NCBI GenBank assembly: GCA_028823175.1
Contig: JAPKBZ010000002.1
Location: forward strand, 6,571-70,570
DNA: 64,000 bases
Origin: Myxococcota bacterium
Lineage (GTDB): Bacteria; Myxococcota_A; UBA9160; UBA4427
Reading direction: 5' to 3'
The position numbers were made by a program, and so were the translations under genes. Shown piece by piece: positions 1 to 64,000 of the stretch. The notes beneath the pieces were generated by a model. It was not told where the DNA came from, did not search any database, and was given only the letters and a program-made list of their open reading frames with translations. How positions within the stretch are numbered: the first letter of the stretch is position 1; every line of letters starts with the position of its first letter.

Positions 1-1
1 T

Positions 2-658
2 GGCCAGCCGGCCCAGACCAACAGCATCCTCGGCCCGGATTGGGCGCACCTCTCCGGGCCCGAAACCGTCTGTGAGACGATGGCCGGAGTCGAGGTCCAC
101 TTTCCCCCCGGCGCCTTTGGCCAGGCGAACCTCGACCTCGCCGATGTTCTGGCCCAACGCGTCGCGGACTTCGCCCTCGACGGGGCATCCCCCGGCCCGG
201 ACAAAGCGCCCTTGGTGGCGGATCTCTACGCCGGCTGCGGCGCCCTGGGCCTGCCCGTATTGGCCCGAGGCGCCGAGGTGCATTTCAACGAACGAGGCGA
301 GGATTCCCTGCGCGGTCTAAACCTCTCCCTGGCGGGCTGCGACGCGGAAATGCGCAGCCGGGCCCACGTTCATCCCGGCGATGCGGCCCGGGCGGCCGAA
401 CTTCGCGGGCTGCTCGGGCGCTGCGACGCCGTCATCGTCGATCCTCCCCGGCGCGGCCTCGGCGACGAACTCGTGGGGGCCCTCGCCGCTGGCCCCCCGG
501 CGCGCCTCGCGTACGTGAGCTGCGGGCTTCCCGCCCTGCTCCGGGAGGCCCGAGCGCTGATCGCCGGAGGAAAACTCCGACTGCGTGGTCTCGACGCCTA
601 CGCGTTCTTCCCCCACGGCGAGCACGTCGAAACCCTGGCGCTCTTCGAACGCCTCTAA
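2..658 (+). CDS. 23S rRNA/tRNA (uracil-5-)-methyltransferase, RumA/TrmA family (C-terminal part; 5' end outside window)
   Basis: The frame is open from the window edge, with no stop upstream of the track Met at 80. Motifs: DLYAGCGALGLP (SAM motif I), VIVDPPRRGL (motif IV), YVSCG (catalytic Cys region), FFPHGEHVE. Confidence 0.8.
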   Translation, partial: GQPAQTNSILGPDWAHLSGPETVCETMAGVEVHFPPGAFGQANLDLADVLAQRVADFALDGASPGPDKAPLVADLYAGCGALGLPVLARGAEVHFNERGEDSLRGLNLSLAGCDAEMRSRAHVHPGDAARAAELRGLLGRCDAVIVDPPRRGLGDELVGALAAGPPARLAYVSCGLPALLREARALIAGGKLRLRGLDAYAFFPHGEHVETLALFERL

Positions 659-664
659 GCCTCG

Positions 665-1450
665 CTACTCGGGCCGCAATCGCTCGCCGAAAAATTCCAG
701 CACCCGGTCGAGGGCTTGGCGCGTCGGATGCCCGGCCTCGTCGATCAGATCGTTGGTCACCACGCTGTGCGCGCTCCGGGCAATGCCGTGGGGATTGCCC
801 GGACCCGAATCGATTTCGATCCCCTCAAAACCATCGCCGAGTTCCTCGCGCAAGCGCTCGAAGCGCTCGGGGGGCGACATGGGATCTTGGGTAAAGCGCA
901 TGCCCAGCACACCCACCCCCTCGTCGCAGGCCCGGCGGCGGACCACCTCGAGATCGCTGTCGGACAGATGCAGCCCGCGCCGGCGCTCAGCGCCCAGAGG
1001 AAAAGGCAGGGAGGGCTGAGAGAGCACGGGCGCCATCACCCACGGATCCACCATCAGGGACAAAGCGAAATTTCCCGTCAAACACATTCCGATGGCCCCG
1101 ACTCCCGGCCCGCCGCACTCGGCGTGGAACTCCCGGCACAGGGCCCGCAGCCAAGTCGTGATGGGGCTCGAACCCCGAGCCGCGAGAACGTGGAACTCCC
1201 GGCTGATACAGGCCCGGGCGATCTGGCCCAGGGCGTACCCGGCGGAGACCGGGCGGCCGGTGGTCCCGAAGAGCTCGGGCAACGCCACCCGGAACCCCGC
1301 CGCCACGACCCGCTCGGCGAATTCCGCCATCGCGGGGTAGAGGCCCGGGACCTCGTGCATGATCACCACCCCGGGGCCGCTGCCCGCGTAGAAAACCCGC
1401 CGGGTCACACCGTCGTGGCTGAACGCGCTTTCGTCGAAGGCCTCAAGCAT
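665..1450 (-). CDS. dienelactone hydrolase family alpha/beta hydrolase
   Basis: 261-aa ORF. GMCLTG matches the DLH G-x-C-L-x-G nucleophile elbow, and the overall alpha/beta hydrolase layout fits. It diverges from the selenoprotein gene. Confidence 0.7.
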   Translation of the reverse strand: MLEAFDESAFSHDGVTRRVFYAGSGPGVVIMHEVPGLYPAMAEFAERVVAAGFRVALPELFGTTGRPVSAGYALGQIARACISREFHVLAARGSSPITTWLRALCREFHAECGGPGVGAIGMCLTGNFALSLMVDPWVMAPVLSQPSLPFPLGAERRRGLHLSDSDLEVVRRRACDEGVGVLGMRFTQDPMSPPERFERLREELGDGFEGIEIDSGPGNPHGIARSAHSVVTNDLIDEAGHPTRQALDRVLEFFGERLRPE

Positions 1451-1476
1451 GGAGCGAGTCTAAACTTCCGGGCGCC

Positions 1477-1545
1477 GCCACGCCGCCCTTGCGGATTACG
1501 CCACGCCGCCCTTGCGAATTACGCCACGCCGCCCTTGCGGATCGG
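1477..1545. repeat. 3 x 23-bp direct tandem repeat (GCCACGCCGCCCTTGCGGATTAC-like) in a divergent intergenic region
   Basis: The units at 1477-1499, 1500-1522 and 1523-1545 differ at 1-3 positions. Each unit contains a CCGC-CCTT-GCGG mini-palindrome. Confidence 0.9.
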
Positions 1546-1602
1546 CGAAGGCCTGGGCCACACTTCCCCTGACCGGACGCGGAGTCCGGGCCAGGAGGCC
1601 CC

Positions 1603-1818
1603 ATGAAGATCGCCATCACCTACTGCGTAAGCTGAAATTTTGCGCCCCAGGCGACCAGTTTGGCCGCCTCCCTGCTCGAAGCCACCGGCGAAGAAGCCCA
1701 GCTTATCCGGGGCTCAGGCGGCATCTTCGACGTCGTCTGCGATGAGCGCCTGCTCTTCTCCAAGCAAGCGACCGGGCGTTTCCCCGAACCCGAAGAAATT
1801 CTGGCCCTGCTCCCCTGA
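1603..1818 (+). CDS. SelW/SelT/SelH (Rdx) family redox protein, probable selenoprotein with Sec at codon 11 (TGA 1633-1635)
   Basis: AGGAGG at 1593-1598 lies 4 nt before ATG 1603. Translation reading TGA as U: MKIAITYCVSUNFAPQATSLAASLLEATGEEAQLIRGSGGIFDVVCDERLLFSKQATGRFPEPEEILALLP. This matches the Rdx fold pattern (YCxxC/U ... GxxGxFEV ... GRFPE). The TGA sits exactly at the second redox position of CxxC/U. Confidence 0.75.
1649..1669 (+). promoter_or_regulatory. putative bacterial SECIS-like hairpin downstream of the in-frame UGA
   Basis: Stem aGGCGACC / GGCCGCCt gives 8 pairs with one A-C mismatch. The loop is AGUUU (contains GU). The stem starts 14 nt after the UGA. Confidence 0.45.
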
Positions 1819-1831
1819 ACCCCGCCCGGGC

Positions 1832-3247
1832 TCAGGGCGAGTTTGCGCTCTCGGGCTGCAGCTCACCCGCCAAGAGATCGAGAGCCAACAGGCCCATGGC
1901 GCGGATCGCCGTCTCCAGGGTCGCCTCGGCGGCCGGCGCGAAGCCGCTCGAATGAACGCCGGGCAGCGGAACGGCCCCCGGCTCTCGGCTGGCCGCGAAG
2001 CGCTCCGGGTCCTGGGCCCCCACCCGGAACATCAGGCCGGGCACCGTCAGCGCACGGGCGTAGCGACCGAAATCCTCGCCTCCCATGGTCGGGGGCATCT
2101 CGAAGACCTGCTCGGCCCCGAAGACGTTCTCGAAGAGCGCGACCGCCCGGGCCGTAAAGGCCGGATCGTTGTAGAGCGCCGGGGTGTACTCCTCGCGTAC
2201 CGTTACCCCGGGCGGGCGCGGGCACTGGAAGACGCGACACGTATCCGCCGCGATCTGAGCGATGCCCTCAAGAAGTTCATCCCGGGTCTCGTCGCTATAC
2301 GATCGCACGGTCAGCTGAAGCTTCGCCTCGTTGGGAATCACGTTGTGCTTGGTGCCCGCGTGGATCGAGCCCACGGTCACCACCCCCGGCTTCTGGGGGT
2401 CGAGCCGACGACTCACCAGGGTCTGCAAAGATCCGACGAAGGAGGCGGCCGTCACGATCGGGTCGATGGCCGTGTGGGGCCGCGCGCCGTGGCCGCCGAG
2501 CCCGAAGAAGGTCACGTCCACGGAATCGACGTTCGCAAAAGCAAAGCCCGGGGTGTAGCCCACGCTGCCCGCCGCGAGGTCCGAGTCCACGTGCAGCGCC
2601 AGGGTGTAATCGGGACGGGGAAAATCCTCGAAGAGTCCCGCCGCCATCATGTCCCGGGCCCCCTGGCCGACCTCCTCGGCGGGTTGCGCCACCAACATCA
2701 GGGTTCCGCTCCAGAGATCCTGGGCCTGGGCGAGGAGTTGGGCGGTCGCGACCAGGTTGGCGGTGTGCACGTCGTGCCCACACGCGTGCATGACCCCGGT
2801 CGTGCGGCCGTCCGGGAGCAGCGCGGTCACTTCACTGGCGTATGCGAGGCCGCTCGCCTCGCTCACGGGCAGCGCATCCATATCGCCCCGAATCATCAGA
2901 GTGGGCCCCGGACCGTTCTCCAGCACAGCCACCACCCCCGTCCCCCCGACTTCGGCGGTGACGCGGTAGCCCGCCTGCTGGAAGGCCTCGGCAACCCGGG
3001 CGGCCGTCCGGGTCTCCTGGAGCGAGAGCTCCGGGTGGGCATGCAAATCGCGATACAGCGCGACCAAGCCCTCCATGTTCTGCTCCGTCCACGCGTCGAC
3101 GACGGCCAGCCCGGCGGCGGAGGGATTGGCCCCTGGCGAGGGCGAGCCTCCCTCTTCGCTGGACGCCGGCCAGCCGGGGCCGAGCACCCCTCCGATCAGC
3201 AACCCGGTGGCCAGAAAAACACGAAGCCCGCTTCGATGCCCTTTCAT
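1832..3247 (-). CDS. M20 family amidohydrolase/peptidase (M20D, hippurate-hydrolase-like), secreted
   Basis: Motifs HACGHDVH and QPAEE. Start reassigned to ATG 3247 (MKGHRSGLRVFLATGLL..., signal-peptide-like) with a GGAGGGG Shine-Dalgarno (SD) sequence upstream. The longer track ORF would overlap the next gene. Confidence 0.8.
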   Translation of the reverse strand: MKGHRSGLRVFLATGLLIGGVLGPGWPASSEEGGSPSPGANPSAAGLAVVDAWTEQNMEGLVALYRDLHAHPELSLQETRTAARVAEAFQQAGYRVTAEVGGTGVVAVLENGPGPTLMIRGDMDALPVSEASGLAYASEVTALLPDGRTTGVMHACGHDVHTANLVATAQLLAQAQDLWSGTLMLVAQPAEEVGQGARDMMAAGLFEDFPRPDYTLALHVDSDLAAGSVGYTPGFAFANVDSVDVTFFGLGGHGARPHTAIDPIVTAASFVGSLQTLVSRRLDPQKPGVVTVGSIHAGTKHNVIPNEAKLQLTVRSYSDETRDELLEGIAQIAADTCRVFQCPRPPGVTVREEYTPALYNDPAFTARAVALFENVFGAEQVFEMPPTMGGEDFGRYARALTVPGLMFRVGAQDPERFAASREPGAVPLPGVHSSGFAPAAEATLETAIRAMGLLALDLLAGELQPESANSP

Positions 3248-3400
3248 CGGCCCCTCCTGCGCGAATGCGCGCTGATTCCCCGACGAGACTAGCGCCCTTG
3301 GCGTGGAAGTGGCTCTCGATGATTTCATAGCCTGGGGTAAACTCACCCGGGCAGAATCAAGCGCGAGGCCTCGAAGCCCCACGACCTTAAGGAGTCCGCC

Positions 3401-4336
3401 ATGCCTCTCGATCCCCAAGCCAAGCAAATCCTCGATCTCATCAACTCGGCCCCCGGTTTCGATCTTGAAGGAAGCGCGGCCCAGGCGCGCGAATTCTTCG
3501 ATCAGATGAACATTCCCGACGCGTCGACCCCCGTGGCGCGGGTTGAGAACCGCACGATCCCCGGGCCCGAGGGCGAGATCCCCGTGCGAATCTACGCTCC
3601 CGCCCCCGCCGAGGAAGAGCCCGGGTTGCCCGTTCTACTCTACTTTCACGGCGGCGGTTTCGTGATCGGGAGCATCGACACCCACGACGGGACCTGCCGG
3701 GAACTCGCCCGGGGAGCCCACTGCATGGTGGTCTCGGTCGATTACCGTCTGGCCCCTGAGCACCCCTTCCCGGCGGCCCCCGAGGACTGCTACGCCGCGA
3801 CGGTTTGGGTCGCCCAGAACGCGGCGGAAATCGGCGCCGACCCCCAACGCATCGCCGTCGGAGGGGACAGCGCCGGGGGGAACCTGGCGGCGGCGGTGAC
3901 CCTGATGTGCCGGGATCGACAGGGGCCCACCCTCTGCCACCAGCTCCTCGTCTACCCCGTCACGGACTACGCCTTCGAAACGGATTCGTACCGCGAGAAC
4001 GCCGACGGTTATATGCTGACCCTCCCCATCATGGAATGGTTCTGGAACCATTACCTGGCCGACCCCGCCCAGGGTGGCGACGAACTCGCGTCCCCTCTGC
4101 GCGCCGCCGTCCTCGCCGGATTGCCCCCGGCGACGGTGCTCACCGCCGAATTCGACCCACTGCGCGACGAGGGCGAGGCCTATGCCCGGCGCCTCGAAAG
4201 CGCGGGGATCAAAACTCGACTGACCCGCTATGACGGCGTCTTCCACGGCTTCTTCGGCATGGGAGCGGCCATCGATAAAGCAAACTTGGCGATAGACGAG
4301 GCATGCACCCAACTTCGGGGTACATTCACGGCATGA
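3401..4336 (+). CDS. alpha/beta hydrolase, hormone-sensitive-lipase (Aes-like) esterase family
   Basis: HGGG oxyanion motif (YFHGGGFVIGS), GDSAGG nucleophile elbow, C-terminal DPLRDEG and HGF. AAGGAG SD before the ATG. Confidence 0.85.
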   Translation: MPLDPQAKQILDLINSAPGFDLEGSAAQAREFFDQMNIPDASTPVARVENRTIPGPEGEIPVRIYAPAPAEEEPGLPVLLYFHGGGFVIGSIDTHDGTCRELARGAHCMVVSVDYRLAPEHPFPAAPEDCYAATVWVAQNAAEIGADPQRIAVGGDSAGGNLAAAVTLMCRDRQGPTLCHQLLVYPVTDYAFETDSYRENADGYMLTLPIMEWFWNHYLADPAQGGDELASPLRAAVLAGLPPATVLTAEFDPLRDEGEAYARRLESAGIKTRLTRYDGVFHGFFGMGAAIDKANLAIDEACTQLRGTFTA

Positions 4337-5010
4337 TTGATTCTCGGATTCAGTACGCGCTTGGCTTGGCCGCCCTCCTCGTCGCATTGGGGGTCTTGGG
4401 GCTCGGCTGCAACGGCGGCGGTCTTTCCGCCGACAGTCTCAGCTTTCCCAAGGACAAGAGCGCCGCCCCGGCGAGCGCCGCCCCGGCGCAGCCGGCCCCG
4501 GCGCCCACCGAATGGACGGCGCCAGAGCCCGCCACCGCGCAATTCGAGCCCGGGGCCGACAGCCCCTACAGCTGGGCCGAACTCTCGGCCCGCGGCCGGG
4601 ATGCCATGCTCGCGGGTGATTATCCCACGGCGAAGAGCGCCTTCGTCTCCGCCCTCTCCCAAACCGCCACCCTCGAGGATCACGACGTGCGCGTCAAAAC
4701 CTCGCTGGTGAATATCACGGTCCTCGCCCAGGCTCTCGATGCCGAGGGCTCCCAGGATCAGTCCGCCGAACTCGTCCAAATTCTGATCGTCCAGGAGCAG
4801 GCCGACCGACGGATCAACTTCGACGTGGCCGGCCCCCTGATGCTCAGCCACGCCGAGCGAGAATTGGCGGCGGGCAACCCGGCCATGGCTGCCCAAATCG
4901 CCCAGGCAGCGCTGAACCTCGACGGCTCGTCCAACCCCATCAACGCGTCGCTGCGCGAGAAACTCGACGCGATGGTCTGGCCCGTGAGCACGGCGCCCAG
5001 CGCCGAGTAA
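4333..5010 (+). CDS. hypothetical lipoprotein (TPR-like helical C-terminal part)
   Basis: ATG 4333 overlaps the upstream stop (ATGA coupling). Signal peptide plus lipobox LGLGC, followed by an Ala/Pro-rich linker. Confidence 0.6.
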   Translation: MIDSRIQYALGLAALLVALGVLGLGCNGGGLSADSLSFPKDKSAAPASAAPAQPAPAPTEWTAPEPATAQFEPGADSPYSWAELSARGRDAMLAGDYPTAKSAFVSALSQTATLEDHDVRVKTSLVNITVLAQALDAEGSQDQSAELVQILIVQEQADRRINFDVAGPLMLSHAERELAAGNPAMAAQIAQAALNLDGSSNPINASLREKLDAMVWPVSTAPSAE

Positions 5011-5032
5011 CCGCGAACCCCGGCGAGCGGAC

Positions 5033-6322
5033 TCAGCGTCGTCGCACAATAACCCCCCGGAACGAATCGCCTTCGGGGAAGGCTCTTCGACGCGGAAAAT
5101 CGGGGCCGGGCCCGGCGTCCTCGATCGTGTCCAAGCGAGCCCCCGCGCGCCCAGCCGCCGCCTGAACGAGGTCGGAGAGCGACCCTCGGGCTCGGCGCCA
5201 GTTGCGGCAGACGAGCAAGCGCCCTCCCGGCTTTAAGCGACCCAAGGCCTCGACGACCAGGGGTTCGAGGTCCTGTTGGACCGACCAGAAACGACGCCCG
5301 GCGGCGGCGGCGGTCGGTGGGTCGAGCACGATTCCATCGAAACGTTCGCGGCGATTCAGGCTGGCCAGATAACGACGGCCGTCGTGGCGCACCGCCTGGT
5401 GCCGCTCCGCCTCGACCCCGAACTCGGCGTTGAGCGCGAGATGATCGCCGAGCCAGGCCAGGTAAGGGCCCGAGAGATCCACACTCGTCACGCGCCGGGC
5501 GCCCGCGGCCAGAAGAGCCACGCTGAACGCGCCGGTGTGGGCGAAGAGGTTCAGCCAGTCACCTCCTGGGGCGGCGCTCGCCAGAGTCTCCCGGTTCTCG
5601 CGCTGGTCGAGAAAGAGCCCCGTCCCCGGCCGGGGCCGGCGCGGGTCGCCGAGACCCGGATCCACCTGGAAGCGCAGCCCTCTTTCATGCACCCGGAGAC
5701 GGCCCCGAGGATCGAGGTTTTCGGCCAGCCAATCCGGCTCCGGCGCCGTGCGCCAGGCCACCAAAGGGCCCGGCGGACGCTCGGCGCTGGGAAGATGAAG
5801 CACCTCGATGACCCGGCCCGGCCCCCCGGGCCATTCCGCGGCCTCCAGGGCCTCGATCACCGGGCCCACCAGGCCCTGGCAGGCCCGGCCGCTGACCAGC
5901 ACCCGAAGCACGCCTCCCAAGCGGTCGACGCAAAGCCCGGGCAGCCCATCGGCTTCGCCGTGAATGAGCCGCAGGGCATCGGTATACGGACGGCCCTCGA
6001 GACTTCGAAGGCTCGTTCCCCGCCTCGCCAGGCCCCGGCGATGGGCCACCGCCCGTTTCACCCGGAGCGAGACCTCTTCCGCATCATCCAGGGTCTCGAC
6101 CCCGGCCCGGGCCCATATGCGCGCGGCAATCGGCCCAGCGCCCTCCACCCGCGCGAGGCCCAGGCGCTGCTCGCCCGGGCCCACCACCTCGACCCGGGTG
6201 CCTGGGGGCCAATCCGAGGGATCGTCACTTTCCCCGTCGGGCAAGATCCAGGGGTGCCCTTGCCCAAGAACCCGGGCAGTGGCGCGTGACACACGATAAA
6301 CGGGGATCGAAGTCGCTTTCAT
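5033..6322 (-). CDS. class I SAM-dependent rRNA methyltransferase, RlmI-like (PUA + MTase)
   Basis: N-terminal PUA-like region, LNLFAHTGAFSV (motif I), IVLDPP (motif IV). 429 aa. Confidence 0.75.
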   Translation of the reverse strand: MKATSIPVYRVSRATARVLGQGHPWILPDGESDDPSDWPPGTRVEVVGPGEQRLGLARVEGAGPIAARIWARAGVETLDDAEEVSLRVKRAVAHRRGLARRGTSLRSLEGRPYTDALRLIHGEADGLPGLCVDRLGGVLRVLVSGRACQGLVGPVIEALEAAEWPGGPGRVIEVLHLPSAERPPGPLVAWRTAPEPDWLAENLDPRGRLRVHERGLRFQVDPGLGDPRRPRPGTGLFLDQRENRETLASAAPGGDWLNLFAHTGAFSVALLAAGARRVTSVDLSGPYLAWLGDHLALNAEFGVEAERHQAVRHDGRRYLASLNRRERFDGIVLDPPTAAAAGRRFWSVQQDLEPLVVEALGRLKPGGRLLVCRNWRRARGSLSDLVQAAAGRAGARLDTIEDAGPGPDFPRRRAFPEGDSFRGVIVRRR

Positions 6323-6402
6323 GGGGCGAGAATACCCGAGCCCGGGAAAAAGGGACCGCCCAAGGCACGGGAAAACTCGCGCGCGCCGGGTAAACTCCAG
6401 TC

Positions 6403-9342
6403 ATGCGCGCGACCCAGGCTCTTTTCCAGGCGATCCAGGAAGCCGCCTCTCGACCCGTTTGGTCTCGGGGCGTGGAACTCGTGCGCGCCGAAGCCGTCAG
6501 CGGCGAGAAATCCGAGCCGGACGAAGTGATTCTGCGGGTCTCCACCCGCCAGGGCCTGAAGACCCCAGTGGTCACCCTTTACCCCGAGGACGAGGATTGG
6601 GAATGCAGTTGCCACGGGGAAGAGGACCCGTGCGAGCACGTCACCGCGGCGATCATCGCCCTGCGCAAGGCCCGCAAAGAAGGCGCCTCGCTTCCCCAGG
6701 CGGCGGGCGGTACCGGGCGCCTGCGCTACCGCTTCGATAGCCAGGGCAAGAAGAGCCTGTCCCTGACCCGAGAGGTCGTGACGGAAGAGAGCGTGCTCCC
6801 CCTCGAGCACAGCCTCACCGCCCTTGCGGCGGGCCGGGTGAGCGGTCCCCGCTTCGACACCAACAGCCAGGACATGGCGGTCGAGCGAATCCTCGGAATT
6901 TTCAGGGAGCCGGTGCTGCCCCGGGAGGCCATGATCCAATTATTCGGCGCCCTGGCCGAGTCCGAGCACGTGATCCTTGACGGTCAGCCCGTCGCCGTTT
7001 CCTCGGAGCCGGTGCTCCCCCTGGCCCGGATCGTCGATGCGCCCGGCGGCGTGCGGCTCTTCGTCGAGCAGGACGGCTCGGTCACGCGAACCTTCGGAAG
7101 CGGGGTCGTTCTCGCCGGCGACACCCTGCGCGCAATGGGCGACCCCAAATTCGACGGCCGGGAGCGGGAGCAGCTGCCCCGGGGCCAGTTCTTCAGCAAC
7201 GATCAACTCGGGGAACTCGTGAGCGAGGTGCTGCCCAGCCTCGAGGCGCGAATCCCGGTTCGTATCGAAACCGATCGCCTGCCCGCAACCCAGCGCGGCG
7301 ATCCGCCGCGCGTCCAAATCGCGTCGACACGCGAGGGAGACCAACTCTCCATCCTCCCCTCTCTGGTCTACGGAGACCCGCCCACCGCCCGGATCGACGC
7401 CGGGCGCCTGGTCCATATCCAAGGCCCCCTGCCCCTGCGCGACCCCGCCGCCGAGCGCAGCGCCGTCGTTGAACTCGAGAGAGGCCTCGGGCTCAAGCCG
7501 GGCCGAAGGGTCGTTCTTTCGGGGGAGGAGGCCATCGAATTTGCCGATCGCCTGACGGGTTGGCGCGGCGATCTCCAGGGCAACGCCCACAGCGCTTTTT
7601 TTCGCGCCCCCGAATTGATCCCGGCGCTCGAGGTCGCCGGTTCGACCTTCGACGTTTCCTTCTCGCTGCCCGCGGATTCGGAGAACGGGCGCCCCGCGCG
7701 TGCGGGCGCGGCTTCGGCCGAGAGCGTGATCGGTGCCTGGCGCCGGGGCGACTCGACGGTGTCCCTCAACGGGGGCGGCATTGCCCCACTGCCCGCGGAT
7801 TGGCTCGCCCGCTTTGGCCACCGGATCGCCGACCTGCTCGCGGCCCGAGACCAACGCGGCGGGGTCCCGGCCTGCGTGCTGCCCGACCTCGGCCGGCTTT
7901 GCGAAGACCTCGACGAACCGCCGCCCCCCCAACTCGGCGAACTGCGCCCGCTGCTCGAAAACTTCTCCGGGATTCCCTCCGCCCCCCTGCCCAGCGACCT
8001 GCGGGCCGAATTGCGCGAGTACCAGCGCCACGGCTTCGACTGGTTGCACTTCCTGCGCGGGGCGGGGCTGGGTGCCCTGCTCGCGGACGACATGGGCCTG
8101 GGAAAGACCCTCCAGACAATCTGCGCGCTCGAGAGACGCGCCCTGGTGGTGGTGCCCACGAGCCTGATCCACAACTGGAGCGAGGAACTCGAGCGTTTTC
8201 GCCCCGGCCTTCGGGTCTCGACCTACCACGGCCCGCGCCGAACCCTCGACCCCGAGGCCGACGTCGTGCTCACCAGTTACGCCATCCTGCGCCTGGATAA
8301 CGACCAACTGGCCAACGAACGCTGGCGCACCCTGGTCCTCGACGAGGCCCAGAACATCAAGAACCCGGAGAGCCAGATCGCCCGGGCCGCCCGGGCGATG
8401 GAAGCCGACTTCCGTATCGCCCTCACGGGCACCCCGGTCGAAAACCGGCTCGAGGAACTCTGGAGCCAGCTGCATTTCCTCAATCGCGGCCTGCTCGGGG
8501 GCCGACGGGATTTCCAGGAGCGCTACGCGCGCCCCATTGGCGAGGGCGATGCGAGCGCCGCGGCCCGGCTTCGCGACCGGGTGCGGCCCTTCGTGCTCCG
8601 CCGACTCAAGCGCGACGTCGCCCCGGAGTTGCCGCCGCGCACCGACGTGGTCCTGCATTGCGAGTTGAGCACCGAGGAACGCGATGTCTACGACAGCGTG
8701 CGGGCGGCCAGCCTCAGCCGGGTGGTCGAGAGCCTGCGGGACGGGGGCAATATGATGGCAGCCCTCGAAGCCCTACTGCGCCTGCGCCAGGCCGCTTGCC
8801 ACCCCGGACTCGTCCCGGGACAAGACGCCGAGCGCTCGACCAAAGTCGATCTGCTCGTCGAAAGGCTGAGCCAAGCCTTCGAGGAAGGTCACAAGGCCCT
8901 CGTCTTCTCCCAATGGACGAGTCTCCTCGACCGCGTCGAGCCCGCCCTGGGCGCTGCGGGGATTGCCTTCGAGCGCCTCGACGGGTCCACCCGGGACCGC
9001 CCCGGGGTGATCCGCCGCTTCGACGACGCCGAAGGGGCGTCGGTCATGCTGATCTCCCTGCGCGCCGGCGGCACCGGGCTCAATCTGACCTCGGCCGACC
9101 ACGTTTTCCTCCTCGATCCCTGGTGGAATCCAGCCGTGGAGGACCAGGCCGCGGATCGAGCTCATCGCATCGGCCAGACCCGGCCGGTGGTGGTGCATCG
9201 TCTGGTGGCCCTTGGCACCGTCGAGGAGCGCATCCTCGAACTCCATGCCCGCAAGCGAGCGCTCTCCGAGGCCGCCCTCGGCGAGGGGGGGGGCGGCTCA
9301 GGGCTCAGTCGGGACGACCTCCTGGCCCTGCTGGACGACTAG
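6403..9342 (+). CDS. SNF2-family DEAD/DEAH helicase with N-terminal SWIM zinc finger
   Basis: SWIM CxCxnCxH ([12 protein letters not shown]). Helicase motifs [62 protein letters not shown]. Confidence 0.9.
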
Positions 9343-9464
9343 GCGAGCCGGCCGACGCTGCCCGCGAGATTGGGCCGAGCGCTTGATCGTCAGCCCGAGG
9401 CGCTTAGGATAGGGGCTCGCCCGGGCGCCGGGGGGGGGACTCCCTCAAGGCGCGGCGATAAGGA

Positions 9465-10445
9465 GTGCTCGAAAACCCCGTGGCCAGACAACAAGCAAAA
9501 GATCTCTACAAGGAACTCGGCGTCTCTCGGGACGCGGACGCCTCGGTCATCAAGCGGGCGTACCGAAAGCTCGCCCAGCAATATCACCCGGACCGCAACG
9601 CCGACGACGCCAAGGCCGAGGAACGCTTCAAGCAGATCTCCGCGGCCTACACCGTCCTTTCCGACGAAAAACGCCGGCGCGACTACGACGAGTTCGGCGA
9701 AATCGCCATCGACCCCAATTTTGACGCCGACAAGGCCCGGCGGGCGGGCCCCGGCTTTGGGGGCGGGTTCAGCCAGGGCTTCGGGGGCGGCGGCGGATTC
9801 TCCGAGGCCCAGGGCGGCGGCTTCGGGGATCTCTTCGGCGACCTCTTCGGGAGCGACCAGGGTGCCCACGCCCCGCGCTCCCAGAAGGGGGCGGACCTGG
9901 AGACCACCCTCGATCTGGATTTCGCCGAGGCGGTTCGCGGGTGCGAGAAGCGCGTGGACCTCGATCGGCCCCAGCCCAATGGCACCCACAAACGCGAGAC
10001 CTTGACCATTCGCATTCCCAGTGGCGTCGATGACGGTGGCCGGATTCGGCTCGCGGGCAAGGGGGGAGCGGGCGCCCAGGGTGGGCCGGCGGGCGACCTC
10101 ATGGCGACGGTTCGCGTTCGGCCCCACCGCTACCTCAATCGGAATAACCGCGACCTCGGGATGGAGGTCCCGATCACGGTGGTGGAAGCCATCCGAGGGG
10201 CCAAGATCGAAGTCCCGACCCTCGAGAGCGCCGTCACCCTGAGTGTGCCGGCCGGCAGCAATGGCGGCAGTCGCCTACGCCTCAAGGGCAAGGGCGTTCC
10301 GGCGGGAGGCGGCCGGGAAGCCGGCGACCTCTACGTCACCCTGCGGATCCAGGTACCCGGGGTTCTCGGCGAGGAACAAGCCCGACGGCTCGAGGAACTC
10401 CTGCCCGACGACGGCGATCACCTGCGCCGGGACGCGCTCTCCTGA
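9465..10445 (+). CDS. type II J-domain chaperone (DnaJ-class, CbpA-like; no Zn-finger)
   Basis: J-domain with HPD (QYHPDRN), Gly/Phe-rich linker, DnaJ C-terminal beta domains, no CxxCxGxG repeats. The start is uncertain: GTG 9465 or in-frame GTG 9480 behind AAGGAG. Confidence 0.85.
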   Translation: MLENPVARQQAKDLYKELGVSRDADASVIKRAYRKLAQQYHPDRNADDAKAEERFKQISAAYTVLSDEKRRRDYDEFGEIAIDPNFDADKARRAGPGFGGGFSQGFGGGGGFSEAQGGGFGDLFGDLFGSDQGAHAPRSQKGADLETTLDLDFAEAVRGCEKRVDLDRPQPNGTHKRETLTIRIPSGVDDGGRIRLAGKGGAGAQGGPAGDLMATVRVRPHRYLNRNNRDLGMEVPITVVEAIRGAKIEVPTLESAVTLSVPAGSNGGSRLRLKGKGVPAGGGREAGDLYVTLRIQVPGVLGEEQARRLEELLPDDGDHLRRDALS

Positions 10446-10491
10446 TAGAACTGGCTCTCGGAGCCGGAAGCGGAGGGTTCGGGGCCTGGGG

Positions 10492-10710
10492 CTAGGCCTC
10501 TTCTTCTTCCTGCTCGTCTTCTTCGTCCACGGGAAAGCCATAGCCCGCCAGATCCTCGGCGGTGGCCAGAGTTGAACCCGGACTCGCCACCTCGGGGTCG
10601 ACTCCCGATTCCTTGCGCTCGCGCATTTCCTCGCGCTTGTGGGCGGCCTTCTCGGCTTTTTTAACCTCGCGCAGGCGCTTGAGAACACCCGTCTTGCTTC
10701 GCTTTCCCAT
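10492..10710 (-). CDS. small hypothetical protein with basic N-terminus and acidic tail
   Basis: 72-aa ORF, MGKRSKTGVLKRLREVKKAEK...DEEDEQEEEEA. Codon usage is GC3-rich like its neighbours. I recognise no family. Confidence 0.45.
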   Translation of the reverse strand: MGKRSKTGVLKRLREVKKAEKAAHKREEMRERKESGVDPEVASPGSTLATAEDLAGYGFPVDEEDEQEEEEA

Positions 10711-11006
10711 TTAAAAATCCTCCCGCCGCGCACGCTCTGATCGGTTTCGGCGGGCAGCCTACCACAATCCATGCCCCCCTCTACCCGGGGGACCGGCTTT
10801 CGTTGGACGTCTGTCAATCCAGTCATCCCCTTGGGAAAAATACCTCCCAGGGCGAGCCAGGCCCCTCCTCTGATACGATGCCCGGCACAGCGAAGGCCAG
10901 CGGCGCGGGCGAGTTGTCGGCGGCTTCCTGGCCCTACCCTGCGCCCCCGCCCAAGAGTCCATAAAAAGAGCGCATTAAAGAGAGCCGATCAAGAGAAGGA
11001 GACCCC

Positions 11007-11474
11007 GTGCCCAAGCGACGCGACCAAATCCGCATGAGCGACGAAGAATTCTGGCGATTCATCGAGACCCAGAAGACCGTCCAGGTCGCCACGCTCCAAC
11101 GCGATGGAAGCTCCCACCTGATGCCCCTCTGGTTCGCCGTGGAGGACGGCGCCATCGTGCTCGAAACCTTCAGTAAGTCCCAAAAGGTCAAGAACCTCGA
11201 ACGCGACCCGCGCATCACCCTGCTCTTCGAGGACGGCGACGAGTATAATGCCCTGCGCGGCGCCTCCATCGGCGCTCGAGCCGAACTCATTCAGGACGAT
11301 ATCGAGCGGGTTCATGCCCTCCACATGGCGGTCCTTTTGCGAAACACTCCGGATATTCCCCGGGATGTCCTCGAGCAGGCCTCGCGGAGCATGGCGCCCA
11401 AGAAGACCGCTATCCTTGTTCGCCCGGAAAAGATCGTCAGCTGGGATCACAGCAAGCTTGAGGGGATCTACTGA
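11007..11474 (+). CDS. pyridoxamine 5'-phosphate oxidase (PPOX) family, possibly F420/FMN-dependent
   Basis: GTG 11007 lies 5 nt after AGAAGGAG. The split-barrel pattern (VATLQRDGSSHLMPLWF...) is typical of the PPOX class. Confidence 0.7.
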   Translation: MPKRRDQIRMSDEEFWRFIETQKTVQVATLQRDGSSHLMPLWFAVEDGAIVLETFSKSQKVKNLERDPRITLLFEDGDEYNALRGASIGARAELIQDDIERVHALHMAVLLRNTPDIPRDVLEQASRSMAPKKTAILVRPEKIVSWDHSKLEGIY

Positions 11475-11475
11475 A

Positions 11476-12423
11476 ATGCTTCGGATCAGGCGAAGCCTGG
11501 CGCTGGCGGCCTGCTTGATCCCGGTCGGGTTCGGCCCGGCCCTGGCCCAGATCGCCTTTCCCTCGGTGGAACGCGACGCCCCCCAATGGAACGCGAAGGT
11601 CGGCGGAGCGGCCCGCTATCAGATGGCCACCGCCATCGACACCGGGGGGAATTTCGAAACCCTGCAATACACGATCGCGGCCTGGGCGGAAGGGCCGCTG
11701 ACCGAAAGCATCCAACTCGGCTTCGATGCCTCGTACTCCCACACGGCCTTCGAATTCGGAGCGGGTTCGGGGGCGGCTTGCGCCGACCCGGCCGCCTGCT
11801 TTAGCCCGTCGGCCTGGCAGGATGTCCACCGACTCGACCTGTCGCCCCAGGCCAGCCTGCTCCTGACCCCGGCGATCCGACTTCGCTTTATGGTCCCCAT
11901 CCGCTGGAATGCCGCGAACCAGGCCGAGGCCGGGGCGATCACGGCGGGAGCCGTTGCTGTGCTCCAGTGGAAGCTCTCGTCGACCCTCACCGCCGGCCTC
12001 GGAATCGGTATCCGCAGCGCTCTGGGTGAGGATTCGAACGTCTACCCCGCGATCTCCCTGGACTGGAAGATAGGCTCGGAACTTCGCCTCCAGACGCGCG
12101 GCGGCCCCTACCAGGGGGGCGAAGTGGCTCTGGTCTGGAGCCCCAGCGAGACTTTCCAGGGCGTGCTCACGGCGGGCTACCAACGCCAGCGTTTTCGCTT
12201 GGCCACGGGTGGGGCCAACCCGAATGGCATCGGCCAGGAGACCTCGGTGCCCCTGCTCGCCGCCCTTGAGTTACGGTTCTCCCCGAGGCTGCGCATCGTG
12301 GCCCAGGGCGGCATGGCGGTGGCCGGCGAACTCAGCATCGAAGACGCCCTAGGGAATCGGCTCGTCAAGAGCGGCTTCGATTCGGCCGGGCTTGTGCGCG
12401 GCTACGCGACGGTGAGTTTCTAG
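11476..12423 (+). CDS. putative outer-membrane beta-barrel protein
   Basis: Start reassigned to ATG 11476, in frame with the track ORF from 11248. Signal peptide MLRIRRSLALAACLIPVGFGPALA. Alternating beta-strand pattern, C-terminal ...ATVSF. Confidence 0.6.
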   Translation: MLRIRRSLALAACLIPVGFGPALAQIAFPSVERDAPQWNAKVGGAARYQMATAIDTGGNFETLQYTIAAWAEGPLTESIQLGFDASYSHTAFEFGAGSGAACADPAACFSPSAWQDVHRLDLSPQASLLLTPAIRLRFMVPIRWNAANQAEAGAITAGAVAVLQWKLSSTLTAGLGIGIRSALGEDSNVYPAISLDWKIGSELRLQTRGGPYQGGEVALVWSPSETFQGVLTAGYQRQRFRLATGGANPNGIGQETSVPLLAALELRFSPRLRIVAQGGMAVAGELSIEDALGNRLVKSGFDSAGLVRGYATVSF

Positions 12424-12454
12424 GGAATCGTCGCCCGCACGGCCAAGCCCAGGC

Positions 12455-13924
12455 TCAGCCCTTTGCGGCCTCGCGCTGGGGCAGGTTCGGCATCACGAGA
12501 CCCGCCAACTCCTCGAGGCACCGGACGACCTGCCGGCTATAGCCGAATTCATTGTCGTACCAGACGTAGAGGACGCAGTACTCGCCGTTGACGATGGTCG
12601 CCTTGGCATCGACGATGCCCGCATAGCGGTTGCCGACAAAATCGCTGGAGGCCACCTCGCTCGAAGTGACGTAGTCAATCTGGTTCTGCAGGGGACCCTC
12701 GATGGACGCGGCCCGCAGCACCTCATTAATCTCTTTCACCGCCGTCGGTCGGGACAGGTGCAGATTCAGGATCGCGAGAGAAACGTTCGGCGTCGGCACG
12801 CGAACCGCGTTGCCCGTCAACTTCCCGGCCAATTCGGGAAGGGCCGCCGCCACGGCCTTCGCGGCCCCGGTCTCGGTGACCACCATATTCAGGGTAGCCG
12901 CTCGACCCCGGCGATCCTTCTCATGATAGTTGTCGATCAGGTTCTGGTCGTTGGTGAAGGAGTGGCAGCTTTCCATGTGGCCGGCCACGATCTTGAATTC
13001 GTCATGAACCACCTTGAGCACGGGCACGATGGCGTTGGTGGTACAACTCGCCGCCGAGATCAGGGGGCCGCCGTCGCGCATGCCCTCGTGATTCACCCCG
13101 TAGACAAAATTGGGGATATCGCCCTTTCCCGGCGCAGTCAAAATCACCTGGGAGGAGCCCGGAGCCTTGAGGTGACGTCCCAACTCTTCCCGGGTGCGCC
13201 ATTTCCCGGTGTTGTCGACGATGAGGGCATCCTGAATCCCGTAGTCGGTGTAGTCGATTTGGTCGGGCCCATCGGAGTAGATGACAAGAATCCGGTTGCC
13301 GTTGACGATCAGCGCCTCGCCCTCTTCGTCGATGGTAATGGTTCCCTGAAAGTGGCCATGGACCGAATCCCGGCGCAGGAGGCTGGCCCGCTTCTGGAGG
13401 TCATCCTTCTTGCTGCCCCCCTTGCGGACAACCACAGCGCGCAGACGCAGAGCGTCGCCACGGCCGGTCTTGCCCACCAGGATGCGGGTCACCAGACGAC
13501 CGATCCGCCCGAAACCATAGAGGACAACGTCCTGAGGTCGGGGACGAATCGAAGCGCGCCCGGTGCAAACATGCGCCAACTCCGCAGACACAACTTCGGC
13601 AACGTTGGCCCCCTCCCCGCGACCCAGGCTCTGGGTGAAGAGGGTCCCGATATCTATCCGTGCGGGTGAGAGATCGAGTCCCGAAATGACCTCGAGGACG
13701 GAGTGGGTATCGGCCAGGGAGATAGCGACTTGGAAATTCTGCTGAGCGGTCTCGTGGAGCTGAATGATTTCGATCGGAGTCTTATTCACCAGGGAGTGAC
13801 CGAAGATCGTGATGATGACGCCCCGGTCGCGATAAAGACGCCCCACCCGAGGGATCATGTCTTCGGCTAGATGGGCGCTGCGTGCCCAATCGGACAGGTG
13901 ACTGTCGCTGGTGGAATCACTCAT
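12455..13924 (-). CDS. gap: glyceraldehyde-3-phosphate dehydrogenase, long form with ~130-aa N-terminal extension
   Basis: GFGRIGR NAD-binding motif, ASCTTNA catalytic Cys motif, C-terminal WYDNEFGYS. 489 aa. Confidence 0.9.
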   Translation of the reverse strand: MSDSTSDSHLSDWARSAHLAEDMIPRVGRLYRDRGVIITIFGHSLVNKTPIEIIQLHETAQQNFQVAISLADTHSVLEVISGLDLSPARIDIGTLFTQSLGRGEGANVAEVVSAELAHVCTGRASIRPRPQDVVLYGFGRIGRLVTRILVGKTGRGDALRLRAVVVRKGGSKKDDLQKRASLLRRDSVHGHFQGTITIDEEGEALIVNGNRILVIYSDGPDQIDYTDYGIQDALIVDNTGKWRTREELGRHLKAPGSSQVILTAPGKGDIPNFVYGVNHEGMRDGGPLISAASCTTNAIVPVLKVVHDEFKIVAGHMESCHSFTNDQNLIDNYHEKDRRGRAATLNMVVTETGAAKAVAAALPELAGKLTGNAVRVPTPNVSLAILNLHLSRPTAVKEINEVLRAASIEGPLQNQIDYVTSSEVASSDFVGNRYAGIVDAKATIVNGEYCVLYVWYDNEFGYSRQVVRCLEELAGLVMPNLPQREAAKG

Positions 13925-14339
13925 TCCAGATCTTCCTCGCTGGTTCGACGAGGGAAGCGATCGCTCCCCTCGTGGTCAGTTTTCGGGTTCAGGGGGACTC
14001 GAACCCGGTGTACGTCGGTGGCGGGCGCACGCCGAGCGGCCACGAACCGCTTGACGCTAACCAAAGCGGGGAGATGCGCCAAGCCAATCGTTCTCGGGAC
14101 CAAAACGAGCAGCGATTTGACGCACGCCCGGGCCCAGGAAGCCACCCGGGCGAGCGGGTCGACGCAGGCGCCCCAACGCGGCAGACTCGTCCTCCACCCG
14201 AGAGATCGAGAACACCCGGGAATCCGCGCCCCGGCCTCGCCGAAGCGACGCATCCGAGCCCGGACGCGCCGCTAATATCGCGCCGAGGGATCGCGAACCA
14301 ACAACCTGGCCACCCACCCCTGGAGGCCTGGGAGACGAC

Positions 14340-15518
14340 ATGCACATCGCCTACACGCCGGAGCAGGAAGCCCTTCGCAACGAACTCCGGGCCTATTATG
14401 ACAAGTTGCTCACCCCCGACATCCGCCAGGCCATCCACGAAGGCCACGGAACCGGCGAGGCCATGCGCAGCGTGGTGCGGCAGATGGGTAAGGACGGCTG
14501 GCTGGGCATCGGCTGGCCCGAGGAATACGGTGGCCAGGGTCGCTCGGATATCGAGCAGTTCATTTTCTTCGACGAATCGATGCGCTCGGGAGCCCCGGTC
14601 CCCATGCTCACCATCAACACCGTCGGCCCGACCCTCTATCGAAACGGCAGTCAGGAACAGAAGGACTTTTTCCTGCCGCGCATCCTCAAGGGCGAGATTC
14701 ACTTCTGCATCGGTTACACCGAACCCGACTCGGGCACGGACCTCGCTTCCCTGACCACTCGAGCCGAGCGCGAGGGGGACGACTACGTCATCAACGGCCA
14801 AAAGGTCTACACGAGTCTGGCGAGCGATGCCGACTACATCTGGCTCGCCACCCGGACCGATCCCGAGGCAGCCAAGCACGCGGGCATCTCGATGTTCGTC
14901 GTCGATATGGACAGCGAGGGCATTAAGGCCGAGCCCATGTCCCTGCTCTCGGATCACAATATCTGCAGCACCTACTTCGATAACGTCCGGGTGCCCGCCT
15001 CCCGGCTCGTCGGAGGCGAGAACAAGGGCTGGAAGCTGATCACCAGCCAACTCAACCACGAGCGAGTCACCATCTGCTCCCCGGGCATGCTGGAGAGCGC
15101 TTACGATCAGGTCCTCAAATGGACCCGGGAGACCCGCACCGCCCGCGGAGAGCGGGTGATCGACCAGGAATGGGTCCAGGTCAATCTGGCGCGCGTCCAC
15201 TCCGGGCTCCACTTTCTGCGCCTGCTCAACTGGAAGGTGGCTTGGTCCAGCACCCAGGGCCGACTCGACACCGCCGATGCCTCGAGTATCAAGGTCTTCG
15301 GGACCGAATTTTACCTCGAAGCATTCCGTCTCTTGATGGAGATCATGGGCGAGCGCGCCTACCTGCGGCGGGGCTCCCCCGACGACCTCGTCTCCGGCTA
15401 CGTGGAGTCCCTCTACCGCAGCCTCCTCATCCTCACCTTCGGCGGGGGCACCAACGAGATCCAGCGTGATCTCATCGGCCTCTTCGGACTCGGGCTTCCC
15501 CGGGTCCCGCGCATGTAG
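14340..15518 (+). CDS. acyl-CoA dehydrogenase (catalytic-type subunit)
   Basis: GYTEPDSGTD ACAD signature. The C-terminal GGGTNEIQRDLIG retains the catalytic-base Glu. Confidence 0.9.
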   Translation: MHIAYTPEQEALRNELRAYYDKLLTPDIRQAIHEGHGTGEAMRSVVRQMGKDGWLGIGWPEEYGGQGRSDIEQFIFFDESMRSGAPVPMLTINTVGPTLYRNGSQEQKDFFLPRILKGEIHFCIGYTEPDSGTDLASLTTRAEREGDDYVINGQKVYTSLASDADYIWLATRTDPEAAKHAGISMFVVDMDSEGIKAEPMSLLSDHNICSTYFDNVRVPASRLVGGENKGWKLITSQLNHERVTICSPGMLESAYDQVLKWTRETRTARGERVIDQEWVQVNLARVHSGLHFLRLLNWKVAWSSTQGRLDTADASSIKVFGTEFYLEAFRLLMEIMGERAYLRRGSPDDLVSGYVESLYRSLLILTFGGGTNEIQRDLIGLFGLGLPRVPRM

Positions 15519-15538
15519 ACAAAGAACGGAGTCGGCAA

Positions 15539-16663
15539 ATGAACTTTGCTCCCACAGAAAACGAGTTGGCTTTCGCGGGCCTGGCCGCACAAATCCTGAC
15601 GGACAGCGCTAGCCAAGACCGGCTGCGCGAAATCGAAGCCGAGGAGGGGCCGCGCTTCGACCCGAAGCTCTGGCGAAAAATGGCGGAAGCCGGCCTGCTC
15701 GGCATCGCGATCCCCGAGGAGTACGGGGGCTCGGGCCAGGGGTTTTTCGAACTGAGCCGAATCCTCGAGGAAATCGGTCGACGAACGGCGCCCATCCCGC
15801 TGCTCGAATCCGCAGTGCTTGGCGCCCTGCCCATCGCGGAATTCGGCAGCGAGGCCCAGAAGCAGGCGCTCCTCCCGGGTGCTGCCCAGGGCGAGTTGAT
15901 CCTGACCTCGGCCCTGGTCGAGGACCAGGCGATCCCGACGGAGCCCGTCACCCGGGCCCGCAGCGACGGCGAGGGCTTCCGCCTCGAGGGTCGCAAAATT
16001 TGCGTGCCCGCCGGGCAACTCGCCCACCGGGTGATCGTGCCGGCGACCCTCGACGACGGCAGCGTGGGCCTCTTCATCGTCGACCCCGAGGCCGAGGGCG
16101 TCGAAATGATCCCCCTACTCACCACCAGCGGCCAGCCGGAAGCCACCCTCGAACTGACCGGGGCACGGGTGCGGGAAGCGGATCGCCTGGGGGCCGCCGA
16201 TCGAGGCGCCGAAACCCTCGACTGGATCCGCGAACGCGGTACGGCCGCCCTGTGCTCCCTGGCCCTGGGAGTCTGTGAGGAGGCGCTCCGCCTGACCGCC
16301 GAGTACACCAAGACCCGCAAGCAATTCGGCCAGCCTATCGCGACCTTCCAGGCCGTAGGCCAACGCCAGGCCGATGCCTACGTGGACACCGAGGCCGTCC
16401 GCCTGACCGCCTGGCAGGCCGCCTGGCGGATTTCCGCCAACCTGCCTGCCAGCGAAGCCGTAGCCGTGGCCAAATACTGGGCCGCCGAGGGCGGACAACG
16501 GGTGGTCCACTCGGCCGCGCACCTCCACGGCGGGATGGGGGTCGATCGCGATTACCCGCTGCACCGCTACTTTCTCTACGCCAAGCAACTCGAACTGAGC
16601 CTGGGCGGAGCCACCTACCAGCTGAGAAGCCTGGGCAGGATGCTCGCCCAGGGAAGCGCCTGA
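15539..16663 (+). CDS. acyl-CoA dehydrogenase family protein (partner subunit lacking the canonical catalytic Glu)
   Basis: ACAD fold (YWAAEGGQRVVHSAAHLHGGMGV). The position equivalent to TNEIQR reads ATYQLR. It starts 20 nt after the upstream ACAD. Confidence 0.85.
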   Translation: MNFAPTENELAFAGLAAQILTDSASQDRLREIEAEEGPRFDPKLWRKMAEAGLLGIAIPEEYGGSGQGFFELSRILEEIGRRTAPIPLLESAVLGALPIAEFGSEAQKQALLPGAAQGELILTSALVEDQAIPTEPVTRARSDGEGFRLEGRKICVPAGQLAHRVIVPATLDDGSVGLFIVDPEAEGVEMIPLLTTSGQPEATLELTGARVREADRLGAADRGAETLDWIRERGTAALCSLALGVCEEALRLTAEYTKTRKQFGQPIATFQAVGQRQADAYVDTEAVRLTAWQAAWRISANLPASEAVAVAKYWAAEGGQRVVHSAAHLHGGMGVDRDYPLHRYFLYAKQLELSLGGATYQLRSLGRMLAQGSA

Positions 16664-16693
16664 TCTCTTGGGCTCCGGGAAAGAGGCTAAATT

Positions 16694-17890
16694 TTGACAC
16701 AGAGCAGCGAAGATTCGACCACCGCCGCGCGCAACCGCTCGACCCTGCCGATCCTCTTCAGCGTCATCATCGTCGACCTGATCGGCTTTGGGATCGTGAT
16801 CCCGATCCTCCCCGCCTACACCAAGGATCTCGGGGCTTCGGCGGGCATTCTGGGCATGCTGCTCGCGACCCACGCCGCGCTGCAATTCATCTTTGCCCCG
16901 ATCTGGGGGCGGGCCTCCGACCGCTTCGGCCGGCGGCCGGTCATGCTGCTCACTATCGCCGGGACCTGCGGCGCCCTCTTGATGCTCGGCCTGGCCGAGA
17001 GCATCCTGGGTCTCTTCATCTCGCGGCTCCTCTCCGGGCTCTTCAGCGCCAATATCAGCGTGGCCACGGCCTACGTAGCCGACGTCACGGACGAGAGTGA
17101 ACGCACGCGCTGGATGGGCATGGTGGGGGCCTCCTTCGGAGTCGGCTTCATCCTCGGCCCGGCTCTCGGCGGCCTGCTCCACCCCTTCTCGGCGAGCCTG
17201 CCCGCCTTCGTGGCCGCTGGACTCGCGGGAATCAACCTCGTGTGGGCGGCCTTTACCCTCCGGGAGCCCGAGCGGCACGCAGGCCGGGCGATCAAGCGGG
17301 CGGGCCTGCGCGCGGCTCTGGCCGATCCGGTGGTGGCCCGGATCTGCATCACGAATCTCTTTTTCACCGTGGGCGTCTCCCAACTCGAATCGACCTTCTT
17401 CTACTGGATGAGCGACGAATTCGGGTACTCGGTCCGCCAGGTCGCCTATATCCTGGTCGCCATGGCCGTGGTCATGGCCGGTATCCAGGGCGGCGGCATT
17501 CGCTCCCTGGTCAATCGCCTGGGGGAGAAGCGAATGCTGGTCAGCGGGCTCGTTCTGATGGCCCTGGCCTTTCCCGTGATTCCCTCGGTCCATGTTGTCG
17601 GCCTCCTGTTGATCCCCCTGGCGGTCTCCGCTCTGGGGCGGGCCATCGCCCAGCCGCCCATGACGAGCCTAATCTCCATGCGGGGCGAGGCCTCGGGCCG
17701 AGGCGAGTTAATGGGGTTCTTCCAATCCAGCGCCGCTCTGGCCCGAATCTTCGGCCCCCTGGTGGCGGGCTTCCTCTACGACCTGTCCGGCACCTTCCCC
17801 TTCTATCTGGCGGGGGGCCTCTTCGCCATCGGAGCCCTGCTCTCCCTCGGACTCCAGAGCACGGACACGCCTCGCCCCGAAAACGCGTAG
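16694..17890 (+). CDS. MFS transporter (drug:H+ antiporter/TetA-like)
   Basis: Motif A GRASDRFGRRPVML and roughly 12 hydrophobic segments. TTG start. Confidence 0.85.
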   Translation: MTQSSEDSTTAARNRSTLPILFSVIIVDLIGFGIVIPILPAYTKDLGASAGILGMLLATHAALQFIFAPIWGRASDRFGRRPVMLLTIAGTCGALLMLGLAESILGLFISRLLSGLFSANISVATAYVADVTDESERTRWMGMVGASFGVGFILGPALGGLLHPFSASLPAFVAAGLAGINLVWAAFTLREPERHAGRAIKRAGLRAALADPVVARICITNLFFTVGVSQLESTFFYWMSDEFGYSVRQVAYILVAMAVVMAGIQGGGIRSLVNRLGEKRMLVSGLVLMALAFPVIPSVHVVGLLLIPLAVSALGRAIAQPPMTSLISMRGEASGRGELMGFFQSSAALARIFGPLVAGFLYDLSGTFPFYLAGGLFAIGALLSLGLQSTDTPRPENA

Positions 17891-17974
17891 CCCGGGCTCC
17901 CTCCGCCGAGACGCCCAGGCCTTGATTCGTTAAGATCCGCGCCCAGGCGAACCGCCCACTGCCAGGAGATCCAC

Positions 17975-19024
17975 GTGTCCGATCCCGAATCCGGCGACGC
18001 CGGCAACGACTCAAGCGCCCCGACCCTCGCCGAGGCCGAAGCGAAAATTCTCGCCTGCGAGAGTTCCGAGGCGCTCAAGGAAGTCGAGCGCGAGTACGTC
18101 GGCAAGCAGGGCGTGGTCGCGCGCCTGCTGGCCTCGATTCCCGACGCCCCGCCCGAGGAGCGCCCCGAAGTAGGGAAGCAGGCGAATATCCTCAAAAAAG
18201 GGGTCCAGCAGGCCATTCAAGCCCGGCAGCAGGGCCTAGCCGATGCCCGGGTGGCCACCGAGCGCGAGGGCCAGGGCTTCGACCCCAGCCTACCCCCGCC
18301 CCGCCCCCAGCGCGGATCGCTCCACCCCCTGACCCAGGTCACCCGAGAACTCGAGGACCTCTTCCAATCCATGGGCTACCGGATACTCGATGGCCCCGAG
18401 ATCGAGACCGACTACTACAATTTCGAGGCCCTGAATATTCCCGCCGACCACCCCGCCCGGGATAGTCACGACACCTTCTTCTGCGAGGGGGACGGGCATT
18501 TGGTCCTCCGCACCCATACCTCGCCGGTCCAGATCAGGGCGCTGGAAAACCTCGAGCCGCCTTTGCGCGTCGTGATCCCGGGCAAGGTCTTTCGCCACGA
18601 ATCCACCGACGCGAGCCACGACCACACCTTCCACCAGATGGAGGGCCTAGTCGTCGATCGGGACATCTCGGTCGCCCACCTGATCGGCGCCATGAAAACC
18701 CTGCTTCGCGGCATCTTCGACCGGGATCTCGAAGTGCGGCTCCGCCCGGGCTATTTCCCCTTCGTCGAACCCGGCTTCGAACTCGATGCCCGCTGCCCCT
18801 TCTGCGAAGAGGGCTGCCGGGTCTGCAAGCGGACCCGCTGGATCGAACTTCTGCCCTGCGGACTCGTCCACCCCAACGTGCTTCGCGCGGGAGGCGTGGA
18901 TCCCGAGGAATGGGGCGCTTTTGCCTTCGGACTCGGCCTCTCACGCCTCGTCATGCTGCGGCATGCCATCGACGACGTCCGCCATCTTCTCGGCGGCGAC
19001 ATTCGTTTCTTGGAGCAGTTCTAA
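17975..19024 (+). CDS. pheS: phenylalanine--tRNA ligase alpha subunit
   Basis: Class II motifs: FRHESTDASHDHTFHQMEGLVVD and GFAFGLGLSRLVML. GTG start. Confidence 0.95.
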   Translation: MSDPESGDAGNDSSAPTLAEAEAKILACESSEALKEVEREYVGKQGVVARLLASIPDAPPEERPEVGKQANILKKGVQQAIQARQQGLADARVATEREGQGFDPSLPPPRPQRGSLHPLTQVTRELEDLFQSMGYRILDGPEIETDYYNFEALNIPADHPARDSHDTFFCEGDGHLVLRTHTSPVQIRALENLEPPLRVVIPGKVFRHESTDASHDHTFHQMEGLVVDRDISVAHLIGAMKTLLRGIFDRDLEVRLRPGYFPFVEPGFELDARCPFCEEGCRVCKRTRWIELLPCGLVHPNVLRAGGVDPEEWGAFAFGLGLSRLVMLRHAIDDVRHLLGGDIRFLEQF

Positions 19025-21450
19025 TGTACGTCTCCTACCGCTGGCTGGGCCGACACATCGATCTCGAGGGCATCTCCCCCGAGCAACTTTGCGAGGACCT
19101 CACCCTCTCCACCGCCGAGGTCGAAGGGATCGAGAAATTCGCGCCGCATCTCTCGGCCGTCCGGGTCGGAAAAGTGGAGACCCGGGTCCCGCATCCCGAC
19201 GCCGACAAGCTGAGCGTCTGCACCGTGGATATCGGCGAGGAGGAAAGTCTCAACATTGTCTGCGGAGCACCCAATGTGGATGCGGGCCAGAAAGTCGCCG
19301 TGGCTACCGTGGGCACCGTCCTTCCCGGAGATTTCAAGATCAAGAAATCCAAAATCCGCGGGGTCGAGAGCCGGGGCATGATCTGCTCGGTTCGGGAACT
19401 CGAACTCGGCGAGGATCACGACGGTATCTGGGTGCTTCCTGAAGAAGCCGAGATCGGCCAGCCCGTGGCCGACGCCGTAGGACTCAACGATTGGGTGATC
19501 GAGATCGACAACAAATCCCTCACCCATCGGCCCGACCTCTGGGGCCATCGCGGCATCGCAGCGGAGATCGCCGCCATCTATAGCCGCCCCCTCAAGCCGC
19601 TCTCCTTCGATTGGCCCGAGTGGGGCGACGGCGCGCCCTACCCGATCCGCATCGAGACCCCGGCCTGCTCGCGTTATATCGGCCTACAGATCGATGGCGC
19701 CAAGGCCACGGAATCCCCGGATTGGCTCAAGGGATTGCTCCTCGCCGTAGGCCAACGCTCCATCGACTGCCTGGTCGACCTTTCGAATTTTGTCATGCTC
19801 GACCTCGGTCAACCCAACCACACCTTCGACCGCCACGCTCTGGACTCCGACGGAATCGCAATCCGTATGGCGCGAGAAGGCGAGCAGATGACAACCCTCG
19901 ACGGGGAGGAGCGAGATCTCCAGCCGAGCGACCTGCTGATCTGCTCGGGCGATCGACCCGTCGCCCTGGCGGGAATCATGGGGGGTGAGGGCTCCAAAGT
20001 CGGGGACACGACCGACGCTCTCCTGCTCGAGATCGCCACCTTCGCCCCGGCGGTGGTGCGCCGCACCTCCTCGCGGCTGGGCCTGCGCACCGATGCTTCG
20101 GCTCGCTTCGAGAAGAGCCTCGATCCCACCCTGCCCCAGCGCGCCGGTGCCCACTTCGCACGGTTACTGCGCGAACTTCAGCCCGATGTGCGTTTCCCAG
20201 CTCCGCCCACCGACGTGGGCGAGTGGACAGATCCCGCGCACACCCTGACCCTCCGGCCGGAACAGGTACGCCGGGAACTCGGCAAGGCCATCCCGGACGA
20301 GGAGATCACCTCGATCCTCAAGCGCCTCGGTTTCGGGGTCGAAAAAAGTGAGGCGGGCTACGCGGTAGCGGTCCCCTCGTCGCGTTCCACCAAGGACGTC
20401 CACCTCGACCGGGACCTGGTGGAGGAAGTCGGCCGCATCTACCGCTACGGGAATATCGAAGAGAAATTCATGCGGGCCGACATCACTCCGCCCCCGAAGG
20501 ATCCCCGGCGACACCTCGTCCGGGCTCTCCAGGACCGCCTGGCCGGGGCCGGGCGTTTTCACGAAACCCTCAGCTACTCCTTCGTCCACGACGCATTGCT
20601 CGAGAAATTGGGCATGCTGGATCTCCCCCACGTCCGTATCGTCAACCCCGTCGCCCACGGTGAGGAACGCATTCGCCGCTCGGTGGCGCCCTCGCTGCTT
20701 GCTGGTCTCGAGACCAATCGCCGACTTCTCGACGATGTTCGTCTCTTCGAAGTCGGCAAGGGCTACCTGCCCGACCCCGAGGACCCAAACCGGGAACCCC
20801 AGGAACTCCACCTCGCCGGCCTCGTCTGGGCCAGCGCCCCCGCCGGCGCCGGAGCCCGCTTCGACGCCCACGCATTCAACCGACTCCAGGGCGTTGTCAC
20901 CGATCTGCTCGATCACCTCGAGGCCGCGGAAACCCACTGGCGACCTGCTCCGGCCCCGCCCCTCTGGGCCCACCCGGCCAAGGCCCTCGAAGCCGTCTGC
21001 ACAGAGAGCGGAGATGTCCTCGCCGTCGTCGCAGAACTCGACCCGGGCCTACACGCCGGGCTCGGCCTCTCGGGGGAGCAGGCCAGCGAGGTGGCCGTCG
21101 CCGAGGTTTCCATCGATGCTCTGCTGAAGGCACCCCAACGCGGTAGCCGATATAAAACCCTGGCGCGCTACCCGGGCATCAAACTCGACGTCGCCATTGC
21201 CCTCCCCGAGACGACCGCCGCCGCCGAGGTTCACAGCGCCATCAAAAAGGCCGGCAAGGGCAGCGTTGCCGACGCCGAACTCTTCGACCTCTACCGGGGC
21301 GACAGCGTGGGCGCGGGTCGCAAATCCCTCGCGTACCACGTCACGCTCCAGTCCGAGAAGAAAACGCTCACCGAAAAAGACGAGCAAAAGTTTCTCAAAC
21401 GCTTCGAGGCCCTGGTCGGCGAACTCGGCGGCGAACTCCGCAACGGCTAG
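19024..21450 (+). CDS. pheT: phenylalanine--tRNA ligase beta subunit
   Basis: Start reassigned to ATG 19024, overlapping the pheS stop (TAATG). N-terminal tRNA-binding domain (VRVGKVETRVPHPDADKLSVCTVDIG), then B3/4, B5 and a C-terminal FDX-ACB-like domain. Confidence 0.95.
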   Translation: MYVSYRWLGRHIDLEGISPEQLCEDLTLSTAEVEGIEKFAPHLSAVRVGKVETRVPHPDADKLSVCTVDIGEEESLNIVCGAPNVDAGQKVAVATVGTVLPGDFKIKKSKIRGVESRGMICSVRELELGEDHDGIWVLPEEAEIGQPVADAVGLNDWVIEIDNKSLTHRPDLWGHRGIAAEIAAIYSRPLKPLSFDWPEWGDGAPYPIRIETPACSRYIGLQIDGAKATESPDWLKGLLLAVGQRSIDCLVDLSNFVMLDLGQPNHTFDRHALDSDGIAIRMAREGEQMTTLDGEERDLQPSDLLICSGDRPVALAGIMGGEGSKVGDTTDALLLEIATFAPAVVRRTSSRLGLRTDASARFEKSLDPTLPQRAGAHFARLLRELQPDVRFPAPPTDVGEWTDPAHTLTLRPEQVRRELGKAIPDEEITSILKRLGFGVEKSEAGYAVAVPSSRSTKDVHLDRDLVEEVGRIYRYGNIEEKFMRADITPPPKDPRRHLVRALQDRLAGAGRFHETLSYSFVHDALLEKLGMLDLPHVRIVNPVAHGEERIRRSVAPSLLAGLETNRRLLDDVRLFEVGKGYLPDPEDPNREPQELHLAGLVWASAPAGAGARFDAHAFNRLQGVVTDLLDHLEAAETHWRPAPAPPLWAHPAKALEAVCTESGDVLAVVAELDPGLHAGLGLSGEQASEVAVAEVSIDALLKAPQRGSRYKTLARYPGIKLDVAIALPETTAAAEVHSAIKKAGKGSVADAELFDLYRGDSVGAGRKSLAYHVTLQSEKKTLTEKDEQKFLKRFEALVGELGGELRNG

Positions 21451-21974
21451 CCCGGTGTGAGCATCCGGCGGTGCTTGTTCTTCACCGCAAAATCGGCGAC
21501 ATGCGAAGCACACCAGGCATCGGGCTTCACGAGCACCGGGAAGCCGCTCCCCGCCACCATGCCCGCGAGCTGTTTGACATAGCTGCTCGAGTCGAATCGG
21601 GTATCGGGGTTGGCATCGACGTGAACCCAGATGCGTTTCTTTTCGGTAGGAAGATCGAACTCGGCATTCATCCGCAGGGCGAGCTCCAGGCTTAGCCAGG
21701 TTTCCATCGAAAGCTTGTCGAAGAGCGACATATTCTTCTCCGCGAATTGCCGGGTATAAAAGACGCGCCCTCCCTTGCCGGGATTCAAAACGCAGAGGAC
21801 GGTGACGAACTCCATCCGGCGCACCGACCGCTGCGCGTCGGTCCCGATATGCACCGTGCGCCCCTGATCGAGCAGTTGTTCGACGCTGGACATCACATCG
21901 AGCATTTCGACACCGCCGAGGGTCCACCAGCGACCCAAGGCCGCTTCGTTGCTCCCTGGGCGGAGCGGGCTCAT
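21447..21974 (-). CDS. ribonuclease H-like YkuK (DUF458) family protein
   Basis: By-eye match to the YkuK pattern (VHIGTDAQ..., FVTVLCVLNPGKGGRVFY, SMETWLSLELA, WVHVDANPD, KPDAWCASHVAD). Confidence 0.6.
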   Translation of the reverse strand: MSPLRPGSNEAALGRWWTLGGVEMLDVMSSVEQLLDQGRTVHIGTDAQRSVRRMEFVTVLCVLNPGKGGRVFYTRQFAEKNMSLFDKLSMETWLSLELALRMNAEFDLPTEKKRIWVHVDANPDTRFDSSSYVKQLAGMVAGSGFPVLVKPDAWCASHVADFAVKNKHRRMLTPG

Positions 21975-21995
21975 GCGCTGCTCCGGGGTGGGCTT

Positions 21996-22090
21996 GGGGA
22001 GCGGCGGGGGGAGCGGGGGGGGGAGCGACCTGGAGAGCGGCCTGGAGAGCGGCCAGGAGAGCGGCTTGGCACTGGAGAGCGGCTTGGCGC
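21996..22090. repeat. array of short G-rich direct repeats (GGGGAGCGG / CYTGGAGAGCGG, about 8 copies)
   Basis: Read directly: ggggagcggc ggggggagcg ggggggggagcgacc tggagagcggcc tggagagcggcc aggagagcggc ttggcactggagagcggc. It lies immediately 5' of the ykuK-like start on the minus strand. Confidence 0.85.
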
Positions 22091-22347
22091 CGAAGCCTCA
22101 CTTGCCGAGCTAGAGAGATCCGCGGACATCAACCGGTCATGCTCCCCGAGCAATTTTACCTTCATCATCTTCGCCGCTTGACTCGCGGAAAGCAAATCGA
22201 AGGCCTTCGAGGTCGCCGCCTCGCCAAACCCTGACGAGATCCCAACGCGTGGGATCGGCCTCTGAGACACTCAGCAGGGGGCGAGCGGGCATACTAGAGT
22301 GAGGACACCATCGAAGGTCGACAAAACGCGGCGAAAGGGGGAACCCC

Positions 22348-23355
22348 ATGGATCTGGGCCTAATTCTCACAGGAGGCAGCGCCCGGGGCAACGTGGAGCT
22401 GGGCGTGCGTGCAGAAAAAGCGGGCTTCGACGCGGTCTACGCCTGCGAGTTTTTTAACCAGCAGACATTCCCGGTCCTCGGGGCTCTGGCCCAGGCCACC
22501 GAAAGGATTCGCCTGGGTACGGGAATCGCCAGCGCTTTTGTTCGCTCTCCCCTCACCCACGCCACGGCGGCCATGGATATCGACGAGTTGTCCGAGGGGC
22601 GGATGATCCTGGGGCTGGGCAGTGGAACCTCGCGCATGAACGAGGAGTGGTTCGGCGTCCCCTTCTCCAGGCCCGCCGCCCGAAGCCGCGAATTGCTCGT
22701 GCTCTTGCGTCAACTCTTTCGCGCGGCAGGGGGCCTTGGCTTCAAGTTCAAGGGTGATTTCTACGACCTGAAAATTCCCGTCTACTCCCGCCCGGGGGCG
22801 GCCCGGGAAGAAATCCCCCTCTGGCTCGCCGCGGTCAATCGCGGGATGATGGCCGCCGCCGGCGCCCAAGCCGACGGCATGGTGGGCCACCCCATCGCGA
22901 CGCGGCGCTGGCACCGAGAGGTAACCCTGCCCACCCTGCGCGAGGCCGAAGCCGGTGCTGGCCGGGAGGCTGGGGCCTGCCGGCTCGTCCCCTACGTCAT
23001 GACCTCGCTATGCGAGGACCGCGACCAGGCGATTCGCGACGCCAAGGGACAAATCGGTTTCTACTACACGGTCTCGGTCTACCGCACGATTCTCGATTAC
23101 CACGGTCTGCCCGAGGTCGCCGACGCCTGCCGAGCCGCCCTCCCCCGCTTCGATATCCGCGCCATGGCCGAGGCCATCCCCGATTCCCTGGTCGACGAAA
23201 TTGCCATCGCCTGCACGCCGGATGAAGCCCGAGATCGTTTGGCCCAATGGGACGACCTGGCCGAAGAGGTGATGCTCTACGCGCCCCAGGTGGGTGTCGC
23301 CCCGGGCCGGGTGCGGGCCAATCTCGACACCATTCTCGACGTCTTCAAACGCTGA
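22348..23355 (+). CDS. LLM-class (luciferase-like) flavin/F420-dependent oxidoreductase
   Basis: TIM-barrel LLM pattern (GFDAVYACEF..., RMILGLGSG...). Confidence 0.8.
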   Translation: MDLGLILTGGSARGNVELGVRAEKAGFDAVYACEFFNQQTFPVLGALAQATERIRLGTGIASAFVRSPLTHATAAMDIDELSEGRMILGLGSGTSRMNEEWFGVPFSRPAARSRELLVLLRQLFRAAGGLGFKFKGDFYDLKIPVYSRPGAAREEIPLWLAAVNRGMMAAAGAQADGMVGHPIATRRWHREVTLPTLREAEAGAGREAGACRLVPYVMTSLCEDRDQAIRDAKGQIGFYYTVSVYRTILDYHGLPEVADACRAALPRFDIRAMAEAIPDSLVDEIAIACTPDEARDRLAQWDDLAEEVMLYAPQVGVAPGRVRANLDTILDVFKR

Positions 23356-24073
23356 GTTCGGCGATTTCCCCGGCGAAGCTCCGTTGGGCTTCAGCCGCGT
23401 ACGCCTCGTCGCTCCCGGGCCAAACCAAAACCCAATCCGGGTCGGCCCGTCTCCGCCAAGCCTCGAGTTCGCCGCGCCATTCCTCCGGGCCGCGCCCGCC
23501 CTCCCCCGAAAGCGGGTAGACCAGGGCCAGCGGGCCCTCTCGGTCCGGCCGTTCCGGGGATTGGCCCGGCAGCACATCCCGGAGCCGCCCGGTGCAGCCC
23601 GCTTGCGAGGCGCCGGGGCGCCCCTCCCCAGGCTCGAGCCATAGGGCCGGATGCGGCGTCTGCTCGGGGCGCGGCAAGCAGCGCAGTTCGGGAAAGTGGT
23701 AGAGCGCACCGCGATGCGCGAAGGGCTCGCCCCGCCAGGCGTTCAGGACGATCTCGAGGCTTTCGGCGCAGGCCCCCGCCCGAGGGGACCAATCCAGGCG
23801 TCCCCCCGAGAGGATATCGAGGGCGGCCAGATCCTCGGCCAGGCGGAGCGGGTGCAGGTCGGCGGGCAGGGGCGCGCGCAGCCCAATCCGCACGGAGCGG
23901 CTGCTTTCGGCGATGCGAGCCAGGCCAAAGAGGCTGCGCCCGGCCGAGGGCTCGACGCCGGGCCGCACGTCGAGCCAAACCGCCGCAAAGCCCTGGGCTT
24001 CAGCCGCTGCGAGCCGATCCAGGCGGGCCTCGTCCCCCGCTCCCTCGATCTCACCGATGACGCCGATCTTCAT
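23345..24073 (-). CDS. short LLM-like (luciferase-like) protein
   Basis: 242-aa ORF. The N-terminus MKIGVIGEI...AEAQGFAAVWLDV resembles an LLM N-terminus, and the rest is divergent. Convergent 11-bp overlap with the previous gene. Confidence 0.5.
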   Translation of the reverse strand: MKIGVIGEIEGAGDEARLDRLAAAEAQGFAAVWLDVRPGVEPSAGRSLFGLARIAESSRSVRIGLRAPLPADLHPLRLAEDLAALDILSGGRLDWSPRAGACAESLEIVLNAWRGEPFAHRGALYHFPELRCLPRPEQTPHPALWLEPGEGRPGASQAGCTGRLRDVLPGQSPERPDREGPLALVYPLSGEGGRGPEEWRGELEAWRRRADPDWVLVWPGSDEAYAAEAQRSFAGEIAELSV

Positions 24074-24188
24074 TCCCCCCCCAATCTCGCGTCCCGGGTC
24101 GGTTTTCTACGCGTTCCCCACCCGGGTATGGGGATCGAGCGCCTTCGAAAGTACCATCGTGGGGCACGATCGACGATGGGAGTCCCGC

Positions 24189-25283
24189 ATGCCGACGAAA
24201 ACCAGCCTGGCCATGGTCCACACGGCCCCCCGCCAACTCGTCGCCCAGGAGGTGGCCATCCCCGAAATCGGCCACGACGACGCCCTCCTCCGAATCGAGG
24301 CGTGCGGGATTTGCGGCAGCGATTACGAGCAATTCGAGGGCGTCCTGCGAAGCCCCATGCCGGCCATCCCGGGCCACGAACCCCTGGGCATCATCGAAAG
24401 GATCGGGGACGGCGCCGCCACGCGCTGGGGCGTCGACGTCGGGGATCGCATCGCCGTAGAAACCATGCTCGCCTGCCGGAACTGCCCGAATTGCCTGTCC
24501 GGGAGTTACCACCTCTGTCCCACTCGCCGCATCTATTCCTATATCCCCCTGGCCGATGCGCCCGGGCTCTGGGGCGCCTATTCCCAATTTATGTACCTCC
24601 ATCCCAACAGCATCGTGCACAAGATCGATCCAACGCTGCCGGCCGAGCTTGCCGTCATGTTCAATCCCCTGGGTGCGGGCTTTCGCTGGGGCGTGGAGAT
24701 GCCGGGCACCCGGCCCGGGGATACGGTCGTGATCATGGGGCCAGGCCAGCGCGGCCTGTCCTGTGTACTGGCTTGCCGAGAAGCCGGCGCGGCCCAAATC
24801 ATCGTGACGGGCCTGGCCGCCGACCACCGCAAACTTGAGTTGGCCCGACACTTCGGCGCTCACCACACCATCGACGTCCAGAACGAGGACCCGGTGCAAA
24901 GGGTTCGTGAAATCACTAACGGCCGGGGGGTCGATGTCGTCGTCGATGTCTCCTCCTACGCGACCGAGCCCATCGTCCAGGCCCTCGATTTCGTCACCTT
25001 CGGGGGCAGCGTCGTTCTCGCGGGCACCAAGGGGTTCAAGGCCGTCCCCGATTTCATCTCCGACAAGGTCGTGATGAAAGAGATCACCCTGCGCGGCGCC
25101 ATCGGCGTGACCTCCTCGGGCTACGCCAACGCGATCCGGCTGATCGAATCGCGCAGCACGCCGATCGAGAAAATGCACACCCACCGCTTCGCGTTACGCG
25201 ACGCCGAGCTCGCCATCCGCACCCTGGCCCGGGAGATCCCCGACGAGGAATCGATCCACTCGTGCTTGGTGCCCGAGAGCTAA
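24189..25283 (+). CDS. zinc-dependent alcohol dehydrogenase (MDR family)
   Basis: Start reassigned to ATG 24189. GICGSDYE catalytic Zn motif, structural Zn Cys cluster CRNCPNCLSGSYHLC, GPGQRG Rossmann motif. Confidence 0.85.
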   Translation: MPTKTSLAMVHTAPRQLVAQEVAIPEIGHDDALLRIEACGICGSDYEQFEGVLRSPMPAIPGHEPLGIIERIGDGAATRWGVDVGDRIAVETMLACRNCPNCLSGSYHLCPTRRIYSYIPLADAPGLWGAYSQFMYLHPNSIVHKIDPTLPAELAVMFNPLGAGFRWGVEMPGTRPGDTVVIMGPGQRGLSCVLACREAGAAQIIVTGLAADHRKLELARHFGAHHTIDVQNEDPVQRVREITNGRGVDVVVDVSSYATEPIVQALDFVTFGGSVVLAGTKGFKAVPDFISDKVVMKEITLRGAIGVTSSGYANAIRLIESRSTPIEKMHTHRFALRDAELAIRTLAREIPDEESIHSCLVPES

Positions 25284-25425
25284 ACCACCCGCCGGCTCGG
25301 AGTTTTTACCCCTGCGCGCCGGGCGCGGTACGATCTCCCTAAGGCTTGCCCCCCGGAAACCCGTAAAACCAAAAGAGCGGCGATCCCCCCGCGCCAGCAG
25401 AATTCGGGGCCAGGAGGAGGCAGGA

Positions 25426-28400
25426 ATGAGCTGGAGTGGCAAGCCCCGCCAGGGAGCCAACGGATCGGTGTGCCGGCCCCGCCTCCGGGTGGCCCAAGGC
25501 GGAGCTCTCCTTCTCCTCAGTGGCGCCCTCGTACTCCCCGCGCCACCGCTCTCGGCCGCCTGTCTGCCCGACCCCGCCTCGCCCGGAGACACGGTCAGCT
25601 GCTCCGGCAACAACCCGGCGGGATACGCCGTTCCCACCGGCGTCGATTCTGTCACCGTCGTGATCGAGGAGAACGCCACGGTCACCGCTCCCGGCGATGG
25701 GATCGTGGTGGAGAACACCAGCGCCGTCACCAACCACGGCCAGATCGACGTGACCGGGAGCGGCAGCAGCGGCATCCTCGGCGGCGATGGAACCTCGTCG
25801 GAGGCCGCCCCCTTCGTCAATTCCCTCGGCGGCTCGATCGTCGTCTCCGGGCCAGATGCCTTCGGCATCCATGTCGGAACCCGGACACGCACCGAAAACA
25901 ACGGCACAATCGAAGCGGCCGGGAGCGGCAGCACGGGAATCGCAGTTCTGAACTCTTCCGGAGTCTTCAACACCGGGAGCCTCGAGGTGTCGGGCGTCAA
26001 CGCCACGGGCGTTTCTGGGGCGACTGGGGTGCTCCTCGAGAGCACCGGCTCGATCACCGTTTCCGGGGACCAGGCCACGGGCGCCTCGCTCGGAAGCGGC
26101 TCCCAGATTGTGCACGGCGGGGACCTGACCCTCAGCGGCGTGGGCACCACCGGCCTGGCCGGGGGCAGGAACACCGTCATCGACAACCGGCCCGGTGCCC
26201 AGATCGTTTTGGAGGCGACGGCCCTCGACGCGGTGGGCCTCGCGGGGGGCGACTCCGCCGGCCAGATCACCAATCGGGGATCCATCATCTCATCGGCTCC
26301 GGGAAGTACCGGCATTCGCCTGGGCAACAACGCCAGCGTGGGGGGCAACCTCGGCACGATGGTTTTCAACGCAAACGACAGCATCGGCCTTCAGGGCGGC
26401 CAGGGAACCGCCACGGTCAACGAGTTCGGGGCCTCCCTCGAAATGACGGGAGACAACGTCATCGGGATCCAAATCGCGGGCGGCGGCCAGGCGATCAATG
26501 CCGGAACCATGACCCTCAACGGCCCCGGCGCGCGAGGCGGGGTGGGCGGCGACGGAAGCGCCGGCTCCCCCACCCGTTTCAATAATGACCCCGGGGCGAC
26601 CCTCAGCGTAAGCGGCCCGGAGGTCCTCGGCGCCGATTTAGGGATCTTCACCGAGGGGGGCAACTCCGGGAGCATCGAAGTCCTGGGCACCAATGCCATC
26701 GCTATCCGAGCAGGCTCGGACAGCCTCTTCTTCAACCGGGGCGAGATCAGTATCGGCGGAAGCGGAAGCCACGGCATCGAGATCGGGGCCCACTCGGACC
26801 CCGATCAAGCCAGCTTCACCAATGCAGCGGGGGTCTTCGGAACTCCCGGCGGCATATTGCGCAGCACCGACCCCGCAGCCGGGGCCCTGATCCTCATGGG
26901 CGAAGCCCTCCCGGGCGGCGCAAGCCGAATCGAAAATGGGGCGGGTGCGTCGATCTTGGCCGATCTCAGCGAGCTCGGCGTCCCGGGCCGGGGCATCGCG
27001 ATCCAGGGCTCGCCCGGAGACGACGTGGTTCTCAACGCGGGCCTCATTCAGGGCACCGTGCTCCTCGCCGAAGGCGACGATCGTTTCTTGCTGGCAACCG
27101 GGGCCGAACTCAGCGCTCTCGGGAATCCGGTCGTCGACGGCGGAACCGGCGCCAATACCCTCGAACTCACAGGAGAGCCGGGCGCTCTCGGGCAATTCGA
27201 CTCGGGCCTCGCTGAGAATTTTGGTTCGCTCCGGATCAGCTCCGGGCGCTGGCAACTCACCGGGCAGAGTCCCGGAACCCGCGATGTCGTGGTTGATCGC
27301 AACGGAACCCTCACCCTGGTGGCGCCCACGACGATCGACGGAAGCTATAGCCACGCGCCCCCGACATCCCTGGTCCCCCAACCCGGTGACCCCGAGCCCA
27401 CCCTACAAGCTCTCTTGAGCGCGGCGACCCAGGACGGGCCCCTCCTGACCACCACCGGGAGCGCTGCCCTCGGTGACGGCCTCCTCGAAGTCATCATCGG
27501 CGGAGGCTTTCGCGGGCAGGCGGATTTCATCCTCCTCCAGGCCGACGGGGGCCGCATCAACGAGTTCGACCGCATCGTCTTGCCCAACAACCCCGATTTC
27601 GTCATTGGCGTTCCGGTCTATTCGGCCAACCAGATTTCGCTCTCGGTCAACGTCACCGGCTACTCCGACAACCAATGGGCCACCTCCCAAGCCATCACCG
27701 CTCTCTCTGGCCCCGGCGCCAGCAGCGATACCCAGGCGCTCGTCTCCCAGACCGAAATCCTGGACTTCGAAAGCTACCTCGACGCCATGGACCAGCTCAG
27801 CCCCGCGGCCTACGGCGCCCACACCCAGGCGACCCTCGAGCTCGGCAACCGCTTCGTGCAAACGCTCCTCGAACGACCCCGCTTCTGCATCGCTCCGGCG
27901 GGCCAAGTCGTGACCGATCCGCGCACCCGGACTCTCTGCCGCGAGCGCCCCCTGGAGCCGTGGATCACATCCTACGGCCAGTTCAGCGATTACCGGGGCC
28001 GACCGGGGCAGATCTCATACAGCGACGATGCCGGGGGCCTCGCCCTGGGCGTCGATGGCCGGGTAGACGAAAACCTTGTGGTCTCGGCCTCCCTGGGCAC
28101 CGCCTACGATTCGATTCACGTGGATGGCGCGGGGCCCGGCGACTTCAAGACCCTCGATCTCGGACTCTACGCGGGGTATACGGCGGGCAATTTTCGCCTT
28201 CAGGGCGTGACCAGCTACGGCCACAGCTGGCAGCACCGGGTTCGTGACTTCGCCATCGGCGATTTCGTCAACCGCGCCGAGGGCGATTACGGAATCGATC
28301 GCCTCGAGATCCGAGCCGAGGCCGAGTACGGCATCGAGAGCGGCGCGCTCCTGATCAGCCCGGCCCTCTCCCTCGACTACACGGCGCTGCTGCAATCCGA

Positions 28401-28809
28401 GATCAGGGAGAGCGGTGGTGGCGGCGCGGCCCTCGTCCTGCCGAGCCGTACCGACTCCACAGGGACCGCCCGTATCGGGTTCGACCTCACCACGGCCCTG
28501 CACAAGAACGGCTACTGGACAGACCTGCTCGAGAATGTCGACGGCGTCTGGCGCCCCCGCTTCTCCCTGCGCTGGCGCCAGCCCCTGGGCGAAGAGCGGA
28601 GCCGGATCGAGGCTCACTTCCTCGACTCGACGGCGGACGCCTTCAGCATCGAGAGCCAGAACTTCCAGCAGGGCTTCGAAGTCGGTGCCGGACTCGACTG
28701 GACGCCCCTGGTGGCCGATCGGCTCACCTTCACCCTTCGCTATGACGGTTTTCTCTGGAAGGACACCACGGTCAACGCGGTGACTGCCCAGGTCCGCTTG
28801 AGTTTCTAG
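25426..28809 (+). CDS. autotransporter outer-membrane protein (Gly-rich beta-helical passenger + C-terminal beta-barrel)
   Basis: AGGAGGAGG SD and a signal peptide. Periodic G-x4-G-[IV]-x-x-G repeats. The C-terminal ~280 aa is an autotransporter beta-domain ending ...QVRLSF. Confidence 0.85.
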   Translation: MSWSGKPRQGANGSVCRPRLRVAQGGALLLLSGALVLPAPPLSAACLPDPASPGDTVSCSGNNPAGYAVPTGVDSVTVVIEENATVTAPGDGIVVENTSAVTNHGQIDVTGSGSSGILGGDGTSSEAAPFVNSLGGSIVVSGPDAFGIHVGTRTRTENNGTIEAAGSGSTGIAVLNSSGVFNTGSLEVSGVNATGVSGATGVLLESTGSITVSGDQATGASLGSGSQIVHGGDLTLSGVGTTGLAGGRNTVIDNRPGAQIVLEATALDAVGLAGGDSAGQITNRGSIISSAPGSTGIRLGNNASVGGNLGTMVFNANDSIGLQGGQGTATVNEFGASLEMTGDNVIGIQIAGGGQAINAGTMTLNGPGARGGVGGDGSAGSPTRFNNDPGATLSVSGPEVLGADLGIFTEGGNSGSIEVLGTNAIAIRAGSDSLFFNRGEISIGGSGSHGIEIGAHSDPDQASFTNAAGVFGTPGGILRSTDPAAGALILMGEALPGGASRIENGAGASILADLSELGVPGRGIAIQGSPGDDVVLNAGLIQGTVLLAEGDDRFLLATGAELSALGNPVVDGGTGANTLELTGEPGALGQFDSGLAENFGSLRISSGRWQLTGQSPGTRDVVVDRNGTLTLVAPTTIDGSYSHAPPTSLVPQPGDPEPTLQALLSAATQDGPLLTTTGSAALGDGLLEVIIGGGFRGQADFILLQADGGRINEFDRIVLPNNPDFVIGVPVYSANQISLSVNVTGYSDNQWATSQAITALSGPGASSDTQALVSQTEILDFESYLDAMDQLSPAAYGAHTQATLELGNRFVQTLLERPRFCIAPAGQVVTDPRTRTLCRERPLEPWITSYGQFSDYRGRPGQISYSDDAGGLALGVDGRVDENLVVSASLGTAYDSIHVDGAGPGDFKTLDLGLYAGYTAGNFRLQGVTSYGHSWQHRVRDFAIGDFVNRAEGDYGIDRLEIRAEAEYGIESGALLISPALSLDYTALLQSEIRESGGGGAALVLPSRTDSTGTARIGFDLTTALHKNGYWTDLLENVDGVWRPRFSLRWRQPLGEERSRIEAHFLDSTADAFSIESQNFQQGFEVGAGLDWTPLVADRLTFTLRYDGFLWKDTTVNAVTAQVRLSF

Positions 28810-28833
28810 AACGCGGCGCTCAACAACGCGCTC

Positions 28834-29628
28834 TCAATCGAGCCCCATCATCGCAGCGATGCCGAAGCGATGGCCGGCGGTATAGCCGCCATCCACGGGA
28901 AGCGCCTGACCCGTGACAAAGGAGGCCTCGTCGGAGGCCAGGAAGAGCGCGCCATGGGCGATTTCCTCGGGGCGACCAAAGCGCCCGAGTTGGTGCGCTT
29001 CCCGGATCCTCTCGCGCACATCGGCCATGCCCTCGTTCTCCAGGGTGGCACTAAAAAGAGGCGTTTCGATAAAGCCCGGACAGACGGCGTTGACCCGGAT
29101 CCCCCGACGCCCATAATCGATCGCCATGTTGCGGGTCAGCAGGATGACCGCCCCCTTTGAGGCGTTGTAGGCGCTCCCCCCTTCGAAGCCCTCGATCCCC
29201 TCGACGCTGGCGACGTTGACGATGCTCCCCGCTTGCCGCGCCAGCATTCCGGGGACCACGGCCTGGCAGGCATGCAGGGTGCCCTTCAGGTTGATATCCA
29301 TCACCCGATCCCACTCCTCGTCGGGAATCAGGTGCACGGGACCGCCGCCCGCGACGCCCGCTGAGTTCACCAGGATATCCACCCGCCCAAACTCTGCCTC
29401 CACTTCGGCCACGGCGCCGAACACGGCGGACTTATCGCGCACGTCGAGCTTGTGCATCCGGCCGGCTCCCGAGAGTCGAGCCGCCTCGGCCCAGTCTCCG
29501 TCGTCGAGTTGCTGGATATCGATTCCGGCGATGCGAGCGCCCTCCTGGGCAAAACGCAAAGCAATCGCGGCACCGATCCCCGAAGCCGCTCCGGTGACGA
29601 GAGCCACCTTTTCATCAAGACGTCCCAT
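28834..29628 (-). CDS. SDR family oxidoreductase
   Basis: TGAASGIGAAIA cofactor motif and YNASKGAV catalytic YxxxK. Confidence 0.9.
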   Translation of the reverse strand: MGRLDEKVALVTGAASGIGAAIALRFAQEGARIAGIDIQQLDDGDWAEAARLSGAGRMHKLDVRDKSAVFGAVAEVEAEFGRVDILVNSAGVAGGGPVHLIPDEEWDRVMDINLKGTLHACQAVVPGMLARQAGSIVNVASVEGIEGFEGGSAYNASKGAVILLTRNMAIDYGRRGIRVNAVCPGFIETPLFSATLENEGMADVRERIREAHQLGRFGRPEEIAHGALFLASDEASFVTGQALPVDGGYTAGHRFGIAAMMGLD

Positions 29629-29687
29629 CTCTTCTCCTCGTTTTCATGACTCTATTCTCAGCCCAGCCCAGATCGCGTTCCCCCCGT

Positions 29688-30545
29688 TCACGGATCGGGC
29701 AGCGCGTCGGTGGGGTTTCGGGCCAGGCGAATGTCCTCGAGTCGAATATTGCAGGCATCGCGCCAGGAATTGCCTTCCGGGGCCAACACGTAGAAGCGAT
29801 TCTCGTAGATCGCCTCAATCGCGCGATCCGCCAGAACCGTGGGGTCGGAGCCCGTGGGCGTCGCCGCATGGATCGCCTTCTCCACAAGCTCGCGCTCGGG
29901 TGAGTCCCCTTCCCCGCTTTTGCGCTTCAAGTGTTCGGGGCGATTGCGCTCGCCCCGGGCAATCGCCGTATCCACGAGTTCGGGGCACAGGACCGAAACC
30001 CCGATGGCCGCCGAGCGCGCCTGCATCTCGGCATAGAGACTCTCGGAAAGCGAAAAGACCGCCGCCTTGCTCATGTAATAGGGCGCCGTGAAGGGGGCGG
30101 TGGTCACCGCGGCCATCGAGGCAGTATTGACGATATGGCTCGGCTCGCCGTGGGCGAGCATATGCGGCACGAAACTTCTGAGGCCGTGGAGGACGCCCCA
30201 GACGTTGACGCCGAAGACCCAATCGTAATCGGATTGGGGGGCCTCCCAGGAGAGTCCCGCCGCGAAAACCCCCGCATTATTGCAGAGCACATGCACCTTT
30301 CCGTAGGTATCCACGGCGCGCTCGGCCAGGGCACTCACCGAGTCGGCCTGGCTGATATCGGTCCGAACCGCCAGCACATCGTGCCCATCGGCTTTGAGGG
30401 CGCCCGCAGCCGCCTCGAGGGGGCCTCCCTCCACATCGGCCATGACGATCTTCATCCCCTGGGCAGCCAAACGCTGGCAAAAAGCCCGACCGATCCCACT
30501 CGCAGCGCCTGTGACCACCGCAACCCGCCCGCCCAACTCCTGCAT
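29688..30545 (-). CDS. SDR family oxidoreductase
   Basis: TGAASGIGRAF, NNAG and YYMSKAAV motifs. Confidence 0.9.
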   Translation of the reverse strand: MQELGGRVAVVTGAASGIGRAFCQRLAAQGMKIVMADVEGGPLEAAAGALKADGHDVLAVRTDISQADSVSALAERAVDTYGKVHVLCNNAGVFAAGLSWEAPQSDYDWVFGVNVWGVLHGLRSFVPHMLAHGEPSHIVNTASMAAVTTAPFTAPYYMSKAAVFSLSESLYAEMQARSAAIGVSVLCPELVDTAIARGERNRPEHLKRKSGEGDSPERELVEKAIHAATPTGSDPTVLADRAIEAIYENRFYVLAPEGNSWRDACNIRLEDIRLARNPTDALPDP

Positions 30546-30736
30546 ACGCGTCCTTCCTCTCGAGACCAGTCCGAAACGCGAGATGCGCCCGGCGAAATAC
30601 GAATGCTACACGGATCCCCAGGCTCTGCCCGCGCATGAACCCGTGAAAGCGGGCATCGTTCAGGGTAAGATCTTAAATCGCGCCCCCTCCCTGCCCGGCC
30701 TCCCGGCCCCCGGCAGCCACACTCGGAAGGCCAGCC

Positions 30737-32422
30737 TTGACTCTACGCGAAGAGATCCGCCAACAATTGACCGGCCCCGAGGGCCCCTTCGAACTCACCG
30801 AGGAAATAACCTTTGGGGAGACCATGGAGGTCTTCAAAAACCGAGAGAGATCGGTTCGCGAGCTCCTGCAGAAATCCGCGAGTCACGGTGAGCAGGAATA
30901 TATCGTCCAGGGCGACCTGCGGATCAGCTACGCCGACCACGTCCAACGTGTGGCAAGGATCGCCCGATCTCTCGCCGAGGAGCATGGGATTCAGAAGGGC
31001 GACCGGGTGGCCCTACTCGCGGCCAACAGCGCGGAATGGGTCATGACCTGGTGGGCCGTAGCCAGCCTGGGCGGAATTTTAGTGGCCTTCAACGGACTCT
31101 GGACCGCCGACGAGATCGAGTACGCCGCCGGACATAGCGAACCCAAGCTCCTGATCGGGGATCGCAAGCGCCTGACACGAATCCAGGAACTCGACCTGGG
31201 CGTTCCTACCCTGGAAATCGAGAGCGAGTTCGCCGGGCTGATGGAGGGCGGGCCCGTTCCCGAACTGCCCGCCGAGCCCATCGACGAAGACGACCCGTGC
31301 CTGATTCTCTACACGAGCGGCACCACGGGCCGACCCAAGGGGGCCGTGGTGAGCCACCGGGCTCTGGTGGGTTTCGCAAAAACCCAGGCTCTCCACGGGC
31401 TCGAACGCTTCATGATTGCAGCCCAGAGCGAGGCGACCAGCGCGGACCCGGGCGAAGCACCGAGCCCTTGCAGCCTGGTCACGGTTCCCCTCTTTCACCT
31501 TTCGGGTCTCTACGCGGCGGTCATCATGATGCTGACCCAGGGTATCAAGACCGTGTACCGCGACGCACGTTTCGACCCCGAGGACGTCATGCGTCTCATG
31601 GAAAAAGAGAAGGTCACGATGTGGAGCGCCCTCGGGAGTTCCGGCGCCCTAGTGATCAATCACCCTGCCCGGAAGCGTTACGACCTCTCCAGCCTGCGCG
31701 GCATTGGATTCGGCGGAGCGCCGACCAGCCCGGACCTCCAGAAAAGGATGCGCGAAGCCTTTCCCAACGCGGCCGGAAATCTCGGGCTGGGCTATGGGCT
31801 GTCGGAGTCCGGGGGAATGGGGACGATTATCGGGGGTGTGGAACTCGTGGAGCGGCCGACTTCGGCGGGCCTCCCCGCGGCAGCCCACCAGATCGAGATC
31901 CGCGACGACAACGACAAGCCCCTGCCCGCCGGCGAGTACGGCGAGATCCACATCCGTAGCCCCTACCTGATGCTGGGCTATTGGCGCAATCCCGAGGCCA
32001 CCGCGAAAACCATCAAGCCCGGGCAGTGGCTTGCCACCGGGGATATCGGTCGCCTCGACGATGCGGGCTACCTTTTCATCAACTCACGGGCCCGGGACAT
32101 GATTCTTCGCTCGGGAGAAAACGTTTATCCCGTTGAAATCGAACACCGCATCGATGCCCACCCCCAGGTGGGCGAGTGCGCGGTGGTGGGCGTTGACCAT
32201 GAAGAACTCGGCCAAGCGGTCAAGGCCATCGTCGTTCCCGCTCCGGGGGCGAGCCTGGTTCCCGATGAACTCGCCCGCTGGACGGCGGAAACCCTGGCGG
32301 CCTACAAGGTCCCCAGCGAGTGGGAAATTCGCCAGGACCCCCTGCCCCGAAATGCCGCAGGTAAAGTTCTGAAGAACGTCTTGACCGGCGAGAGTGAAAA
32401 TATCCAGATCGAAGACGAGTAG
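30737..32422 (+). CDS. AMP-dependent acyl-CoA synthetase/ligase
   Basis: ILYTSGTTGRPKGAV P-loop, GYGLSE, TGDIGRLDDAGYLFINSRARD, C-terminal GKVLK. TTG start. Confidence 0.9.
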   Translation: MTLREEIRQQLTGPEGPFELTEEITFGETMEVFKNRERSVRELLQKSASHGEQEYIVQGDLRISYADHVQRVARIARSLAEEHGIQKGDRVALLAANSAEWVMTWWAVASLGGILVAFNGLWTADEIEYAAGHSEPKLLIGDRKRLTRIQELDLGVPTLEIESEFAGLMEGGPVPELPAEPIDEDDPCLILYTSGTTGRPKGAVVSHRALVGFAKTQALHGLERFMIAAQSEATSADPGEAPSPCSLVTVPLFHLSGLYAAVIMMLTQGIKTVYRDARFDPEDVMRLMEKEKVTMWSALGSSGALVINHPARKRYDLSSLRGIGFGGAPTSPDLQKRMREAFPNAAGNLGLGYGLSESGGMGTIIGGVELVERPTSAGLPAAAHQIEIRDDNDKPLPAGEYGEIHIRSPYLMLGYWRNPEATAKTIKPGQWLATGDIGRLDDAGYLFINSRARDMILRSGENVYPVEIEHRIDAHPQVGECAVVGVDHEELGQAVKAIVVPAPGASLVPDELARWTAETLAAYKVPSEWEIRQDPLPRNAAGKVLKNVLTGESENIQIEDE

Positions 32423-32475
32423 CGGCGCCAAAGCACTATCCGCTTGAGCCCGCTCGCGAAAAAACCTAAAGGAGC

Positions 32476-34884
32476 GTGATGGAAGCTCATCAACCCGACG
32501 CATGGCCCCTGGCCGGCTGGCGAGTCGTCGATCTCTCGAGCGGCATCGCCGGCCCCTACTGCAGCAAGCTACTGGCCGATGCCGGAGCCGATGTAATCAA
32601 GGTCGAAAGCCCCGACGGCGGCGACCCGCTCCGGAACTGGACCGCCTCGGGAATTTCACTGCCCTCGGGTGAGGACGGCGTGCTCTTTCAGTTCCTTCAC
32701 GCCTCCAAGCGCAGTATCGCCCTCGACCCCTCACGCCCCGAGGACCGGGAGAAAATCCTCGGCCTTGCCGCGCGAGCCGACCTGCTCATCGAAGACCACG
32801 GCCCCGGCGGGCTCGCCGAACGCGGCCTGGGAATCGAGGAATTGCAGGCGGTGAACCCGCGGCTCTCGGTTCTCTCGATCTCACCCTGGGGGCTCGAGGG
32901 TCCCCACGCCGAGCGGCCCGCCACCGAGTTCACCCTCCAGGCCGCGACCGGCTCCATCGACTACCGCGGCCTCCCGGGCCGCAAGCCCGTGGCCGCAGGC
33001 GGGCGTATTGGCGAGTGGGCGGCGGGAAGCTTCGCAGCCCCGGCCGCGCTCAGCGCGGTCTTTTCCGCGCGCAAGACGGGCCGCGGGCACCACGTGGACC
33101 TCTCGATTTTCGAGAGCATGCTGACCTGCCTGACCATCTACCACGACCTGAGCGGCCAGTGGTTCGAGGGCCCGCTTCCTCGCGGCATCGAGATCCCCTC
33201 CATCGAGCCCGCGAGCGATGGCTACGTGGGTTATTGCGTCATCACCGGCCAACAGTGGACAGATTTTTGCGCGATGCTCGGCCGGCAGGATGTCGCCGAA
33301 GACCACCAATACCTCGATGGTCGGGCCCGGATGCAACACATCGACTTTATGCAGGAGATGATCCAGGGTTGGACATCCCAGCGAAGCGTCGAGGAATTGG
33401 TCGAACTTGCGGGACTCTTGCGGATCCCCGTGGCCGAAATCGGCAACGGCCAGAGCCTGCCCGAAATGGAACAGGTCAAGGCCCGGAAGATCCTCCGGGA
33501 AGGCCCGGGCGGTTTCCTCCAGCCCCGACCCCCCTACCAGCTGGGAGCCGCGCCCCTGCGCCCCCCGACCCCCTCTCCCCGGCTCGATGAACACGCCGAA
33601 GCGATCTTGGGCGAGTTGGTAGCGGCGCCGCCCCCCCAGCCCGAGGCGGACCCCTCCGCCGACGCGCTCCCCCTTGCGGGCCTGCGCGTGGTGGACCTCA
33701 CCGCATTCTGGGCTGGCCCGGTCGCCGCCTCCTACCTCGCCGATATGGGCGCGGATGTCGTCAAGGTGGAATCTATCCAACGCCCGGACGGCATGCGCTT
33801 CGCGGGCGCTGTGCCCAACGATGAAATCTGGGAATGGTCGCCTGTCTTCCACGGCGCAAACCCCGGCAAACGCGGGATCACCCTGGCACTGGATAGCGAC
33901 GAGGGCATGCAGCTCCTCCGAAAGATGCTCGCGGATGCCGACATCGTGATCGAAAACTATTCCGCCCGGGTGCTCGAGAATTTCGGGATCGGCTGGGAAG
34001 AAGTCAGTCAAATCAACCCGCGCATCATCATGGTTCGAATGCCCGCCTTCGGGCTCGAGGGCCCCTGGCGAGATCGAGCCGGCTTCGCGATGACCGTGGA
34101 GCAGGTGAGCGGGCTGGCCTGGCTCACGGGCTACCCCGATCTGCCCCTTGTCATTCGGGGGGCGTGCGACCCCATCGGGGGCATGCACGCCGTCTACGCC
34201 CTGCAACTTGCCCTCGAACATCGCCGACGCACGGGCGAAGGGCAGCTTGTCGAAGTCCCCCTGATGGAAGTCGCGATCAATCTCGCCGCCGAGCAGGTCA
34301 TGGAATTCTCCCACTACGGCCAACTTCTTACCCGAGACGAAAACCGGGGACCGGTTTCGGCGCCTCAGGGCGTCTACCGAACAATCGAGGCCGACGAACT
34401 CATCGCCCTGGCGATTCCAGACGACGCCTGCTGGCGGGCGCTGCGCGAAATCATGGGCGACCCGGAGTGGTCCCAAGACCCGGGCCTGGATTCACGCAAG
34501 GGTCGCCGAGCCCAACACGACGCCATCGACGAAGCCTTGGAGGCGTGGCTGACCACCAGACCCCGCGAAGAGGTCCTCGCCGAATTTCGGAAGGCAGGGA
34601 TTCCGGCCGAGACGGTCATCAATGCCCACGCCCTCTCCCCCAACCCCCAACTCGAGGCTCGTGGTTTTTTTCAGGTGATGGAGCATCCTCGTTCGGGCGA
34701 GGCGCGCTACCCTGGCCTTCCCATGGCGTTCTCTGGGCTACCCCGGGCCCTGCATCGTCGCCCACCCCCGACCCTGGGGCAGCACAACGACGAAGTCCTC
34801 GGCCGGGAACTCGGGCTGACTTCGGAAGAATTGGCGCGTTTGCGCAAGGAGGGAATCATTGGTGAACGCCCTTCCTTCATGTGA
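32476..34884 (+). CDS. tandem-fused family III (CaiB/BaiF) CoA-transferase (two complete modules in one chain)
   Basis: Two copies of the N-terminal signature: GWRVVDLSSGIAGPYCSKLLADAGADVIKVESP and GLRVVDLTAFWAGPVAASYLADMGADVVKVESIQRPD. They are joined by a Pro-rich linker. ATG 32479 is an alternative start. Confidence 0.85.
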   Translation: MMEAHQPDAWPLAGWRVVDLSSGIAGPYCSKLLADAGADVIKVESPDGGDPLRNWTASGISLPSGEDGVLFQFLHASKRSIALDPSRPEDREKILGLAARADLLIEDHGPGGLAERGLGIEELQAVNPRLSVLSISPWGLEGPHAERPATEFTLQAATGSIDYRGLPGRKPVAAGGRIGEWAAGSFAAPAALSAVFSARKTGRGHHVDLSIFESMLTCLTIYHDLSGQWFEGPLPRGIEIPSIEPASDGYVGYCVITGQQWTDFCAMLGRQDVAEDHQYLDGRARMQHIDFMQEMIQGWTSQRSVEELVELAGLLRIPVAEIGNGQSLPEMEQVKARKILREGPGGFLQPRPPYQLGAAPLRPPTPSPRLDEHAEAILGELVAAPPPQPEADPSADALPLAGLRVVDLTAFWAGPVAASYLADMGADVVKVESIQRPDGMRFAGAVPNDEIWEWSPVFHGANPGKRGITLALDSDEGMQLLRKMLADADIVIENYSARVLENFGIGWEEVSQINPRIIMVRMPAFGLEGPWRDRAGFAMTVEQVSGLAWLTGYPDLPLVIRGACDPIGGMHAVYALQLALEHRRRTGEGQLVEVPLMEVAINLAAEQVMEFSHYGQLLTRDENRGPVSAPQGVYRTIEADELIALAIPDDACWRALREIMGDPEWSQDPGLDSRKGRRAQHDAIDEALEAWLTTRPREEVLAEFRKAGIPAETVINAHALSPNPQLEARGFFQVMEHPRSGEARYPGLPMAFSGLPRALHRRPPPTLGQHNDEVLGRELGLTSEELARLRKEGIIGERPSFM

Positions 34885-35731
34885 ACTCTCCTGCGAACGC
34901 CGCCCGAGCAAGTCGGCCCCATCCCCGCGCTCTGCCCTTGCCCTCTTTCTGCTCGTCGGCTTCTTCGTGGGCACCCTTGCCCAGAGTGGCCTCGCCGCCG
35001 GCTATCAGGAAGCCTACGGCCAGTACAAGCAAGCCCTCGCCGAGAAGGATCTCGAGAAGGCACTCCTCTACGCCAACAAGGCCCACACCTTGGTGCAGCA
35101 GGAACTCGGCCCTAGCCACAATAAGACCGGCGTTCTCTCCTACAACCTCGGTGCCGTCAACTTCCAACTCACCCGCTACCGAGATGCACTTGCCCCCCTG
35201 CAGCAGGCGGTGAGCATCTACTCGGAGATCTACGGCCCCGAATCCGAGAAGAACCTGCTGCCTCTAGGCAAACTCGCCGAAACCACCCGGGCCCTGGGCG
35301 CCCTGCCCTGGGCCGAGCGTCACTGGACCCGGAGCATCGAAATTCTCGAAGTCAACAAGCCGCGCACCGCGCCTGAAATCACGGTGATCCTCCTCGAGTT
35401 ACTCGAGGTCGCCCAGGATCTCGGGAAGGCAAAACGGATGCGAACCTACGCCAAGCGCGTCCTCTACAATCTCAATGCCGCAGGAGTTTCCGACAGCATG
35501 CAGATGGGAGGCGTGCACATCAGCCTGGCGATGGCGGAGATCATGCTCGGCAAGGCCATCCCCGCCAATGAAAATCTCGAACGCGCGATCGAACTCTACG
35601 AAATGCATCTCCCCCCGGATGATTCCAAACTTCTCGACCTCTATGTTTTCGCTGCCGATGCCTTCGAGCAGACCGGGCGACCAGGGTTGGCTCGAAAGTG
35701 CAGACGCAAGATCAAAGAGTCCGAAAGCTAG
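34859..35731 (+). CDS. TPR-repeat protein with N-terminal signal/anchor
   Basis: AAGGAGGG SD 6 nt before TTG 34859. Hydrophobic ALALFLLVGFFVGTLAQS segment, then TPR-like repeats (YGQYKQALAEKDLEKALLYANKA...). It ends 17 nt before the autotransporter gene. Confidence 0.65.
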   Translation: MVNALPSCELSCERRPSKSAPSPRSALALFLLVGFFVGTLAQSGLAAGYQEAYGQYKQALAEKDLEKALLYANKAHTLVQQELGPSHNKTGVLSYNLGAVNFQLTRYRDALAPLQQAVSIYSEIYGPESEKNLLPLGKLAETTRALGALPWAERHWTRSIEILEVNKPRTAPEITVILLELLEVAQDLGKAKRMRTYAKRVLYNLNAAGVSDSMQMGGVHISLAMAEIMLGKAIPANENLERAIELYEMHLPPDDSKLLDLYVFAADAFEQTGRPGLARKCRRKIKESES

Positions 35732-35748
35732 GAAAACTAGGGGGACAC

Positions 35749-38700
35749 ATGCAGCGACATCATTTTCAACGCGGGGCCTGGACAAGCTTGCCTCTGGTGA
35801 TCGCCGGGCTCGCCCTGGCTCTCGGGGCCCGTGCCGATGACGTCGTCGTCGTCATCGTCGTCCCCGATATCTTCGCCGTGGTCAACAACGCTCGCGAAAT
35901 CCCGGGGAGTCTCGACAGCGCCCTCCTATCGGCCAATGATGGGGAGAACCCGGACAACTCGATCGAGTTCAATCCGAACGATCTCGAATTCCTCACCCTC
36001 ACTCTCGACAAGGACTTGCCCCTGCCCGCAATCGACCTGCAACTCCTCGATCCGGGGACGGAACGCAAGGTCAGCCTCGATGCCACCGGAACGATCAACT
36101 TCTGGATCACGACCGCGGAAGACGTCGGGCCAGAATTCAAATTACTGCACGTCAAATCCGGACAGGCCACCCTGGTCGACCTCGATATCTTCGGCAGCGC
36201 CCAAGTCGATAGTGAAGATATTCCTTCCCAATTCGTGGTCGACGCGGGCGCGACCCTCGGTTTCGACTACAGCTTCGAGTACCAGATCGGCGACGACATC
36301 AACGGCGAGGGCAGCTTGGTCAAGGAGGGCGACACCCTGCTCGACCTCCTGGGAAACAACACCTACAGCGGAGGCACCCAGATCCTCGAGGGCGAACTGC
36401 GCGGCCACGGGGAAGGAATCCAGGGGGATTTCTCCGTGGCGAAGGACGCCACCCTTACCTGGAAAGACGACGCCATCAGCCAATTCTCATATATCGGCGA
36501 GATCACCGGCGAGGGAAAATTCACCAAGGACGGAACGCGTACCCTTCGATTCGTTGAAGGCCAGGGAAGCGTCGCCGTCGACCAGGGCATCGAAATCCTG
36601 GTGGGCACCCTCTACGGAGAGTCCACCACCATCTCCGGCGATGTCACGGTCGCCCAGGGCGCCACCCTGCAACTCTACGGATCGACGGCGGATCCCGACT
36701 TCCCGGGCAAAATCAGCGGAGCTGGCCAAGTCGAGAAAGTCGGTTTCAACGACCTCCAACTTTCGGGAGCGAACTCGTTTAGCGGAGGGCTCCTGGTGAC
36801 CTCCGGACGTATCTTGGGCGACTCTTCGAGCCTCCCTGGCAGCATCGAACTCGACCTTTCGAGTACCGAGGTCGTCTTTGATCAAGACGAGGACGGGGTC
36901 CATTCCGGGGCCATCACGGGCCTGGGTAGACTGACCAAGCGAGGAATCAACTCAACGCTCACCCTGGCCGGCGAGAACAGTTACGCAGGGGGCACCAGCG
37001 TTCAGGAGGGGACCCTGCGCCTCGACACCCTGAGCCTGCCCGATGACGTGGAGGTGAGCGGCGGAGCGACCGTCGATTTCTCCCTCGGCGACGAGCAGAC
37101 CTACAGCCATATCGTGAGCGGCGCGGGCAACTTCGTGAAATCCGGATCGGGGTCGTTGAGCCTCGCTGCCGGCCAGGAGTACACCGGCGAAACCCAGATC
37201 ACACTGGGAGCCCTGCGCCTACTCGGCGATCTGCCCTCGACCTCCAATATGGTAGTGGAGGCCGGCGGCAGTCTGGTCAACTCTGCGGGAGCCCTGGTGC
37301 TCGGCGGCGGGCTGACCAATCGCGGCCTTCTCGACTTGGGCGGGGCCACGGACAGCGTGACCTTGGCAAGCGAGATCACTTTCGAGGCAGGCGCAGAACT
37401 CGTGGTGGCCGTCAATGATCAGATCCAGGCCTCCCTTCTCAGCGCAGGAAATAACCGCGTCAACCTCGACAATATCGTGGTCTCCATCACACCCTCCCCG
37501 GGGCTCTACGACGCGATCGAGACCTATGAAATCATCGAGGCCTTCGAAATCTGTACCCCAGATTTCTGCGGTTTCGACGGAGGAACCGAGGGCATCGGCA
37601 CAACGGCGCCCGATTTTGCGTTTCTGGAAATCGGACCGCTCACCGTAAAACCCCGGGACGGGGGCATCCAAAAGCTGACCTTCACCCTGGTACAGAACGC
37701 GAGCCAGCTCGACAACTACGCCCAAACCCCCAACCAAAGGGCCACGGCCCCAGCCTTCGACCAACTCCTCGACTCGGGCTCACCCGATGCCCTCGAGATT
37801 CAGGAGAGCCTGAACATCCTGACCACGAGCCAGGTCCCCGGCGTACTCAACCAAGTTGCCGGCGAAAGTTTGGGGGCTTTCACGAACCCGCGTCTGGCCA
37901 ATGCCACCGCCTTTGCCCAGGCGATCTCCCGGCGCTTTACCGCAAACGACTACCGGTCGGGCAGCTTGAACCGAAAGCAGGCACGCGGGGGAGCGGCCGG
38001 CAAGCCCCTGGCCGCTGCCGGAGCCGCGGGCGGCAAGGAAAGCTCGACCCGAGGCGCCGGGGGTTGGCTCGACGCCGGGGGCCTTTTCTCGCAGCGAGCT
38101 GGAGACGTCAACGCCTCGACCATCAAGAACGATAGCGGCGGACTCGCCGTGGGCTTCGACAGCGGCTTGCCCGGCCGGGATGACTGGAGGCTCGGGGTCG
38201 GCTTCGGCTACACCCGCTACTCCCTGACGGGCAACCGGGGGCTCAGCGCCGAGGGCAACACCTACCAAGCCGCCCTGTACGGGAGCTGGGAGGGCGATCG
38301 CTATTACGCCGGCTTTGCGGGTCGCTACGCGTACACCGATTTCGAAACCGACCGACGAATCGCCTTCGCGGACATCAACCGCCGGGCCGGGGCTCGTTCA
38401 TCGGGCCAGGAGGGCGGCTTCCTCGCCGAGGCCGGCATACTTCTGGGGGACCCGACCCGGCTGGCCTACCGGCCCATGGTGCGCCTCCAGTACAACCGAC
38501 TGACCCAGGATGCCTTTCAGGAAAATGGCGCTGGGGACCTCTCCCTGGCCGTCCAATCCGAGAGCTTCGACTCGTGGCAGACCACCCTGGGCGCACGCAT
38601 CAGCACCCTCTTCACCCTGAACGGCGAATTCGGGATCGAGCCCGAATTTCGTGCGGGCTGGACGCATGATTTCGGAGACCTCGCCCGGCCCGTAGCCGCG

Positions 38701-38895
38701 AGCTTCTACAACGTGCCCGGGGCCGATCCATTCGTCACCAACGGCGCCCAGGCCGACGACAACCAACTCTTCGTCGGCATCGGCTACCTCATGAGCATCG
38801 CCGAAATTCCCCTGGTCGGCCTCGACTACGATTACTACACGGGCAGCGGTTATCACCTCCACGTGGTCTCCGCCGAGTTCTACCTGCGGTGGTGA
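35749..38895 (+). CDS. autotransporter with autotransporter-associated beta-strand (PATR) repeats
   Basis: Start reassigned to ATG 35749 (MQRHHFQRGAWTSLPLVIAGLALALGARA). At least 5 PATR-like units, for example GLGRLTKRGINSTLTLAGENSYAGGTSVQEGTLRL. C-terminal beta-barrel ending ...EFYLRW. Confidence 0.85.
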   Translation: MQRHHFQRGAWTSLPLVIAGLALALGARADDVVVVIVVPDIFAVVNNAREIPGSLDSALLSANDGENPDNSIEFNPNDLEFLTLTLDKDLPLPAIDLQLLDPGTERKVSLDATGTINFWITTAEDVGPEFKLLHVKSGQATLVDLDIFGSAQVDSEDIPSQFVVDAGATLGFDYSFEYQIGDDINGEGSLVKEGDTLLDLLGNNTYSGGTQILEGELRGHGEGIQGDFSVAKDATLTWKDDAISQFSYIGEITGEGKFTKDGTRTLRFVEGQGSVAVDQGIEILVGTLYGESTTISGDVTVAQGATLQLYGSTADPDFPGKISGAGQVEKVGFNDLQLSGANSFSGGLLVTSGRILGDSSSLPGSIELDLSSTEVVFDQDEDGVHSGAITGLGRLTKRGINSTLTLAGENSYAGGTSVQEGTLRLDTLSLPDDVEVSGGATVDFSLGDEQTYSHIVSGAGNFVKSGSGSLSLAAGQEYTGETQITLGALRLLGDLPSTSNMVVEAGGSLVNSAGALVLGGGLTNRGLLDLGGATDSVTLASEITFEAGAELVVAVNDQIQASLLSAGNNRVNLDNIVVSITPSPGLYDAIETYEIIEAFEICTPDFCGFDGGTEGIGTTAPDFAFLEIGPLTVKPRDGGIQKLTFTLVQNASQLDNYAQTPNQRATAPAFDQLLDSGSPDALEIQESLNILTTSQVPGVLNQVAGESLGAFTNPRLANATAFAQAISRRFTANDYRSGSLNRKQARGGAAGKPLAAAGAAGGKESSTRGAGGWLDAGGLFSQRAGDVNASTIKNDSGGLAVGFDSGLPGRDDWRLGVGFGYTRYSLTGNRGLSAEGNTYQAALYGSWEGDRYYAGFAGRYAYTDFETDRRIAFADINRRAGARSSGQEGGFLAEAGILLGDPTRLAYRPMVRLQYNRLTQDAFQENGAGDLSLAVQSESFDSWQTTLGARISTLFTLNGEFGIEPEFRAGWTHDFGDLARPVAASFYNVPGADPFVTNGAQADDNQLFVGIGYLMSIAEIPLVGLDYDYYTGSGYHLHVVSAEFYLRW

Positions 38896-38931
38896 GCGCG
38901 CAAGCCGCCCGTTCGGCGCCGTCGCGAACGC

Positions 38932-40149
38932 CTACTCCCTGACTCCGGCCACCACCCCGGCCTCCCTGAGCCTGGCGATCTCTTCGGGAGCGTGTCCGAG
39001 CTCCGCCAGGATAGAGTCGCTGTCCGCCCCGTGGGCCGGAGCCATGTGGCGTTGTTCGCAGGGGCGGCCGCCAAAATCCACCGGGGTGGCGGGTAGCAGG
39101 GTCGTCCCCTCGCCATCGGGAACCTCGACGAAGCCCCCGGCCGCGTGAGCTTGGGGGTCCTGGAGCACCTCCTGAAGGGTCTGCACCGGCGCCCACCAGA
39201 GGTCTTCTTCGGCGTCAAAAACCGCGCCCCACTCCTCCCGGGTGCGGGTGGCAAAAATCGCATCCAGCATCACAATCAATTCGGGCGCATTGATTGCGCG
39301 GTCGGCCTCCTCCTTGAAGCGGGGATCCTCGATCCATTCGGGGTGGCCGGCCGCCCGGGCCAGGGCGGGCCAGTGCCGCGCCCCCTCCAGACCAACCAGC
39401 CAGAACCATCTACCCTCGCTGTCCTTGTAGTTGTTCATGACCGGGTTTCCCATAGTGGCGCGGTTTCCGAGTTGGACATCGACGCCGAAACGCAGGCTCA
39501 CCGACATATCGAAGCTCAGGGTATACATGCCCTCGCGCAACAGAGACGTCGCGACGAGTTGGCCCTCCCCGGTTCGCTCGCGCTCGAAAAGAGCCGCCGA
39601 AACCGCACCGGCGGCGGCGAGCCCCGTATTATGATCGCCCATCCCCCCGCGCTGGAAGGGCGGGGGCTGACCTTCCTGAATCAAGGAGGCCGCGATTCCT
39701 GCCCGGGACCAAAAGGCGGCGACGTCGTAGGCGGCGCGATCCGCATCGGGCCCCTCGAGGCCATACCCCGTGATCGAGGCGTAGATCAGCCGGGGGTTTC
39801 GCGCGCGCAGGGTGTCCGGGTCAAGACCCAAGCGCGCGAGGGAAGCAGGCCGCACGTTGCTGATGAAAACATCGGCGTCGTCGATGAGTTGGTAGGCGAG
39901 TGCCTGGCCCTGGGGGTCGGCGATGTTGATGACGATGCTTCGCTTGTTGCGATTGTCATTTTCGAAAATCGGGTTGAAGGGCATATCGGCACCCAGCAGC
40001 CGATCGAAAAGACGCGAGGGATCCCCCACCCCCGGCGGCTCGATCTTGATCACGTCGGCTCCCCAATCACCCAGGATGCAGCCTGCGGCAGGGCCCGCCA
40101 CCCAGACCCCCAACTCAACGACCTTTATTCCTACCAACGGGCCTGCCAT
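38932..40149 (-). CDS. family III (CaiB/BaiF) CoA-transferase
   Basis: VGIKVVELGVWVAGPAAGCILGDWGADVIKIEPP signature. AAYDVAAFWSRAG retains the conserved Asp. Confidence 0.9.
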   Translation of the reverse strand: MAGPLVGIKVVELGVWVAGPAAGCILGDWGADVIKIEPPGVGDPSRLFDRLLGADMPFNPIFENDNRNKRSIVINIADPQGQALAYQLIDDADVFISNVRPASLARLGLDPDTLRARNPRLIYASITGYGLEGPDADRAAYDVAAFWSRAGIAASLIQEGQPPPFQRGGMGDHNTGLAAAGAVSAALFERERTGEGQLVATSLLREGMYTLSFDMSVSLRFGVDVQLGNRATMGNPVMNNYKDSEGRWFWLVGLEGARHWPALARAAGHPEWIEDPRFKEEADRAINAPELIVMLDAIFATRTREEWGAVFDAEEDLWWAPVQTLQEVLQDPQAHAAGGFVEVPDGEGTTLLPATPVDFGGRPCEQRHMAPAHGADSDSILAELGHAPEEIARLREAGVVAGVRE

Positions 40150-40191
40150 CGCTTTCCCTCCCCAGTTTTCTTGATTGAAAGAACGTCGAAG

Positions 40192-41253
40192 CTAACGGGG
40201 GCGAACGAAATTCGCATCCGGCTCGATGCGGTCGATCAGACCCCAGGCAAGCGCCGTTTCGGCGTCGATTCGCTCGCCGCCCAGGGCCAGCCAGGCCGTG
40301 CGTTGACGACCGATCCGCCGGGGCAAGCTGACGGTTCCCCCGGCCCCGGGCACCAATCCCATAGCCAGTTCCGGAAGCTGGAAGAAGGCGCCGGGTGCCG
40401 CACTCACCCGGGAAACAAAGGCCGGCAACTCCGCCCCGGCCCCAATACACGCCCCGTGCACCCGCGCCTGGCAACGATTGGCGAGTCGGGCGAGGAGTCG
40501 GCCGGGATTCCGGATGCTTCGCACAGTGTGCGCCGTCGCGGGGTCGGGAAAGGTTCCGAATTCATCGAGGTCACCCCCGCTGCTGAAGGACTGGCCTGCC
40601 CCGGCCAGAACGACCTTCTCGATCTCTTCGTCCGAGACCGCGAGTTGCAAGCCCTCCACCAGACCGTCGCGCAGCGCCACGCCGAACGCGTTGTGGCGAG
40701 CCGGGCGGTTCAGGGTCAGGAACAACGTGGTGTCCACCCGCTCGATCCGAACCGCGGGCTCATCGGTCGTCTCGGGGGCGCCAGGAGAGCGGGTTTCGAG
40801 CCACTCGGTGAATTCCGGCCCGGCCTGAAGAGTCGAATAGACAAGGGACTCGGCAATTAGACCCTCGTGGATTCCCAGCTTGGCGTTGTGGCGGAGGAGT
40901 TGTACCAGGGCCAGGGCGGCCCGGGGCCGTGCGCGAATGCGGGCGAGTATCGGCTCAAGCCCAGCGGCGTCTCCGGGTAGCACCACATCGAAGGCCGGCA
41001 TCAGGGCGGCCGCCGCGGGGGAAGGATCCGCCGGGGCAAGAGCCACCGTGGGGCAGGCCAACTCGGCCAGGGCCTCGGCCGCGGCTTCGACCCGGGCCGG
41101 CGATGGCGCCTGCCGATCTTCGACCGGGAGATCCACCACCAACACCCCGTCCCCGGTCAGGGGCGCGAATTCCTCGAGTGCGTAGGGGGAGAGGAGACGA
41201 TCCAGCGCCTCGGGGAGCGAGAGGAAGCGGGGTTCCTCCGCGGCCCGAATCAC
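40192..41253 (-). CDS. enoyl-CoA hydratase/isomerase (crotonase) family protein with ~170-aa N-terminal extension
   Basis: Crotonase core LTLNRPARHNAF...AGAGQSFSSGGDL...GACIGAGAEL. Start proposed at GTG 41253, overlapping the upstream stop (GTGA). The track start at 41376 would overlap the ligase by 127 bp. Confidence 0.7.
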   Translation of the reverse strand: MIRAAEEPRFLSLPEALDRLLSPYALEEFAPLTGDGVLVVDLPVEDRQAPSPARVEAAAEALAELACPTVALAPADPSPAAAALMPAFDVVLPGDAAGLEPILARIRARPRAALALVQLLRHNAKLGIHEGLIAESLVYSTLQAGPEFTEWLETRSPGAPETTDEPAVRIERVDTTLFLTLNRPARHNAFGVALRDGLVEGLQLAVSDEEIEKVVLAGAGQSFSSGGDLDEFGTFPDPATAHTVRSIRNPGRLLARLANRCQARVHGACIGAGAELPAFVSRVSAAPGAFFQLPELAMGLVPGAGGTVSLPRRIGRQRTAWLALGGERIDAETALAWGLIDRIEPDANFVRPR

Positions 41254-42755
41254 CCGGCCATCAGCCGGGAGCGCACCGTCCGGCGCAGCAATTTCCCTGT
41301 TTCGTTGTACGGCAACTCCGGCCAGAAATCGAAGCTCTCGGGGGTTCGCGACGAGCGCAAGCGATCCTTCACCCACTGCTGGAGTTCGGCCTCAGAGGCC
41401 GAACGGTCTGGCTTGCAGACCACGGCAGCTACGACCTTCTCGCCCCATTGCTCGTCCGGGAGTCCCACGACTGCGGCATCGGCGATGGCTTCGTGTATGA
41501 GCAGGGCATCCTCGATCTCGCCGGGGGAAATATTTTCACCTCCGCGAACGATGATGTCGTCGATCCGCCCCTCGATGAACAGGTACCCCTCCTCATCCAG
41601 GGAGCCACCGTCCCGAGTGGGGAAAAATCCGTCTTCCTGGACCTGGCTTCCCTTCCCCAGGTATTCGCCGGAGACCTGTTCGCCCCGCACGTAGATCTCT
41701 CCGCGCTCATTGGCCCCGAGTGCATTGCCCTCACCGTCGCGAATTTCGACCTCGATGGCCGGCAGGGGCTGCCCCACCGAGACTAGGCGGCGACGCACCT
41801 TGGCATCGTCACTGGTGAGGGCGGCGCGATGATCCTCGGGACCGAGAATCGAAATCGTCGAGCTCGTTTCAGTCAACCCATAAGCGTTGGCGAAATTCGT
41901 TTCCGGGAAGAGTTTCAGTGCCCGCTCGATCACCGACTGGGGCATCTTGCCGCCGCCATACGAAAGAGCGCGCAGGTGCGGAAGATCGGCGCTTCCCTCG
42001 CCTTCGAGCAACTCGACGATCCGAGCCAGCATGGTCGGTACCACGAAGGCGTTGGTGACCTGCTCCTTGCGGGCCAACTCGAGCCAGGCCTCGGGCGTAA
42101 AATTCGGCAACTGAACGATGCGGCGGCCCGCATAGACCGAACTGGCGATCGCCGCCATCCCGGCAATATGGTACGGCGGGACACAGACCAGGGCGGCATC
42201 GTTTTCGTCGGCAGACATGAACTCCACCGACATCAAAATGTAGCTGACCAGATGCTTATGCCGGATCACCGCCGCCTTGGGCGGACCCGTCGTGCCACTG
42301 GTGAAGAGTAGGATCGCAATTTCATCGGGGTCCATGGACCACTCTGGTTCCAAGGACTCAGCACCCTCGCCACGAGCCCCGGCCAGGTAATCACCTCGCC
42401 CGATCACCTCGAGGCCCGAGCGACCGGCCAGGCTGTCCACCCGATCGGCGTCGGTGATGAGTTGCCCCGGCAGGACCTGCTCGACCAGTCGGTCGAGTTC
42501 GTCTCCCGTCAGGCGATAGTTGAGCGGGACGAAGGGCTTGCCCGCCCAAGCCGCGGCGAAGACCGCCACGGGGAGGGCCAAGCTGCTCGTATCGAGAATG
42601 GCGAGGTGGTCGACCTCGCTCGCCCGCAAGCCGGCCGCCGCCCGGCCCGAGGCCTCAAAGAGCTCGCTATAGGTCAAACGATCGTCGCCGCTCACCACGG
42701 CTACCCGGTCGCCCATCCCCTCGGCGGCCATCTCCAACAACATCATCAAATTCAT
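41250..42755 (-). CDS. AMP-dependent acyl-CoA synthetase/ligase
   Basis: LLFTSGTTGPPKAAV P-loop, YGLTETS, TRDGGSLDEEGYLFIEGRIDD, C-terminal GKLLRR. Confidence 0.9.
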   Translation of the reverse strand: MNLMMLLEMAAEGMGDRVAVVSGDDRLTYSELFEASGRAAAGLRASEVDHLAILDTSSLALPVAVFAAAWAGKPFVPLNYRLTGDELDRLVEQVLPGQLITDADRVDSLAGRSGLEVIGRGDYLAGARGEGAESLEPEWSMDPDEIAILLFTSGTTGPPKAAVIRHKHLVSYILMSVEFMSADENDAALVCVPPYHIAGMAAIASSVYAGRRIVQLPNFTPEAWLELARKEQVTNAFVVPTMLARIVELLEGEGSADLPHLRALSYGGGKMPQSVIERALKLFPETNFANAYGLTETSSTISILGPEDHRAALTSDDAKVRRRLVSVGQPLPAIEVEIRDGEGNALGANERGEIYVRGEQVSGEYLGKGSQVQEDGFFPTRDGGSLDEEGYLFIEGRIDDIIVRGGENISPGEIEDALLIHEAIADAAVVGLPDEQWGEKVVAAVVCKPDRSASEAELQQWVKDRLRSSRTPESFDFWPELPYNETGKLLRRTVRSRLMAG

Positions 42756-42784
42756 CGCAAATTCCCTGGATTAAGCTCCTCGGC

Positions 42785-43096
42785 CTAGTCGGACGAGGGG
42801 AGAGGCTTGGCGCCCTTGACGGTCAGCAGAGTGCCGCCCACGCCCAGCGACCCTTCGCCGGGCTTCGTGCACAGGATCTCGAGATCACCGGCTTCGTTTA
42901 CGTAGCGCTTTCCGATCTGGGTCCCCTCGCCAGCGCCTTCCGCGATGGAGCCTCCGTCGGGGGTATCGCCGCCCAACGCCCCCAACGGCGCTCCGCCGCA
43001 TGTCACTTCCACATCGTCCTTGGGCGCCGCGACCACCATCACCTCGGTGCTGCACACGCTGCTCTTCAAACGGGTACCGGCCTTGAGGACCGCCAT
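42785..43096 (-). CDS. small conserved-looking hypothetical protein (103 aa)
   Basis: Start reassigned to ATG 43096 behind an AGGGAGAG SD. MAVLKAGTRLKSSVCSTEVMVV...KPLPSSD. GC3-rich. It sits 29 nt upstream of the ligase gene on the same strand. Confidence 0.6.
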   Translation of the reverse strand: MAVLKAGTRLKSSVCSTEVMVVAAPKDDVEVTCGGAPLGALGGDTPDGGSIAEGAGEGTQIGKRYVNEAGDLEILCTKPGEGSLGVGGTLLTVKGAKPLPSSD

Positions 43097-43439
43097 AGTC
43101 TCTCCCTTTCGTCTTGCCCGGAAAAATCCGGGTCCTTCGCTCCCCCGGCTCCTGGCCGGGGTATCTCCTGGCTCGCGATCCGTGCGGCCTCTCCGCACTG
43201 ATCCCACTTCGGGACCTGCCCGCCGCTGGGTTAAGAGCAACGAGGCCAACGCCACCGAAAGCGCCACCGCATCGAGCGGGGTCGGGAAAATAGCCGCAAT
43301 GGGCGGCGGATGTTAGCCTTGTCTGTCCGGGTCCCGGAGTCCTTGCAGCCCGGCTGAAGTTCTGTCTCGGCAGGGCCCCGCCGGGCGAGCGAAACCCGAC
43401 GCCGTCGGTCCGGCGCCAGATCGTACCGGAGCCCAAAGC

Positions 43440-44840
43440 ATGCCCGCCCCCCTCACCCCCTCAGCCTCGGACTACGCCCGAGACCTGCTGGCCGACTGCG
43501 GAGTGGCCCCAGCGCCGCTGCCGGCAAGCTCGGAACTCGACCCCGGACTTTCTCCCGCCGCGGAGTGGGCTCGCTCGGGGGCCATGTGCCTGACGGGCCC
43601 CGCCGCCGGCCCGCCGGCATTGTCCCCGGGGCCTCTGGCCCTGGCCGCCCGGGGCGCGGCTCTCGCCCTGGCGGCCCTGGCCCCGGAGAGCCGCGAGCTC
43701 GCCGGCCTCGATGGCCCGGCCCTGCTCGGCGAACGGGCGGCTCGCATGAATCTCGCCCGCCGGGGACGAATCGCGCCGGGGGGCAGCTGCCGCCTACTGG
43801 CCGCCCGGGACGGCTGGCTGGCCGTCAACCTGCCGCGTCCGGATGATCGGGAACTGCTCCCGGCTTGGCTCGAAAGCAGCGCTCAGCCCGGGGAAGACCC
43901 GTGGGCGTTCGCCGAGCGGGTGCTGCCCGAGCGGACAACCGAGGCCTGGGTCAACCGGGGGCGCCTCTTGGGACTGGCCCTGGCCGCCCTGCCCGGCCAC
44001 GCGCCCCCCGCGAGCCCAGAGCCCTGGCTCCGAATCGGCCCCACCACACCCCGGGTTGGGCCGCCCTCGACCTCGCCCCGGGTACTCGATCTCTCCTCTC
44101 TCTGGGCCGGACCTCTGTGCGCCCAACTCCTCGCCGCAGCCGGCGCCGAAGTCATTAAGCTCGAAAGCCGGCAGCGCCCCGATGGGGCTCGGCGCGGCGA
44201 AGCCGGCTTCTACAGCCTCATGAACGCGGGCAAGCAAAGCGTCGCCCTCGACCTCGACTCGAGCCAGGGCATGGCCGATCTCCACCGACTTCTCGAGTGG
44301 GCTGAGATCGTGGTGGAGAGCGCTCGCCCCCGGGCCCTGGCACAACTCGGAATCACCGCCGAGGATCTGGTCGTCCGAGGTTCGGGTCGCGTCTGGCTCT
44401 CCATTACCGGGCACGGCCGCCAAGGCGAATGCGGCCACTGGGTGGGCTTCGGCGACGATGCCGCCGTGGCTGCGGGCGCGGCCATCCGGCACGGGGACGG
44501 CGCTCCCCCCTCGTTCTGCGGGGATGCCATCGCGGACCCCCTGACAGGCCTTCACGCCGCGGTCGCCTCTCTCGCCCACCACCGAACCGGGCGGGGGGCC
44601 CTGCTCGACGTCTCCCTCTCCGCGGTCACCCGGCATGCCCTGGAGACGCCCGCTCCCGAAAGGGGAGTGGACGTCGGCGCCAACGGCGAGGGCTGGCGAG
44701 TGCTCACCGCGACCGGGGTCGAGGCTGTGGCGCCGCCCCGGGCCCGGGCCAGCCGGGGGCCAGCTGCCGACCTCGGGGCCGATACCGCACGCCTTCTGGA
44801 CGCGCTGGCCCGCCAGACGCGGCCCGGCGACTGCCTATGA
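43440..44840 (+). CDS. family III CoA-transferase-like protein with atypical ~210-aa N-terminal region
   Basis: The CaiB signature starts only at about residue 213 (PRVLDLSSLWAGPLCAQLLAAAGAEVIKLESRQRPDG). GFGDDAAVAAG retains the Asp. Confidence 0.75.
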   Translation: MPAPLTPSASDYARDLLADCGVAPAPLPASSELDPGLSPAAEWARSGAMCLTGPAAGPPALSPGPLALAARGAALALAALAPESRELAGLDGPALLGERAARMNLARRGRIAPGGSCRLLAARDGWLAVNLPRPDDRELLPAWLESSAQPGEDPWAFAERVLPERTTEAWVNRGRLLGLALAALPGHAPPASPEPWLRIGPTTPRVGPPSTSPRVLDLSSLWAGPLCAQLLAAAGAEVIKLESRQRPDGARRGEAGFYSLMNAGKQSVALDLDSSQGMADLHRLLEWAEIVVESARPRALAQLGITAEDLVVRGSGRVWLSITGHGRQGECGHWVGFGDDAAVAAGAAIRHGDGAPPSFCGDAIADPLTGLHAAVASLAHHRTGRGALLDVSLSAVTRHALETPAPERGVDVGANGEGWRVLTATGVEAVAPPRARASRGPAADLGADTARLLDALARQTRPGDCL

Positions 44841-44862
44841 CCCCTCCTATGAGACCCCGCCC

Positions 44863-46371
44863 ATGACCCCTCCCAAGAACCCTCCCTCGACCCCGCCCAT
44901 GACCCCGCCCATGACCCCGCTCCTAATCGAGAACGCGGAGATCGATGGCGCCCGGGCGGCCCTGCGAATCCGAGAGGGCCGCATCGCCGACCTCGGCCCG
45001 AAACTCAGGCCCGAACCCGGCGAGGCGCGGCTGGACGCCCGGGACGGCGCCCTGCTGCCCGGCCTGCACGACCACCATATCCATCTGCTCGCCCTCGCCG
45101 CCGCCCGGGACTCGGTGGCCTGCGGCCCCCCCGCCGTCCGCAACGCATCCGAATTGGGGGCGGCTTTGGAAGAAGCCGCTTCCCAGGCTCGACACCGGGA
45201 GGGGAGCGCTCGCTGGGTGCGCGGCGTCGCTTACCACGAGAGCGTCGCCGGCCCCCTCGATCGGCGTCGCATCGATGCCCTGGTCGATGACGTCCCGATT
45301 CGCATCCAACACCGAAGCGGCGTCTTCTGGTTCGTCAATTCGAAGGGGCTCGCTGCCCTGAACCTCGCGAGCGATGGCCCCGAGAAAGCCAGCAGCGACC
45401 CGGACGCCGAAGACCGGGCCAACGGCCGTTTGCGCCGTGCCGACCCCTGGCTGCGCGAACGGATCGGATCGACCCGCCCGCCCGCCCTGGGCGAAGTGGG
45501 CGCCGAACTCGCTCGTCTCGGAGTCACGGGCGTCTGCGACGCCACCCCCAGCAACGGCCCGGAGGCCTGGGCGCTCCTGGCGGCGGCGAAGGCCTCGGGA
45601 GAATTGCCCCAGCGGCTGCGGGTGATGGGAGACCCGAGCTTGCCCCTGCGCCGGACAGCCTCGATGCAATGCGGGGAGCTGAAGATCATGCTCGACGAGG
45701 ACCACCTCCCCGAAGAGCACGCACTCGTCGAGAAGATTCAACGGGCCCACCGCGACCGGCGCGGCGTCGCTTTTCACTGCGTCACCCGAGCGGAAATCGT
45801 GATGGCGGCCGCTGCCCTCGAGAGCGCCGGGGGCGGGCCCGGCGACCGCATCGAGCACGCGAGCCTGGCGCCGCCCGACATCGTGGCCTGGCTGGCGAGG
45901 CTCGGGGTCACAGTGGTGACCCAACCGAATTTTTTGCTGGAAAGGGGGGACGTCTACCGCCGGGAGGTTCCCCGCCACGACCAACCCTGGCTCTACCGCG
46001 GCCAGGGTTTTATCGAGGCCCAAGTGCCCCTCGGCGGAGGGACCGATGCCCCCTTCGGCGTGTGCGATCCCTGGGCGGCCATGCGGGCCGCGGTCAGGCG
46101 CCGCTCGGCCGAAGGCGCCGGCATGCGGGTCGAGGAAGAGGCCTTGACCCCCGAGCAGGCCCTCGGCCTCTTCACGTCCTCTCTCGATTCACCGGGCCAG
46201 CCTCGCGGTCCCCTAGCAGTCGGACAACCCGCCGACCTCATACTCCTCGATCGTCCCTGGAGCCAAGCCCGGTTGCGCCTGGCCCCCGAGGACCTGAGCG
46301 CCGTGTGGATCGACGGCAAGCGGGTCTGGGAACGCGGCACGCCGGCTCCAGAGCCCCTCACTCCGTCCTGA
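44863..46371 (+). CDS. metal-dependent amidohydrolase family protein
   Basis: LLIENAEIDG...LPGLHDHHIHLL metal-binding HxH. Three in-frame ATGs (44863, 44899, 44911) lie inside a repeated ATGACCCC motif, so the true start is uncertain. Confidence 0.75.
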   Translation: MTPPKNPPSTPPMTPPMTPLLIENAEIDGARAALRIREGRIADLGPKLRPEPGEARLDARDGALLPGLHDHHIHLLALAAARDSVACGPPAVRNASELGAALEEAASQARHREGSARWVRGVAYHESVAGPLDRRRIDALVDDVPIRIQHRSGVFWFVNSKGLAALNLASDGPEKASSDPDAEDRANGRLRRADPWLRERIGSTRPPALGEVGAELARLGVTGVCDATPSNGPEAWALLAAAKASGELPQRLRVMGDPSLPLRRTASMQCGELKIMLDEDHLPEEHALVEKIQRAHRDRRGVAFHCVTRAEIVMAAAALESAGGGPGDRIEHASLAPPDIVAWLARLGVTVVTQPNFLLERGDVYRREVPRHDQPWLYRGQGFIEAQVPLGGGTDAPFGVCDPWAAMRAAVRRRSAEGAGMRVEEEALTPEQALGLFTSSLDSPGQPRGPLAVGQPADLILLDRPWSQARLRLAPEDLSAVWIDGKRVWERGTPAPEPLTPS

Positions 46372-46547
46372 GACATCAAATTGCCCCGAGGGGGCTCGGA
46401 TAGCGCAGGCCCCGGGGCGGCCCCTATACTCGCGCCGCGCGCGGGGGGGCGCGGCGCGCTCTCGTCCGAACCCACCCCGCCAACTATTCACGGACGAGTC
46501 GTGGGCCTCTTGGGCCATTTCCTCGGAGATCAGGAAGACCGGCCTCA

Positions 46548-47561
46548 TTGCCTATGCCCATGCCTGACAACACACAGATCCGAATAGCGGCCCTCGCCTT
46601 CGCTATGGCCGGCTTCTGGGCCCTTTGGGCGACGGGCTGCGGCGAGTCCCTGGCGGAGCCCGCCCCGACCCAGGCGACCTCGGCACCCGAACGCACGAGC
46701 CTGGTTTCCCTGGCTCGCCTGGAACCCTCGAGCCGGGTTGTGAATGTCGCGGCCGCCTCCAACGACGTCATCCAGCAGATCCTCGTCCAGGACGGGAGCC
46801 ACGTGCTCACCGACCAGGTATTGGTCCTGCTCGGAAGCTACTCGCTCCGCGCCGCCGAACTCGAAGCCGCGCGCATCGACCTGGAGCGCGCACGTCTCGA
46901 ACCCCTGGAGGTCGACGCCCAGCTCGCCCGGGTGCGTGCCATCGAAGCCGAACTCGCTTACGCCCTGGAGGAGGTCACGAGCCAGGAGGGGCTGAGCCGA
47001 AAAGGGTTCAGCGCGGGTAAGGAATTTCGGGATGCCCAGCTCCAGGTACGGAGGGCCGAAGAGCATCTCCACGAAGCCCGTGCCCTCCTGGAACGGAAAA
47101 CCGCCGACGTGGACCTCGTCCTCCGAGAAGCCCAGAACCAGGTCACCCAGGCCGAGGCGCGCATGGGAAGCACCATGATCAAGTCCCCCATCACGGGCCG
47201 CGTCCTGCGGATCCTGAGGAAGCAGGGCGAGCGCGTCGACATGAACCCGGTGTTGAGCATCGGGGACACCAACCACATGGTGGCCGTCGCCGAGGTCCAC
47301 GCCAACGAAATCCGATTGGTGGAAGTGGGGCAGCGGGCAACCTTCACGAGCCCTGCTTTGCCCAGTTCCCTGGAAGGAAATGTCTCTTCGGTCGGCGAAA
47401 TGATCTTCAGCAATAGCGTGACCGGCGAGGACCCGACCGCGCCCCGGGGATTGCGCATCGTCCAGGTACGGGTTCTCCTCGAAAAGAACGAGTTGGCCGA
47501 AAGGATGACCAACCTCGAGGGCCAGCTCCGTATTCACCTGGAGCCAGCCGAAGCGCCTTGA
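46548..47561 (+). CDS. HlyD/DevB-family ABC-exporter membrane fusion (periplasmic adaptor) lipoprotein
   Basis: Lipobox WATGC, VSLARLEP..., a coiled-coil segment and a beta-barrel domain. ATGs at 46554 and 46560 are alternative starts. Confidence 0.8.
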   Translation: MPMPMPDNTQIRIAALAFAMAGFWALWATGCGESLAEPAPTQATSAPERTSLVSLARLEPSSRVVNVAAASNDVIQQILVQDGSHVLTDQVLVLLGSYSLRAAELEAARIDLERARLEPLEVDAQLARVRAIEAELAYALEEVTSQEGLSRKGFSAGKEFRDAQLQVRRAEEHLHEARALLERKTADVDLVLREAQNQVTQAEARMGSTMIKSPITGRVLRILRKQGERVDMNPVLSIGDTNHMVAVAEVHANEIRLVEVGQRATFTSPALPSSLEGNVSSVGEMIFSNSVTGEDPTAPRGLRIVQVRVLLEKNELAERMTNLEGQLRIHLEPAEAP

Positions 47562-48742
47562 GCCCCGTATCCGCGTACACACGACGGAGCGGCCCCTCGC
47601 GACCCGTCCCCTTCTCCCTGCAGTTGGTGTCGCACAAGAAGACCCGTACTGCGGTGGCCGCCGCCGGAATCGGCTTCGCGATTCTGGTCATGTTCGTCCA
47701 ACTCGGTTTCTACGGCGGAGTGCTGAATACGGCGCTCGCCGTTTCGGGCCGCTTCGACGCCGATATCGTTTTGATCTCGCCGCGCTTTGCCTACTTGGGA
47801 GCCACCGGAACGATCCCCGCCAGCCGTCTCTATCAGGCCCAAACCCAGCCCGAGGTCGTCGAAACGACGCCCATCTACTTCCGCTACGCGAACTGGCGAG
47901 ACCCGGTCAACGGTGCAAATTGTCGGCTTTTTGCCATCGGCTTCCCCATCGCCGCCGAGACGGACACTTCGCCGCTGATCCTGCCGGGGGTCACCGAGCA
48001 ATTCGAGGCCCTGAAACCCACCAGCACCGTCCTCCTGGATCGCATGACCCGAGATAAATGCGGTCCACTAGACCCGGAGGGCTGGGTCGAGGTGCGCGAC
48101 CAGCGCGCCCAGGTCGTTGGCGACTTTAAGCTCGGCGTCGGTTTTCTCGCCGACGGGGCGATGCTCATGAGCGACGACACCTTCTCTCGCTTCTTCGCCA
48201 ACCACCCCCTGGACTCGCCCCACCTCGGATTGGTTCGGCTCGCACCGGGCAGCGATGTCGACGAAGTCGCTGAGGCCCTCAAACAAACTCTTCCCAAGGA
48301 CGTCCGAGTCATCACGCAGAGCGAATTAAACGATCTACAGACTCGGCATTGGGTGGAGAACACCGCCGTCGGCGACATCTTCGGGATGGGCACCCTGGCC
48401 GGCTTCCTCGTGGGGTTGGTCGTGCTCTTTCAGATTCTCTCCACCGATATTCGCAATCACCTCCCCCTCTACGCGACACTCCGCGCCATGGGGTATTCCC
48501 GGAGGCAGTTGACCCGCTATGTCATCGAGCAGGCTTGGATCTATGCCCTGCTCGGATTCGGCCCGGCTCTTTTTCTCAGCCTCGGCGCCTTCCCCCTGAT
48601 CCAGGATGCCACCAACCTGCCGATCTACATGACCCCAAGCCTCGTATTGGGCATCCTGGCCCTCAGCCTCACCATGTGTTCCCTATCGGCGCTGATCTCG
48701 GCTCGCCGGCTTCAGCGAGCTGACCCGGCGGAGCTCTTCTGA
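47558..48742 (+). CDS. DevC/MacB-type ABC exporter permease (FtsX domain), paralog 1
   Basis: N-terminal TM, large periplasmic domain, 3 C-terminal TMs, LYATLRAMGYS motif. It overlaps the devB-like stop. Confidence 0.8.
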   Translation: MSPVSAYTRRSGPSRPVPFSLQLVSHKKTRTAVAAAGIGFAILVMFVQLGFYGGVLNTALAVSGRFDADIVLISPRFAYLGATGTIPASRLYQAQTQPEVVETTPIYFRYANWRDPVNGANCRLFAIGFPIAAETDTSPLILPGVTEQFEALKPTSTVLLDRMTRDKCGPLDPEGWVEVRDQRAQVVGDFKLGVGFLADGAMLMSDDTFSRFFANHPLDSPHLGLVRLAPGSDVDEVAEALKQTLPKDVRVITQSELNDLQTRHWVENTAVGDIFGMGTLAGFLVGLVVLFQILSTDIRNHLPLYATLRAMGYSRRQLTRYVIEQAWIYALLGFGPALFLSLGAFPLIQDATNLPIYMTPSLVLGILALSLTMCSLSALISARRLQRADPAELF

Positions 48743-49881
48743 TGCTCAAACTCGTGAGCGCAGTCGTTTTTTCGTTCAGGCTCCTGGTCCACGAACGGGG
48801 GCGCCTGATCGCGTCGGTGGGCGGAGTCACCTTCGCCCTACTCCTGATGCTGCTCCAAATCGGTTTCCGAAACGCCCTCCTGGACAGCGCGATCCAGTTG
48901 CTCCGTCAACTCGACGCAGATGTCCTCGTAATCAACAAGGAGAAGGACCCCTTCCTTGCCATGAACAGAATGCACAACGAGAGGCTCTACCAGGCCCTCT
49001 CCGTCGAGGGAGTCGAAAGCGCTTCCCCCCTCTGGGTCGCTCTCGAGCAGTGGAAGAATCTGGAGGAGCAGACCCTCCACCCGATTCGGGTGATCGGCTT
49101 CAATCCGAACAAGCCAACCTTTCTGATCGATGAGGTAAACGAAAACGTCGACAAACTCAATCGCATCGGGACGGCCTTCCTGGACTCGCACTCCCGAGAT
49201 TCCTACGGCGAATTGCCCGATGACGTCGCACAGGTGAACCTCAGAGAAATCAAAATCGTCGGCAGCTTTCCCTTGGGCACGGATTTCGAAGTCGATGGCA
49301 GCCTTATCGTCTCGGACGAAACCTTCTTCGAGCTGACACGCCAGAGCCCCGACTGGATCGAGATTGCTCTACTCAGGCTCAAGCCCGGTGCCGATATGGA
49401 TCTGGTCCTCGAGAATCTCGCCCTAATACTTCCCGGCGATGTTCGAGCCTTCTCGAAAGCCCAACTGATCGATCGCGACCTCGACTACTGGCGGACGGGA
49501 ACCCCCATTAGTGTCATCTTGCTCGTAGGCGTTGTCCTTGGCTTCGCGGTCGGAGTCGTCATCTGTTATCAGATTCTCTACACCGAAGTTCTCGACCATC
49601 TCTCCGAATTCGCGACGCTCAAGGCCATGGGCTACGGAAACGACTACATCCAAATCGTCGTCATGGTCGAATCCGTGCTGCTTTCCGCCCTTGGCTTCGT
49701 GCCTTCTATACTCCTGGGGTCGCTCATGCTGGCAGCCCTTGGCTGGAGCAGTGGGCTGCCGGCGAGTGTGGGCCTGGGCGATGCTCTCAATGTGGGCCTC
49801 CTCGCCGTCAGCATGTGCACGTTGGCGGGAACGCTCGCGCTGCGCAAAGTCCGCACTCTCGAGCCTGCGGAACTCTTCTAA
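48742..49881 (+). CDS. DevC/MacB-type ABC exporter permease (FtsX domain), paralog 2
   Basis: Same architecture as paralog 1, with FATLKAMGYG motif. TGATG overlap with paralog 1. Confidence 0.8.
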   Translation: MLKLVSAVVFSFRLLVHERGRLIASVGGVTFALLLMLLQIGFRNALLDSAIQLLRQLDADVLVINKEKDPFLAMNRMHNERLYQALSVEGVESASPLWVALEQWKNLEEQTLHPIRVIGFNPNKPTFLIDEVNENVDKLNRIGTAFLDSHSRDSYGELPDDVAQVNLREIKIVGSFPLGTDFEVDGSLIVSDETFFELTRQSPDWIEIALLRLKPGADMDLVLENLALILPGDVRAFSKAQLIDRDLDYWRTGTPISVILLVGVVLGFAVGVVICYQILYTEVLDHLSEFATLKAMGYGNDYIQIVVMVESVLLSALGFVPSILLGSLMLAALGWSSGLPASVGLGDALNVGLLAVSMCTLAGTLALRKVRTLEPAELF

Positions 49882-49957
49882 CTCGAGAGGAAGCCCGGGC
49901 GAAACGAATGTATCCTCAACCCGAAAAATTACGACCGAGTGAGCCCCTGGAGCGCCG

Positions 49958-50659
49958 ATGACTTCCGCAACGAACAAGGCCATTGAAATCGCAGGGCTCG
50001 ACTACTCGTTTGGAACGGACGAAACCGCCAAACAGGTTCTCTTCGAGATCGAGCTCGCCCTCGAACCCGGAGAGTTCGCGATCATGACCGGGCCTTCGGG
50101 CTCGGGCAAGACAACCTTGCTCTCTCTGGTGGGCGCCCTGCGCCGGCCCCAGGGCGGGAAACTGAATGTTCTGGGTCACGACCTCAATACCCTCGAGAGC
50201 CCCGAACTCGAAGGCTATCGCCAGCAACTCGGTTTCATTTTCCAGCTCCACAATCTCTTCCCCGCACTCACTGCCTTCCAGAGCGTCCAAATGGCCGGAG
50301 ACCTTCACCCCGAAGCCGCCGGTCAAATGGACGACCGGATTCGCGCACTCCTGACCCAGCTCGGGCTGGGGGAACGACTCGATTATCGGCCCCACCAACT
50401 CTCGGGCGGCCAGCGGCAGCGAGTCGCCATCGCCCGGGCTCTGGTACACCGCCCGGCCCTCGTCCTCGCCGACGAACCCACGGCTGCCCTCGACGGGGAA
50501 AATACCAAGATCGTGCTCGGGTTACTCGCCGAGCTTGCTCATGAGCGAGGCACCACGGTACTCATGGTTACCCAAGATAACCGAGTCTTTGAGTCGGCGG
50601 ACCGACTCATCAATCTCGTCGATGGTCGGCTGGACTCCGACGTGCGGCTCTCTGAATGA
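49958..50659 (+). CDS. ABC transporter ATP-binding protein (DevA/MacB-NBD-like)
   Basis: Walker [10 protein letters not shown], signature [15 protein letters not shown], Walker B LVLADEPT. Confidence 0.9.
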
Positions 50660-50780
50660 GCCCTGACGAATCAGAACCCAAGATCCCACCATTTCCCACG
50701 ACCGATCCCTCGGCTACGGTCAAAGCCCTGGGGCGCCGCGCGCGGCCGGACCGGCGACTGGGCGAGGAAATTTTTAGCAG

Positions 50781-52370
50781 ATGAGCGAAAAAAACATCCT
50801 GGCGATCGACGTAGGCACGTCCGAAATCAAGGTTGCCCTGGTTTCTCATGCGGGCCAAGTCCGCGACTGCGCCCGCAGCACCCTTGAGGTGATCTACCCC
50901 GAGGCGGGCTGGGCCGAACAGGACCCCTACGCGTGGTGGAGTGCAATCTCGTCCGCCGCCCGGGAACTCTGGAGCCAATCCAGCTTCGACCCGGCGCAAG
51001 TCTCCGCCGTCGTCTTTTCGTGCCAGATGTTCGGAGTTCTGCCCGTGGACTCCGCCGGCAAGCCCCTGATGAACGCCATGATCTGGCTGGACACGCGCTC
51101 CCGGGAACAGGCTCGGGAGATAACCTCGGGGCAGCCCCGAGTCGCAGGCTACGGACTCCCCCGACTCATCAAGTGGCTACGCGCCACCAATGGCGTGCCC
51201 AGCCTGGCCGGACGCGACACGATTTCAAAATTCATATGGCTACGCGACGAAAGGCCCGAGTTGTGGGAGCAGACCGATTGTCTGCTCGACGTAAAGGACT
51301 ATCTCGTCATGCGCTGCACCGGGCGAGCAACGACCACCTACGATCTGGCCAGCGGCGGGTGGCTCTTCAAGACTCGCAAAGGAGAACTCGGTTGGTCGTC
51401 CGAGATTCTTCGCATGCTGGATCTCGACACCAAGCGCTTCCCCGAAGTTCTGCCCTCCACCGAGATCGTGGGCGACCTCGGTGCCGAGGCCGCCTCGGAT
51501 CTCGGCTTGCCCGCGGGCGTTCCCGTGGTCGCCGGCGCCGGCGACGTCCCCTCGTGCGCCGTGGGTTCGGGGGCCGTCAAGGACGGCGAGGTGCATATCT
51601 ACCTGGGCACCAGTTCGTGGGTCGCAACCCACCTCGACGACCGAGCCGTCAATCCCTTCGCGGCCACGGGCACCCTATGCGCGGCGGAGTATGGCAAATA
51701 CATCCTGATTGCCACGCAAGAGACAGCCGGCGCCTCGATGGAATGGGTGCGCAAAAAAATTCTCGGCGGCGAGACCGACTACGACACGATCAACCGCCTA
51801 GTCGAAAATTGCGAGGCGGGCGCGGGCGGCGTGTTCTTCTTCCCCTGGCTCATGGGCGAACGCGTCCCGGTGGACGATGCCACCCTACGAGGTGGGTTCG
51901 TCAACCTCTCTCTCGATCACGACCGGGGGCACCTGCTGCGCGCGGTTTTCGAGGGCGTGGCGTACAACAACCTGTGGGCCCTGGGCGTCGTGGAAAAGCT
52001 CCTTCGAGCTCCCGTCCCCAGCGTTCGGATCACCGGCGGAGGCGCCCAAAGCGATATCTGGTGCCAGATCATGGCCGATGTCCTCGACAAAAGGGTCGAG
52101 CGGGTGGCCAACCCACAATTCTGCGGCGTTCGCGGCGCGGCGCTGATCGCCCTTCGCGCCCTGGGCGAAATCGACCAACTCGACGCCATGAGCGATCTCG
52201 TCGAAGTCACGGATACCTTCGAACCCAATCCAGAGAATCGTGAACTCTACGCCAGCCGCTACCGAAGCTTTCTGGATTACTACAAGCGCAACCGAACCTG
52301 GTTCCGCTCGCTCAACGGGGACCTTGCGGCGGGGGATCCCGATCCAGGCGAGCAGCCTGGCTCAAGGTGA
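50781..52370 (+). CDS. FGGY-family carbohydrate kinase (xylulokinase/glycerol-kinase-like)
   Basis: ILAIDVGTSEIKVALV phosphate-1 motif, later GAGDVPSCAVGSG and GGGAQSDIWCQIMADV motifs. Confidence 0.85.
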   Translation: MSEKNILAIDVGTSEIKVALVSHAGQVRDCARSTLEVIYPEAGWAEQDPYAWWSAISSAARELWSQSSFDPAQVSAVVFSCQMFGVLPVDSAGKPLMNAMIWLDTRSREQAREITSGQPRVAGYGLPRLIKWLRATNGVPSLAGRDTISKFIWLRDERPELWEQTDCLLDVKDYLVMRCTGRATTTYDLASGGWLFKTRKGELGWSSEILRMLDLDTKRFPEVLPSTEIVGDLGAEAASDLGLPAGVPVVAGAGDVPSCAVGSGAVKDGEVHIYLGTSSWVATHLDDRAVNPFAATGTLCAAEYGKYILIATQETAGASMEWVRKKILGGETDYDTINRLVENCEAGAGGVFFFPWLMGERVPVDDATLRGGFVNLSLDHDRGHLLRAVFEGVAYNNLWALGVVEKLLRAPVPSVRITGGGAQSDIWCQIMADVLDKRVERVANPQFCGVRGAALIALRALGEIDQLDAMSDLVEVTDTFEPNPENRELYASRYRSFLDYYKRNRTWFRSLNGDLAAGDPDPGEQPGSR

Positions 52371-53061
52371 GCCCGACGGCCCCGAGGAACATCAGGCCGA
52401 CGTAGATCGCAATGCCGAGCAGGATCCACTCCAGCCCTCCGAGCCACCCGCCCAGGGCTATGGCGAAGACGTAGACGAACTCGAGGCCGACCACCGCCAT
52501 CAGGAGACGATCGGTGGGGCTGAGCCGCTCGGGAATCTCGCTGCGGAAATACGTGGCATCCCGGCTTTGCAGGCTGAAATTGTCGCGAGTCTGGCGATTG
52601 AGGAGCAAGAGCACCGCGAGCCCCAGGGAGAGCGCGACGGCGTGGCCGCCCCAGATGCCCCCGCCCTGACCATCCACAAGGAGTCCGAGCGAGAATAAGA
52701 GCAGGCACCAAAAGCTCATATCGATGGTGCCGTCGAGAATGGCGCCCAAGCGGCTCGTTCGGCCCAGGGTGCGCGCCATGTTGCCATCCACGCAGTCCAT
52801 CACATGGTAAAGAAAGCCGAGGCCCGCGACTCCGAGATAGGCGTGCTCTCCCCCCCAATAGGCGACCGCGGGAAGGCTGAGCGCGATGACCAGGGAGAAG
52901 CTCGTCATCACGAGCACGGGAACTCCCAACCACAGAAAGGGCAACGCGACCCAGAAGGAAATCGGGCGGTAGATGAGGTAGCAGGGAAAATCACCCTGCA
53001 TCTCGGCCCAAGCCTTATCGGGTCCGTAGGAAGCCTTCACGTCGGCGAGTGTGTAGCGCAC
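52312..53061 (-). CDS. CDP-alcohol phosphatidyltransferase family protein (candidate CMP-AEP/CDP-alcohol : lipid transferase)
   Basis: Complete D-x2-DG-x2-AR-x8-G-x3-D-x3-D motif in MDCVDGNMARTLGRTSRLGAILDGTIDM. Multi-TM protein. Start proposed at GTG 53061, 8 nt after GGGAGGAGGG (track start 53091). Last gene of the phosphonate operon. Confidence 0.8.
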   Translation of the reverse strand: MRYTLADVKASYGPDKAWAEMQGDFPCYLIYRPISFWVALPFLWLGVPVLVMTSFSLVIALSLPAVAYWGGEHAYLGVAGLGFLYHVMDCVDGNMARTLGRTSRLGAILDGTIDMSFWCLLLFSLGLLVDGQGGGIWGGHAVALSLGLAVLLLLNRQTRDNFSLQSRDATYFRSEIPERLSPTDRLLMAVVGLEFVYVFAIALGGWLGGLEWILLGIAIYVGLMFLGAVGLTLSQAARLDRDPPPQGPR

Positions 53062-53098
53062 GGGGCTATCCCTCCTCCCCCAGCCTATCACCCTCGGA

Positions 53099-54013
53099 TC
53101 AGCCCGAGGTGAGTTCCAGAAAACCGTAGAAGACCGGCGTTACGAAGAAGAATGCGTCGTAAACGTCCAGCACGCCGCCCTGAGTGGGGACCAGGTTGCC
53201 GTAATCTTTGACCCCGGCCCGTCGTTTGAGCGACGAGGCGAAGAGGTCTCCGCCGAGCCCCGCCAAACCGATCAGGATTGCCGCACTCGCGACGCGCCAC
53301 GGGCCAAAACCCGGCACGGCAAAGGAAAAAGCGAAGCCCACAGCGACGGTCCCCAAGAGCCCACCCACGACGCCTTCGAGGGTTTTGTTGGGGCTCAATA
53401 CCGGGAAAATTTTACGCTTGCCGATCCCGCTCCCCACGAGGTAGGCGAAGACATCATTCGCCTCGACCAGGCCGTAGAAGAAGATCGCGTAGCCGAAGCC
53501 CTCTTCCCGCAGCCCGAGAGAAAGAAAGGCGGCGAGGCACAAGCCGGGGTAGACAAAACCGAGGCCCGTGCTGGTCACCCGGGCGAGAGGCGAATCCGGG
53601 GCAGCCCCGCGGGATGAAACGATCCAGCGCAGCGCCCCATAGAGCCCCAGGGCCACGGGAAAGAGCCAGCCGACGGCATCCGGCGACTGGTAAACGAAGA
53701 GAATCGACCCAAGCGCCAGGGCAATTCCCACCCCGGCCCACGGCTGCTCCCCGCCGACCTTCAGGGTGGTGTAGAGCTCCCGCGTGCAGAGCCCCGCGAG
53801 CAGCAGCACCCCGGCCAAGAGCCAACCGCCACCCAGGTAGGCCGGCCCCCAGATGCCGGCCAAGATGCCGACTTCGACGAGGAAGCGGGTCCCCATGCGG
53901 GACTGGGAAGCTGTCCGCCCCCGCACGGCCCACTGACCCAGCACCCAAGCCCCGGCGACCGCGAAGATGGCGCCGAGGGTCAAGAGCAGGCGAAGTGCGA
54001 TCTCCTGTTTCAA
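53099..54013 (-). CDS. divergent CdsA/CTP_transf_1 family protein (phosphatidate cytidylyltransferase-like)
   Basis: Polytopic membrane protein. The C-terminal SSLKRRAGVKDYGNLVPTQGGVLDVYD resembles the CdsA signature but reads Q for the HGG His and V for the D-[RK] basic residue. TTG start 1 nt after the phnW stop. Confidence 0.7.
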   Translation of the reverse strand: MKQEIALRLLLTLGAIFAVAGAWVLGQWAVRGRTASQSRMGTRFLVEVGILAGIWGPAYLGGGWLLAGVLLLAGLCTRELYTTLKVGGEQPWAGVGIALALGSILFVYQSPDAVGWLFPVALGLYGALRWIVSSRGAAPDSPLARVTSTGLGFVYPGLCLAAFLSLGLREEGFGYAIFFYGLVEANDVFAYLVGSGIGKRKIFPVLSPNKTLEGVVGGLLGTVAVGFAFSFAVPGFGPWRVASAAILIGLAGLGGDLFASSLKRRAGVKDYGNLVPTQGGVLDVYDAFFFVTPVFYGFLELTSG

Positions 54014-54014
54014 A

Positions 54015-55130
54015 TCAGGCGCTTCCCTTCACACTCTTGAGGTAGCGACCCAGCGCGGCAAGAAAGTTCTCGATATCTTGGGCATCGATCGCCCCCAGCA
54101 CCGCCAAGCGGAAGGTCGGCTGGGCTCCGGGCTTGCCGGGATAGATGGTAAAGCCTTCGGCATCCAGAGCGTCGTGCATGCGGTCGAAATCGTACCAGTC
54201 CTCGCTCGGCTCGTGGATCGCCACGAGGATCTGGCTCTGGTCCTCGTCCTCGAGGAGGAACTCGAAGCCCAATTGACGCAAGCCTGCCATCAGGGTCTGC
54301 ATACTCTCCTGGTAGCGCTTCTGGCGTGCGGGGATCCCCTCGGCATCGAGTTCGACAAGCGCTTGATGAAGCGCCGACACCACCTGGGGAGGCACCGTGA
54401 AGCGACTCTGGCCCGTCTTCTCGAGATGATCATGCTCGGCCACCAGATCCAACACGTAGCAGCGCCGGGGCGTCGGGCGAATCTCGTCGAGCAGTGCCCG
54501 GGTGGTGATAGCAATGCCCAGCCCCGCCATCCCCTGGACGCATTTGTTCGAGCTCGAGAAGAGCATGTCGACCGCGTGTTCACCCACCTCGATGGGCATC
54601 GCGGCAAAACTCGACATGGCATCGAGCATCAGCTTGAGACCGTGGGCGTGGGCTCTCTCCACCAGCGCGTCCAAGGGGTTAAGAAGACCCGAGCTCGTTT
54701 CGTGATGGATCGCGAAGAGGTGGGTCGCCCTCCCCTGCTCTTCGGCGAGTACGGCGTCGAGGGCCTCGAAGTCGATCCGCTGCCCCCATCCCAATTCTAC
54801 TCGCCGGTGGTCGATGCCGTGGGCGGCCGCGATTGCCGCCAACCGTGTCCCATAATCTCCGTTATCCAGAATCAGCACCCGGCCACCCGATGGGATCAGG
54901 CTGACCAGGCCCGCCTCGAGCACCGTGGTCCCACTGCCCACCACGGGGATCGCGACCACCTCGTCGGGATCACCCGCCAGGGCCGCGAGCCGCTGCCGAA
55001 CATCGGAATAGAGGTCACAAAAGCTGCGCTCCCGGGGACAGATATCGGAGATCACCAGAGCCGCCTTCACCGATTCGGTGGTCGTCGCCGGGCCTGGGTT
55101 GAGCAAGACGTTTCGCTTGGGCATATCCAT
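54015..55130 (-). CDS. phnW: 2-aminoethylphosphonate--pyruvate transaminase
   Basis: Start reassigned to ATG 55130 (GGAGA SD). LLNPGPATTTESV, SGTTVLEA, and the PLP-Lys motif SSSNKCVQG. Class V aminotransferase adjacent to ppd and pepM. Confidence 0.85.
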   Translation of the reverse strand: MDMPKRNVLLNPGPATTTESVKAALVISDICPRERSFCDLYSDVRQRLAALAGDPDEVVAIPVVGSGTTVLEAGLVSLIPSGGRVLILDNGDYGTRLAAIAAAHGIDHRRVELGWGQRIDFEALDAVLAEEQGRATHLFAIHHETSSGLLNPLDALVERAHAHGLKLMLDAMSSFAAMPIEVGEHAVDMLFSSSNKCVQGMAGLGIAITTRALLDEIRPTPRRCYVLDLVAEHDHLEKTGQSRFTVPPQVVSALHQALVELDAEGIPARQKRYQESMQTLMAGLRQLGFEFLLEDEDQSQILVAIHEPSEDWYDFDRMHDALDAEGFTIYPGKPGAQPTFRLAVLGAIDAQDIENFLAALGRYLKSVKGSA

Positions 55131-55146
55131 GCTTTTCTCCTGTGAT

Positions 55147-55941
55147 CTATTTCTGCGCGCCGAGTTCGCGGCTCGAGGGCGATGAGGAAGGAGCGGCCAC
55201 CTGCCCGGAAGCCCAGCGGGGCCACACCTCGTCTCGCACGCGGAGGTAGTGGTGTTCGTAGTCGACTTCGCCCCACAGCAGGTCGGGAACCAGGCGCAGG
55301 GCCACCGGGCGCTCGCCTGCGGCTTCGACCAGAGCGTCGGTCTCATACGCCATCTGGCCATGGCCGTTTTCATCGACAAAGCGCGCATAGGCCCTGGCCA
55401 TCGCCTGAGCCAGGGGATGAGAAATGCGCACGATGCCCACCAGTTCTCCGTAGACCTCGCCGAGTTCGGCGGGGTCCTTGGACATGCCCCGAAGGCAGCC
55501 GTCCGAGGCTTCGATCCAGACCTCATCGGTCGCACCGGTGGGGCCTGAAGCCAAAAGAATATCGGGCGCTTCGTCTTCCAGTAGGACATCGAGGGCACGC
55601 TCTTCGTAGAAGAGATCGCTCTCGAGAAGAAGGAAATCTTCATTCACCTCTTCGAGGGCGCGGGCCAGGGACGCCATGCTGCCGGTGGTGGCAAACTCGG
55701 CGTTCTCCACCACTTCCAAGCCGGCAAGCTCGGCGGCCAGGGCTTCGTAAGCCGACCCCATATGCCCCGAGACAATGACGATCCGCTCGATACCCCTTTC
55801 CTGGAGCAACCGAACCGAACGATGGATCAGCCCTTCCCCGCCGATTTCCACGAAGCCCTTCGGGCGATCCGAAAAAACATTCTTGAGGCGCGTTCCCATA
55901 CCCGCCGCCAGGATCACCGCCGCTCTCGGTCGGTTGGCCAT
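55147..55941 (-). CDS. LicC/PntC-like nucleotidyl(cytidylyl)transferase
   Basis: Canonical G-loop AVILAAGMGTRL...RPKGFVEI. ATG 55941 overlaps the ppd stop (TGATG). Confidence 0.8.
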   Translation of the reverse strand: MANRPRAAVILAAGMGTRLKNVFSDRPKGFVEIGGEGLIHRSVRLLQERGIERIVIVSGHMGSAYEALAAELAGLEVVENAEFATTGSMASLARALEEVNEDFLLLESDLFYEERALDVLLEDEAPDILLASGPTGATDEVWIEASDGCLRGMSKDPAELGEVYGELVGIVRISHPLAQAMARAYARFVDENGHGQMAYETDALVEAAGERPVALRLVPDLLWGEVDYEHHYLRVRDEVWPRWASGQVAAPSSSPSSRELGAQK

Positions 55942-57125
55942 CAACCCCGACCTGCCACGGCATCCCGAAAGGCCAGTGCGATCTCCTGGGGCGAAAGCGC
56001 CGGTCGCTCGAGGCCTTCGGCTTCCCGCTCATCCACCTCGATCTGGAGCAGAACCGGCCCCTGCCCGGCCTCGCTCGCGGCCCACTCCAGTGCGCCCTCG
56101 AGACCACCGGCTCCGCGACAATGGGCGGCCGCCCGGTAGCCGCAGGCCAAGGCGGCAGCCGGGAAATCGACATGGGGCGAAACTGTAAGCTGGCCTCCGG
56201 TGGAGGCGTAGGTTCCGTTATCGACCACCACGTGGGTAAAGGCCCGGGGCGCCAGGGCGCCGATGGTGGCAAGGCTGCCGAGACGCATGATCAGCGCTCC
56301 GTCTCCGTCGAGGACGTGGACGGGCCTGCCGCCGGGTGCACTGCGCTCGAGCCCCAGGGCGATTGCCGAGGCAAAGCCCATGGAACCCTGCATCGGAAAA
56401 TGTCGATCCACCATCCCGTGGGAGGAAACCTCTCGCGACATGAAGCCGGTGGTCGAGACCGCCAGGGCGTCGGGGTAGCGTTGCAGCCAAGCCCCCAGGG
56501 CTTCGGTTCGACTCGGCAACTCCCCGCCGCCGAACGCCCGGACCGAAGGGGTATCCGAAGCGGCTTGCCGGGCTAGGATCGGAGCCGCGCGGCGAGCCCC
56601 TTCGCCCTCCGAATCCGCGGAAGGCTTTTGGAAGAGGCCGCGCGGAACAATCAGCGCCGCGGGGCGACGCTCCTTGCGCATATAGGCCACCGCATCGCTG
56701 ACCGCGCGATCCAGATCTGTCTCTTCGCGGAGCACGGTAGCCGGAATGTCGAGCAACTCGAAGAGGCCCGGAGTCGCGGCGCCCATCGGATAGTGGTGGA
56801 CCGCATCCTTCTTACCCGGCTCACCCCGCCAGGAGACGATCATCAGCACAGGAATCTCATAGGGGATGGAGAGAGACGCCAAAGGGTTCACGGCGTTCCC
56901 CAGCCCCGAGTTCTGCATCATTGCGGCGCCCAGCCCACCTCCGAGCCACATGCCCGCGGCGGCAGAAACCGCCTCACCTTCAACCGAGGCCGGGATATAA
57001 TCGATCTCCGGCGATGCTTCGGCCTCGAGGGTCAGATGGTTGAGGATGGAGCAAGGAACGCCGGCAAGACCGGTGATTCCCGCGCCGAGCAGCGCGCGAA
57101 AGAGAACTTGCGGATCGAGGGGCAA
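55941..57125 (-). CDS. phosphonopyruvate decarboxylase (ThDP-dependent)
   Basis: ThDP motif GDGALIMRLGSLATIG...VVVDNGTYASTGGQ. About 390 aa, located between pepM and phnW. Confidence 0.85.
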   Translation of the reverse strand: MPLDPQVLFRALLGAGITGLAGVPCSILNHLTLEAEASPEIDYIPASVEGEAVSAAAGMWLGGGLGAAMMQNSGLGNAVNPLASLSIPYEIPVLMIVSWRGEPGKKDAVHHYPMGAATPGLFELLDIPATVLREETDLDRAVSDAVAYMRKERRPAALIVPRGLFQKPSADSEGEGARRAAPILARQAASDTPSVRAFGGGELPSRTEALGAWLQRYPDALAVSTTGFMSREVSSHGMVDRHFPMQGSMGFASAIALGLERSAPGGRPVHVLDGDGALIMRLGSLATIGALAPRAFTHVVVDNGTYASTGGQLTVSPHVDFPAAALACGYRAAAHCRGAGGLEGALEWAASEAGQGPVLLQIEVDEREAEGLERPALSPQEIALAFRDAVAGRG

Positions 57126-57167
57126 GGGTGGAGCCTCCGCTCGGCCGAAGTCGGCCTGGCAAGGGGT

Positions 57168-58820
57168 TTAGACGTCGCCGCTGCGAGCGACATCGGCCAG
57201 GCTGTTGATATCGATCCAGCCGCCATGGACATAAATGACCCGGATCGCGCGAGGGTCAGCCTGGGCGAGGTCGTCAAGCAGTGCGCACAGGTCGAGCTGG
57301 GCGCTCCCGGGCCGGGCCAGGGCCGAGTCCAGGGCCTCCTGGAGCGACTCCACCCCCTCACCGCGAACCCGAAGCATGCCGATCCACTCTCCGTGGGTCA
57401 TTTCCTCGGGCAAGCCCTCGGAGGCGGCTTCCAGCCAGTTCTCAGACTCGTCGTACGCGGTCGGAGCCGGCCCGGAAACCTTCACCCGGTCGACACTTCG
57501 ACCCGATTCCAGGAAGGAACGCGAGCCGTCCACCACCAGGGTGATGGGCGCGTCGGACGAGAGCAGCAGGTGCAGGATATAGCGTTTGAAAACCACATCG
57601 CCGTAGGCAATGATCGTGTCGCCCTTGATTGCTTCTCGAGCCACAGCAAGTGACCCCAGCTCTCCGTTCTCTTCCCAATCGGGGTTGTCAAAGAACTTCG
57701 CGCCCACTGGTGCGAGAGCCTCGGGCCGATAGCCGCGAACCACAGAAATATCCTTGATGCCCTCGGCGCGCATACTCTGCAGCATTTTCTCAATGGCCGG
57801 CATGCCCGAAACGGGAATCATCGCCTTGGGTCGATCCGCAGTGAGCTCATCGAGGCCCGCGCCCCGGGACGCAGCCAACACCAGAGCCGTCACTCCCGAC
57901 TCCTTGTGCAGATAAGTCTTTTCGCCCTCGAGCAAACCGTCGGCATCCTGAAGTCGAAAGACTTCCTTGACCGGAGCGATCGCGTCCTCGAGATCTCGGG
58001 CAGTTCCCTTTTCACCGATCTCGTTCGCAACCGACTGCATGGCGCCGATCCCCGCGCGCAGCATGTGGTTCGCCCAGATCACCAGGGAAATTCCCGCTTG
58101 GTCGAAGGCCTCCATGGGCGTGCTGTAGTAGGTGGTCGGCACGCAGACCACAGGGGCCCGGCCGCTCCACTTCGACATAAAATCCTGGACCTGACCGAAG
58201 GTGCGCTCCTTCGAGTGAATCAGGATCGCATCGGCACCTGCATCCACATAGCTCTCGGCGCGATCGATCGCCGCTGCCGTATCCAGACCGACGATCAAAG
58301 CCTCGGTCCGGGCCACCACGACAAAATCAGGATCCGTCTGAGCGTCCTTGCCCGCACGAAGCTTGCCCGCGAATTCTTCCACCGGTGCCAGAGATTGGCC
58401 CTCCGAGCGCAGGAAGGAGTTGGTCTTCGGGAAAATCTTGTCTTCGATGCAAACGCCGCCCACTCTGCGCAGGCAGAGCTTGCGAACCAGTTGCTGGAAA
58501 TGGCTGAACTGGCCGTAGCCCGTATCCCCGTCGAAGAGGATTGGGATATTCGCCCGGGCAGTGATGCTCTCGAGCACCTCCAGCACTTCAGTCATGGTGA
58601 GTTCACTGTTATCGCGCAGGCCCGCGGCGCAGGAGAGGGTCAGCGAACTCGCCCAAAGGCCCGAGAGACCGGCCTCCTCGACGATGGTGGCGGAGAGCGA
58701 GTTGTGGGCCTCCAGGATCTGCTCGACCCGGGGACTCTCCAAAAGCTTGCGAAGCTTCTTTGAATTACTTTCCAAGATGCTGTTCTGGTTCATTTTTTGA
58801 CCCCATATCCTTTTGATCAA
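57168..58820 (-). CDS. phosphoenolpyruvate mutase (PepM) fused to a C-terminal nucleotidyltransferase-like domain
   Basis: PepM-diagnostic EDKxxxxxNS (CIEDKIFPKTNSF) in the N-terminal ~300 aa (isocitrate-lyase/PEP-mutase fold). The C-terminal ~250 aa is NTP-transferase-like (ALVLAASRGAGLDELTADRPKAMIPV). MNQNS (58793) is an alternative start. Confidence 0.9.
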   Translation of the reverse strand: MIKRIWGQKMNQNSILESNSKKLRKLLESPRVEQILEAHNSLSATIVEEAGLSGLWASSLTLSCAAGLRDNSELTMTEVLEVLESITARANIPILFDGDTGYGQFSHFQQLVRKLCLRRVGGVCIEDKIFPKTNSFLRSEGQSLAPVEEFAGKLRAGKDAQTDPDFVVVARTEALIVGLDTAAAIDRAESYVDAGADAILIHSKERTFGQVQDFMSKWSGRAPVVCVPTTYYSTPMEAFDQAGISLVIWANHMLRAGIGAMQSVANEIGEKGTARDLEDAIAPVKEVFRLQDADGLLEGEKTYLHKESGVTALVLAASRGAGLDELTADRPKAMIPVSGMPAIEKMLQSMRAEGIKDISVVRGYRPEALAPVGAKFFDNPDWEENGELGSLAVAREAIKGDTIIAYGDVVFKRYILHLLLSSDAPITLVVDGSRSFLESGRSVDRVKVSGPAPTAYDESENWLEAASEGLPEEMTHGEWIGMLRVRGEGVESLQEALDSALARPGSAQLDLCALLDDLAQADPRAIRVIYVHGGWIDINSLADVARSGDV

Positions 58821-58906
58821 TCAAGTTTGATCCGGCCTACGAACTCAGTCGTTGCCGGAGGATAGCCCTGGCGACCCCGGTCGGTATCCCCCGACCCACC
58901 CCGCCC

Positions 58907-60061
58907 TCAAGTGTTCGTCGCGCCGCTCCCGTCGACCCGGATTCGCGCCGCGTTTTCGTAGACGCTTTCAATTCTCTCGGCAACGCTCGGCCACGAGTAT
59001 GCCAGCGCCGTTTTTCGCCCGGCCTCGCCCATTCGCTCGAGCACCACCCGATCGCGCAGCACCCGCCCCAGACCTTCGGCCAAGGCTTCGGAATTCGGCT
59101 CATCAACCAGCCAGCCATCGACGCCGTGGCTGACCACGTCCCGGTAGCCGGGGATCGCAAAGGCCACGGGTGGCCGCCCCGCGGCCATGGCCTCGAGCAG
59201 AACGATCCCCTGGCTCTCCTGACCTGTCGCCGGCGAACAAAAGACATCGCAACTCGCGTAGTAGCCCGCCATGTCTTCGGGTGCCGCATAACCCTCAAAC
59301 TCGATAGCGGTCCGGGCACCTTCGCTAAGTCCGGCGAGATCGGCCTCGACTTCACTGGCCTGGGCACCGACGACGACCAACCGCAATCCCTCGATATCGA
59401 CTCGAAGCCGATCGAAGGCTCGAAGCAGGATCGAAAGTCCCTTGCGTGGGTCGGCTCTCCCGACAAAAAGAATTTTAGGACGATCATCATCCAACCCGGG
59501 CAGGCGAGAAGCCTCGGGATGAAAGCGCGCCGTGTCCACACCATTGGGGATGATCTCGTAATCGCCCGGGAAATAGTGGGCGATGCTTCGGCGGGCTTCG
59601 GCGGAGACCGCGATCCGCGCATGCATGCGTTCCCACGCCGGTCGCGAGATCGCCCCGAGTCGGCGAAAAAGCGTCTCCCACAGGAACGACGGTTCAAAGT
59701 TCGCGTGAAAGGTACCCACCGTGGTGCACTCCGACGCGTAGAGAGCAGCCACGGCCAGAAAGGGTTCCATCGGCGCGTGAACATGAACCACGTCGAGGGC
59801 ATGGCGGCGCAAGGAGCGGCGAAAATTCAAGATTTCCCGGCCCAGCACCATCCGGGAAAGAGCACCGTTGCTCGTAAACTTGTATTCGAACCCGAGGCGC
59901 AAGACCTCGGGCCCCTCGTCCTTCCAACCGGGCGTGGCCGGTCCGGTGATGACCTTCACCTCGTGCCCCCGGGCCGAGAGTTCCTCGGCCTGGTGGTGGA
60001 CGTGCTCGGAGATACCGCCGGGCCATGGCCGGTAGTACTCCGTCACTATGCCAATTCGCAT
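58907..60061 (-). CDS. GT4-family glycosyltransferase, PimA-like
   Basis: Start reassigned to ATG 60061 (MRIGIVTEYYRPWPGGISEHV...). GT-B/GT4 C-terminal motif ESQGIVLLEAMAAGRP. It sits 86 nt upstream of pepM on the same strand. Confidence 0.85.
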   Translation of the reverse strand: MRIGIVTEYYRPWPGGISEHVHHQAEELSARGHEVKVITGPATPGWKDEGPEVLRLGFEYKFTSNGALSRMVLGREILNFRRSLRRHALDVVHVHAPMEPFLAVAALYASECTTVGTFHANFEPSFLWETLFRRLGAISRPAWERMHARIAVSAEARRSIAHYFPGDYEIIPNGVDTARFHPEASRLPGLDDDRPKILFVGRADPRKGLSILLRAFDRLRVDIEGLRLVVVGAQASEVEADLAGLSEGARTAIEFEGYAAPEDMAGYYASCDVFCSPATGQESQGIVLLEAMAAGRPPVAFAIPGYRDVVSHGVDGWLVDEPNSEALAEGLGRVLRDRVVLERMGEAGRKTALAYSWPSVAERIESVYENAARIRVDGSGATNT

Positions 60062-60522
60062 CTGGAATCCTCGCAGTGGATCGGGCGTTGCCCCACAGGC
60101 TTTTCCCAGCCTTCCCGGGCAGTGCCGCCTCGAGCCAGGGCCCAGCGGAGGAGGCACAACGCGTGGCCTGTCGGCGCAAACCAGGGCTCTCGCGCGGATT
60201 TTCGGGAGGCAAGCGTGGACGCCTCGGCGGCCATCGCGGCGGGAACCTATCACAGGCGGCGAGCCTCGGCCCTCGCCTAAAAACCACGTCACCCCGGGGA
60301 TACGCTGAGCCCCAGAGGCCGGCCTGGCACCCCCAGGTGCGTCCTAGAGCGCTGCGGTTACTCTCTCGGCATGCTCAATAGACCTATTTCTGAGCGGGGG
60401 ACGACCGAAGCCACCGTCCCCCGAGCCTCGAAGCACCGCCCCCCCGCCGGGAATCCGGCCGGCCAAGCGCGACAGACCGGTTCCCCTCGCCGCTCCCCGC
60501 GCCCGCCCGGGCCGCTTCCCCG

Positions 60523-61185
60523 ATGATCGACGAGCTCTACAAGGACCGGATGGATACGGGCTGGGACCGCGTCGGGCGCTGGGTCGCGCGCAGCGGCCTG
60601 ACCCCCAACGCGGTGACCTGGCTGGGGATGGCGCTCTGCTCCGGCAACGCCCTCGCGTTCTGCTTCCATCAGAACTTCTGGCTCTTCGGCCTGCTCGTCG
60701 GGCTGATCGAATTGCTCGACAACGTCGATGGGGCTGTGGCTCGGGTGACCGGGCTCAGCAGCCGGCGGGGCGCCTACCTCGACGCCACCACCGATCGCTA
60801 CAAGGATTCTCTGATCCTCCTGGCCATCGCCTACGTCACGGGTTTTTGGCTGCCCGCCACCCTGGCCATCACGGGCTCGCTGATCACCAGCTACGCGGCG
60901 GCGCGAGCCTCCATGCTCGGTGCCCACGGCGATGCGAGTGGAGGCCTGCCCGATCTCTTCGAACGACTCGAACGCACCGCGACGCTCTGCCTCGGACTCG
61001 TGGCCGCACCCTTCTGCCCGCCGATCCTGGGCCACGCACTGATGTGGTGGGTGCTCTACTTCGTCGCCGCGATGACGCATATCACTGGTTTTCAGCGCAT
61101 CGCACGAAGGCTCGGGGAACTCGACGTCCTCGACGCCGGGGATGCTTCAGCGACCGCGAACGACGACTCCGGGCAGACGCCCTAA
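60523..61185 (+). CDS. CDP-alcohol phosphatidyltransferase family protein (phosphatidylinositol-phosphate-synthase-like size and layout)
   Basis: LDNVDGAVARVTGLSSRRGAYLDATTDRYKD contains the DG-x2-AR...G-x3-D-x3-D motif. 220 aa with ~5-6 TM. Divergent from the GT4/pepM operon. Confidence 0.8.
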   Translation: MIDELYKDRMDTGWDRVGRWVARSGLTPNAVTWLGMALCSGNALAFCFHQNFWLFGLLVGLIELLDNVDGAVARVTGLSSRRGAYLDATTDRYKDSLILLAIAYVTGFWLPATLAITGSLITSYAAARASMLGAHGDASGGLPDLFERLERTATLCLGLVAAPFCPPILGHALMWWVLYFVAAMTHITGFQRIARRLGELDVLDAGDASATANDDSGQTP

Positions 61186-62747
61186 AGGGCTCCGCCGATC
61201 CGAGCCTCGAGCAGCGCCCGATTACTCGCATAATCGACCAGGGCTGCGAGCAGCATGCTCTCCGCCCGCACGAGTTCGGCGTCGGCGTCGGTGATATCCA
61301 GATTACTCGCCAGCCCCATCTCGAAACGCCCCCGGGCAATCTCGCCCTTATTGCGGGAGTTCTCGACTTGTAGGATCAGGCTCTTGAGCCGCTCGATTCC
61401 CTCGCGCAAGCGAATTTCCACAGCGCGCACCTCGAGCTCGATATCGCGCTTCTGGCGCACAAACTCTCGCCGAGTCTGGGCCCGCAAAGCGCGAAAACGC
61501 GACAGCCGCGATCGCGGCCCGACGTTCCCAATCGGGAAGTCGAAGGCGACGCCCGCGTTCCAATTCCAGCTCTTCCAGTCGAAACCCGGCTGAAAACCGC
61601 CGCGGGCCTCGAGATTCGGGAGGGTGTCGTTCTTGGCGACTCTGACCGCCAGCTCGGCCTTCTCGAGCTTCGCCCGCATCCGGGCCATTTCGGGTCGGTC
61701 CTCGAGGGCCCGAGCCACCCAATCATCGAGTTCGATTTCGAGGGGCTGAAAGGGAATCGTCAAATCCATCACATCCACTTGCATCTGGGCATCGAGTCCG
61801 ATGACCTTGCGCAGATCGTTTTGAGCAATCTCCAGATCCGCTCTTGCCGTGGCTAAACGCGCCTGGTTATTGGACTGGCTGATCTCGGCGCTATAGACGT
61901 CCACCTTGCTGACCCGGCCCGCCTCGAAGAGGGCATCCGACGCTCGGATCAGCTCGGCATCCCGGCCCAGGGCCTGCTCGATCACCTCGATCTGTCGCAG
62001 CGCCTGGATCACTCGGTAGTAGGCACTCTTCGTGCCCGCCGTGACGTTCAGGATTTCCGAGCGCAATTCGGCCCGGCTGATCTCCGTGTCGTATTCCGCA
62101 TCGAGAATCTCGCGACGGGCGACAAAGATGCGCCCGCCCCGCAGCAGGGGTTGGCGAATTTCGATCCCGAGCCCGCCGAGCTCGCTCATGCTTTCCAGAT
62201 TGGCCCCCGCACCAGTCGCGAGATCTTCGTTGTACTCGTTCTTGAATTCGCGCGAATAGCCGACCCCCAGCGCGACGCTCCCGCCCGTGGGCACCTGCTG
62301 ACGAAGCGTCGCCTGGGCCTGCTGGTTCTGAGTGAACTCGTCCTGTCGGTCCGAGTGGGCCCGCTTGGTTTCGAAGGCGGTGCCCTCAATGGCAAGAATC
62401 GGGTGAAATTTGGATCGCGCCCCGGTCACATCGCTCTCCCGGGCGTCGAGTTCGAGCGCGACGATCTGCAGGCCCAGATTATTCTCGAGGGAGGCTTTCA
62501 CGGCGCCCTCGAGGGTCAAGCCGAGGCGCTCGCGCACCAGCGGCGCTCCAACATCATCGCTTTGATCCAGAATCTGGCGGACAGCCTCGAGATCCAAATC
62601 GGAAATCGAGCCGACTTCAAGGGCGGGTAGCGGGCTCTCATCAGGCCGCGCGCCGACCCCCGCCGAGGGCGACAGCATCAACAACGCCGAAATCACGAGC
62701 AGGGTCCGTACCTGGCTCGCGATTCCGCAAGTTCGTATGCGCCCCAC
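61182..62747 (-). CDS. TolC-family outer-membrane efflux protein
   Basis: Two OEP repeats with long coiled helices. Start proposed at GTG 62747, 6 nt after GGAGAGG, which gives the signal peptide ...LLVISALLMLSPSAGVGA (track start 62837). Confidence 0.8.
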   Translation of the reverse strand: MGRIRTCGIASQVRTLLVISALLMLSPSAGVGARPDESPLPALEVGSISDLDLEAVRQILDQSDDVGAPLVRERLGLTLEGAVKASLENNLGLQIVALELDARESDVTGARSKFHPILAIEGTAFETKRAHSDRQDEFTQNQQAQATLRQQVPTGGSVALGVGYSREFKNEYNEDLATGAGANLESMSELGGLGIEIRQPLLRGGRIFVARREILDAEYDTEISRAELRSEILNVTAGTKSAYYRVIQALRQIEVIEQALGRDAELIRASDALFEAGRVSKVDVYSAEISQSNNQARLATARADLEIAQNDLRKVIGLDAQMQVDVMDLTIPFQPLEIELDDWVARALEDRPEMARMRAKLEKAELAVRVAKNDTLPNLEARGGFQPGFDWKSWNWNAGVAFDFPIGNVGPRSRLSRFRALRAQTRREFVRQKRDIELEVRAVEIRLREGIERLKSLILQVENSRNKGEIARGRFEMGLASNLDITDADAELVRAESMLLAALVDYASNRALLEARIGGAL

Positions 62748-62853
62748 TCTTCGCCTCTCCCTAGACTCCGTCTCGCCCCTGGCATTCCAGCCAGCCCCTC
62801 GCTCGACCCTCTCGGGCTGCACGTGCAAAATTACCACACATGCGCTGTTCCCC

Positions 62854-63945
62854 TCAGCCGGCGCGAAAGCCCTCGAGAATCGTTCGGGCTTCGTCTGCCA
62901 TGGAGCGCGCGATTTCAGCGGTCGAGCGTTCTTCCCGAACGAAGTGGACGCCTTGGCCCACAGCCTCGGTCATCAGATCTGCCCGACGCGCGTCGTTGGC
63001 ACCCTGGAGATAGCGCGAAGTCAGGAGCATCTGGTAGGGGCTCTGGAGCAACTGCGGCGCGTCGTCCCCATCCCACACCTCGGTCCAGGGACAGCGAAGA
63101 ACCCGCATCGTCTTGCCCGAGATCGACGCGCTCCGGGTGGTCTCCGCACCGTCTGCCGCCAGGATCCGCTCCTTCACGATGGGGTCGACATCGGATTCTA
63201 GGCTGGCCAACCAGGCCGTGCCGACCCATGCTCCGGCGGCTCCCAGGCAGAGCGAAGCCGCCAGGTGCCGGCCCGTGGTTATTCCCCCTGCGGCGATCAC
63301 CGGGAGATTCGGCAGCTTCGAGGCGATTTCGGGGACGATGGAAAAGGTCCCCACTCCGCCCGTATGACCGGCGGCATCGTAGCCCTGGGCCACCACCATA
63401 TCGGCTCCACGCTCCGCCTGGGCCAAGGCTTGCCGGGTCGCGCCCACCAGGGCGATCATCTTGATCCCCCGAGCTTTGGCCTCGTCGTAAAGGAAATCCG
63501 GCGCGCCCAGGCCCGTCGCGATGACCGGCACCCCTTCGTCGAGCACCATCTCTATCTGGGCTCGCGCGATCTTCTTGTTGTTGCCCCCCCACTTGCGTAG
63601 GACGACCTCGTTGGTGGGTGGAGGCACATCGAAGCGCGCCTCGAGTGCTTCCGCGAAGCTCAGGTGTTCGGAGGGGATCTCAGCGTAGATCTCTTCGGGG
63701 CTGGCATCCCGGGGCGCCCGGGCAGGGAGAACCAAATCGATTCCAAACCCGGGACCCACCTGGTCGCGAACCCAGCGAATATCGCGTTCGATTTCTTCCA
63801 TGCTGCGCAAGGCCTCGCCGAGAACCGCGAAACAGCCGGCCCGGGTCGCGGCCACCGCCACCTCTCGGCAATGGGTGAAGCACACGATCGGGAGTTCCAT
63901 CTCCAGAACGTCACAAAGCCGAGTATGCAAAGGATCGGAGCGCAT
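62854..63945 (-). CDS. nitronate monooxygenase / NAD(P)H-dependent FMN oxidoreductase (NMO family)
   Basis: TIM-barrel NMO pattern: PIVCFTH..., GYDAAGHTGG, PVIAAGGITTGRHLAASLCLGAAGAWVGT. Confidence 0.8.
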   Translation of the reverse strand: MRSDPLHTRLCDVLEMELPIVCFTHCREVAVAATRAGCFAVLGEALRSMEEIERDIRWVRDQVGPGFGIDLVLPARAPRDASPEEIYAEIPSEHLSFAEALEARFDVPPPTNEVVLRKWGGNNKKIARAQIEMVLDEGVPVIATGLGAPDFLYDEAKARGIKMIALVGATRQALAQAERGADMVVAQGYDAAGHTGGVGTFSIVPEIASKLPNLPVIAAGGITTGRHLAASLCLGAAGAWVGTAWLASLESDVDPIVKERILAADGAETTRSASISGKTMRVLRCPWTEVWDGDDAPQLLQSPYQMLLTSRYLQGANDARRADLMTEAVGQGVHFVREERSTAEIARSMADEARTILEGFRAG

Positions 63946-64000
63946 CTATTTCCTCAGCGAAAAAGCGGAAGACATCGATCTCCCAAAGGTCACGGGAGCA

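Follow-up and report, generated by a model that had tools for sequence, protein, structure and literature searches.

Fourteen genes, running from devB to tolC (46548-62747), form one cluster in the window, the 64,000-nucleotide stretch of DNA analysed here from an uncultured marine Myxococcota bacterium. Comparison with relatives supported the block as one discrete, co-inherited unit with its limits exactly at DevB and TolC. The cluster probably makes a specialised envelope (glyco)phospholipid that would be exported across both membranes, with a 2-aminoethylphosphonate (AEP) branch that would be ancestral but dispensable; we put the probability of this reading at about 55%. Gene identities were obtained from Pfam and NCBIfam profile searches of the window's genes. 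Together with the stop positions, these placed all genes named in a preliminary description of the region, and a 59-bp convergent overlap, where that description had located them:

46548..47561, + strand, DevB-family membrane-fusion (periplasmic adaptor) protein (TIGR02971 168 bits, cut-off 129; HlyD_D23, HlyD_3)
47558..48742, + strand, DevC1, MacB/FtsX-type ABC permease with periplasmic core domain (FtsX, MacB_PCD; TIGR01185 280 bits, cut-off 290)
48742..49881, + strand, DevC2, second permease paralogue (TIGR01185 322 bits, over the cut-off of 290)
49958..50659, + strand, DevA, ABC ATPase (ABC_tran; TIGR02982 287 bits, cut-off 296)
50781..52370, + strand, cluster-specific XylB-like FGGY sugar/polyol kinase (FGGY_N, FGGY_C; XylB model 344 bits, under the cut-off of 380)
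52312..53091, - strand, CDP-alcohol phosphotransferase #1, CDP-OH #1 (PF01066 31.7 bits)
53099..54013, - strand, CdsA-like protein, second CdsA paralogue (CTP_transf_1, PF01148 168 bits; TmCdsA 4q2g E 1e-17)
54015..55130, - strand, PhnW/AEPT, 2-aminoethylphosphonate:pyruvate aminotransferase (TIGR03301 380 bits, cut-off 361)
55147..55944, - strand, stand-alone PntC-type cytidylyltransferase of the CMP-AEP-forming type (6pd1 match)
55941..57125, - strand, phosphonopyruvate decarboxylase Ppd (TIGR03297 333 bits, cut-off 312.5)
57168..58820, - strand, PEP mutase fused to a C-terminal LicC-like nucleotidyltransferase, PepM-NTase (TIGR02320 340.3 bits, cut-off 319.55)
58907..60061, - strand, PimA-like GT4 glycosyltransferase (Glyco_transf_4, Glycos_transf_1)
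60523..61185, + strand, CDP-alcohol phosphatidyltransferase #2, PIPS-like (PF01066; mycobacterial PIP synthase 6h5a E 2e-12)
61182..62747, - strand, cluster-specific TolC-family outer-membrane channel (OEP domain in two stretches, 167 bits)

The FGGY kinase stops at 52370 and CDP-OH #1 at 52312, giving a convergent overlap of exactly 59 bp. The preliminary description had taken this overlap to leave no room for unrelated elements, yet it was not conserved: there was none in the relative G005, and the locus lacked the CDP-OH #1 gene in G002, G004 and G006, as well as in G012. With no fewer than four transcription units, including a convergent pair, the block cannot be co-transcribed as a whole.

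DevB and DevC2 scored above, and DevC1 and DevA slightly below, their NCBIfam cut-offs, and the pump appears to be a DevBCA/MacB-type system. The N-terminus of DevB had a hydrophobic segment with a lipobox-like motif (...ATGC) at its end, and devB overlapped devC1 by 4 bp. The likeliest TolC start was GTG 62747, followed by a signal-peptide-like N-terminus, and the genome held about nine OEP genes including this one. On its own strand, tolC followed an NMO/FabK-like gene at a distance of 106 bp, which places it outside the Dev operon. In Anabaena, DevBCA and the TolC homologue HgdD export heterocyst glycolipids (PMC8277102). Both systems had a DevB adaptor, a DevC FtsX-type permease and a DevA ATPase in one operon, the requirement for a TolC-family channel, and lipid-biosynthesis genes adjoining the exporter. 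The window differed in having two unlike DevC paralogues (~30% identical), a tolC gene inside the cluster, a myxobacterial host, and neighbouring genes for phospholipid and phosphonate chemistry in place of polyketide glycolipid chemistry; any lipid substrate of its pump is a prediction. Cyanobacterial DevBCA paralogues also handle drugs and iron-related substrates, so that the substrate cannot be read off the name of the family.

Among the phosphonate genes, PepM carried the EDKxxxxxNS motif of PEP mutases as EDKIFPKTNS at residue 126, in addition to its score above the model cut-off. Its nucleotidyltransferase (NTase) part was recognised as NTP_transf_3 (residues 312-421) and matched LicC (1jyk, E 3e-8). 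The stand-alone NTase aligned over its whole length with the NTase domain of Treponema denticola Tde1415 (6pd1; E 2.3e-48, residues 8-243), a characterised AEP cytidylyltransferase (PMC6697681), and so showed full-length homology to a characterised PntC. Compared with Tde1415, it was unfused to an aminotransferase, and a second, LicC-like NTase was fused to PepM. The likeliest PhnW start was ATG 55130, preceded by AGGAG; a 542-aa ORF considered as PhnW was rejected as a high-GC artefact.

By its gene content, the operon on the minus strand represents a variant of a predicted ppm gene-cluster family known as "Group 1 phosphonolipid" or "Burkholderiales_CDP-OH" (Yu et al., 2013, as cited in Li & Horsman, 2022; PMC8942020). 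As in the family core described in PMC8942020, a single operon of the window contained a Ppm-NTase fusion, Ppd, AEPT/PhnW, a CDP-alcohol phosphotransferase and, besides the fused NTase, a second PntC that stands alone; the products of both are predictions. The seven-gene core also has an alpha-ketoglutarate/Fe(II) oxygenase that the window lacked: no homologue of the Cupriavidus HalD-like oxygenase was found in the Myxococcota loci L030-L036, and Pfam scans of the window's genes gave no oxygenase. Plain AEP rather than 1-hydroxy-AEP would therefore be expected. The window's PepM was only 42-49% identical to those of Group 1 members outside the Myxococcota. The CDP-OH enzymes matched around the catalytic motif only (30% identity), and the CdsA-like protein did not resemble the ORF that Cupriavidus has at the equivalent position. 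In the family, Dev, TolC, FGGY, PIPS and PimA genes were not conserved, and MacB and OEP neighbours occurred in one Cupriavidus strain only. The combination of AEP biosynthesis with a DevBCA/TolC exporter had been presented as undescribed; this stood insofar as we found no publication describing a phosphonolipid operon together with a DevBCA/MacB-type pump, but the AEP-lipid operon type itself is already published (PMC8942020).

CDP-OH #1 is a divergent candidate transferase for CMP-AEP. Its full D-x2-DG-x2-AR...G-x3-D-x3-D motif, from residue 99, was invariant in 11 orthologues, and its matches to solved relatives (CEPT1/CPT1, AF2299, PIPS) were all weak and did not discriminate among them. 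The CdsA-like protein is a candidate dedicated CDP-diacylglycerol synthase. Its residues D187, K210, D256, K263, D283 and D286 corresponded to D144, K167, D219, K226, D246 and D249 of TmCdsA, all six essential in that enzyme (PMC4083444), and were invariant in the alignment. It fell short of the NF008635 equivalog cut-off (76.6 bits vs 385), and all orthologues had the signature PTQGGVLDVYD, which does not fit the canonical PGHGG-x-LDR-x-D. The gene was found in only 10 of the 401 Myxococcota sampled; a housekeeping CdsA copy lay on contig C234 of the genome.

The PIPS-like and GT4 genes were divergently transcribed neighbours whose best solved relatives were PIP synthases and PimA, as in the actinobacterial phosphatidylinositol-mannoside starter module of PIP synthase (PgsA1) and PimA. 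The GT4 enzyme (likeliest start ATG 60061; longest ORF reaching 60292) matched PimA 2gej near full length (E 1.6e-47, residues 74-460), and no curated equivalog model matched it. The PIPS-like enzyme had a complete CDP-OH catalytic motif at residue 66. Unlike the actinobacterial module, it scored under both curated PIP-synthase cut-offs (NF040950 126.4 bits vs 180; NF045883 86.9 vs 170), no acyltransferase was present, the host was Gram-negative, and GT4 was missing from the locus in four cluster variants (G002, G006, G012 and G024). Another PIPS-like gene, scoring slightly better, lay on contig C144, and a MIPS gene elsewhere in the genome. The FGGY kinase had E. coli XylB (2itm) as its closest solved relative, and another FGGY gene was located on contig C18.

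A phyletic survey of 41 relatives, with a threshold of ≥55% identity for DevC2 orthologues, recovered DevC2, FGGY and CdsA-like orthologues in an identical set of 13 genomes, invariably at a single locus. PIPS-like orthologues were present in 12 of these 13, the contig of G004 stopping before the gene's position, and a cluster-type PepM (≥68% identical) in 12, the exception being G012. Orthologues of devC, the FGGY kinase, the CdsA-like and PIPS-like genes and tolC were thus confined to cluster-bearing genomes, at one locus each time; for TolC, the pattern rests on G012, G023 and G207, where the best match was the copy within their own cluster, and on the cluster-free G010 and G013, where no match was found at E 1e-20. 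In genus g14, the two devC genes were on a separate contig.

In genomes of the window's own family, collinearity extended over all 45 kb of the region, including a CoA island, and synteny there consequently says little. The test of conservation proposed in the preliminary description was more informative in G207, which belongs to another family. Here GT4, PepM, Ppd, PntC, PhnW, CdsA, FGGY, DevA, DevC, DevB, CDP-OH #1, PIPS and TolC were kept within ~18.5 kb, with no DevC1 orthologue. Gene order and operons differed, FGGY following CdsA, CDP-OH #1 preceding DevB-C-A and TolC following PIPS, and none of the window's flanking genes was syntenic in the ~80 kb around the cluster. This comparison and the common phyletic pattern show that the grouping is more than chance, and the gene families, intact catalytic motifs, cluster-specific paralogy and co-inheritance are established. 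All cluster-bearing genomes may stem from one origin plus one transfer, in which case they offer few independent observations.

In the complete relative G012, DevB-C-C-A, FGGY, CdsA-like, PIPS-like and TolC were intact, while PepM, Ppd, PntC, PhnW, GT4 and one CDP-alcohol transferase (CDP-OH #1) were lacking. The exporter had been tied to AEP, a link that this genome contradicts: with the pump and lipid core kept without phosphonate genes, the phosphonate is an optional branch and not what the exporter depends on. At the locus, some PepM-positive relatives lacked CDP-OH #1, some GT4 and some PhnW, making a single fixed pathway too simple.

With that proviso we infer, as before, a scheme of head-group synthesis, CMP activation, lipid attachment, sugar addition and export. 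PepM, Ppd and PhnW would make AEP, and PntC would convert it to CMP-AEP. The second CdsA would supply a private CDP-diacylglycerol pool, which the PIPS-like transferase would couple to an alcohol phosphate, either inositol-1-phosphate, a candidate because of the MIPS gene, or the product of the FGGY kinase. The PimA-like GT4 would add a hexose, and CDP-OH #1 would transfer AEP from CMP-AEP to diacylglycerol or to the glycolipid made by GT4. The MacB-type DevB-C1-C2-A pump, whose two unlike permeases recall LolC/LolE, would then work with the cluster's TolC to carry the product out of the inner membrane and on to the outer membrane or the cell surface. No flippase gene was present in the cluster. 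A more specific version, tentative and in our view unlikely to hold in full, is a bacterial counterpart of the protozoan glycoinositol-phospholipids: an AEP-capped phosphatidyl-inositol/-polyol glycolipid, built by a private CdsA, PIPS and PimA set and a CMP-AEP transferase, and placed in the outer membrane by a LolCDE-like two-permease DevBCA with its own TolC.

The same genes might instead be a mosaic in which an AEP-phosphonolipid operon sits beside a PI/PIM-like gene pair, a sugar kinase and a MacB-type pump of general efflux function with TolC, all kept together by shared descent or on a transferable island without a common product. The uninformative synteny in the own family, the pump without phosphonate genes in G012, the transcription of the window's tolC with the NMO gene and the varied substrates of DevBCA paralogues all fit such a mosaic, as do single-permease DevBCA copies in relatives, which had no lipid genes close by. 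We nevertheless consider it rather unlikely, because G207 keeps exactly these genes and none of the flanks, its operons cut across the supposed modules (CDP-OH #1 with DevBCA; FGGY with CdsA and PhnW; TolC with PIPS), and all components are paralogues specific to the cluster that share one phyletic pattern. Alternatively, the lipid would be an intermediate or donor that hands AEP or polyol-phosphate on to lipopolysaccharide, to a polymer or to a glycan of the periplasm or surface, or a soluble phosphonate would be secreted via Dev-TolC. The sulfatase/alkaline-phosphatase superfamily includes head-group transferases, and G207 had a gene of this superfamily immediately upstream of CDP-OH #1 and DevBCA. 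Sulfatase-rich phosphonolipid clusters are also on record (PMC8942020), two NTases and a kinase could yield a CDP-polyol, and a distant CdsA-like context had Stealth and GT2 glycan enzymes. Against this, the G207 gene matched arylsulfatase models alone, and weakly; the window had no sulfatase-type transferase, LicD, polymerase or Wzx/Wzy genes; and the invariant core is CdsA and the PIPS-like enzyme, both lipid-assembly enzymes. We regard this alternative as unlikely.

About half of all pepM clusters are predicted to yield bacterial phosphonolipids, and to our knowledge the route of these lipids to the outer membrane is not known. In the two large Burkholderia-dominated predicted phosphonolipid groups, the lipids are uncharacterised (Li & Horsman, 2022; PMC8942020). 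Under the preferred reading of an exported envelope lipid, the cluster is a compact unit coupling synthesis to a candidate exporter, and its natural variants form a deletion series, G012 lacking the phosphonate genes and G002, G004 and G006 lacking CDP-OH #1. Phosphonates make up a large share of marine organic phosphorus and the host is marine, so the product would bear on who makes particulate phosphonate. If the AEP-capped glycolipid were real, it would represent the first dedicated trans-envelope phosphonolipid export route and a concrete origin of particulate phosphonate in the ocean. The envelope-lipid reading has further support from distant metagenomic CdsA-like genes, of which one lay near a PIPS-like gene and another after a diacylglycerol-kinase gene. 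The PTQGGVLDVYD CdsA-like subfamily and the two-permease DevBCA offer new entry points to the study of how specialised lipids are assembled and transported.

The window lies on contig C130 of a 4.6 Mb source MAG of 235 contigs, and its DNA was found repeatedly in seawater and marine metagenomes. Every gene named in the preliminary description between positions 46548 and 62747, from the DevBCA pump to TolC, was confirmed by Pfam and NCBIfam. The genes were arranged as follows, with minus-strand gaps computed from re-read gene starts:

Plus strand: devB, devC1, devC2, devA and the FGGY kinase gene; the first two junctions overlap by 4 bp and 1 bp, and the next two are gaps of 76 bp and 121 bp.
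Minus strand: genes for the glycosyltransferase GT4, the PepM-nucleotidyltransferase fusion (PepM-NTase), Ppd, the stand-alone NTase (PntC), PhnW, the CdsA-like protein (53099-54013) and a first CDP-alcohol transferase (CDP-OH #1, 52312-53091); gaps of 86, 42, -4, 16, 1 and 7 bp.
Plus strand, 60523-61185: the PIPS-like second CDP-alcohol transferase (CDP-OH #2), divergent from GT4 across a 461-bp spacer and converging on TolC with a 4-bp overlap.

An NMO/FabK-like gene, whose own upstream neighbour is divergent, precedes TolC by 106 bp. The block comprised at least four transcription units, and co-transcription of the whole block is therefore ruled out. The reported overlap between the FGGY kinase and CDP-OH #1 was exactly 59 bp, within two poorly conserved C-terminal tails. 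The longest open reading frame for PhnW (54015-55643, 542 aa) started about 170 codons further upstream, reading across the NTase gene in a different frame, and was rejected as a high-GC open-frame artefact, the real start being the ATG at 55130. A scan for promoters and terminators gave signal at background level. The GC content of the cluster (0.61-0.65) was slightly under that of its surroundings, and composition gave no clear island signature. The NMO/FabK-like gene (62854-63945), co-oriented with TolC and upstream of it, was conserved at this position in genus g1 and in the relative G260, and was not beside TolC in G012 or G207.

The block was present in all six same-genus genomes and in the relatives G008, G014, G019, G023, G024 and G260. 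The whole 45-kb neighbourhood, upstream CoA island included, was collinear even with G012, a single-contig genome devoid of PepM; since this collinearity extends beyond the cluster, family-level synteny alone proves little. Upstream of the cluster, the CoA-thioester island and an amidohydrolase gene (window 18466-46371, compared with loci L206 and L025) were collinear with G012; in the window the amidohydrolase gene shares its strand with devB and ends 176 bp short of it, and the two are neighbours across the family but not in G207.

The decisive comparison for the unity of the cluster was G207, a MAG of another family. Across roughly 80 kb surrounding its cluster, window homologues were limited to the cluster genes, save two paralogue-level hits at 35-36%; the cluster genes were rearranged into three units:

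Unit 1: GT4-PepM-Ppd-PntC-PhnW-CdsA-FGGY.
Unit 2: a sulfatase-family gene, CDP-OH #1 and DevB-DevC-DevA, with a single permease.
Unit 3: GNAT-PIPS-TolC.

Genes that stand in separate operons in the window thus share operons in G207, and vice versa. This rearranged copy, reported here for the first time, sets the boundaries of the cluster. Orthologues of DevC2, the FGGY kinase and the CdsA-like protein occurred in the same 13 of 41 relatives, at one locus, with PIPS orthologues in 12 of those 13. For TolC, the in-cluster copy was the top match in each of G012, G023 and G207, and there was no hit in two cluster-free genomes. None of the 73 PepM-NTase loci from outside the lineage had Dev, TolC, CdsA or PIPS neighbours. 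The cluster-specific phyletic profile for every core gene is also new, as are the residue-level assignments to PntC, PimA and TmCdsA.

The sulfatase/alkaline-phosphatase-superfamily gene of G207 (L201:7796-10327, 843 aa) shared a strand with CDP-OH #1 and DevBCA and abutted them; its only matches were weak ones to arylsulfatase models, and it had no window counterpart. In G002, G023 and G207 the PIPS-like gene was immediately preceded by a GNAT gene (Acetyltransf_9, ~390-480 aa):

L018:15750-17186, GNAT gene.
L015:3977-5170, GNAT gene.
L201:9767-10939, GNAT gene.

A gap of the same size occupied this position in G008, G019, G024 and G260; in the window the gene was absent and the 461-bp spacer remained.

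G012 kept devB-C-C-A, FGGY, CdsA-like, PIPS-like and TolC intact at the same collinear place, and had no PhnW, PntC, Ppd, PepM, GT4 or CDP-OH #1. When eight cluster proteins were concatenated and their tree was rooted on G207, G012 branched basally in the family clade, beside the PepM-positive G014, and the parsimonious reading for G012 is loss. This natural deletion is a new observation. Conservation of the whole block in relatives, which the preliminary description proposed to test, held in part: the gene set stayed together in G207, albeit reshuffled, and the phosphonate genes, GT4 and CDP-OH #1 were missing from G012. CDP-OH #1 was also absent in G002, G004 and G006, GT4 in G002, G006 and G024, and the loci of G014 and G024 lacked PhnW. 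The pump, TolC, FGGY, CdsA-like and PIPS-like genes make up the invariant core, and the phosphonate branch, GT4 and CDP-OH #1 are accessory. The loci of G024 (L016) and G014 (L028) held PepM, Ppd and PntC with no PhnW; these two genomes either encode the aminotransferase outside the locus or make a different head group.

PepM carried the EDKxxxxxNS motif. The stand-alone NTase aligned end to end with the aminoethylphosphonate (AEP) cytidylyltransferase domain of Tde1415 (6pd1, E 2e-48), which has been characterised (PMC6697681), and the NTase fused to PepM was closer to the LicC type. The best solved relative of GT4 was PimA (E 2e-47); those of CDP-OH #2 were PIP synthases, with scores below the curated PIPS cut-offs. 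CDP-OH #1 was very divergent, and both transferases kept the complete catalytic motif. Profile searches of CDP-OH #1 against solved structures did not discriminate between CDP-alcohol-donor (CPT1/CEPT1) and CDP-DAG-donor enzymes.

In the CdsA-like protein and all its orthologues, PTQGGVLDVYD replaced the canonical PGHGG-x-LDR-x-D. Mapping onto the solved enzyme TmCdsA showed that D144, K167, D219, K226, D246 and D249 were all conserved; mutating any of these cost TmCdsA at least 98% of its activity (PMC4083444). Because all six essential residues are kept, the protein probably has liponucleotide synthase activity and represents a distinct subfamily. The subfamily signature was ...P-T-[QH]-G-G-x-L-D-V-Y-D (proteins P0045-P0085), with members down to ~31% identity, one of them labelled Vicinamibacteria. 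The gene was found in 10 of 401 Myxococcota sampled. A metagenome scan with the CdsA-like alignment returned mostly canonical CdsA from gut metagenomes, the subfamily members being loci L119-L122 only, and a search with the Vicinamibacteria protein (P0071) in 301 genomes of an Acidobacteria MAG's phylum found nothing and, lacking a positive control, was uninformative. Two distant metagenomic contexts were consistent with a lipid-anchor role: a diacylglycerol-kinase-family gene immediately upstream of the CdsA-like gene (L120:588-2540), and a neighbourhood of PhyH dioxygenase, Stealth phosphotransferase, acyl-AMP ligase, PIPS-like transferase and GT2 (L121:1-7200).

In the proposed mechanism, the FGGY kinase could supply an alcohol phosphate, which a PIPS/PgsA-type enzyme would join to CDP-diacylglycerol from the CdsA-like protein. 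The pairing of glycerol kinase and PgsA, or of MIPS and PIPS, provides a parallel for this trio. AEP would enter as CMP-AEP via CDP-OH #1, and attachment of a sugar would fall to the PimA-like GT4. Export of heterocyst glycolipids by DevBCA together with a TolC homologue is documented; because DevBCA paralogues carry other substrates too (PMC8277102), we infer a lipid substrate for the pump from co-inheritance only.

Literature searches found no described system uniting AEP biosynthesis with a DevBCA/TolC pump, in agreement with the preliminary description. The predicted Group 1 phosphonolipid family (PMC8942020) has an oxygenase, whereas the window cluster does not, and its second lipid gene is replaced here by the CdsA-like gene. 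Single-permease DevBCA paralogues in relatives had no lipid genes nearby. In Cupriavidus sp. YR651 (L045:2899-6407), MacB-like and OEP genes lay directly upstream of the Group 1 phosphonolipid cluster; as a second, independent link this was rejected as a one-off, the pair being missing from every other Cupriavidus, Pandoraea or Ralstonia locus examined.

Elsewhere, the source genome encoded a housekeeping CdsA on contig C234, adjoining another CDP-OH gene, a second FGGY copy and a myo-inositol-1-phosphate synthase, the last being common across the order. Its CDP-OH genes numbered nine in total, one of them a further PIPS-like gene on contig C144, and its OEP genes about nine. In genus g14 (G019 and G260), devA and devB were adjacent with no permease between them, and in G019 the devC1-devC2 pair was located on a separate contig (C15), where no further cluster genes were detected in its vicinity. 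The dev loci of this genus were:

L019:13718-15341.
L203:2554-4174.
L027:9402-11680.

Follow-up and report, generated by a model that had tools for sequence, protein, structure and literature searches.

A 2-aminoethylphosphonate operon beside conserved lipid genes in a marine Myxococcota bacterium: a candidate route to phosphonolipids

A stretch of chromosomal DNA from an uncultured marine Myxococcota bacterium (64,000 nucleotides, here called the window), whose closest genome is the MAG cluster2_bin.41 (protein identity 92-97%), carries genes for 2-aminoethylphosphonate (AEP) next to genes for lipid head-group enzymes, and this raises the question of which cell-envelope molecule would receive the phosphonate. 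Seven co-directional genes occupy the minus strand, listed here from first to last:

58907..60061, minus strand: GT4 glycosyltransferase, PimA-like, first in the operon (Pfam; 384 aa, also by the independent call)
57168..58793, minus strand: PEP mutase (PepM/AepX) with a C-terminal LicC-like nucleotidyltransferase domain (TIGR02320; 541 aa)
55941..57125, minus strand: phosphonopyruvate decarboxylase, Ppd/AepY (TIGR03297, TPP_enzyme_N and TPP_enzyme_C)
55147..55941, minus strand: PntC, predicted AEP cytidylyltransferase forming CMP-AEP (homology to the Tde1415 PntC domain)
54015..55130, minus strand: 2-aminoethylphosphonate:pyruvate aminotransferase, biosynthetic AepZ type (TIGR03301 PhnW-AepZ)
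53099..54013, minus strand: divergent CdsA-family membrane cytidylyltransferase (Pfam CTP_transf_1)
52312..53061, minus strand: CDP-OH_A, CDP-alcohol phosphotransferase (Pfam CDP-OH_P_transf; 249 aa)

Independent gene calls were available from a public contig (L048) that encodes a CdsA-like protein identical to that of the window and matches it in every gene length; from GT4 to CDP-OH_A, the spacers on this contig measure 113, 42, -1, 16, 1 and 37 nt. The original prediction of a single minus-strand operon with tiny spacers agrees with these values, its first spacer of 86 nt being obtained only with an alternative upstream TTG start of pepM (at 58820, giving 550 aa). The seven genes and the motifs named for PepM, the nucleotidyltransferase and the CDP-alcohol enzyme could all be read from the translations, and searches with Pfam and NCBIfam models recovered the families assigned to the minus-strand genes. 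Identical gene order was found in 11 species-level Myxococcota genomes, and in two further loci, L042 and L046, the phosphonate genes adjoin the same partner genes in a rearranged order around the same core (45-64% identity of the AEP genes); the arrangement is therefore not due to chance. Terminator-like sites were not in excess in the region (16, against a shuffled expectation of 12.8 +/- 3.5).

By homology, the operon encodes complete AEP synthesis together with a close homologue of a proven AEP cytidylyltransferase. PepM scored 340 bits against the PEP mutase model TIGR02320 (cut-off 320) and 301 bits against the PEP mutase structure 1M1B; it contains the motif EDKIFPKTNS, which fits EDKxxxxxNS, and an NTP_transf_3 domain at residues 312-421 (Pfam), and it is 46-48% identical to the AepX fusions of Burkholderia and Mycetohabitans. 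The decarboxylase reached 333 bits against TIGR03297 (cut-off 312.5), and the transaminase 382 bits against the PhnW-AepZ model TIGR03301 (cut-off 360.8) and 316 bits against the PhnW model TIGR02326, under its cut-off of 400.8; the predicted set of PepM, Ppd and PhnW thus exceeds NCBI curated equivalog cut-offs for all three enzymes. PntC, anticipated as a LicC/PntC-like cytidylyltransferase from its motif AAGMGTRL, aligned over residues 8-243 with residues 4-237 of the Tde1415 PntC domain (6PD1/6PD2; phmmer against PDB, E 2e-48, 168 bits, 42.5% identity), an enzyme that has been crystallised, and for which CMP-AEP synthesis and a preference for AEP were measured (Rice et al., 2019; PMC6697681). 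Equivalents of its residues R15, K25 and K153, the mutagenesis targets of these authors, who assigned K25 a catalytic role (PMC6697681), are kept in the window protein. The locus therefore has two nucleotidyltransferase domains, one free-standing as PntC and one fused to PepM; we count this duplication against the explanation that we favor below.

The candidate for the next step is CDP-OH_A, which is proposed to be a CMP-AEP:lipid-alcohol AEP-phosphonotransferase. It matched Pfam CDP-OH_P_transf with 31.7 bits (gathering cut-off 22) and carries, as originally predicted, the intact family motif DxxDGxxARx8GxxxDxxxD in the form D-CV-DG-NM-AR-TLGRTSRL-G-AIL-D-GTI-D, whose residues are invariant among 35 homologues with the exception of the last Asp (at least 90%). 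A confident AlphaFold2 model (pLDDT 93) has the all-helical membrane fold of the family, and the best Foldseek matches were AF2299 and IPCT-DIPPS, the latter an enzyme whose donor is a soluble CDP-alcohol. Comparison of sequence and fold did not distinguish CDP-diacylglycerol (CDP-DAG) from CMP-AEP as donor. The subfamily is small (of 1.84 billion representative clusters, 64 match at E<=1e-30), and its members adjoin LicC/PntC-type nucleotidyltransferases, often with pepM, in four phyla: the Myxococcota themselves; SAR202, with the operon order nucleotidyltransferase, CDP-OH, PepM-nucleotidyltransferase, Ppd and Fe-ADH; the Spirochaetes, where the relatives lie near PntC::AEPT fusions; and, as a distant relative, the Bacteroidales, in a cluster of CDP-OH, nucleotidyltransferase and HAD genes that has been proposed as a Kennedy-like inositol-lipid cluster (PMC9246714). 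PntC and CDP-OH_A also co-occur in the window lineage, L042 and L044, and are both absent from the related loci L041 and L043. Since the subfamily recurs beside nucleotidyltransferases and pepM in distant phyla, it is best read as moving AEP from CMP-AEP onto a membrane-bound alcohol. As a caveat, PepM and Ppd are missing from L015 and L016, where PntC, the CdsA-like gene and CDP-OH_A are present along with PhnW (truncated in L015), and L011 and L017 are without PhnW; AEP made in cis is thus not the head group everywhere.

The operon lies among genes of a different kind, several of which recur with it:

46548-47561, plus strand: HlyD-like adaptor (Pfam HlyD_D23)
47558-48742, plus strand: FtsX permease 1 (Pfam FtsX/MacB_PCD)
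48742-49881, plus strand: FtsX permease 2 (Pfam FtsX/MacB_PCD)
49958-50659, plus strand: ABC ATPase (Pfam ABC_tran)
50781..52370, plus strand: FGGY-family kinase, xylulokinase-like (FGGY_N and FGGY_C domains)
60062..60522, no strand: divergent intergenic region of 461 nt separating the GT4 operon from the PIPS-like gene, presumed promoter region
60523..61185, plus strand: CDPOH_B, PIP-synthase-like CDP-alcohol phosphatidyltransferase (NCBIfam and PDB matches)
61182..62837, minus strand: TolC-family outer-membrane channel (Pfam OEP, 167 bits)

CDPOH_B (60523-61185), the convergent FGGY gene with the exporter operon (46548-52370) and the TolC gene (61182-62837) had been omitted from the original prediction. 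Neither open reading frames of coding-like composition nor an Rfam match were found in 60062..60522. The four genes at 46548..50659 (plus strand) form a MacB/DevBCA-type exporter operon, which L041, L042 and L044 also have next to their FGGY and CdsA-like genes; in L043, at a contig end, solely an adjacent fused MacB/FtsX permease is kept. The TolC-family protein (116 bits against TIGR01844, under the cut-off) is encoded next to CDPOH_B in the window lineage and L041, and is likely the exporter's partner. CDPOH_B scored 126 bits against the NCBIfam model of archaetidylinositol-phosphate synthase and 87 bits against that of PIP synthase, under the respective cut-offs of 180 and 170; its top PDB match was the PIP synthase of Mycobacterium tuberculosis (6H53/6H5A), and every related locus has it next to the CdsA-like gene. 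The FGGY kinase (344 bits against TIGR01312 XylB, cut-off 380; 183 bits against a xylulokinase in PDB) is convergent with CDP-OH_A, with a 59-nt overlap of the 3' ends; in L043 and L046 its gene shares 4 nt with the end of the CdsA-like gene. The GT4 protein (Pfam Glycos_transf_1, 132 bits, and Glyco_transf_4) has mycobacterial PimA (2GEJ/4N9W) as its closest solved relative, with 161 bits over the full length and 73 bits for the next match, and would pair naturally with the PIP-synthase-like CDPOH_B.

The CdsA-like protein matched Pfam CTP_transf_1 over its full length (168 bits) and the NCBIfam CdsA model with 77 bits (cut-off 385). Its subfamily signature, KRRAGVKDYGxxxPTQGGVLDVYD against the canonical KRxxGVKDSGxxxPGHGGxLDRxD, retains invariant Asp columns and replaces three near-universal positions, so that the description as divergent holds. 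Its assignment to the AEP pathway does not: in the related loci compared, the gene always adjoins the FGGY gene and lies near the PIPS-like gene, including loci without pepM, and since this linkage persists in the phosphonate-free L041 and L043, the CdsA-like gene belongs to a conserved core and is not dedicated to the AEP branch. This core, composed of the CdsA-like gene, CDPOH_B, the FGGY gene and the MacB/DevBCA-type exporter with TolC, is thus found without phosphonate genes as well; L041, a locus of a complete 6.25-Mb genome, keeps the CdsA-like, FGGY and CDPOH_B genes with the full exporter, and L043 keeps the first three.

These observations are probably best explained if AEP is made, activated with CTP and moved by CDP-OH_A onto a membrane lipid or glycolipid within this lipid island. 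PepM, Ppd and the AepZ-type transaminase would convert PEP to AEP, and PntC would form CMP-AEP from AEP and CTP; beyond CMP-AEP, every substrate and product is a prediction. In a Kennedy-type reaction, CDP-OH_A would then pass the aminoethylphosphonyl group of CMP-AEP on to a membrane-anchored acceptor, at its hydroxyl, releasing CMP and yielding a phosphonolipid. The AEP operon sits as an insertion in the conserved island, where the CdsA-like enzyme would provide a CDP-activated lipid and the FGGY kinase a phosphorylated polyol; CDPOH_B would couple the two, the PimA-like GT4 would glycosylate the product, and the MacB/DevBCA-type ABC exporter with TolC would carry the glycolipid to the outer membrane. 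The original suggestion of AEP as a lipid or glycolipid head group stands insofar as the genomic context of CDP-OH_A fits CMP-AEP transfer; the sequence leaves the acceptor undecided, and we regard diacylglycerol and a PimA-type glycolipid of the neighboring genes as about equally likely. With diacylglycerol, the product would be a C-P analogue of phosphatidylethanolamine.

A different destination, which we consider rather unlikely, is a glycan that is not a lipid, for example a capsule, an exopolysaccharide, an O-antigen or a glycoprotein. In that case CDP-OH_A would take the part of LicD, its acceptor being a sugar that is polyprenyl-linked or polymeric, and the lipid-type genes would be unrelated neighbors. 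The Spirochaete relatives of CDP-OH_A point in this direction, as they are found between GT4 genes and beside an initiating sugar transferase (Bac_transf), a beta-helix protein and LicD, a polysaccharide context in which the acceptor could be a glycan intermediate instead of a lipid end product; LicD also follows the CdsA-like/FGGY pair in L046, at the position expected for CDP-OH_A, and Stealth-type hexose-phosphate transferases and GT2s occur in L043, L044 and L046. Yet Bac_transf, Wzx/Wzy, LicD and other polysaccharide-assembly genes were not found in the window, where the sole glycosyltransferase is of the PimA-like, lipid-directed type and the conserved partner genes encode lipid enzymes of the CdsA family and of PIPS-like type. 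The absence of a LicD homologue within the window also accords with the original proposal of a route without LicD-type transferases.

Two further alternatives concern the CdsA-like gene, which precedes CDP-OH_A in the operon at a distance of 37 nt. If it produced CDP-diacylglycerol, CDP-OH_A might attach the phosphatidyl group to a phosphonate that carries a hydroxyl (2-hydroxyethylphosphonate, HEP, or 1-hydroxy-AEP), and the C-P group of the resulting phosphatidyl-phosphonate would be free. Such acceptors have precedents in Burkholderiales clusters with a 2OG oxygenase and predicted 1-hydroxy phosphonate products (PMC8942020) and in the SAR202 operon, where CDP-OH is paired with an Fe-ADH, the expected source of HEP; the missing transaminase in L011 and L017 would fit as well. 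However, no oxygenase or Fe-ADH homologue was found in the window, AEP itself lacks a hydroxyl, and the close Tde-PntC homologue would be left without a role; moreover, the CdsA-like gene goes with CDPOH_B and FGGY rather than with CDP-OH_A, which lies 6-7 kb away from it in L042 and L044. We therefore judge this route improbable. Still less credible is a chance placement of housekeeping CdsA and PssA/PgsA beside a phosphonate cluster: the full-length CTP_transf_1 match and the invariant Asp columns would suit such a CdsA, but the three altered signature positions and the score far under the CdsA cut-off do not; CDP-OH_A, a member of a family of only 64 clusters at the threshold given above, did not exceed 20 bits with either the pgsA or the ClsA model and gave no match to the pssA model, and it is missing from the otherwise syntenic locus L041, which comes from a complete genome.

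Transfer of AEP to a lipid or glycolipid thus remains our preferred reading, and similar clusters have been predicted before. Predicted phosphonolipid clusters of the CDP-OH kind date back to 2013 (Yu et al., as cited in PMC8942020), and the "Burkholderiales_CDP-OH" families constitute Group 1 of the predicted phosphonolipid clusters of Li and Horsman (2022; PMC8942020); they were defined bioinformatically, and none of their products or enzymes is known to have been characterised. In view of these predictions, the original claim that a gene set dedicated to bacterial glycerophosphonolipids had yet to be defined is overstated; it holds only for characterised products and enzymes. The window shares with Burkholderiales_CDP-OH the PepM::NTP_transf_3 fusion at the identity given above, Ppd, an AEP transaminase, a second, free-standing PntC-type nucleotidyltransferase and a CDP-OH-family protein. 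What is new is a different CDP-OH subfamily, and a CdsA-like gene and PimA-like GT4 in place of the 2OG-Fe(II) oxygenase and the LPG-synthase-domain membrane protein, neither of which was found in the window. CDP-OH_A matches the Mycetohabitans CDP-OH protein around the catalytic motif only (28% over 82 aa), and the latter is weakly closer to CDPOH_B; the Mycetohabitans and related Roseomonas plasmid clusters (two examples) have an isoprenoid/hopanoid gene setting, in contrast to the FGGY/PIPS-like/exporter island of the window.

The logic of AEP, CMP-AEP and a cell-envelope acceptor is shared with the Pnt system of Treponema denticola (Tde1415 PntC::AEPT; Rice et al., 2019; PMC6697681), and the window PntC is a full-length homologue of the Tde1415 PntC domain. 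PntC and transaminase are fused in Treponema and separate in the window; the Treponema neighborhood contains LicD and glycan genes, whereas the candidate transferase of the window is a CDP-OH-family membrane enzyme. Kennedy-type systems, exemplified by eukaryotic CEPT1/CHPT1 and the LicCA/Cpt phosphatidylcholine route of T. denticola, resemble the proposed pathway in that a LicC-type nucleotidyltransferase makes a soluble CMP/CDP-activated head group which a CDP-OH-family enzyme passes to a lipid alcohol; CDP-OH_A resembles CEPT1/CHPT1 in the motif alone (about 24 bits; Foldseek E above 0.7), and its donor would be the phosphonate CMP-AEP, not a phosphodiester. In mycobacteria, pgsA1 and pimA are neighbors, as are the genes of the PIP-synthase-like CDPOH_B and PimA-like GT4 in the window, which recalls the initiation of actinobacterial PI/PIM synthesis. 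CDPOH_B remains under the equivalog cut-offs; no inositol-phosphate synthase was found within the window, and the FGGY kinase as conserved partner suggests a different polyol phosphate than in the actinobacterial PI pathway. Finally, DevBCA-HgdD (TolC), the heterocyst-glycolipid exporter, and the MacAB-TolC system correspond to the window exporter by parts list; the window has two permease genes, and shares with these systems an HlyD-like adaptor, FtsX/MacB-type permeases, an ABC ATPase and a TolC-family channel beside lipid or glycolipid genes.

The AEP operon at 52.3-60.1 kb consists of seven co-directional minus-strand genes with GC3 of coding type, assigned by Pfam/NCBIfam searches and listed here in order of transcription.

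Genes of the 2-aminoethylphosphonate (AEP) operon
58907-60061, minus strand, GT4 glycosyltransferase
57168-58793, minus strand, PEP mutase (PepM) with a C-terminal NTP_transf_3 domain (TIGR02320, 340.3 bits; cut-off 319.55)
55941-57125, minus strand, phosphonopyruvate decarboxylase, Ppd (TIGR03297, 333.1 bits; cut-off 312.5)
55147-55941, minus strand, free-standing LicC-like nucleotidyltransferase (PntC)
54015-55130, minus strand, AepZ-type AEP transaminase (TIGR03301, 382 bits; cut-off 360.8)
53099-54013, minus strand, CTP_transf_1 (CdsA-family) membrane protein
52312-53061, minus strand, CDP-alcohol phosphotransferase (CDP-OH_A)

The three enzymes of AEP synthesis all scored above their curated cut-offs, and the motifs quoted in the original prediction (EDKIFPKTNS, AAGMGTRL and Dx2DGx2ARx8Gx3Dx3D) were all found in the translations. 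[quoted passage not shown] Ppd contains both ThDP domains, TPP_enzyme_N and TPP_enzyme_C. The transaminase passed the AepZ model and remained below the cut-off of the PhnW model TIGR02326 (316 vs. 400.8 bits); a catabolic or salvage role for this PhnW gene was rejected, since PepM and Ppd are present and the gene scores as AepZ type. No C-P-cleaving, phosphonatase-type gene occurred among the ~40 open reading frames of the window scanned against Pfam. The tiny intergenic spacers were reproduced by an independent gene caller on a public contig, where the CdsA-like protein is identical to that of the window and every gene length is equal (113, 42, -1, 16, 1 and 37 nt); both spacer lists agree except where the choice of the pepM start codon differs. 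Promoter and terminator scans of 46-64 kb, terminator-like sites included, yielded nothing beyond chance, and an Rfam scan of the same interval found no family match. At 52312-52370, the 3' ends of the convergent genes for an FGGY kinase and CDP-OH_A share 59 nt; the closest relatives of the window (L007 and L048) keep this overlap, an arrangement with no space for an intervening terminator between the operons.

The free-standing PntC is a full-length homolog of the PntC domain of Treponema denticola Tde1415 (6PD1/6PD2; E 2e-48, 168 bits, 42.5% identity); R15, K25 and K153 of Tde1415 correspond to its conserved R19, K29 and "SK" lysine. Measurements on Tde1415 established that it forms CMP-AEP and prefers AEP (PMC6697681); by homology, the prediction that this locus makes CMP-AEP is therefore well supported.

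The terminal gene product, CDP-OH_A, belongs to the CDP-alcohol phosphotransferase family (PF01066; 31.7 bits vs. a threshold of 22), and its catalytic motif is intact; the motif residues are invariant in 35 homologs, with the last Asp conserved in at least 90%, and a conserved N-terminal segment (SYxPEKAWAEMQGDLPCYLIYRPISF) is also present. An AlphaFold2 model (pLDDT 93, pTM 0.89) has the all-helical fold typical of the family, and in a Foldseek search it most resembled AF2299 and IPCT-DIPPS, followed by PIP synthases (TM-scores ~0.6). The donor of IPCT-DIPPS is a soluble CDP-alcohol; as a hint toward the donor of CDP-OH_A, the modeled likeness to these three enzymes is only suggestive. A profile built from the alignment of CDP-OH_A and searched against the PDB matched AF2299, CHPT1/CEPT1 and PIP synthases at weak and nearly equal scores, which therefore do not decide on the donor.

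The family around CDP-OH_A is small: of 1.84 billion representative proteins, 64 match at E<=1e-30 and 469 at the looser limit of E<=1e-10. The close homologs of CDP-OH_A come exclusively from metagenomes and from MAGs of uncultured Myxococcota or "Deltaproteobacteria", and a tblastn search of PLSDB plasmids returned a single unrelated, motif-level match in Lactiplantibacillus. More distant members (27-35% identity) repeatedly adjoin LicC/PntC-type NTases. Among these, an operon of SAR202 bacteria has the order NTase, CDP-OH, PepM-NTase, Ppd and Fe-ADH, and a near-identical copy is binned as Rhodospirillaceae; identical tblastn identities in different phyla indicate a binning error or a recent transfer.

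Occurrences of the SAR202-type operon
8868-14515 of L032, a SAR202 MAG
2590-6847 of L029, a Rhodospirillaceae MAG

In both copies Ppd is split, and the predicted product is 2-hydroxyethylphosphonate, not AEP. The CDP-OH relatives in Spirochaetes lie no farther than 5-8 kb from genes for PepM, Ppd and a PntC::AEPT fusion, and a distant relative in Bacteroidales forms a CDP-OH, NTase and HAD locus that has been proposed as a Kennedy-like inositol-lipid cluster (PMC9246714). This recurrent neighborhood of soluble head-group activators speaks for CMP-AEP, rather than CDP-diacylglycerol, as the probable donor of CDP-OH_A.

The CdsA-like protein falls into another module. It is a member of its Pfam family (168 bits) and scored 76.6 bits against the CdsA equivalog PRK11624, where the cut-off is 385. 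The canonical CdsA signature (PROSITE) reads S-x-[LIVMF]-K-R-x4-K-D-x-[GSA]-x2-[LIF]-[PGS]-x-H-G-G-[LIVMF]-x-D-R-[LIVMFT]-D; the corresponding stretch of the window protein, SLKRRAGVKDYGNLVPTQGGVLDVYD, replaces H by Q and R by V, and the protein has neither the canonical signature nor the equivalog-level score of a housekeeping CdsA. Within KD-x-G it carries Y where the aligned canonical CdsAs carry S or F. The subfamily consensus KRRAGVKDYGxxxPTQGGVLDVYD, compared to the canonical KRxxGVKDSGxxxPGHGGxLDRxD, has fixed changes at three near-universal signature positions (S to Y/F, GH to TQ, R to V/L); the Asp columns of this region are invariant in both groups. The altered signature suggests a changed lipid or nucleotide substrate. 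The original prediction had placed this protein in the AEP branch, an assignment that does not hold: its subfamily is tied to the FGGY kinase and to a second CDP-alcohol transferase, also in loci that lack phosphonate genes (L041 and L043).

This second transferase (CDPOH_B; plus strand, 60523-61185), previously overlooked, lies 461 nt from the GT4 start; its best models are archaetidylinositol-phosphate synthase (126 bits) and PIP synthase (87 bits), both below cut-off, and its best solved relative is the PIP synthase of M. tuberculosis. A TolC-family gene follows. On the other side, the plus-strand operon at 46548-52370 runs convergently toward the 3' end of the AEP operon and encodes an HlyD-like adaptor, two FtsX/MacB permeases, an ABC ATPase and the FGGY kinase (50781-52370). 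The GT4 glycosyltransferase is PimA-like, matching mycobacterial PimA over its full length with 161 bits (next match 73 bits); no MIPS gene, as a source of inositol phosphate, was found in the window. The remainder of the window is ordinary chromosomal sequence (pheT, dnaJ, GAPDH, acyl-CoA dehydrogenases and two autotransporters). The autotransporters, at 25426-28809 (1127 aa) and 35698-38895 (1065 aa), have C-terminal beta-domains, the second also PATR passenger repeats, and are unrelated to the AEP finding.

Across the contexts of ever more distant CdsA-like subfamily members, the FGGY kinase and a CDPOH_B-type transferase are invariant associates and a MacB-type exporter is usual. A complete 6.25-Mb genome (L041) has TolC, CDPOH_B, CdsA-like, FGGY and exporter genes, and no PepM, PntC, GT4 or CDP-OH_A at this locus. 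A Vicinamibacteria locus (L043) contains CdsA-like, FGGY and CDPOH_B genes with an adjacent MacB/FtsX permease at the contig end, and additionally a fatty-acyl-AMP-ligase::GNAT fusion and a Stealth protein. In locus L046, an orthologous AEP module (55-57% identity) is again joined to CDPOH_B, CdsA-like and FGGY genes, but the order is rearranged; LicD is present there and CDP-OH_A is not visible. The CdsA-like and FGGY genes overlap by 4 nt in L043 and L046. In L042 and L044, CDP-OH_A is located 6-7 kb off, next to a sulfatase-family gene; the PntC of L044 is 62% identical to that of the window, and pepM is absent within 10 kb. These comparisons therefore reveal a modular structure: a core module of CdsA-like, FGGY and CDPOH_B genes, with an exporter in most loci; a head-group module of PntC and CDP-OH_A, usually with GT4; and a supply sub-module of PepM, Ppd and PhnW. 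The core set spans two phyla, Myxococcota and Acidobacteriota (Vicinamibacteria), and is joined by TolC in Myxococcota loci; no earlier description of this CdsA-like/FGGY/PIPS-like/exporter island was found.

Core set in the window (also present in L041, L043, L044 and L046)
46548-54013, exporter operon, FGGY kinase and CdsA-like gene
60523-62837, CDPOH_B and TolC-family gene

More distant CdsA-like genes occur in two other contexts (L047, 3646-10520; L045, 162-9197): one is a sphingolipid-like set of fatty-acyl-AMP ligase, ACP, a class I/II aminotransferase that is possibly serine-palmitoyltransferase-like, and an epimerase-family reductase; the other has a 3011-aa PKS alongside.

Within the lineage, the nearest genome is the MAG Myxococcota bacterium cluster2_bin.41, in which all cluster proteins are 92-97% identical. 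The gene order from TolC through the exporter (TolC, CDPOH_B, in some cases GNAT, GT4, PepM-NTase, Ppd, PntC, PhnW, CdsA-like, CDP-OH_A, FGGY, exporter) is common to 11 species-level genomes; several related MAGs are marine, judged by isolate or contig names (MED660, TMED88, TaraRedSea). Natural variants lack GT4 and PhnW (L011) or PhnW (L017); at about 6000-10800 in the MAGs TMED88 (L015) and cluster2_bin.176 (L016), PepM and Ppd are missing and GT4, PntC, CdsA-like and CDP-OH_A genes are retained, with PhnW full-length in L016 and truncated in L015. As in L044, PntC is found here without pepM nearby (58-62% identity across the three loci). The four variants suggest AEP salvage, a different head group, or a pepM gene elsewhere in the genome.

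The locus combines the enzymes of AEP synthesis, a PntC ortholog and an intact, NTase-linked CDP-OH transferase with linkage to a conserved lipid island; the observation behind the original prediction stands, and its interpretation as lipid head-group synthesis is borne out in part. CDP-OH_A would take CMP-AEP as donor and a membrane alcohol as acceptor, and on balance AEP probably becomes lipid-linked through this enzyme. Diacylglycerol and a glycolipid are about equally likely acceptors. Diacylglycerol is favored by the Kennedy-pathway precedent and the Bacteroidales relative, and by the absence of a glycosyltransferase from the SAR202 operon and of GT4 from L011; a glycolipid is favored by the position of GT4 as first gene of the operon and its co-variation with PntC and CDP-OH_A, by LicD in the equivalent place of L046, and by the Spirochaete relatives in glycan clusters. 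A phosphatidyl-polyol phosphate would be made by three enzymes of the island, CdsA-like, FGGY and CDPOH_B, then glycosylated by the PimA-like GT4 and exported by the ABC/TolC system. A further-reaching and rather unlikely reading takes the island at 46.5-62.8 kb, in its entirety, for the synthesis and export machinery of an undescribed lipid class, a bacterial phosphonoglycolipid akin to GPI or PIM. Its phosphatidyl-polyol would be put together by the divergent CdsA-like enzyme, the FGGY kinase and the PIPS-like transferase, glycosylated by GT4 and capped with aminoethylphosphonate by PntC and CDP-OH_A, and a MacB/DevBCA-TolC pump would carry the product to the outer membrane. The cap itself would be a dispensable module that has come and gone among Myxococcota and Acidobacteriota.

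CDP-OH_A lies directly 3' of a ~525-aa sulfatase-family (PF00884) protein in L042 (16323-18638) and L044 (16569-19816), in the latter also next to a Stealth protein. EptA-type phosphoethanolamine transferases and LtaS are members of the PF00884 superfamily; since it holds EptA-type transferases, lipid-bound AEP could by analogy act as donor for a second, periplasmic transfer. The window itself contains no sulfatase-family (PF00884) gene.

Cell-surface decoration is the presumed role of about half of the bacterial pepM clusters; the large families of predicted phosphonolipid clusters have so far no characterized product, and a bacterial enzyme for the transfer of a CMP-activated phosphonate to a lipid has yet to be identified (PMC8942020, PMC6697681). 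In the literature searched on CMP-AEP and phosphonolipid biosynthesis, neither a bacterial glycerophosphonolipid transferase nor a bacterial transferase of CMP-AEP onto lipid was found to be defined. The locus offers a compact, testable gene set: a clear PntC ortholog and a candidate transferase whose CDP-OH subfamily is small and distinct and shows linkage to pepM in Myxococcota, SAR202 (including the near-identical Rhodospirillaceae-binned copy) and Spirochaetes. The proposed CDP-OH_A activity, if true, would supply the missing transfer step and touch on marine phosphorus cycling; the comparison also brings out the conserved CdsA-like/FGGY/PIPS-like/exporter island in two phyla.

The claim that a dedicated bacterial gene set of this kind was new proved too strong, since a pepM/PntC/CDP-OH "phosphonolipid" cluster is already in the literature: Li and Horsman described 318 "Burkholderiales_CDP-OH" neighborhoods with a seven-gene core and no characterized product (PMC8942020), equated in that paper's citation with the Group 1 phosphonolipids from the 2013 study by Yu et al. 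What is new here is the subfamily of CDP-OH_A, its setting among PimA-like, PIPS-like and CdsA-like genes, and the modular build of the island. According to L038, L040 and PMC8942020, the Burkholderiales_CDP-OH core comprises a Ppm-PntC fusion, Ppd, AEPT, a second PntC, a 2OG-Fe(II) oxygenase and two phospholipid-type genes, which in the clusters inspected encode a CDP-OH transferase and an LPG-synthase-domain protein. Mycetohabitans rhizoxinica pBRH01 (L038) provides an example that includes the oxygenase, and a plasmid of Roseomonas marmotae (L040) a closely similar cluster without an annotated oxygenase. The L038 cluster is found among dxs, ispH and MMPL transporter genes, and the L040 cluster among ispH, hpnH, shc, hpnE and polyprenyl synthetase; these neighborhoods hint at a possible link between hopanoids and the phosphonate of Burkholderiales-type clusters, either by attachment or by co-regulation. 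Four core elements occur both in this family and in the window, namely the PepM-NTase fusion (46-48% identity), Ppd, AEPT and the second PntC; in contrast, the window contains no homolog of the oxygenase or the LPG-synthase-domain protein, and CDP-OH_A resembles the Mycetohabitans CDP-OH protein around the catalytic motif only and represents a different subfamily. For these reasons, filing the locus under Burkholderiales_CDP-OH was rejected after inspection of real cluster examples; by its gene content, the locus lies outside that family and is a parallel solution that has the early logic in common with the Burkholderiales_CDP-OH clusters.
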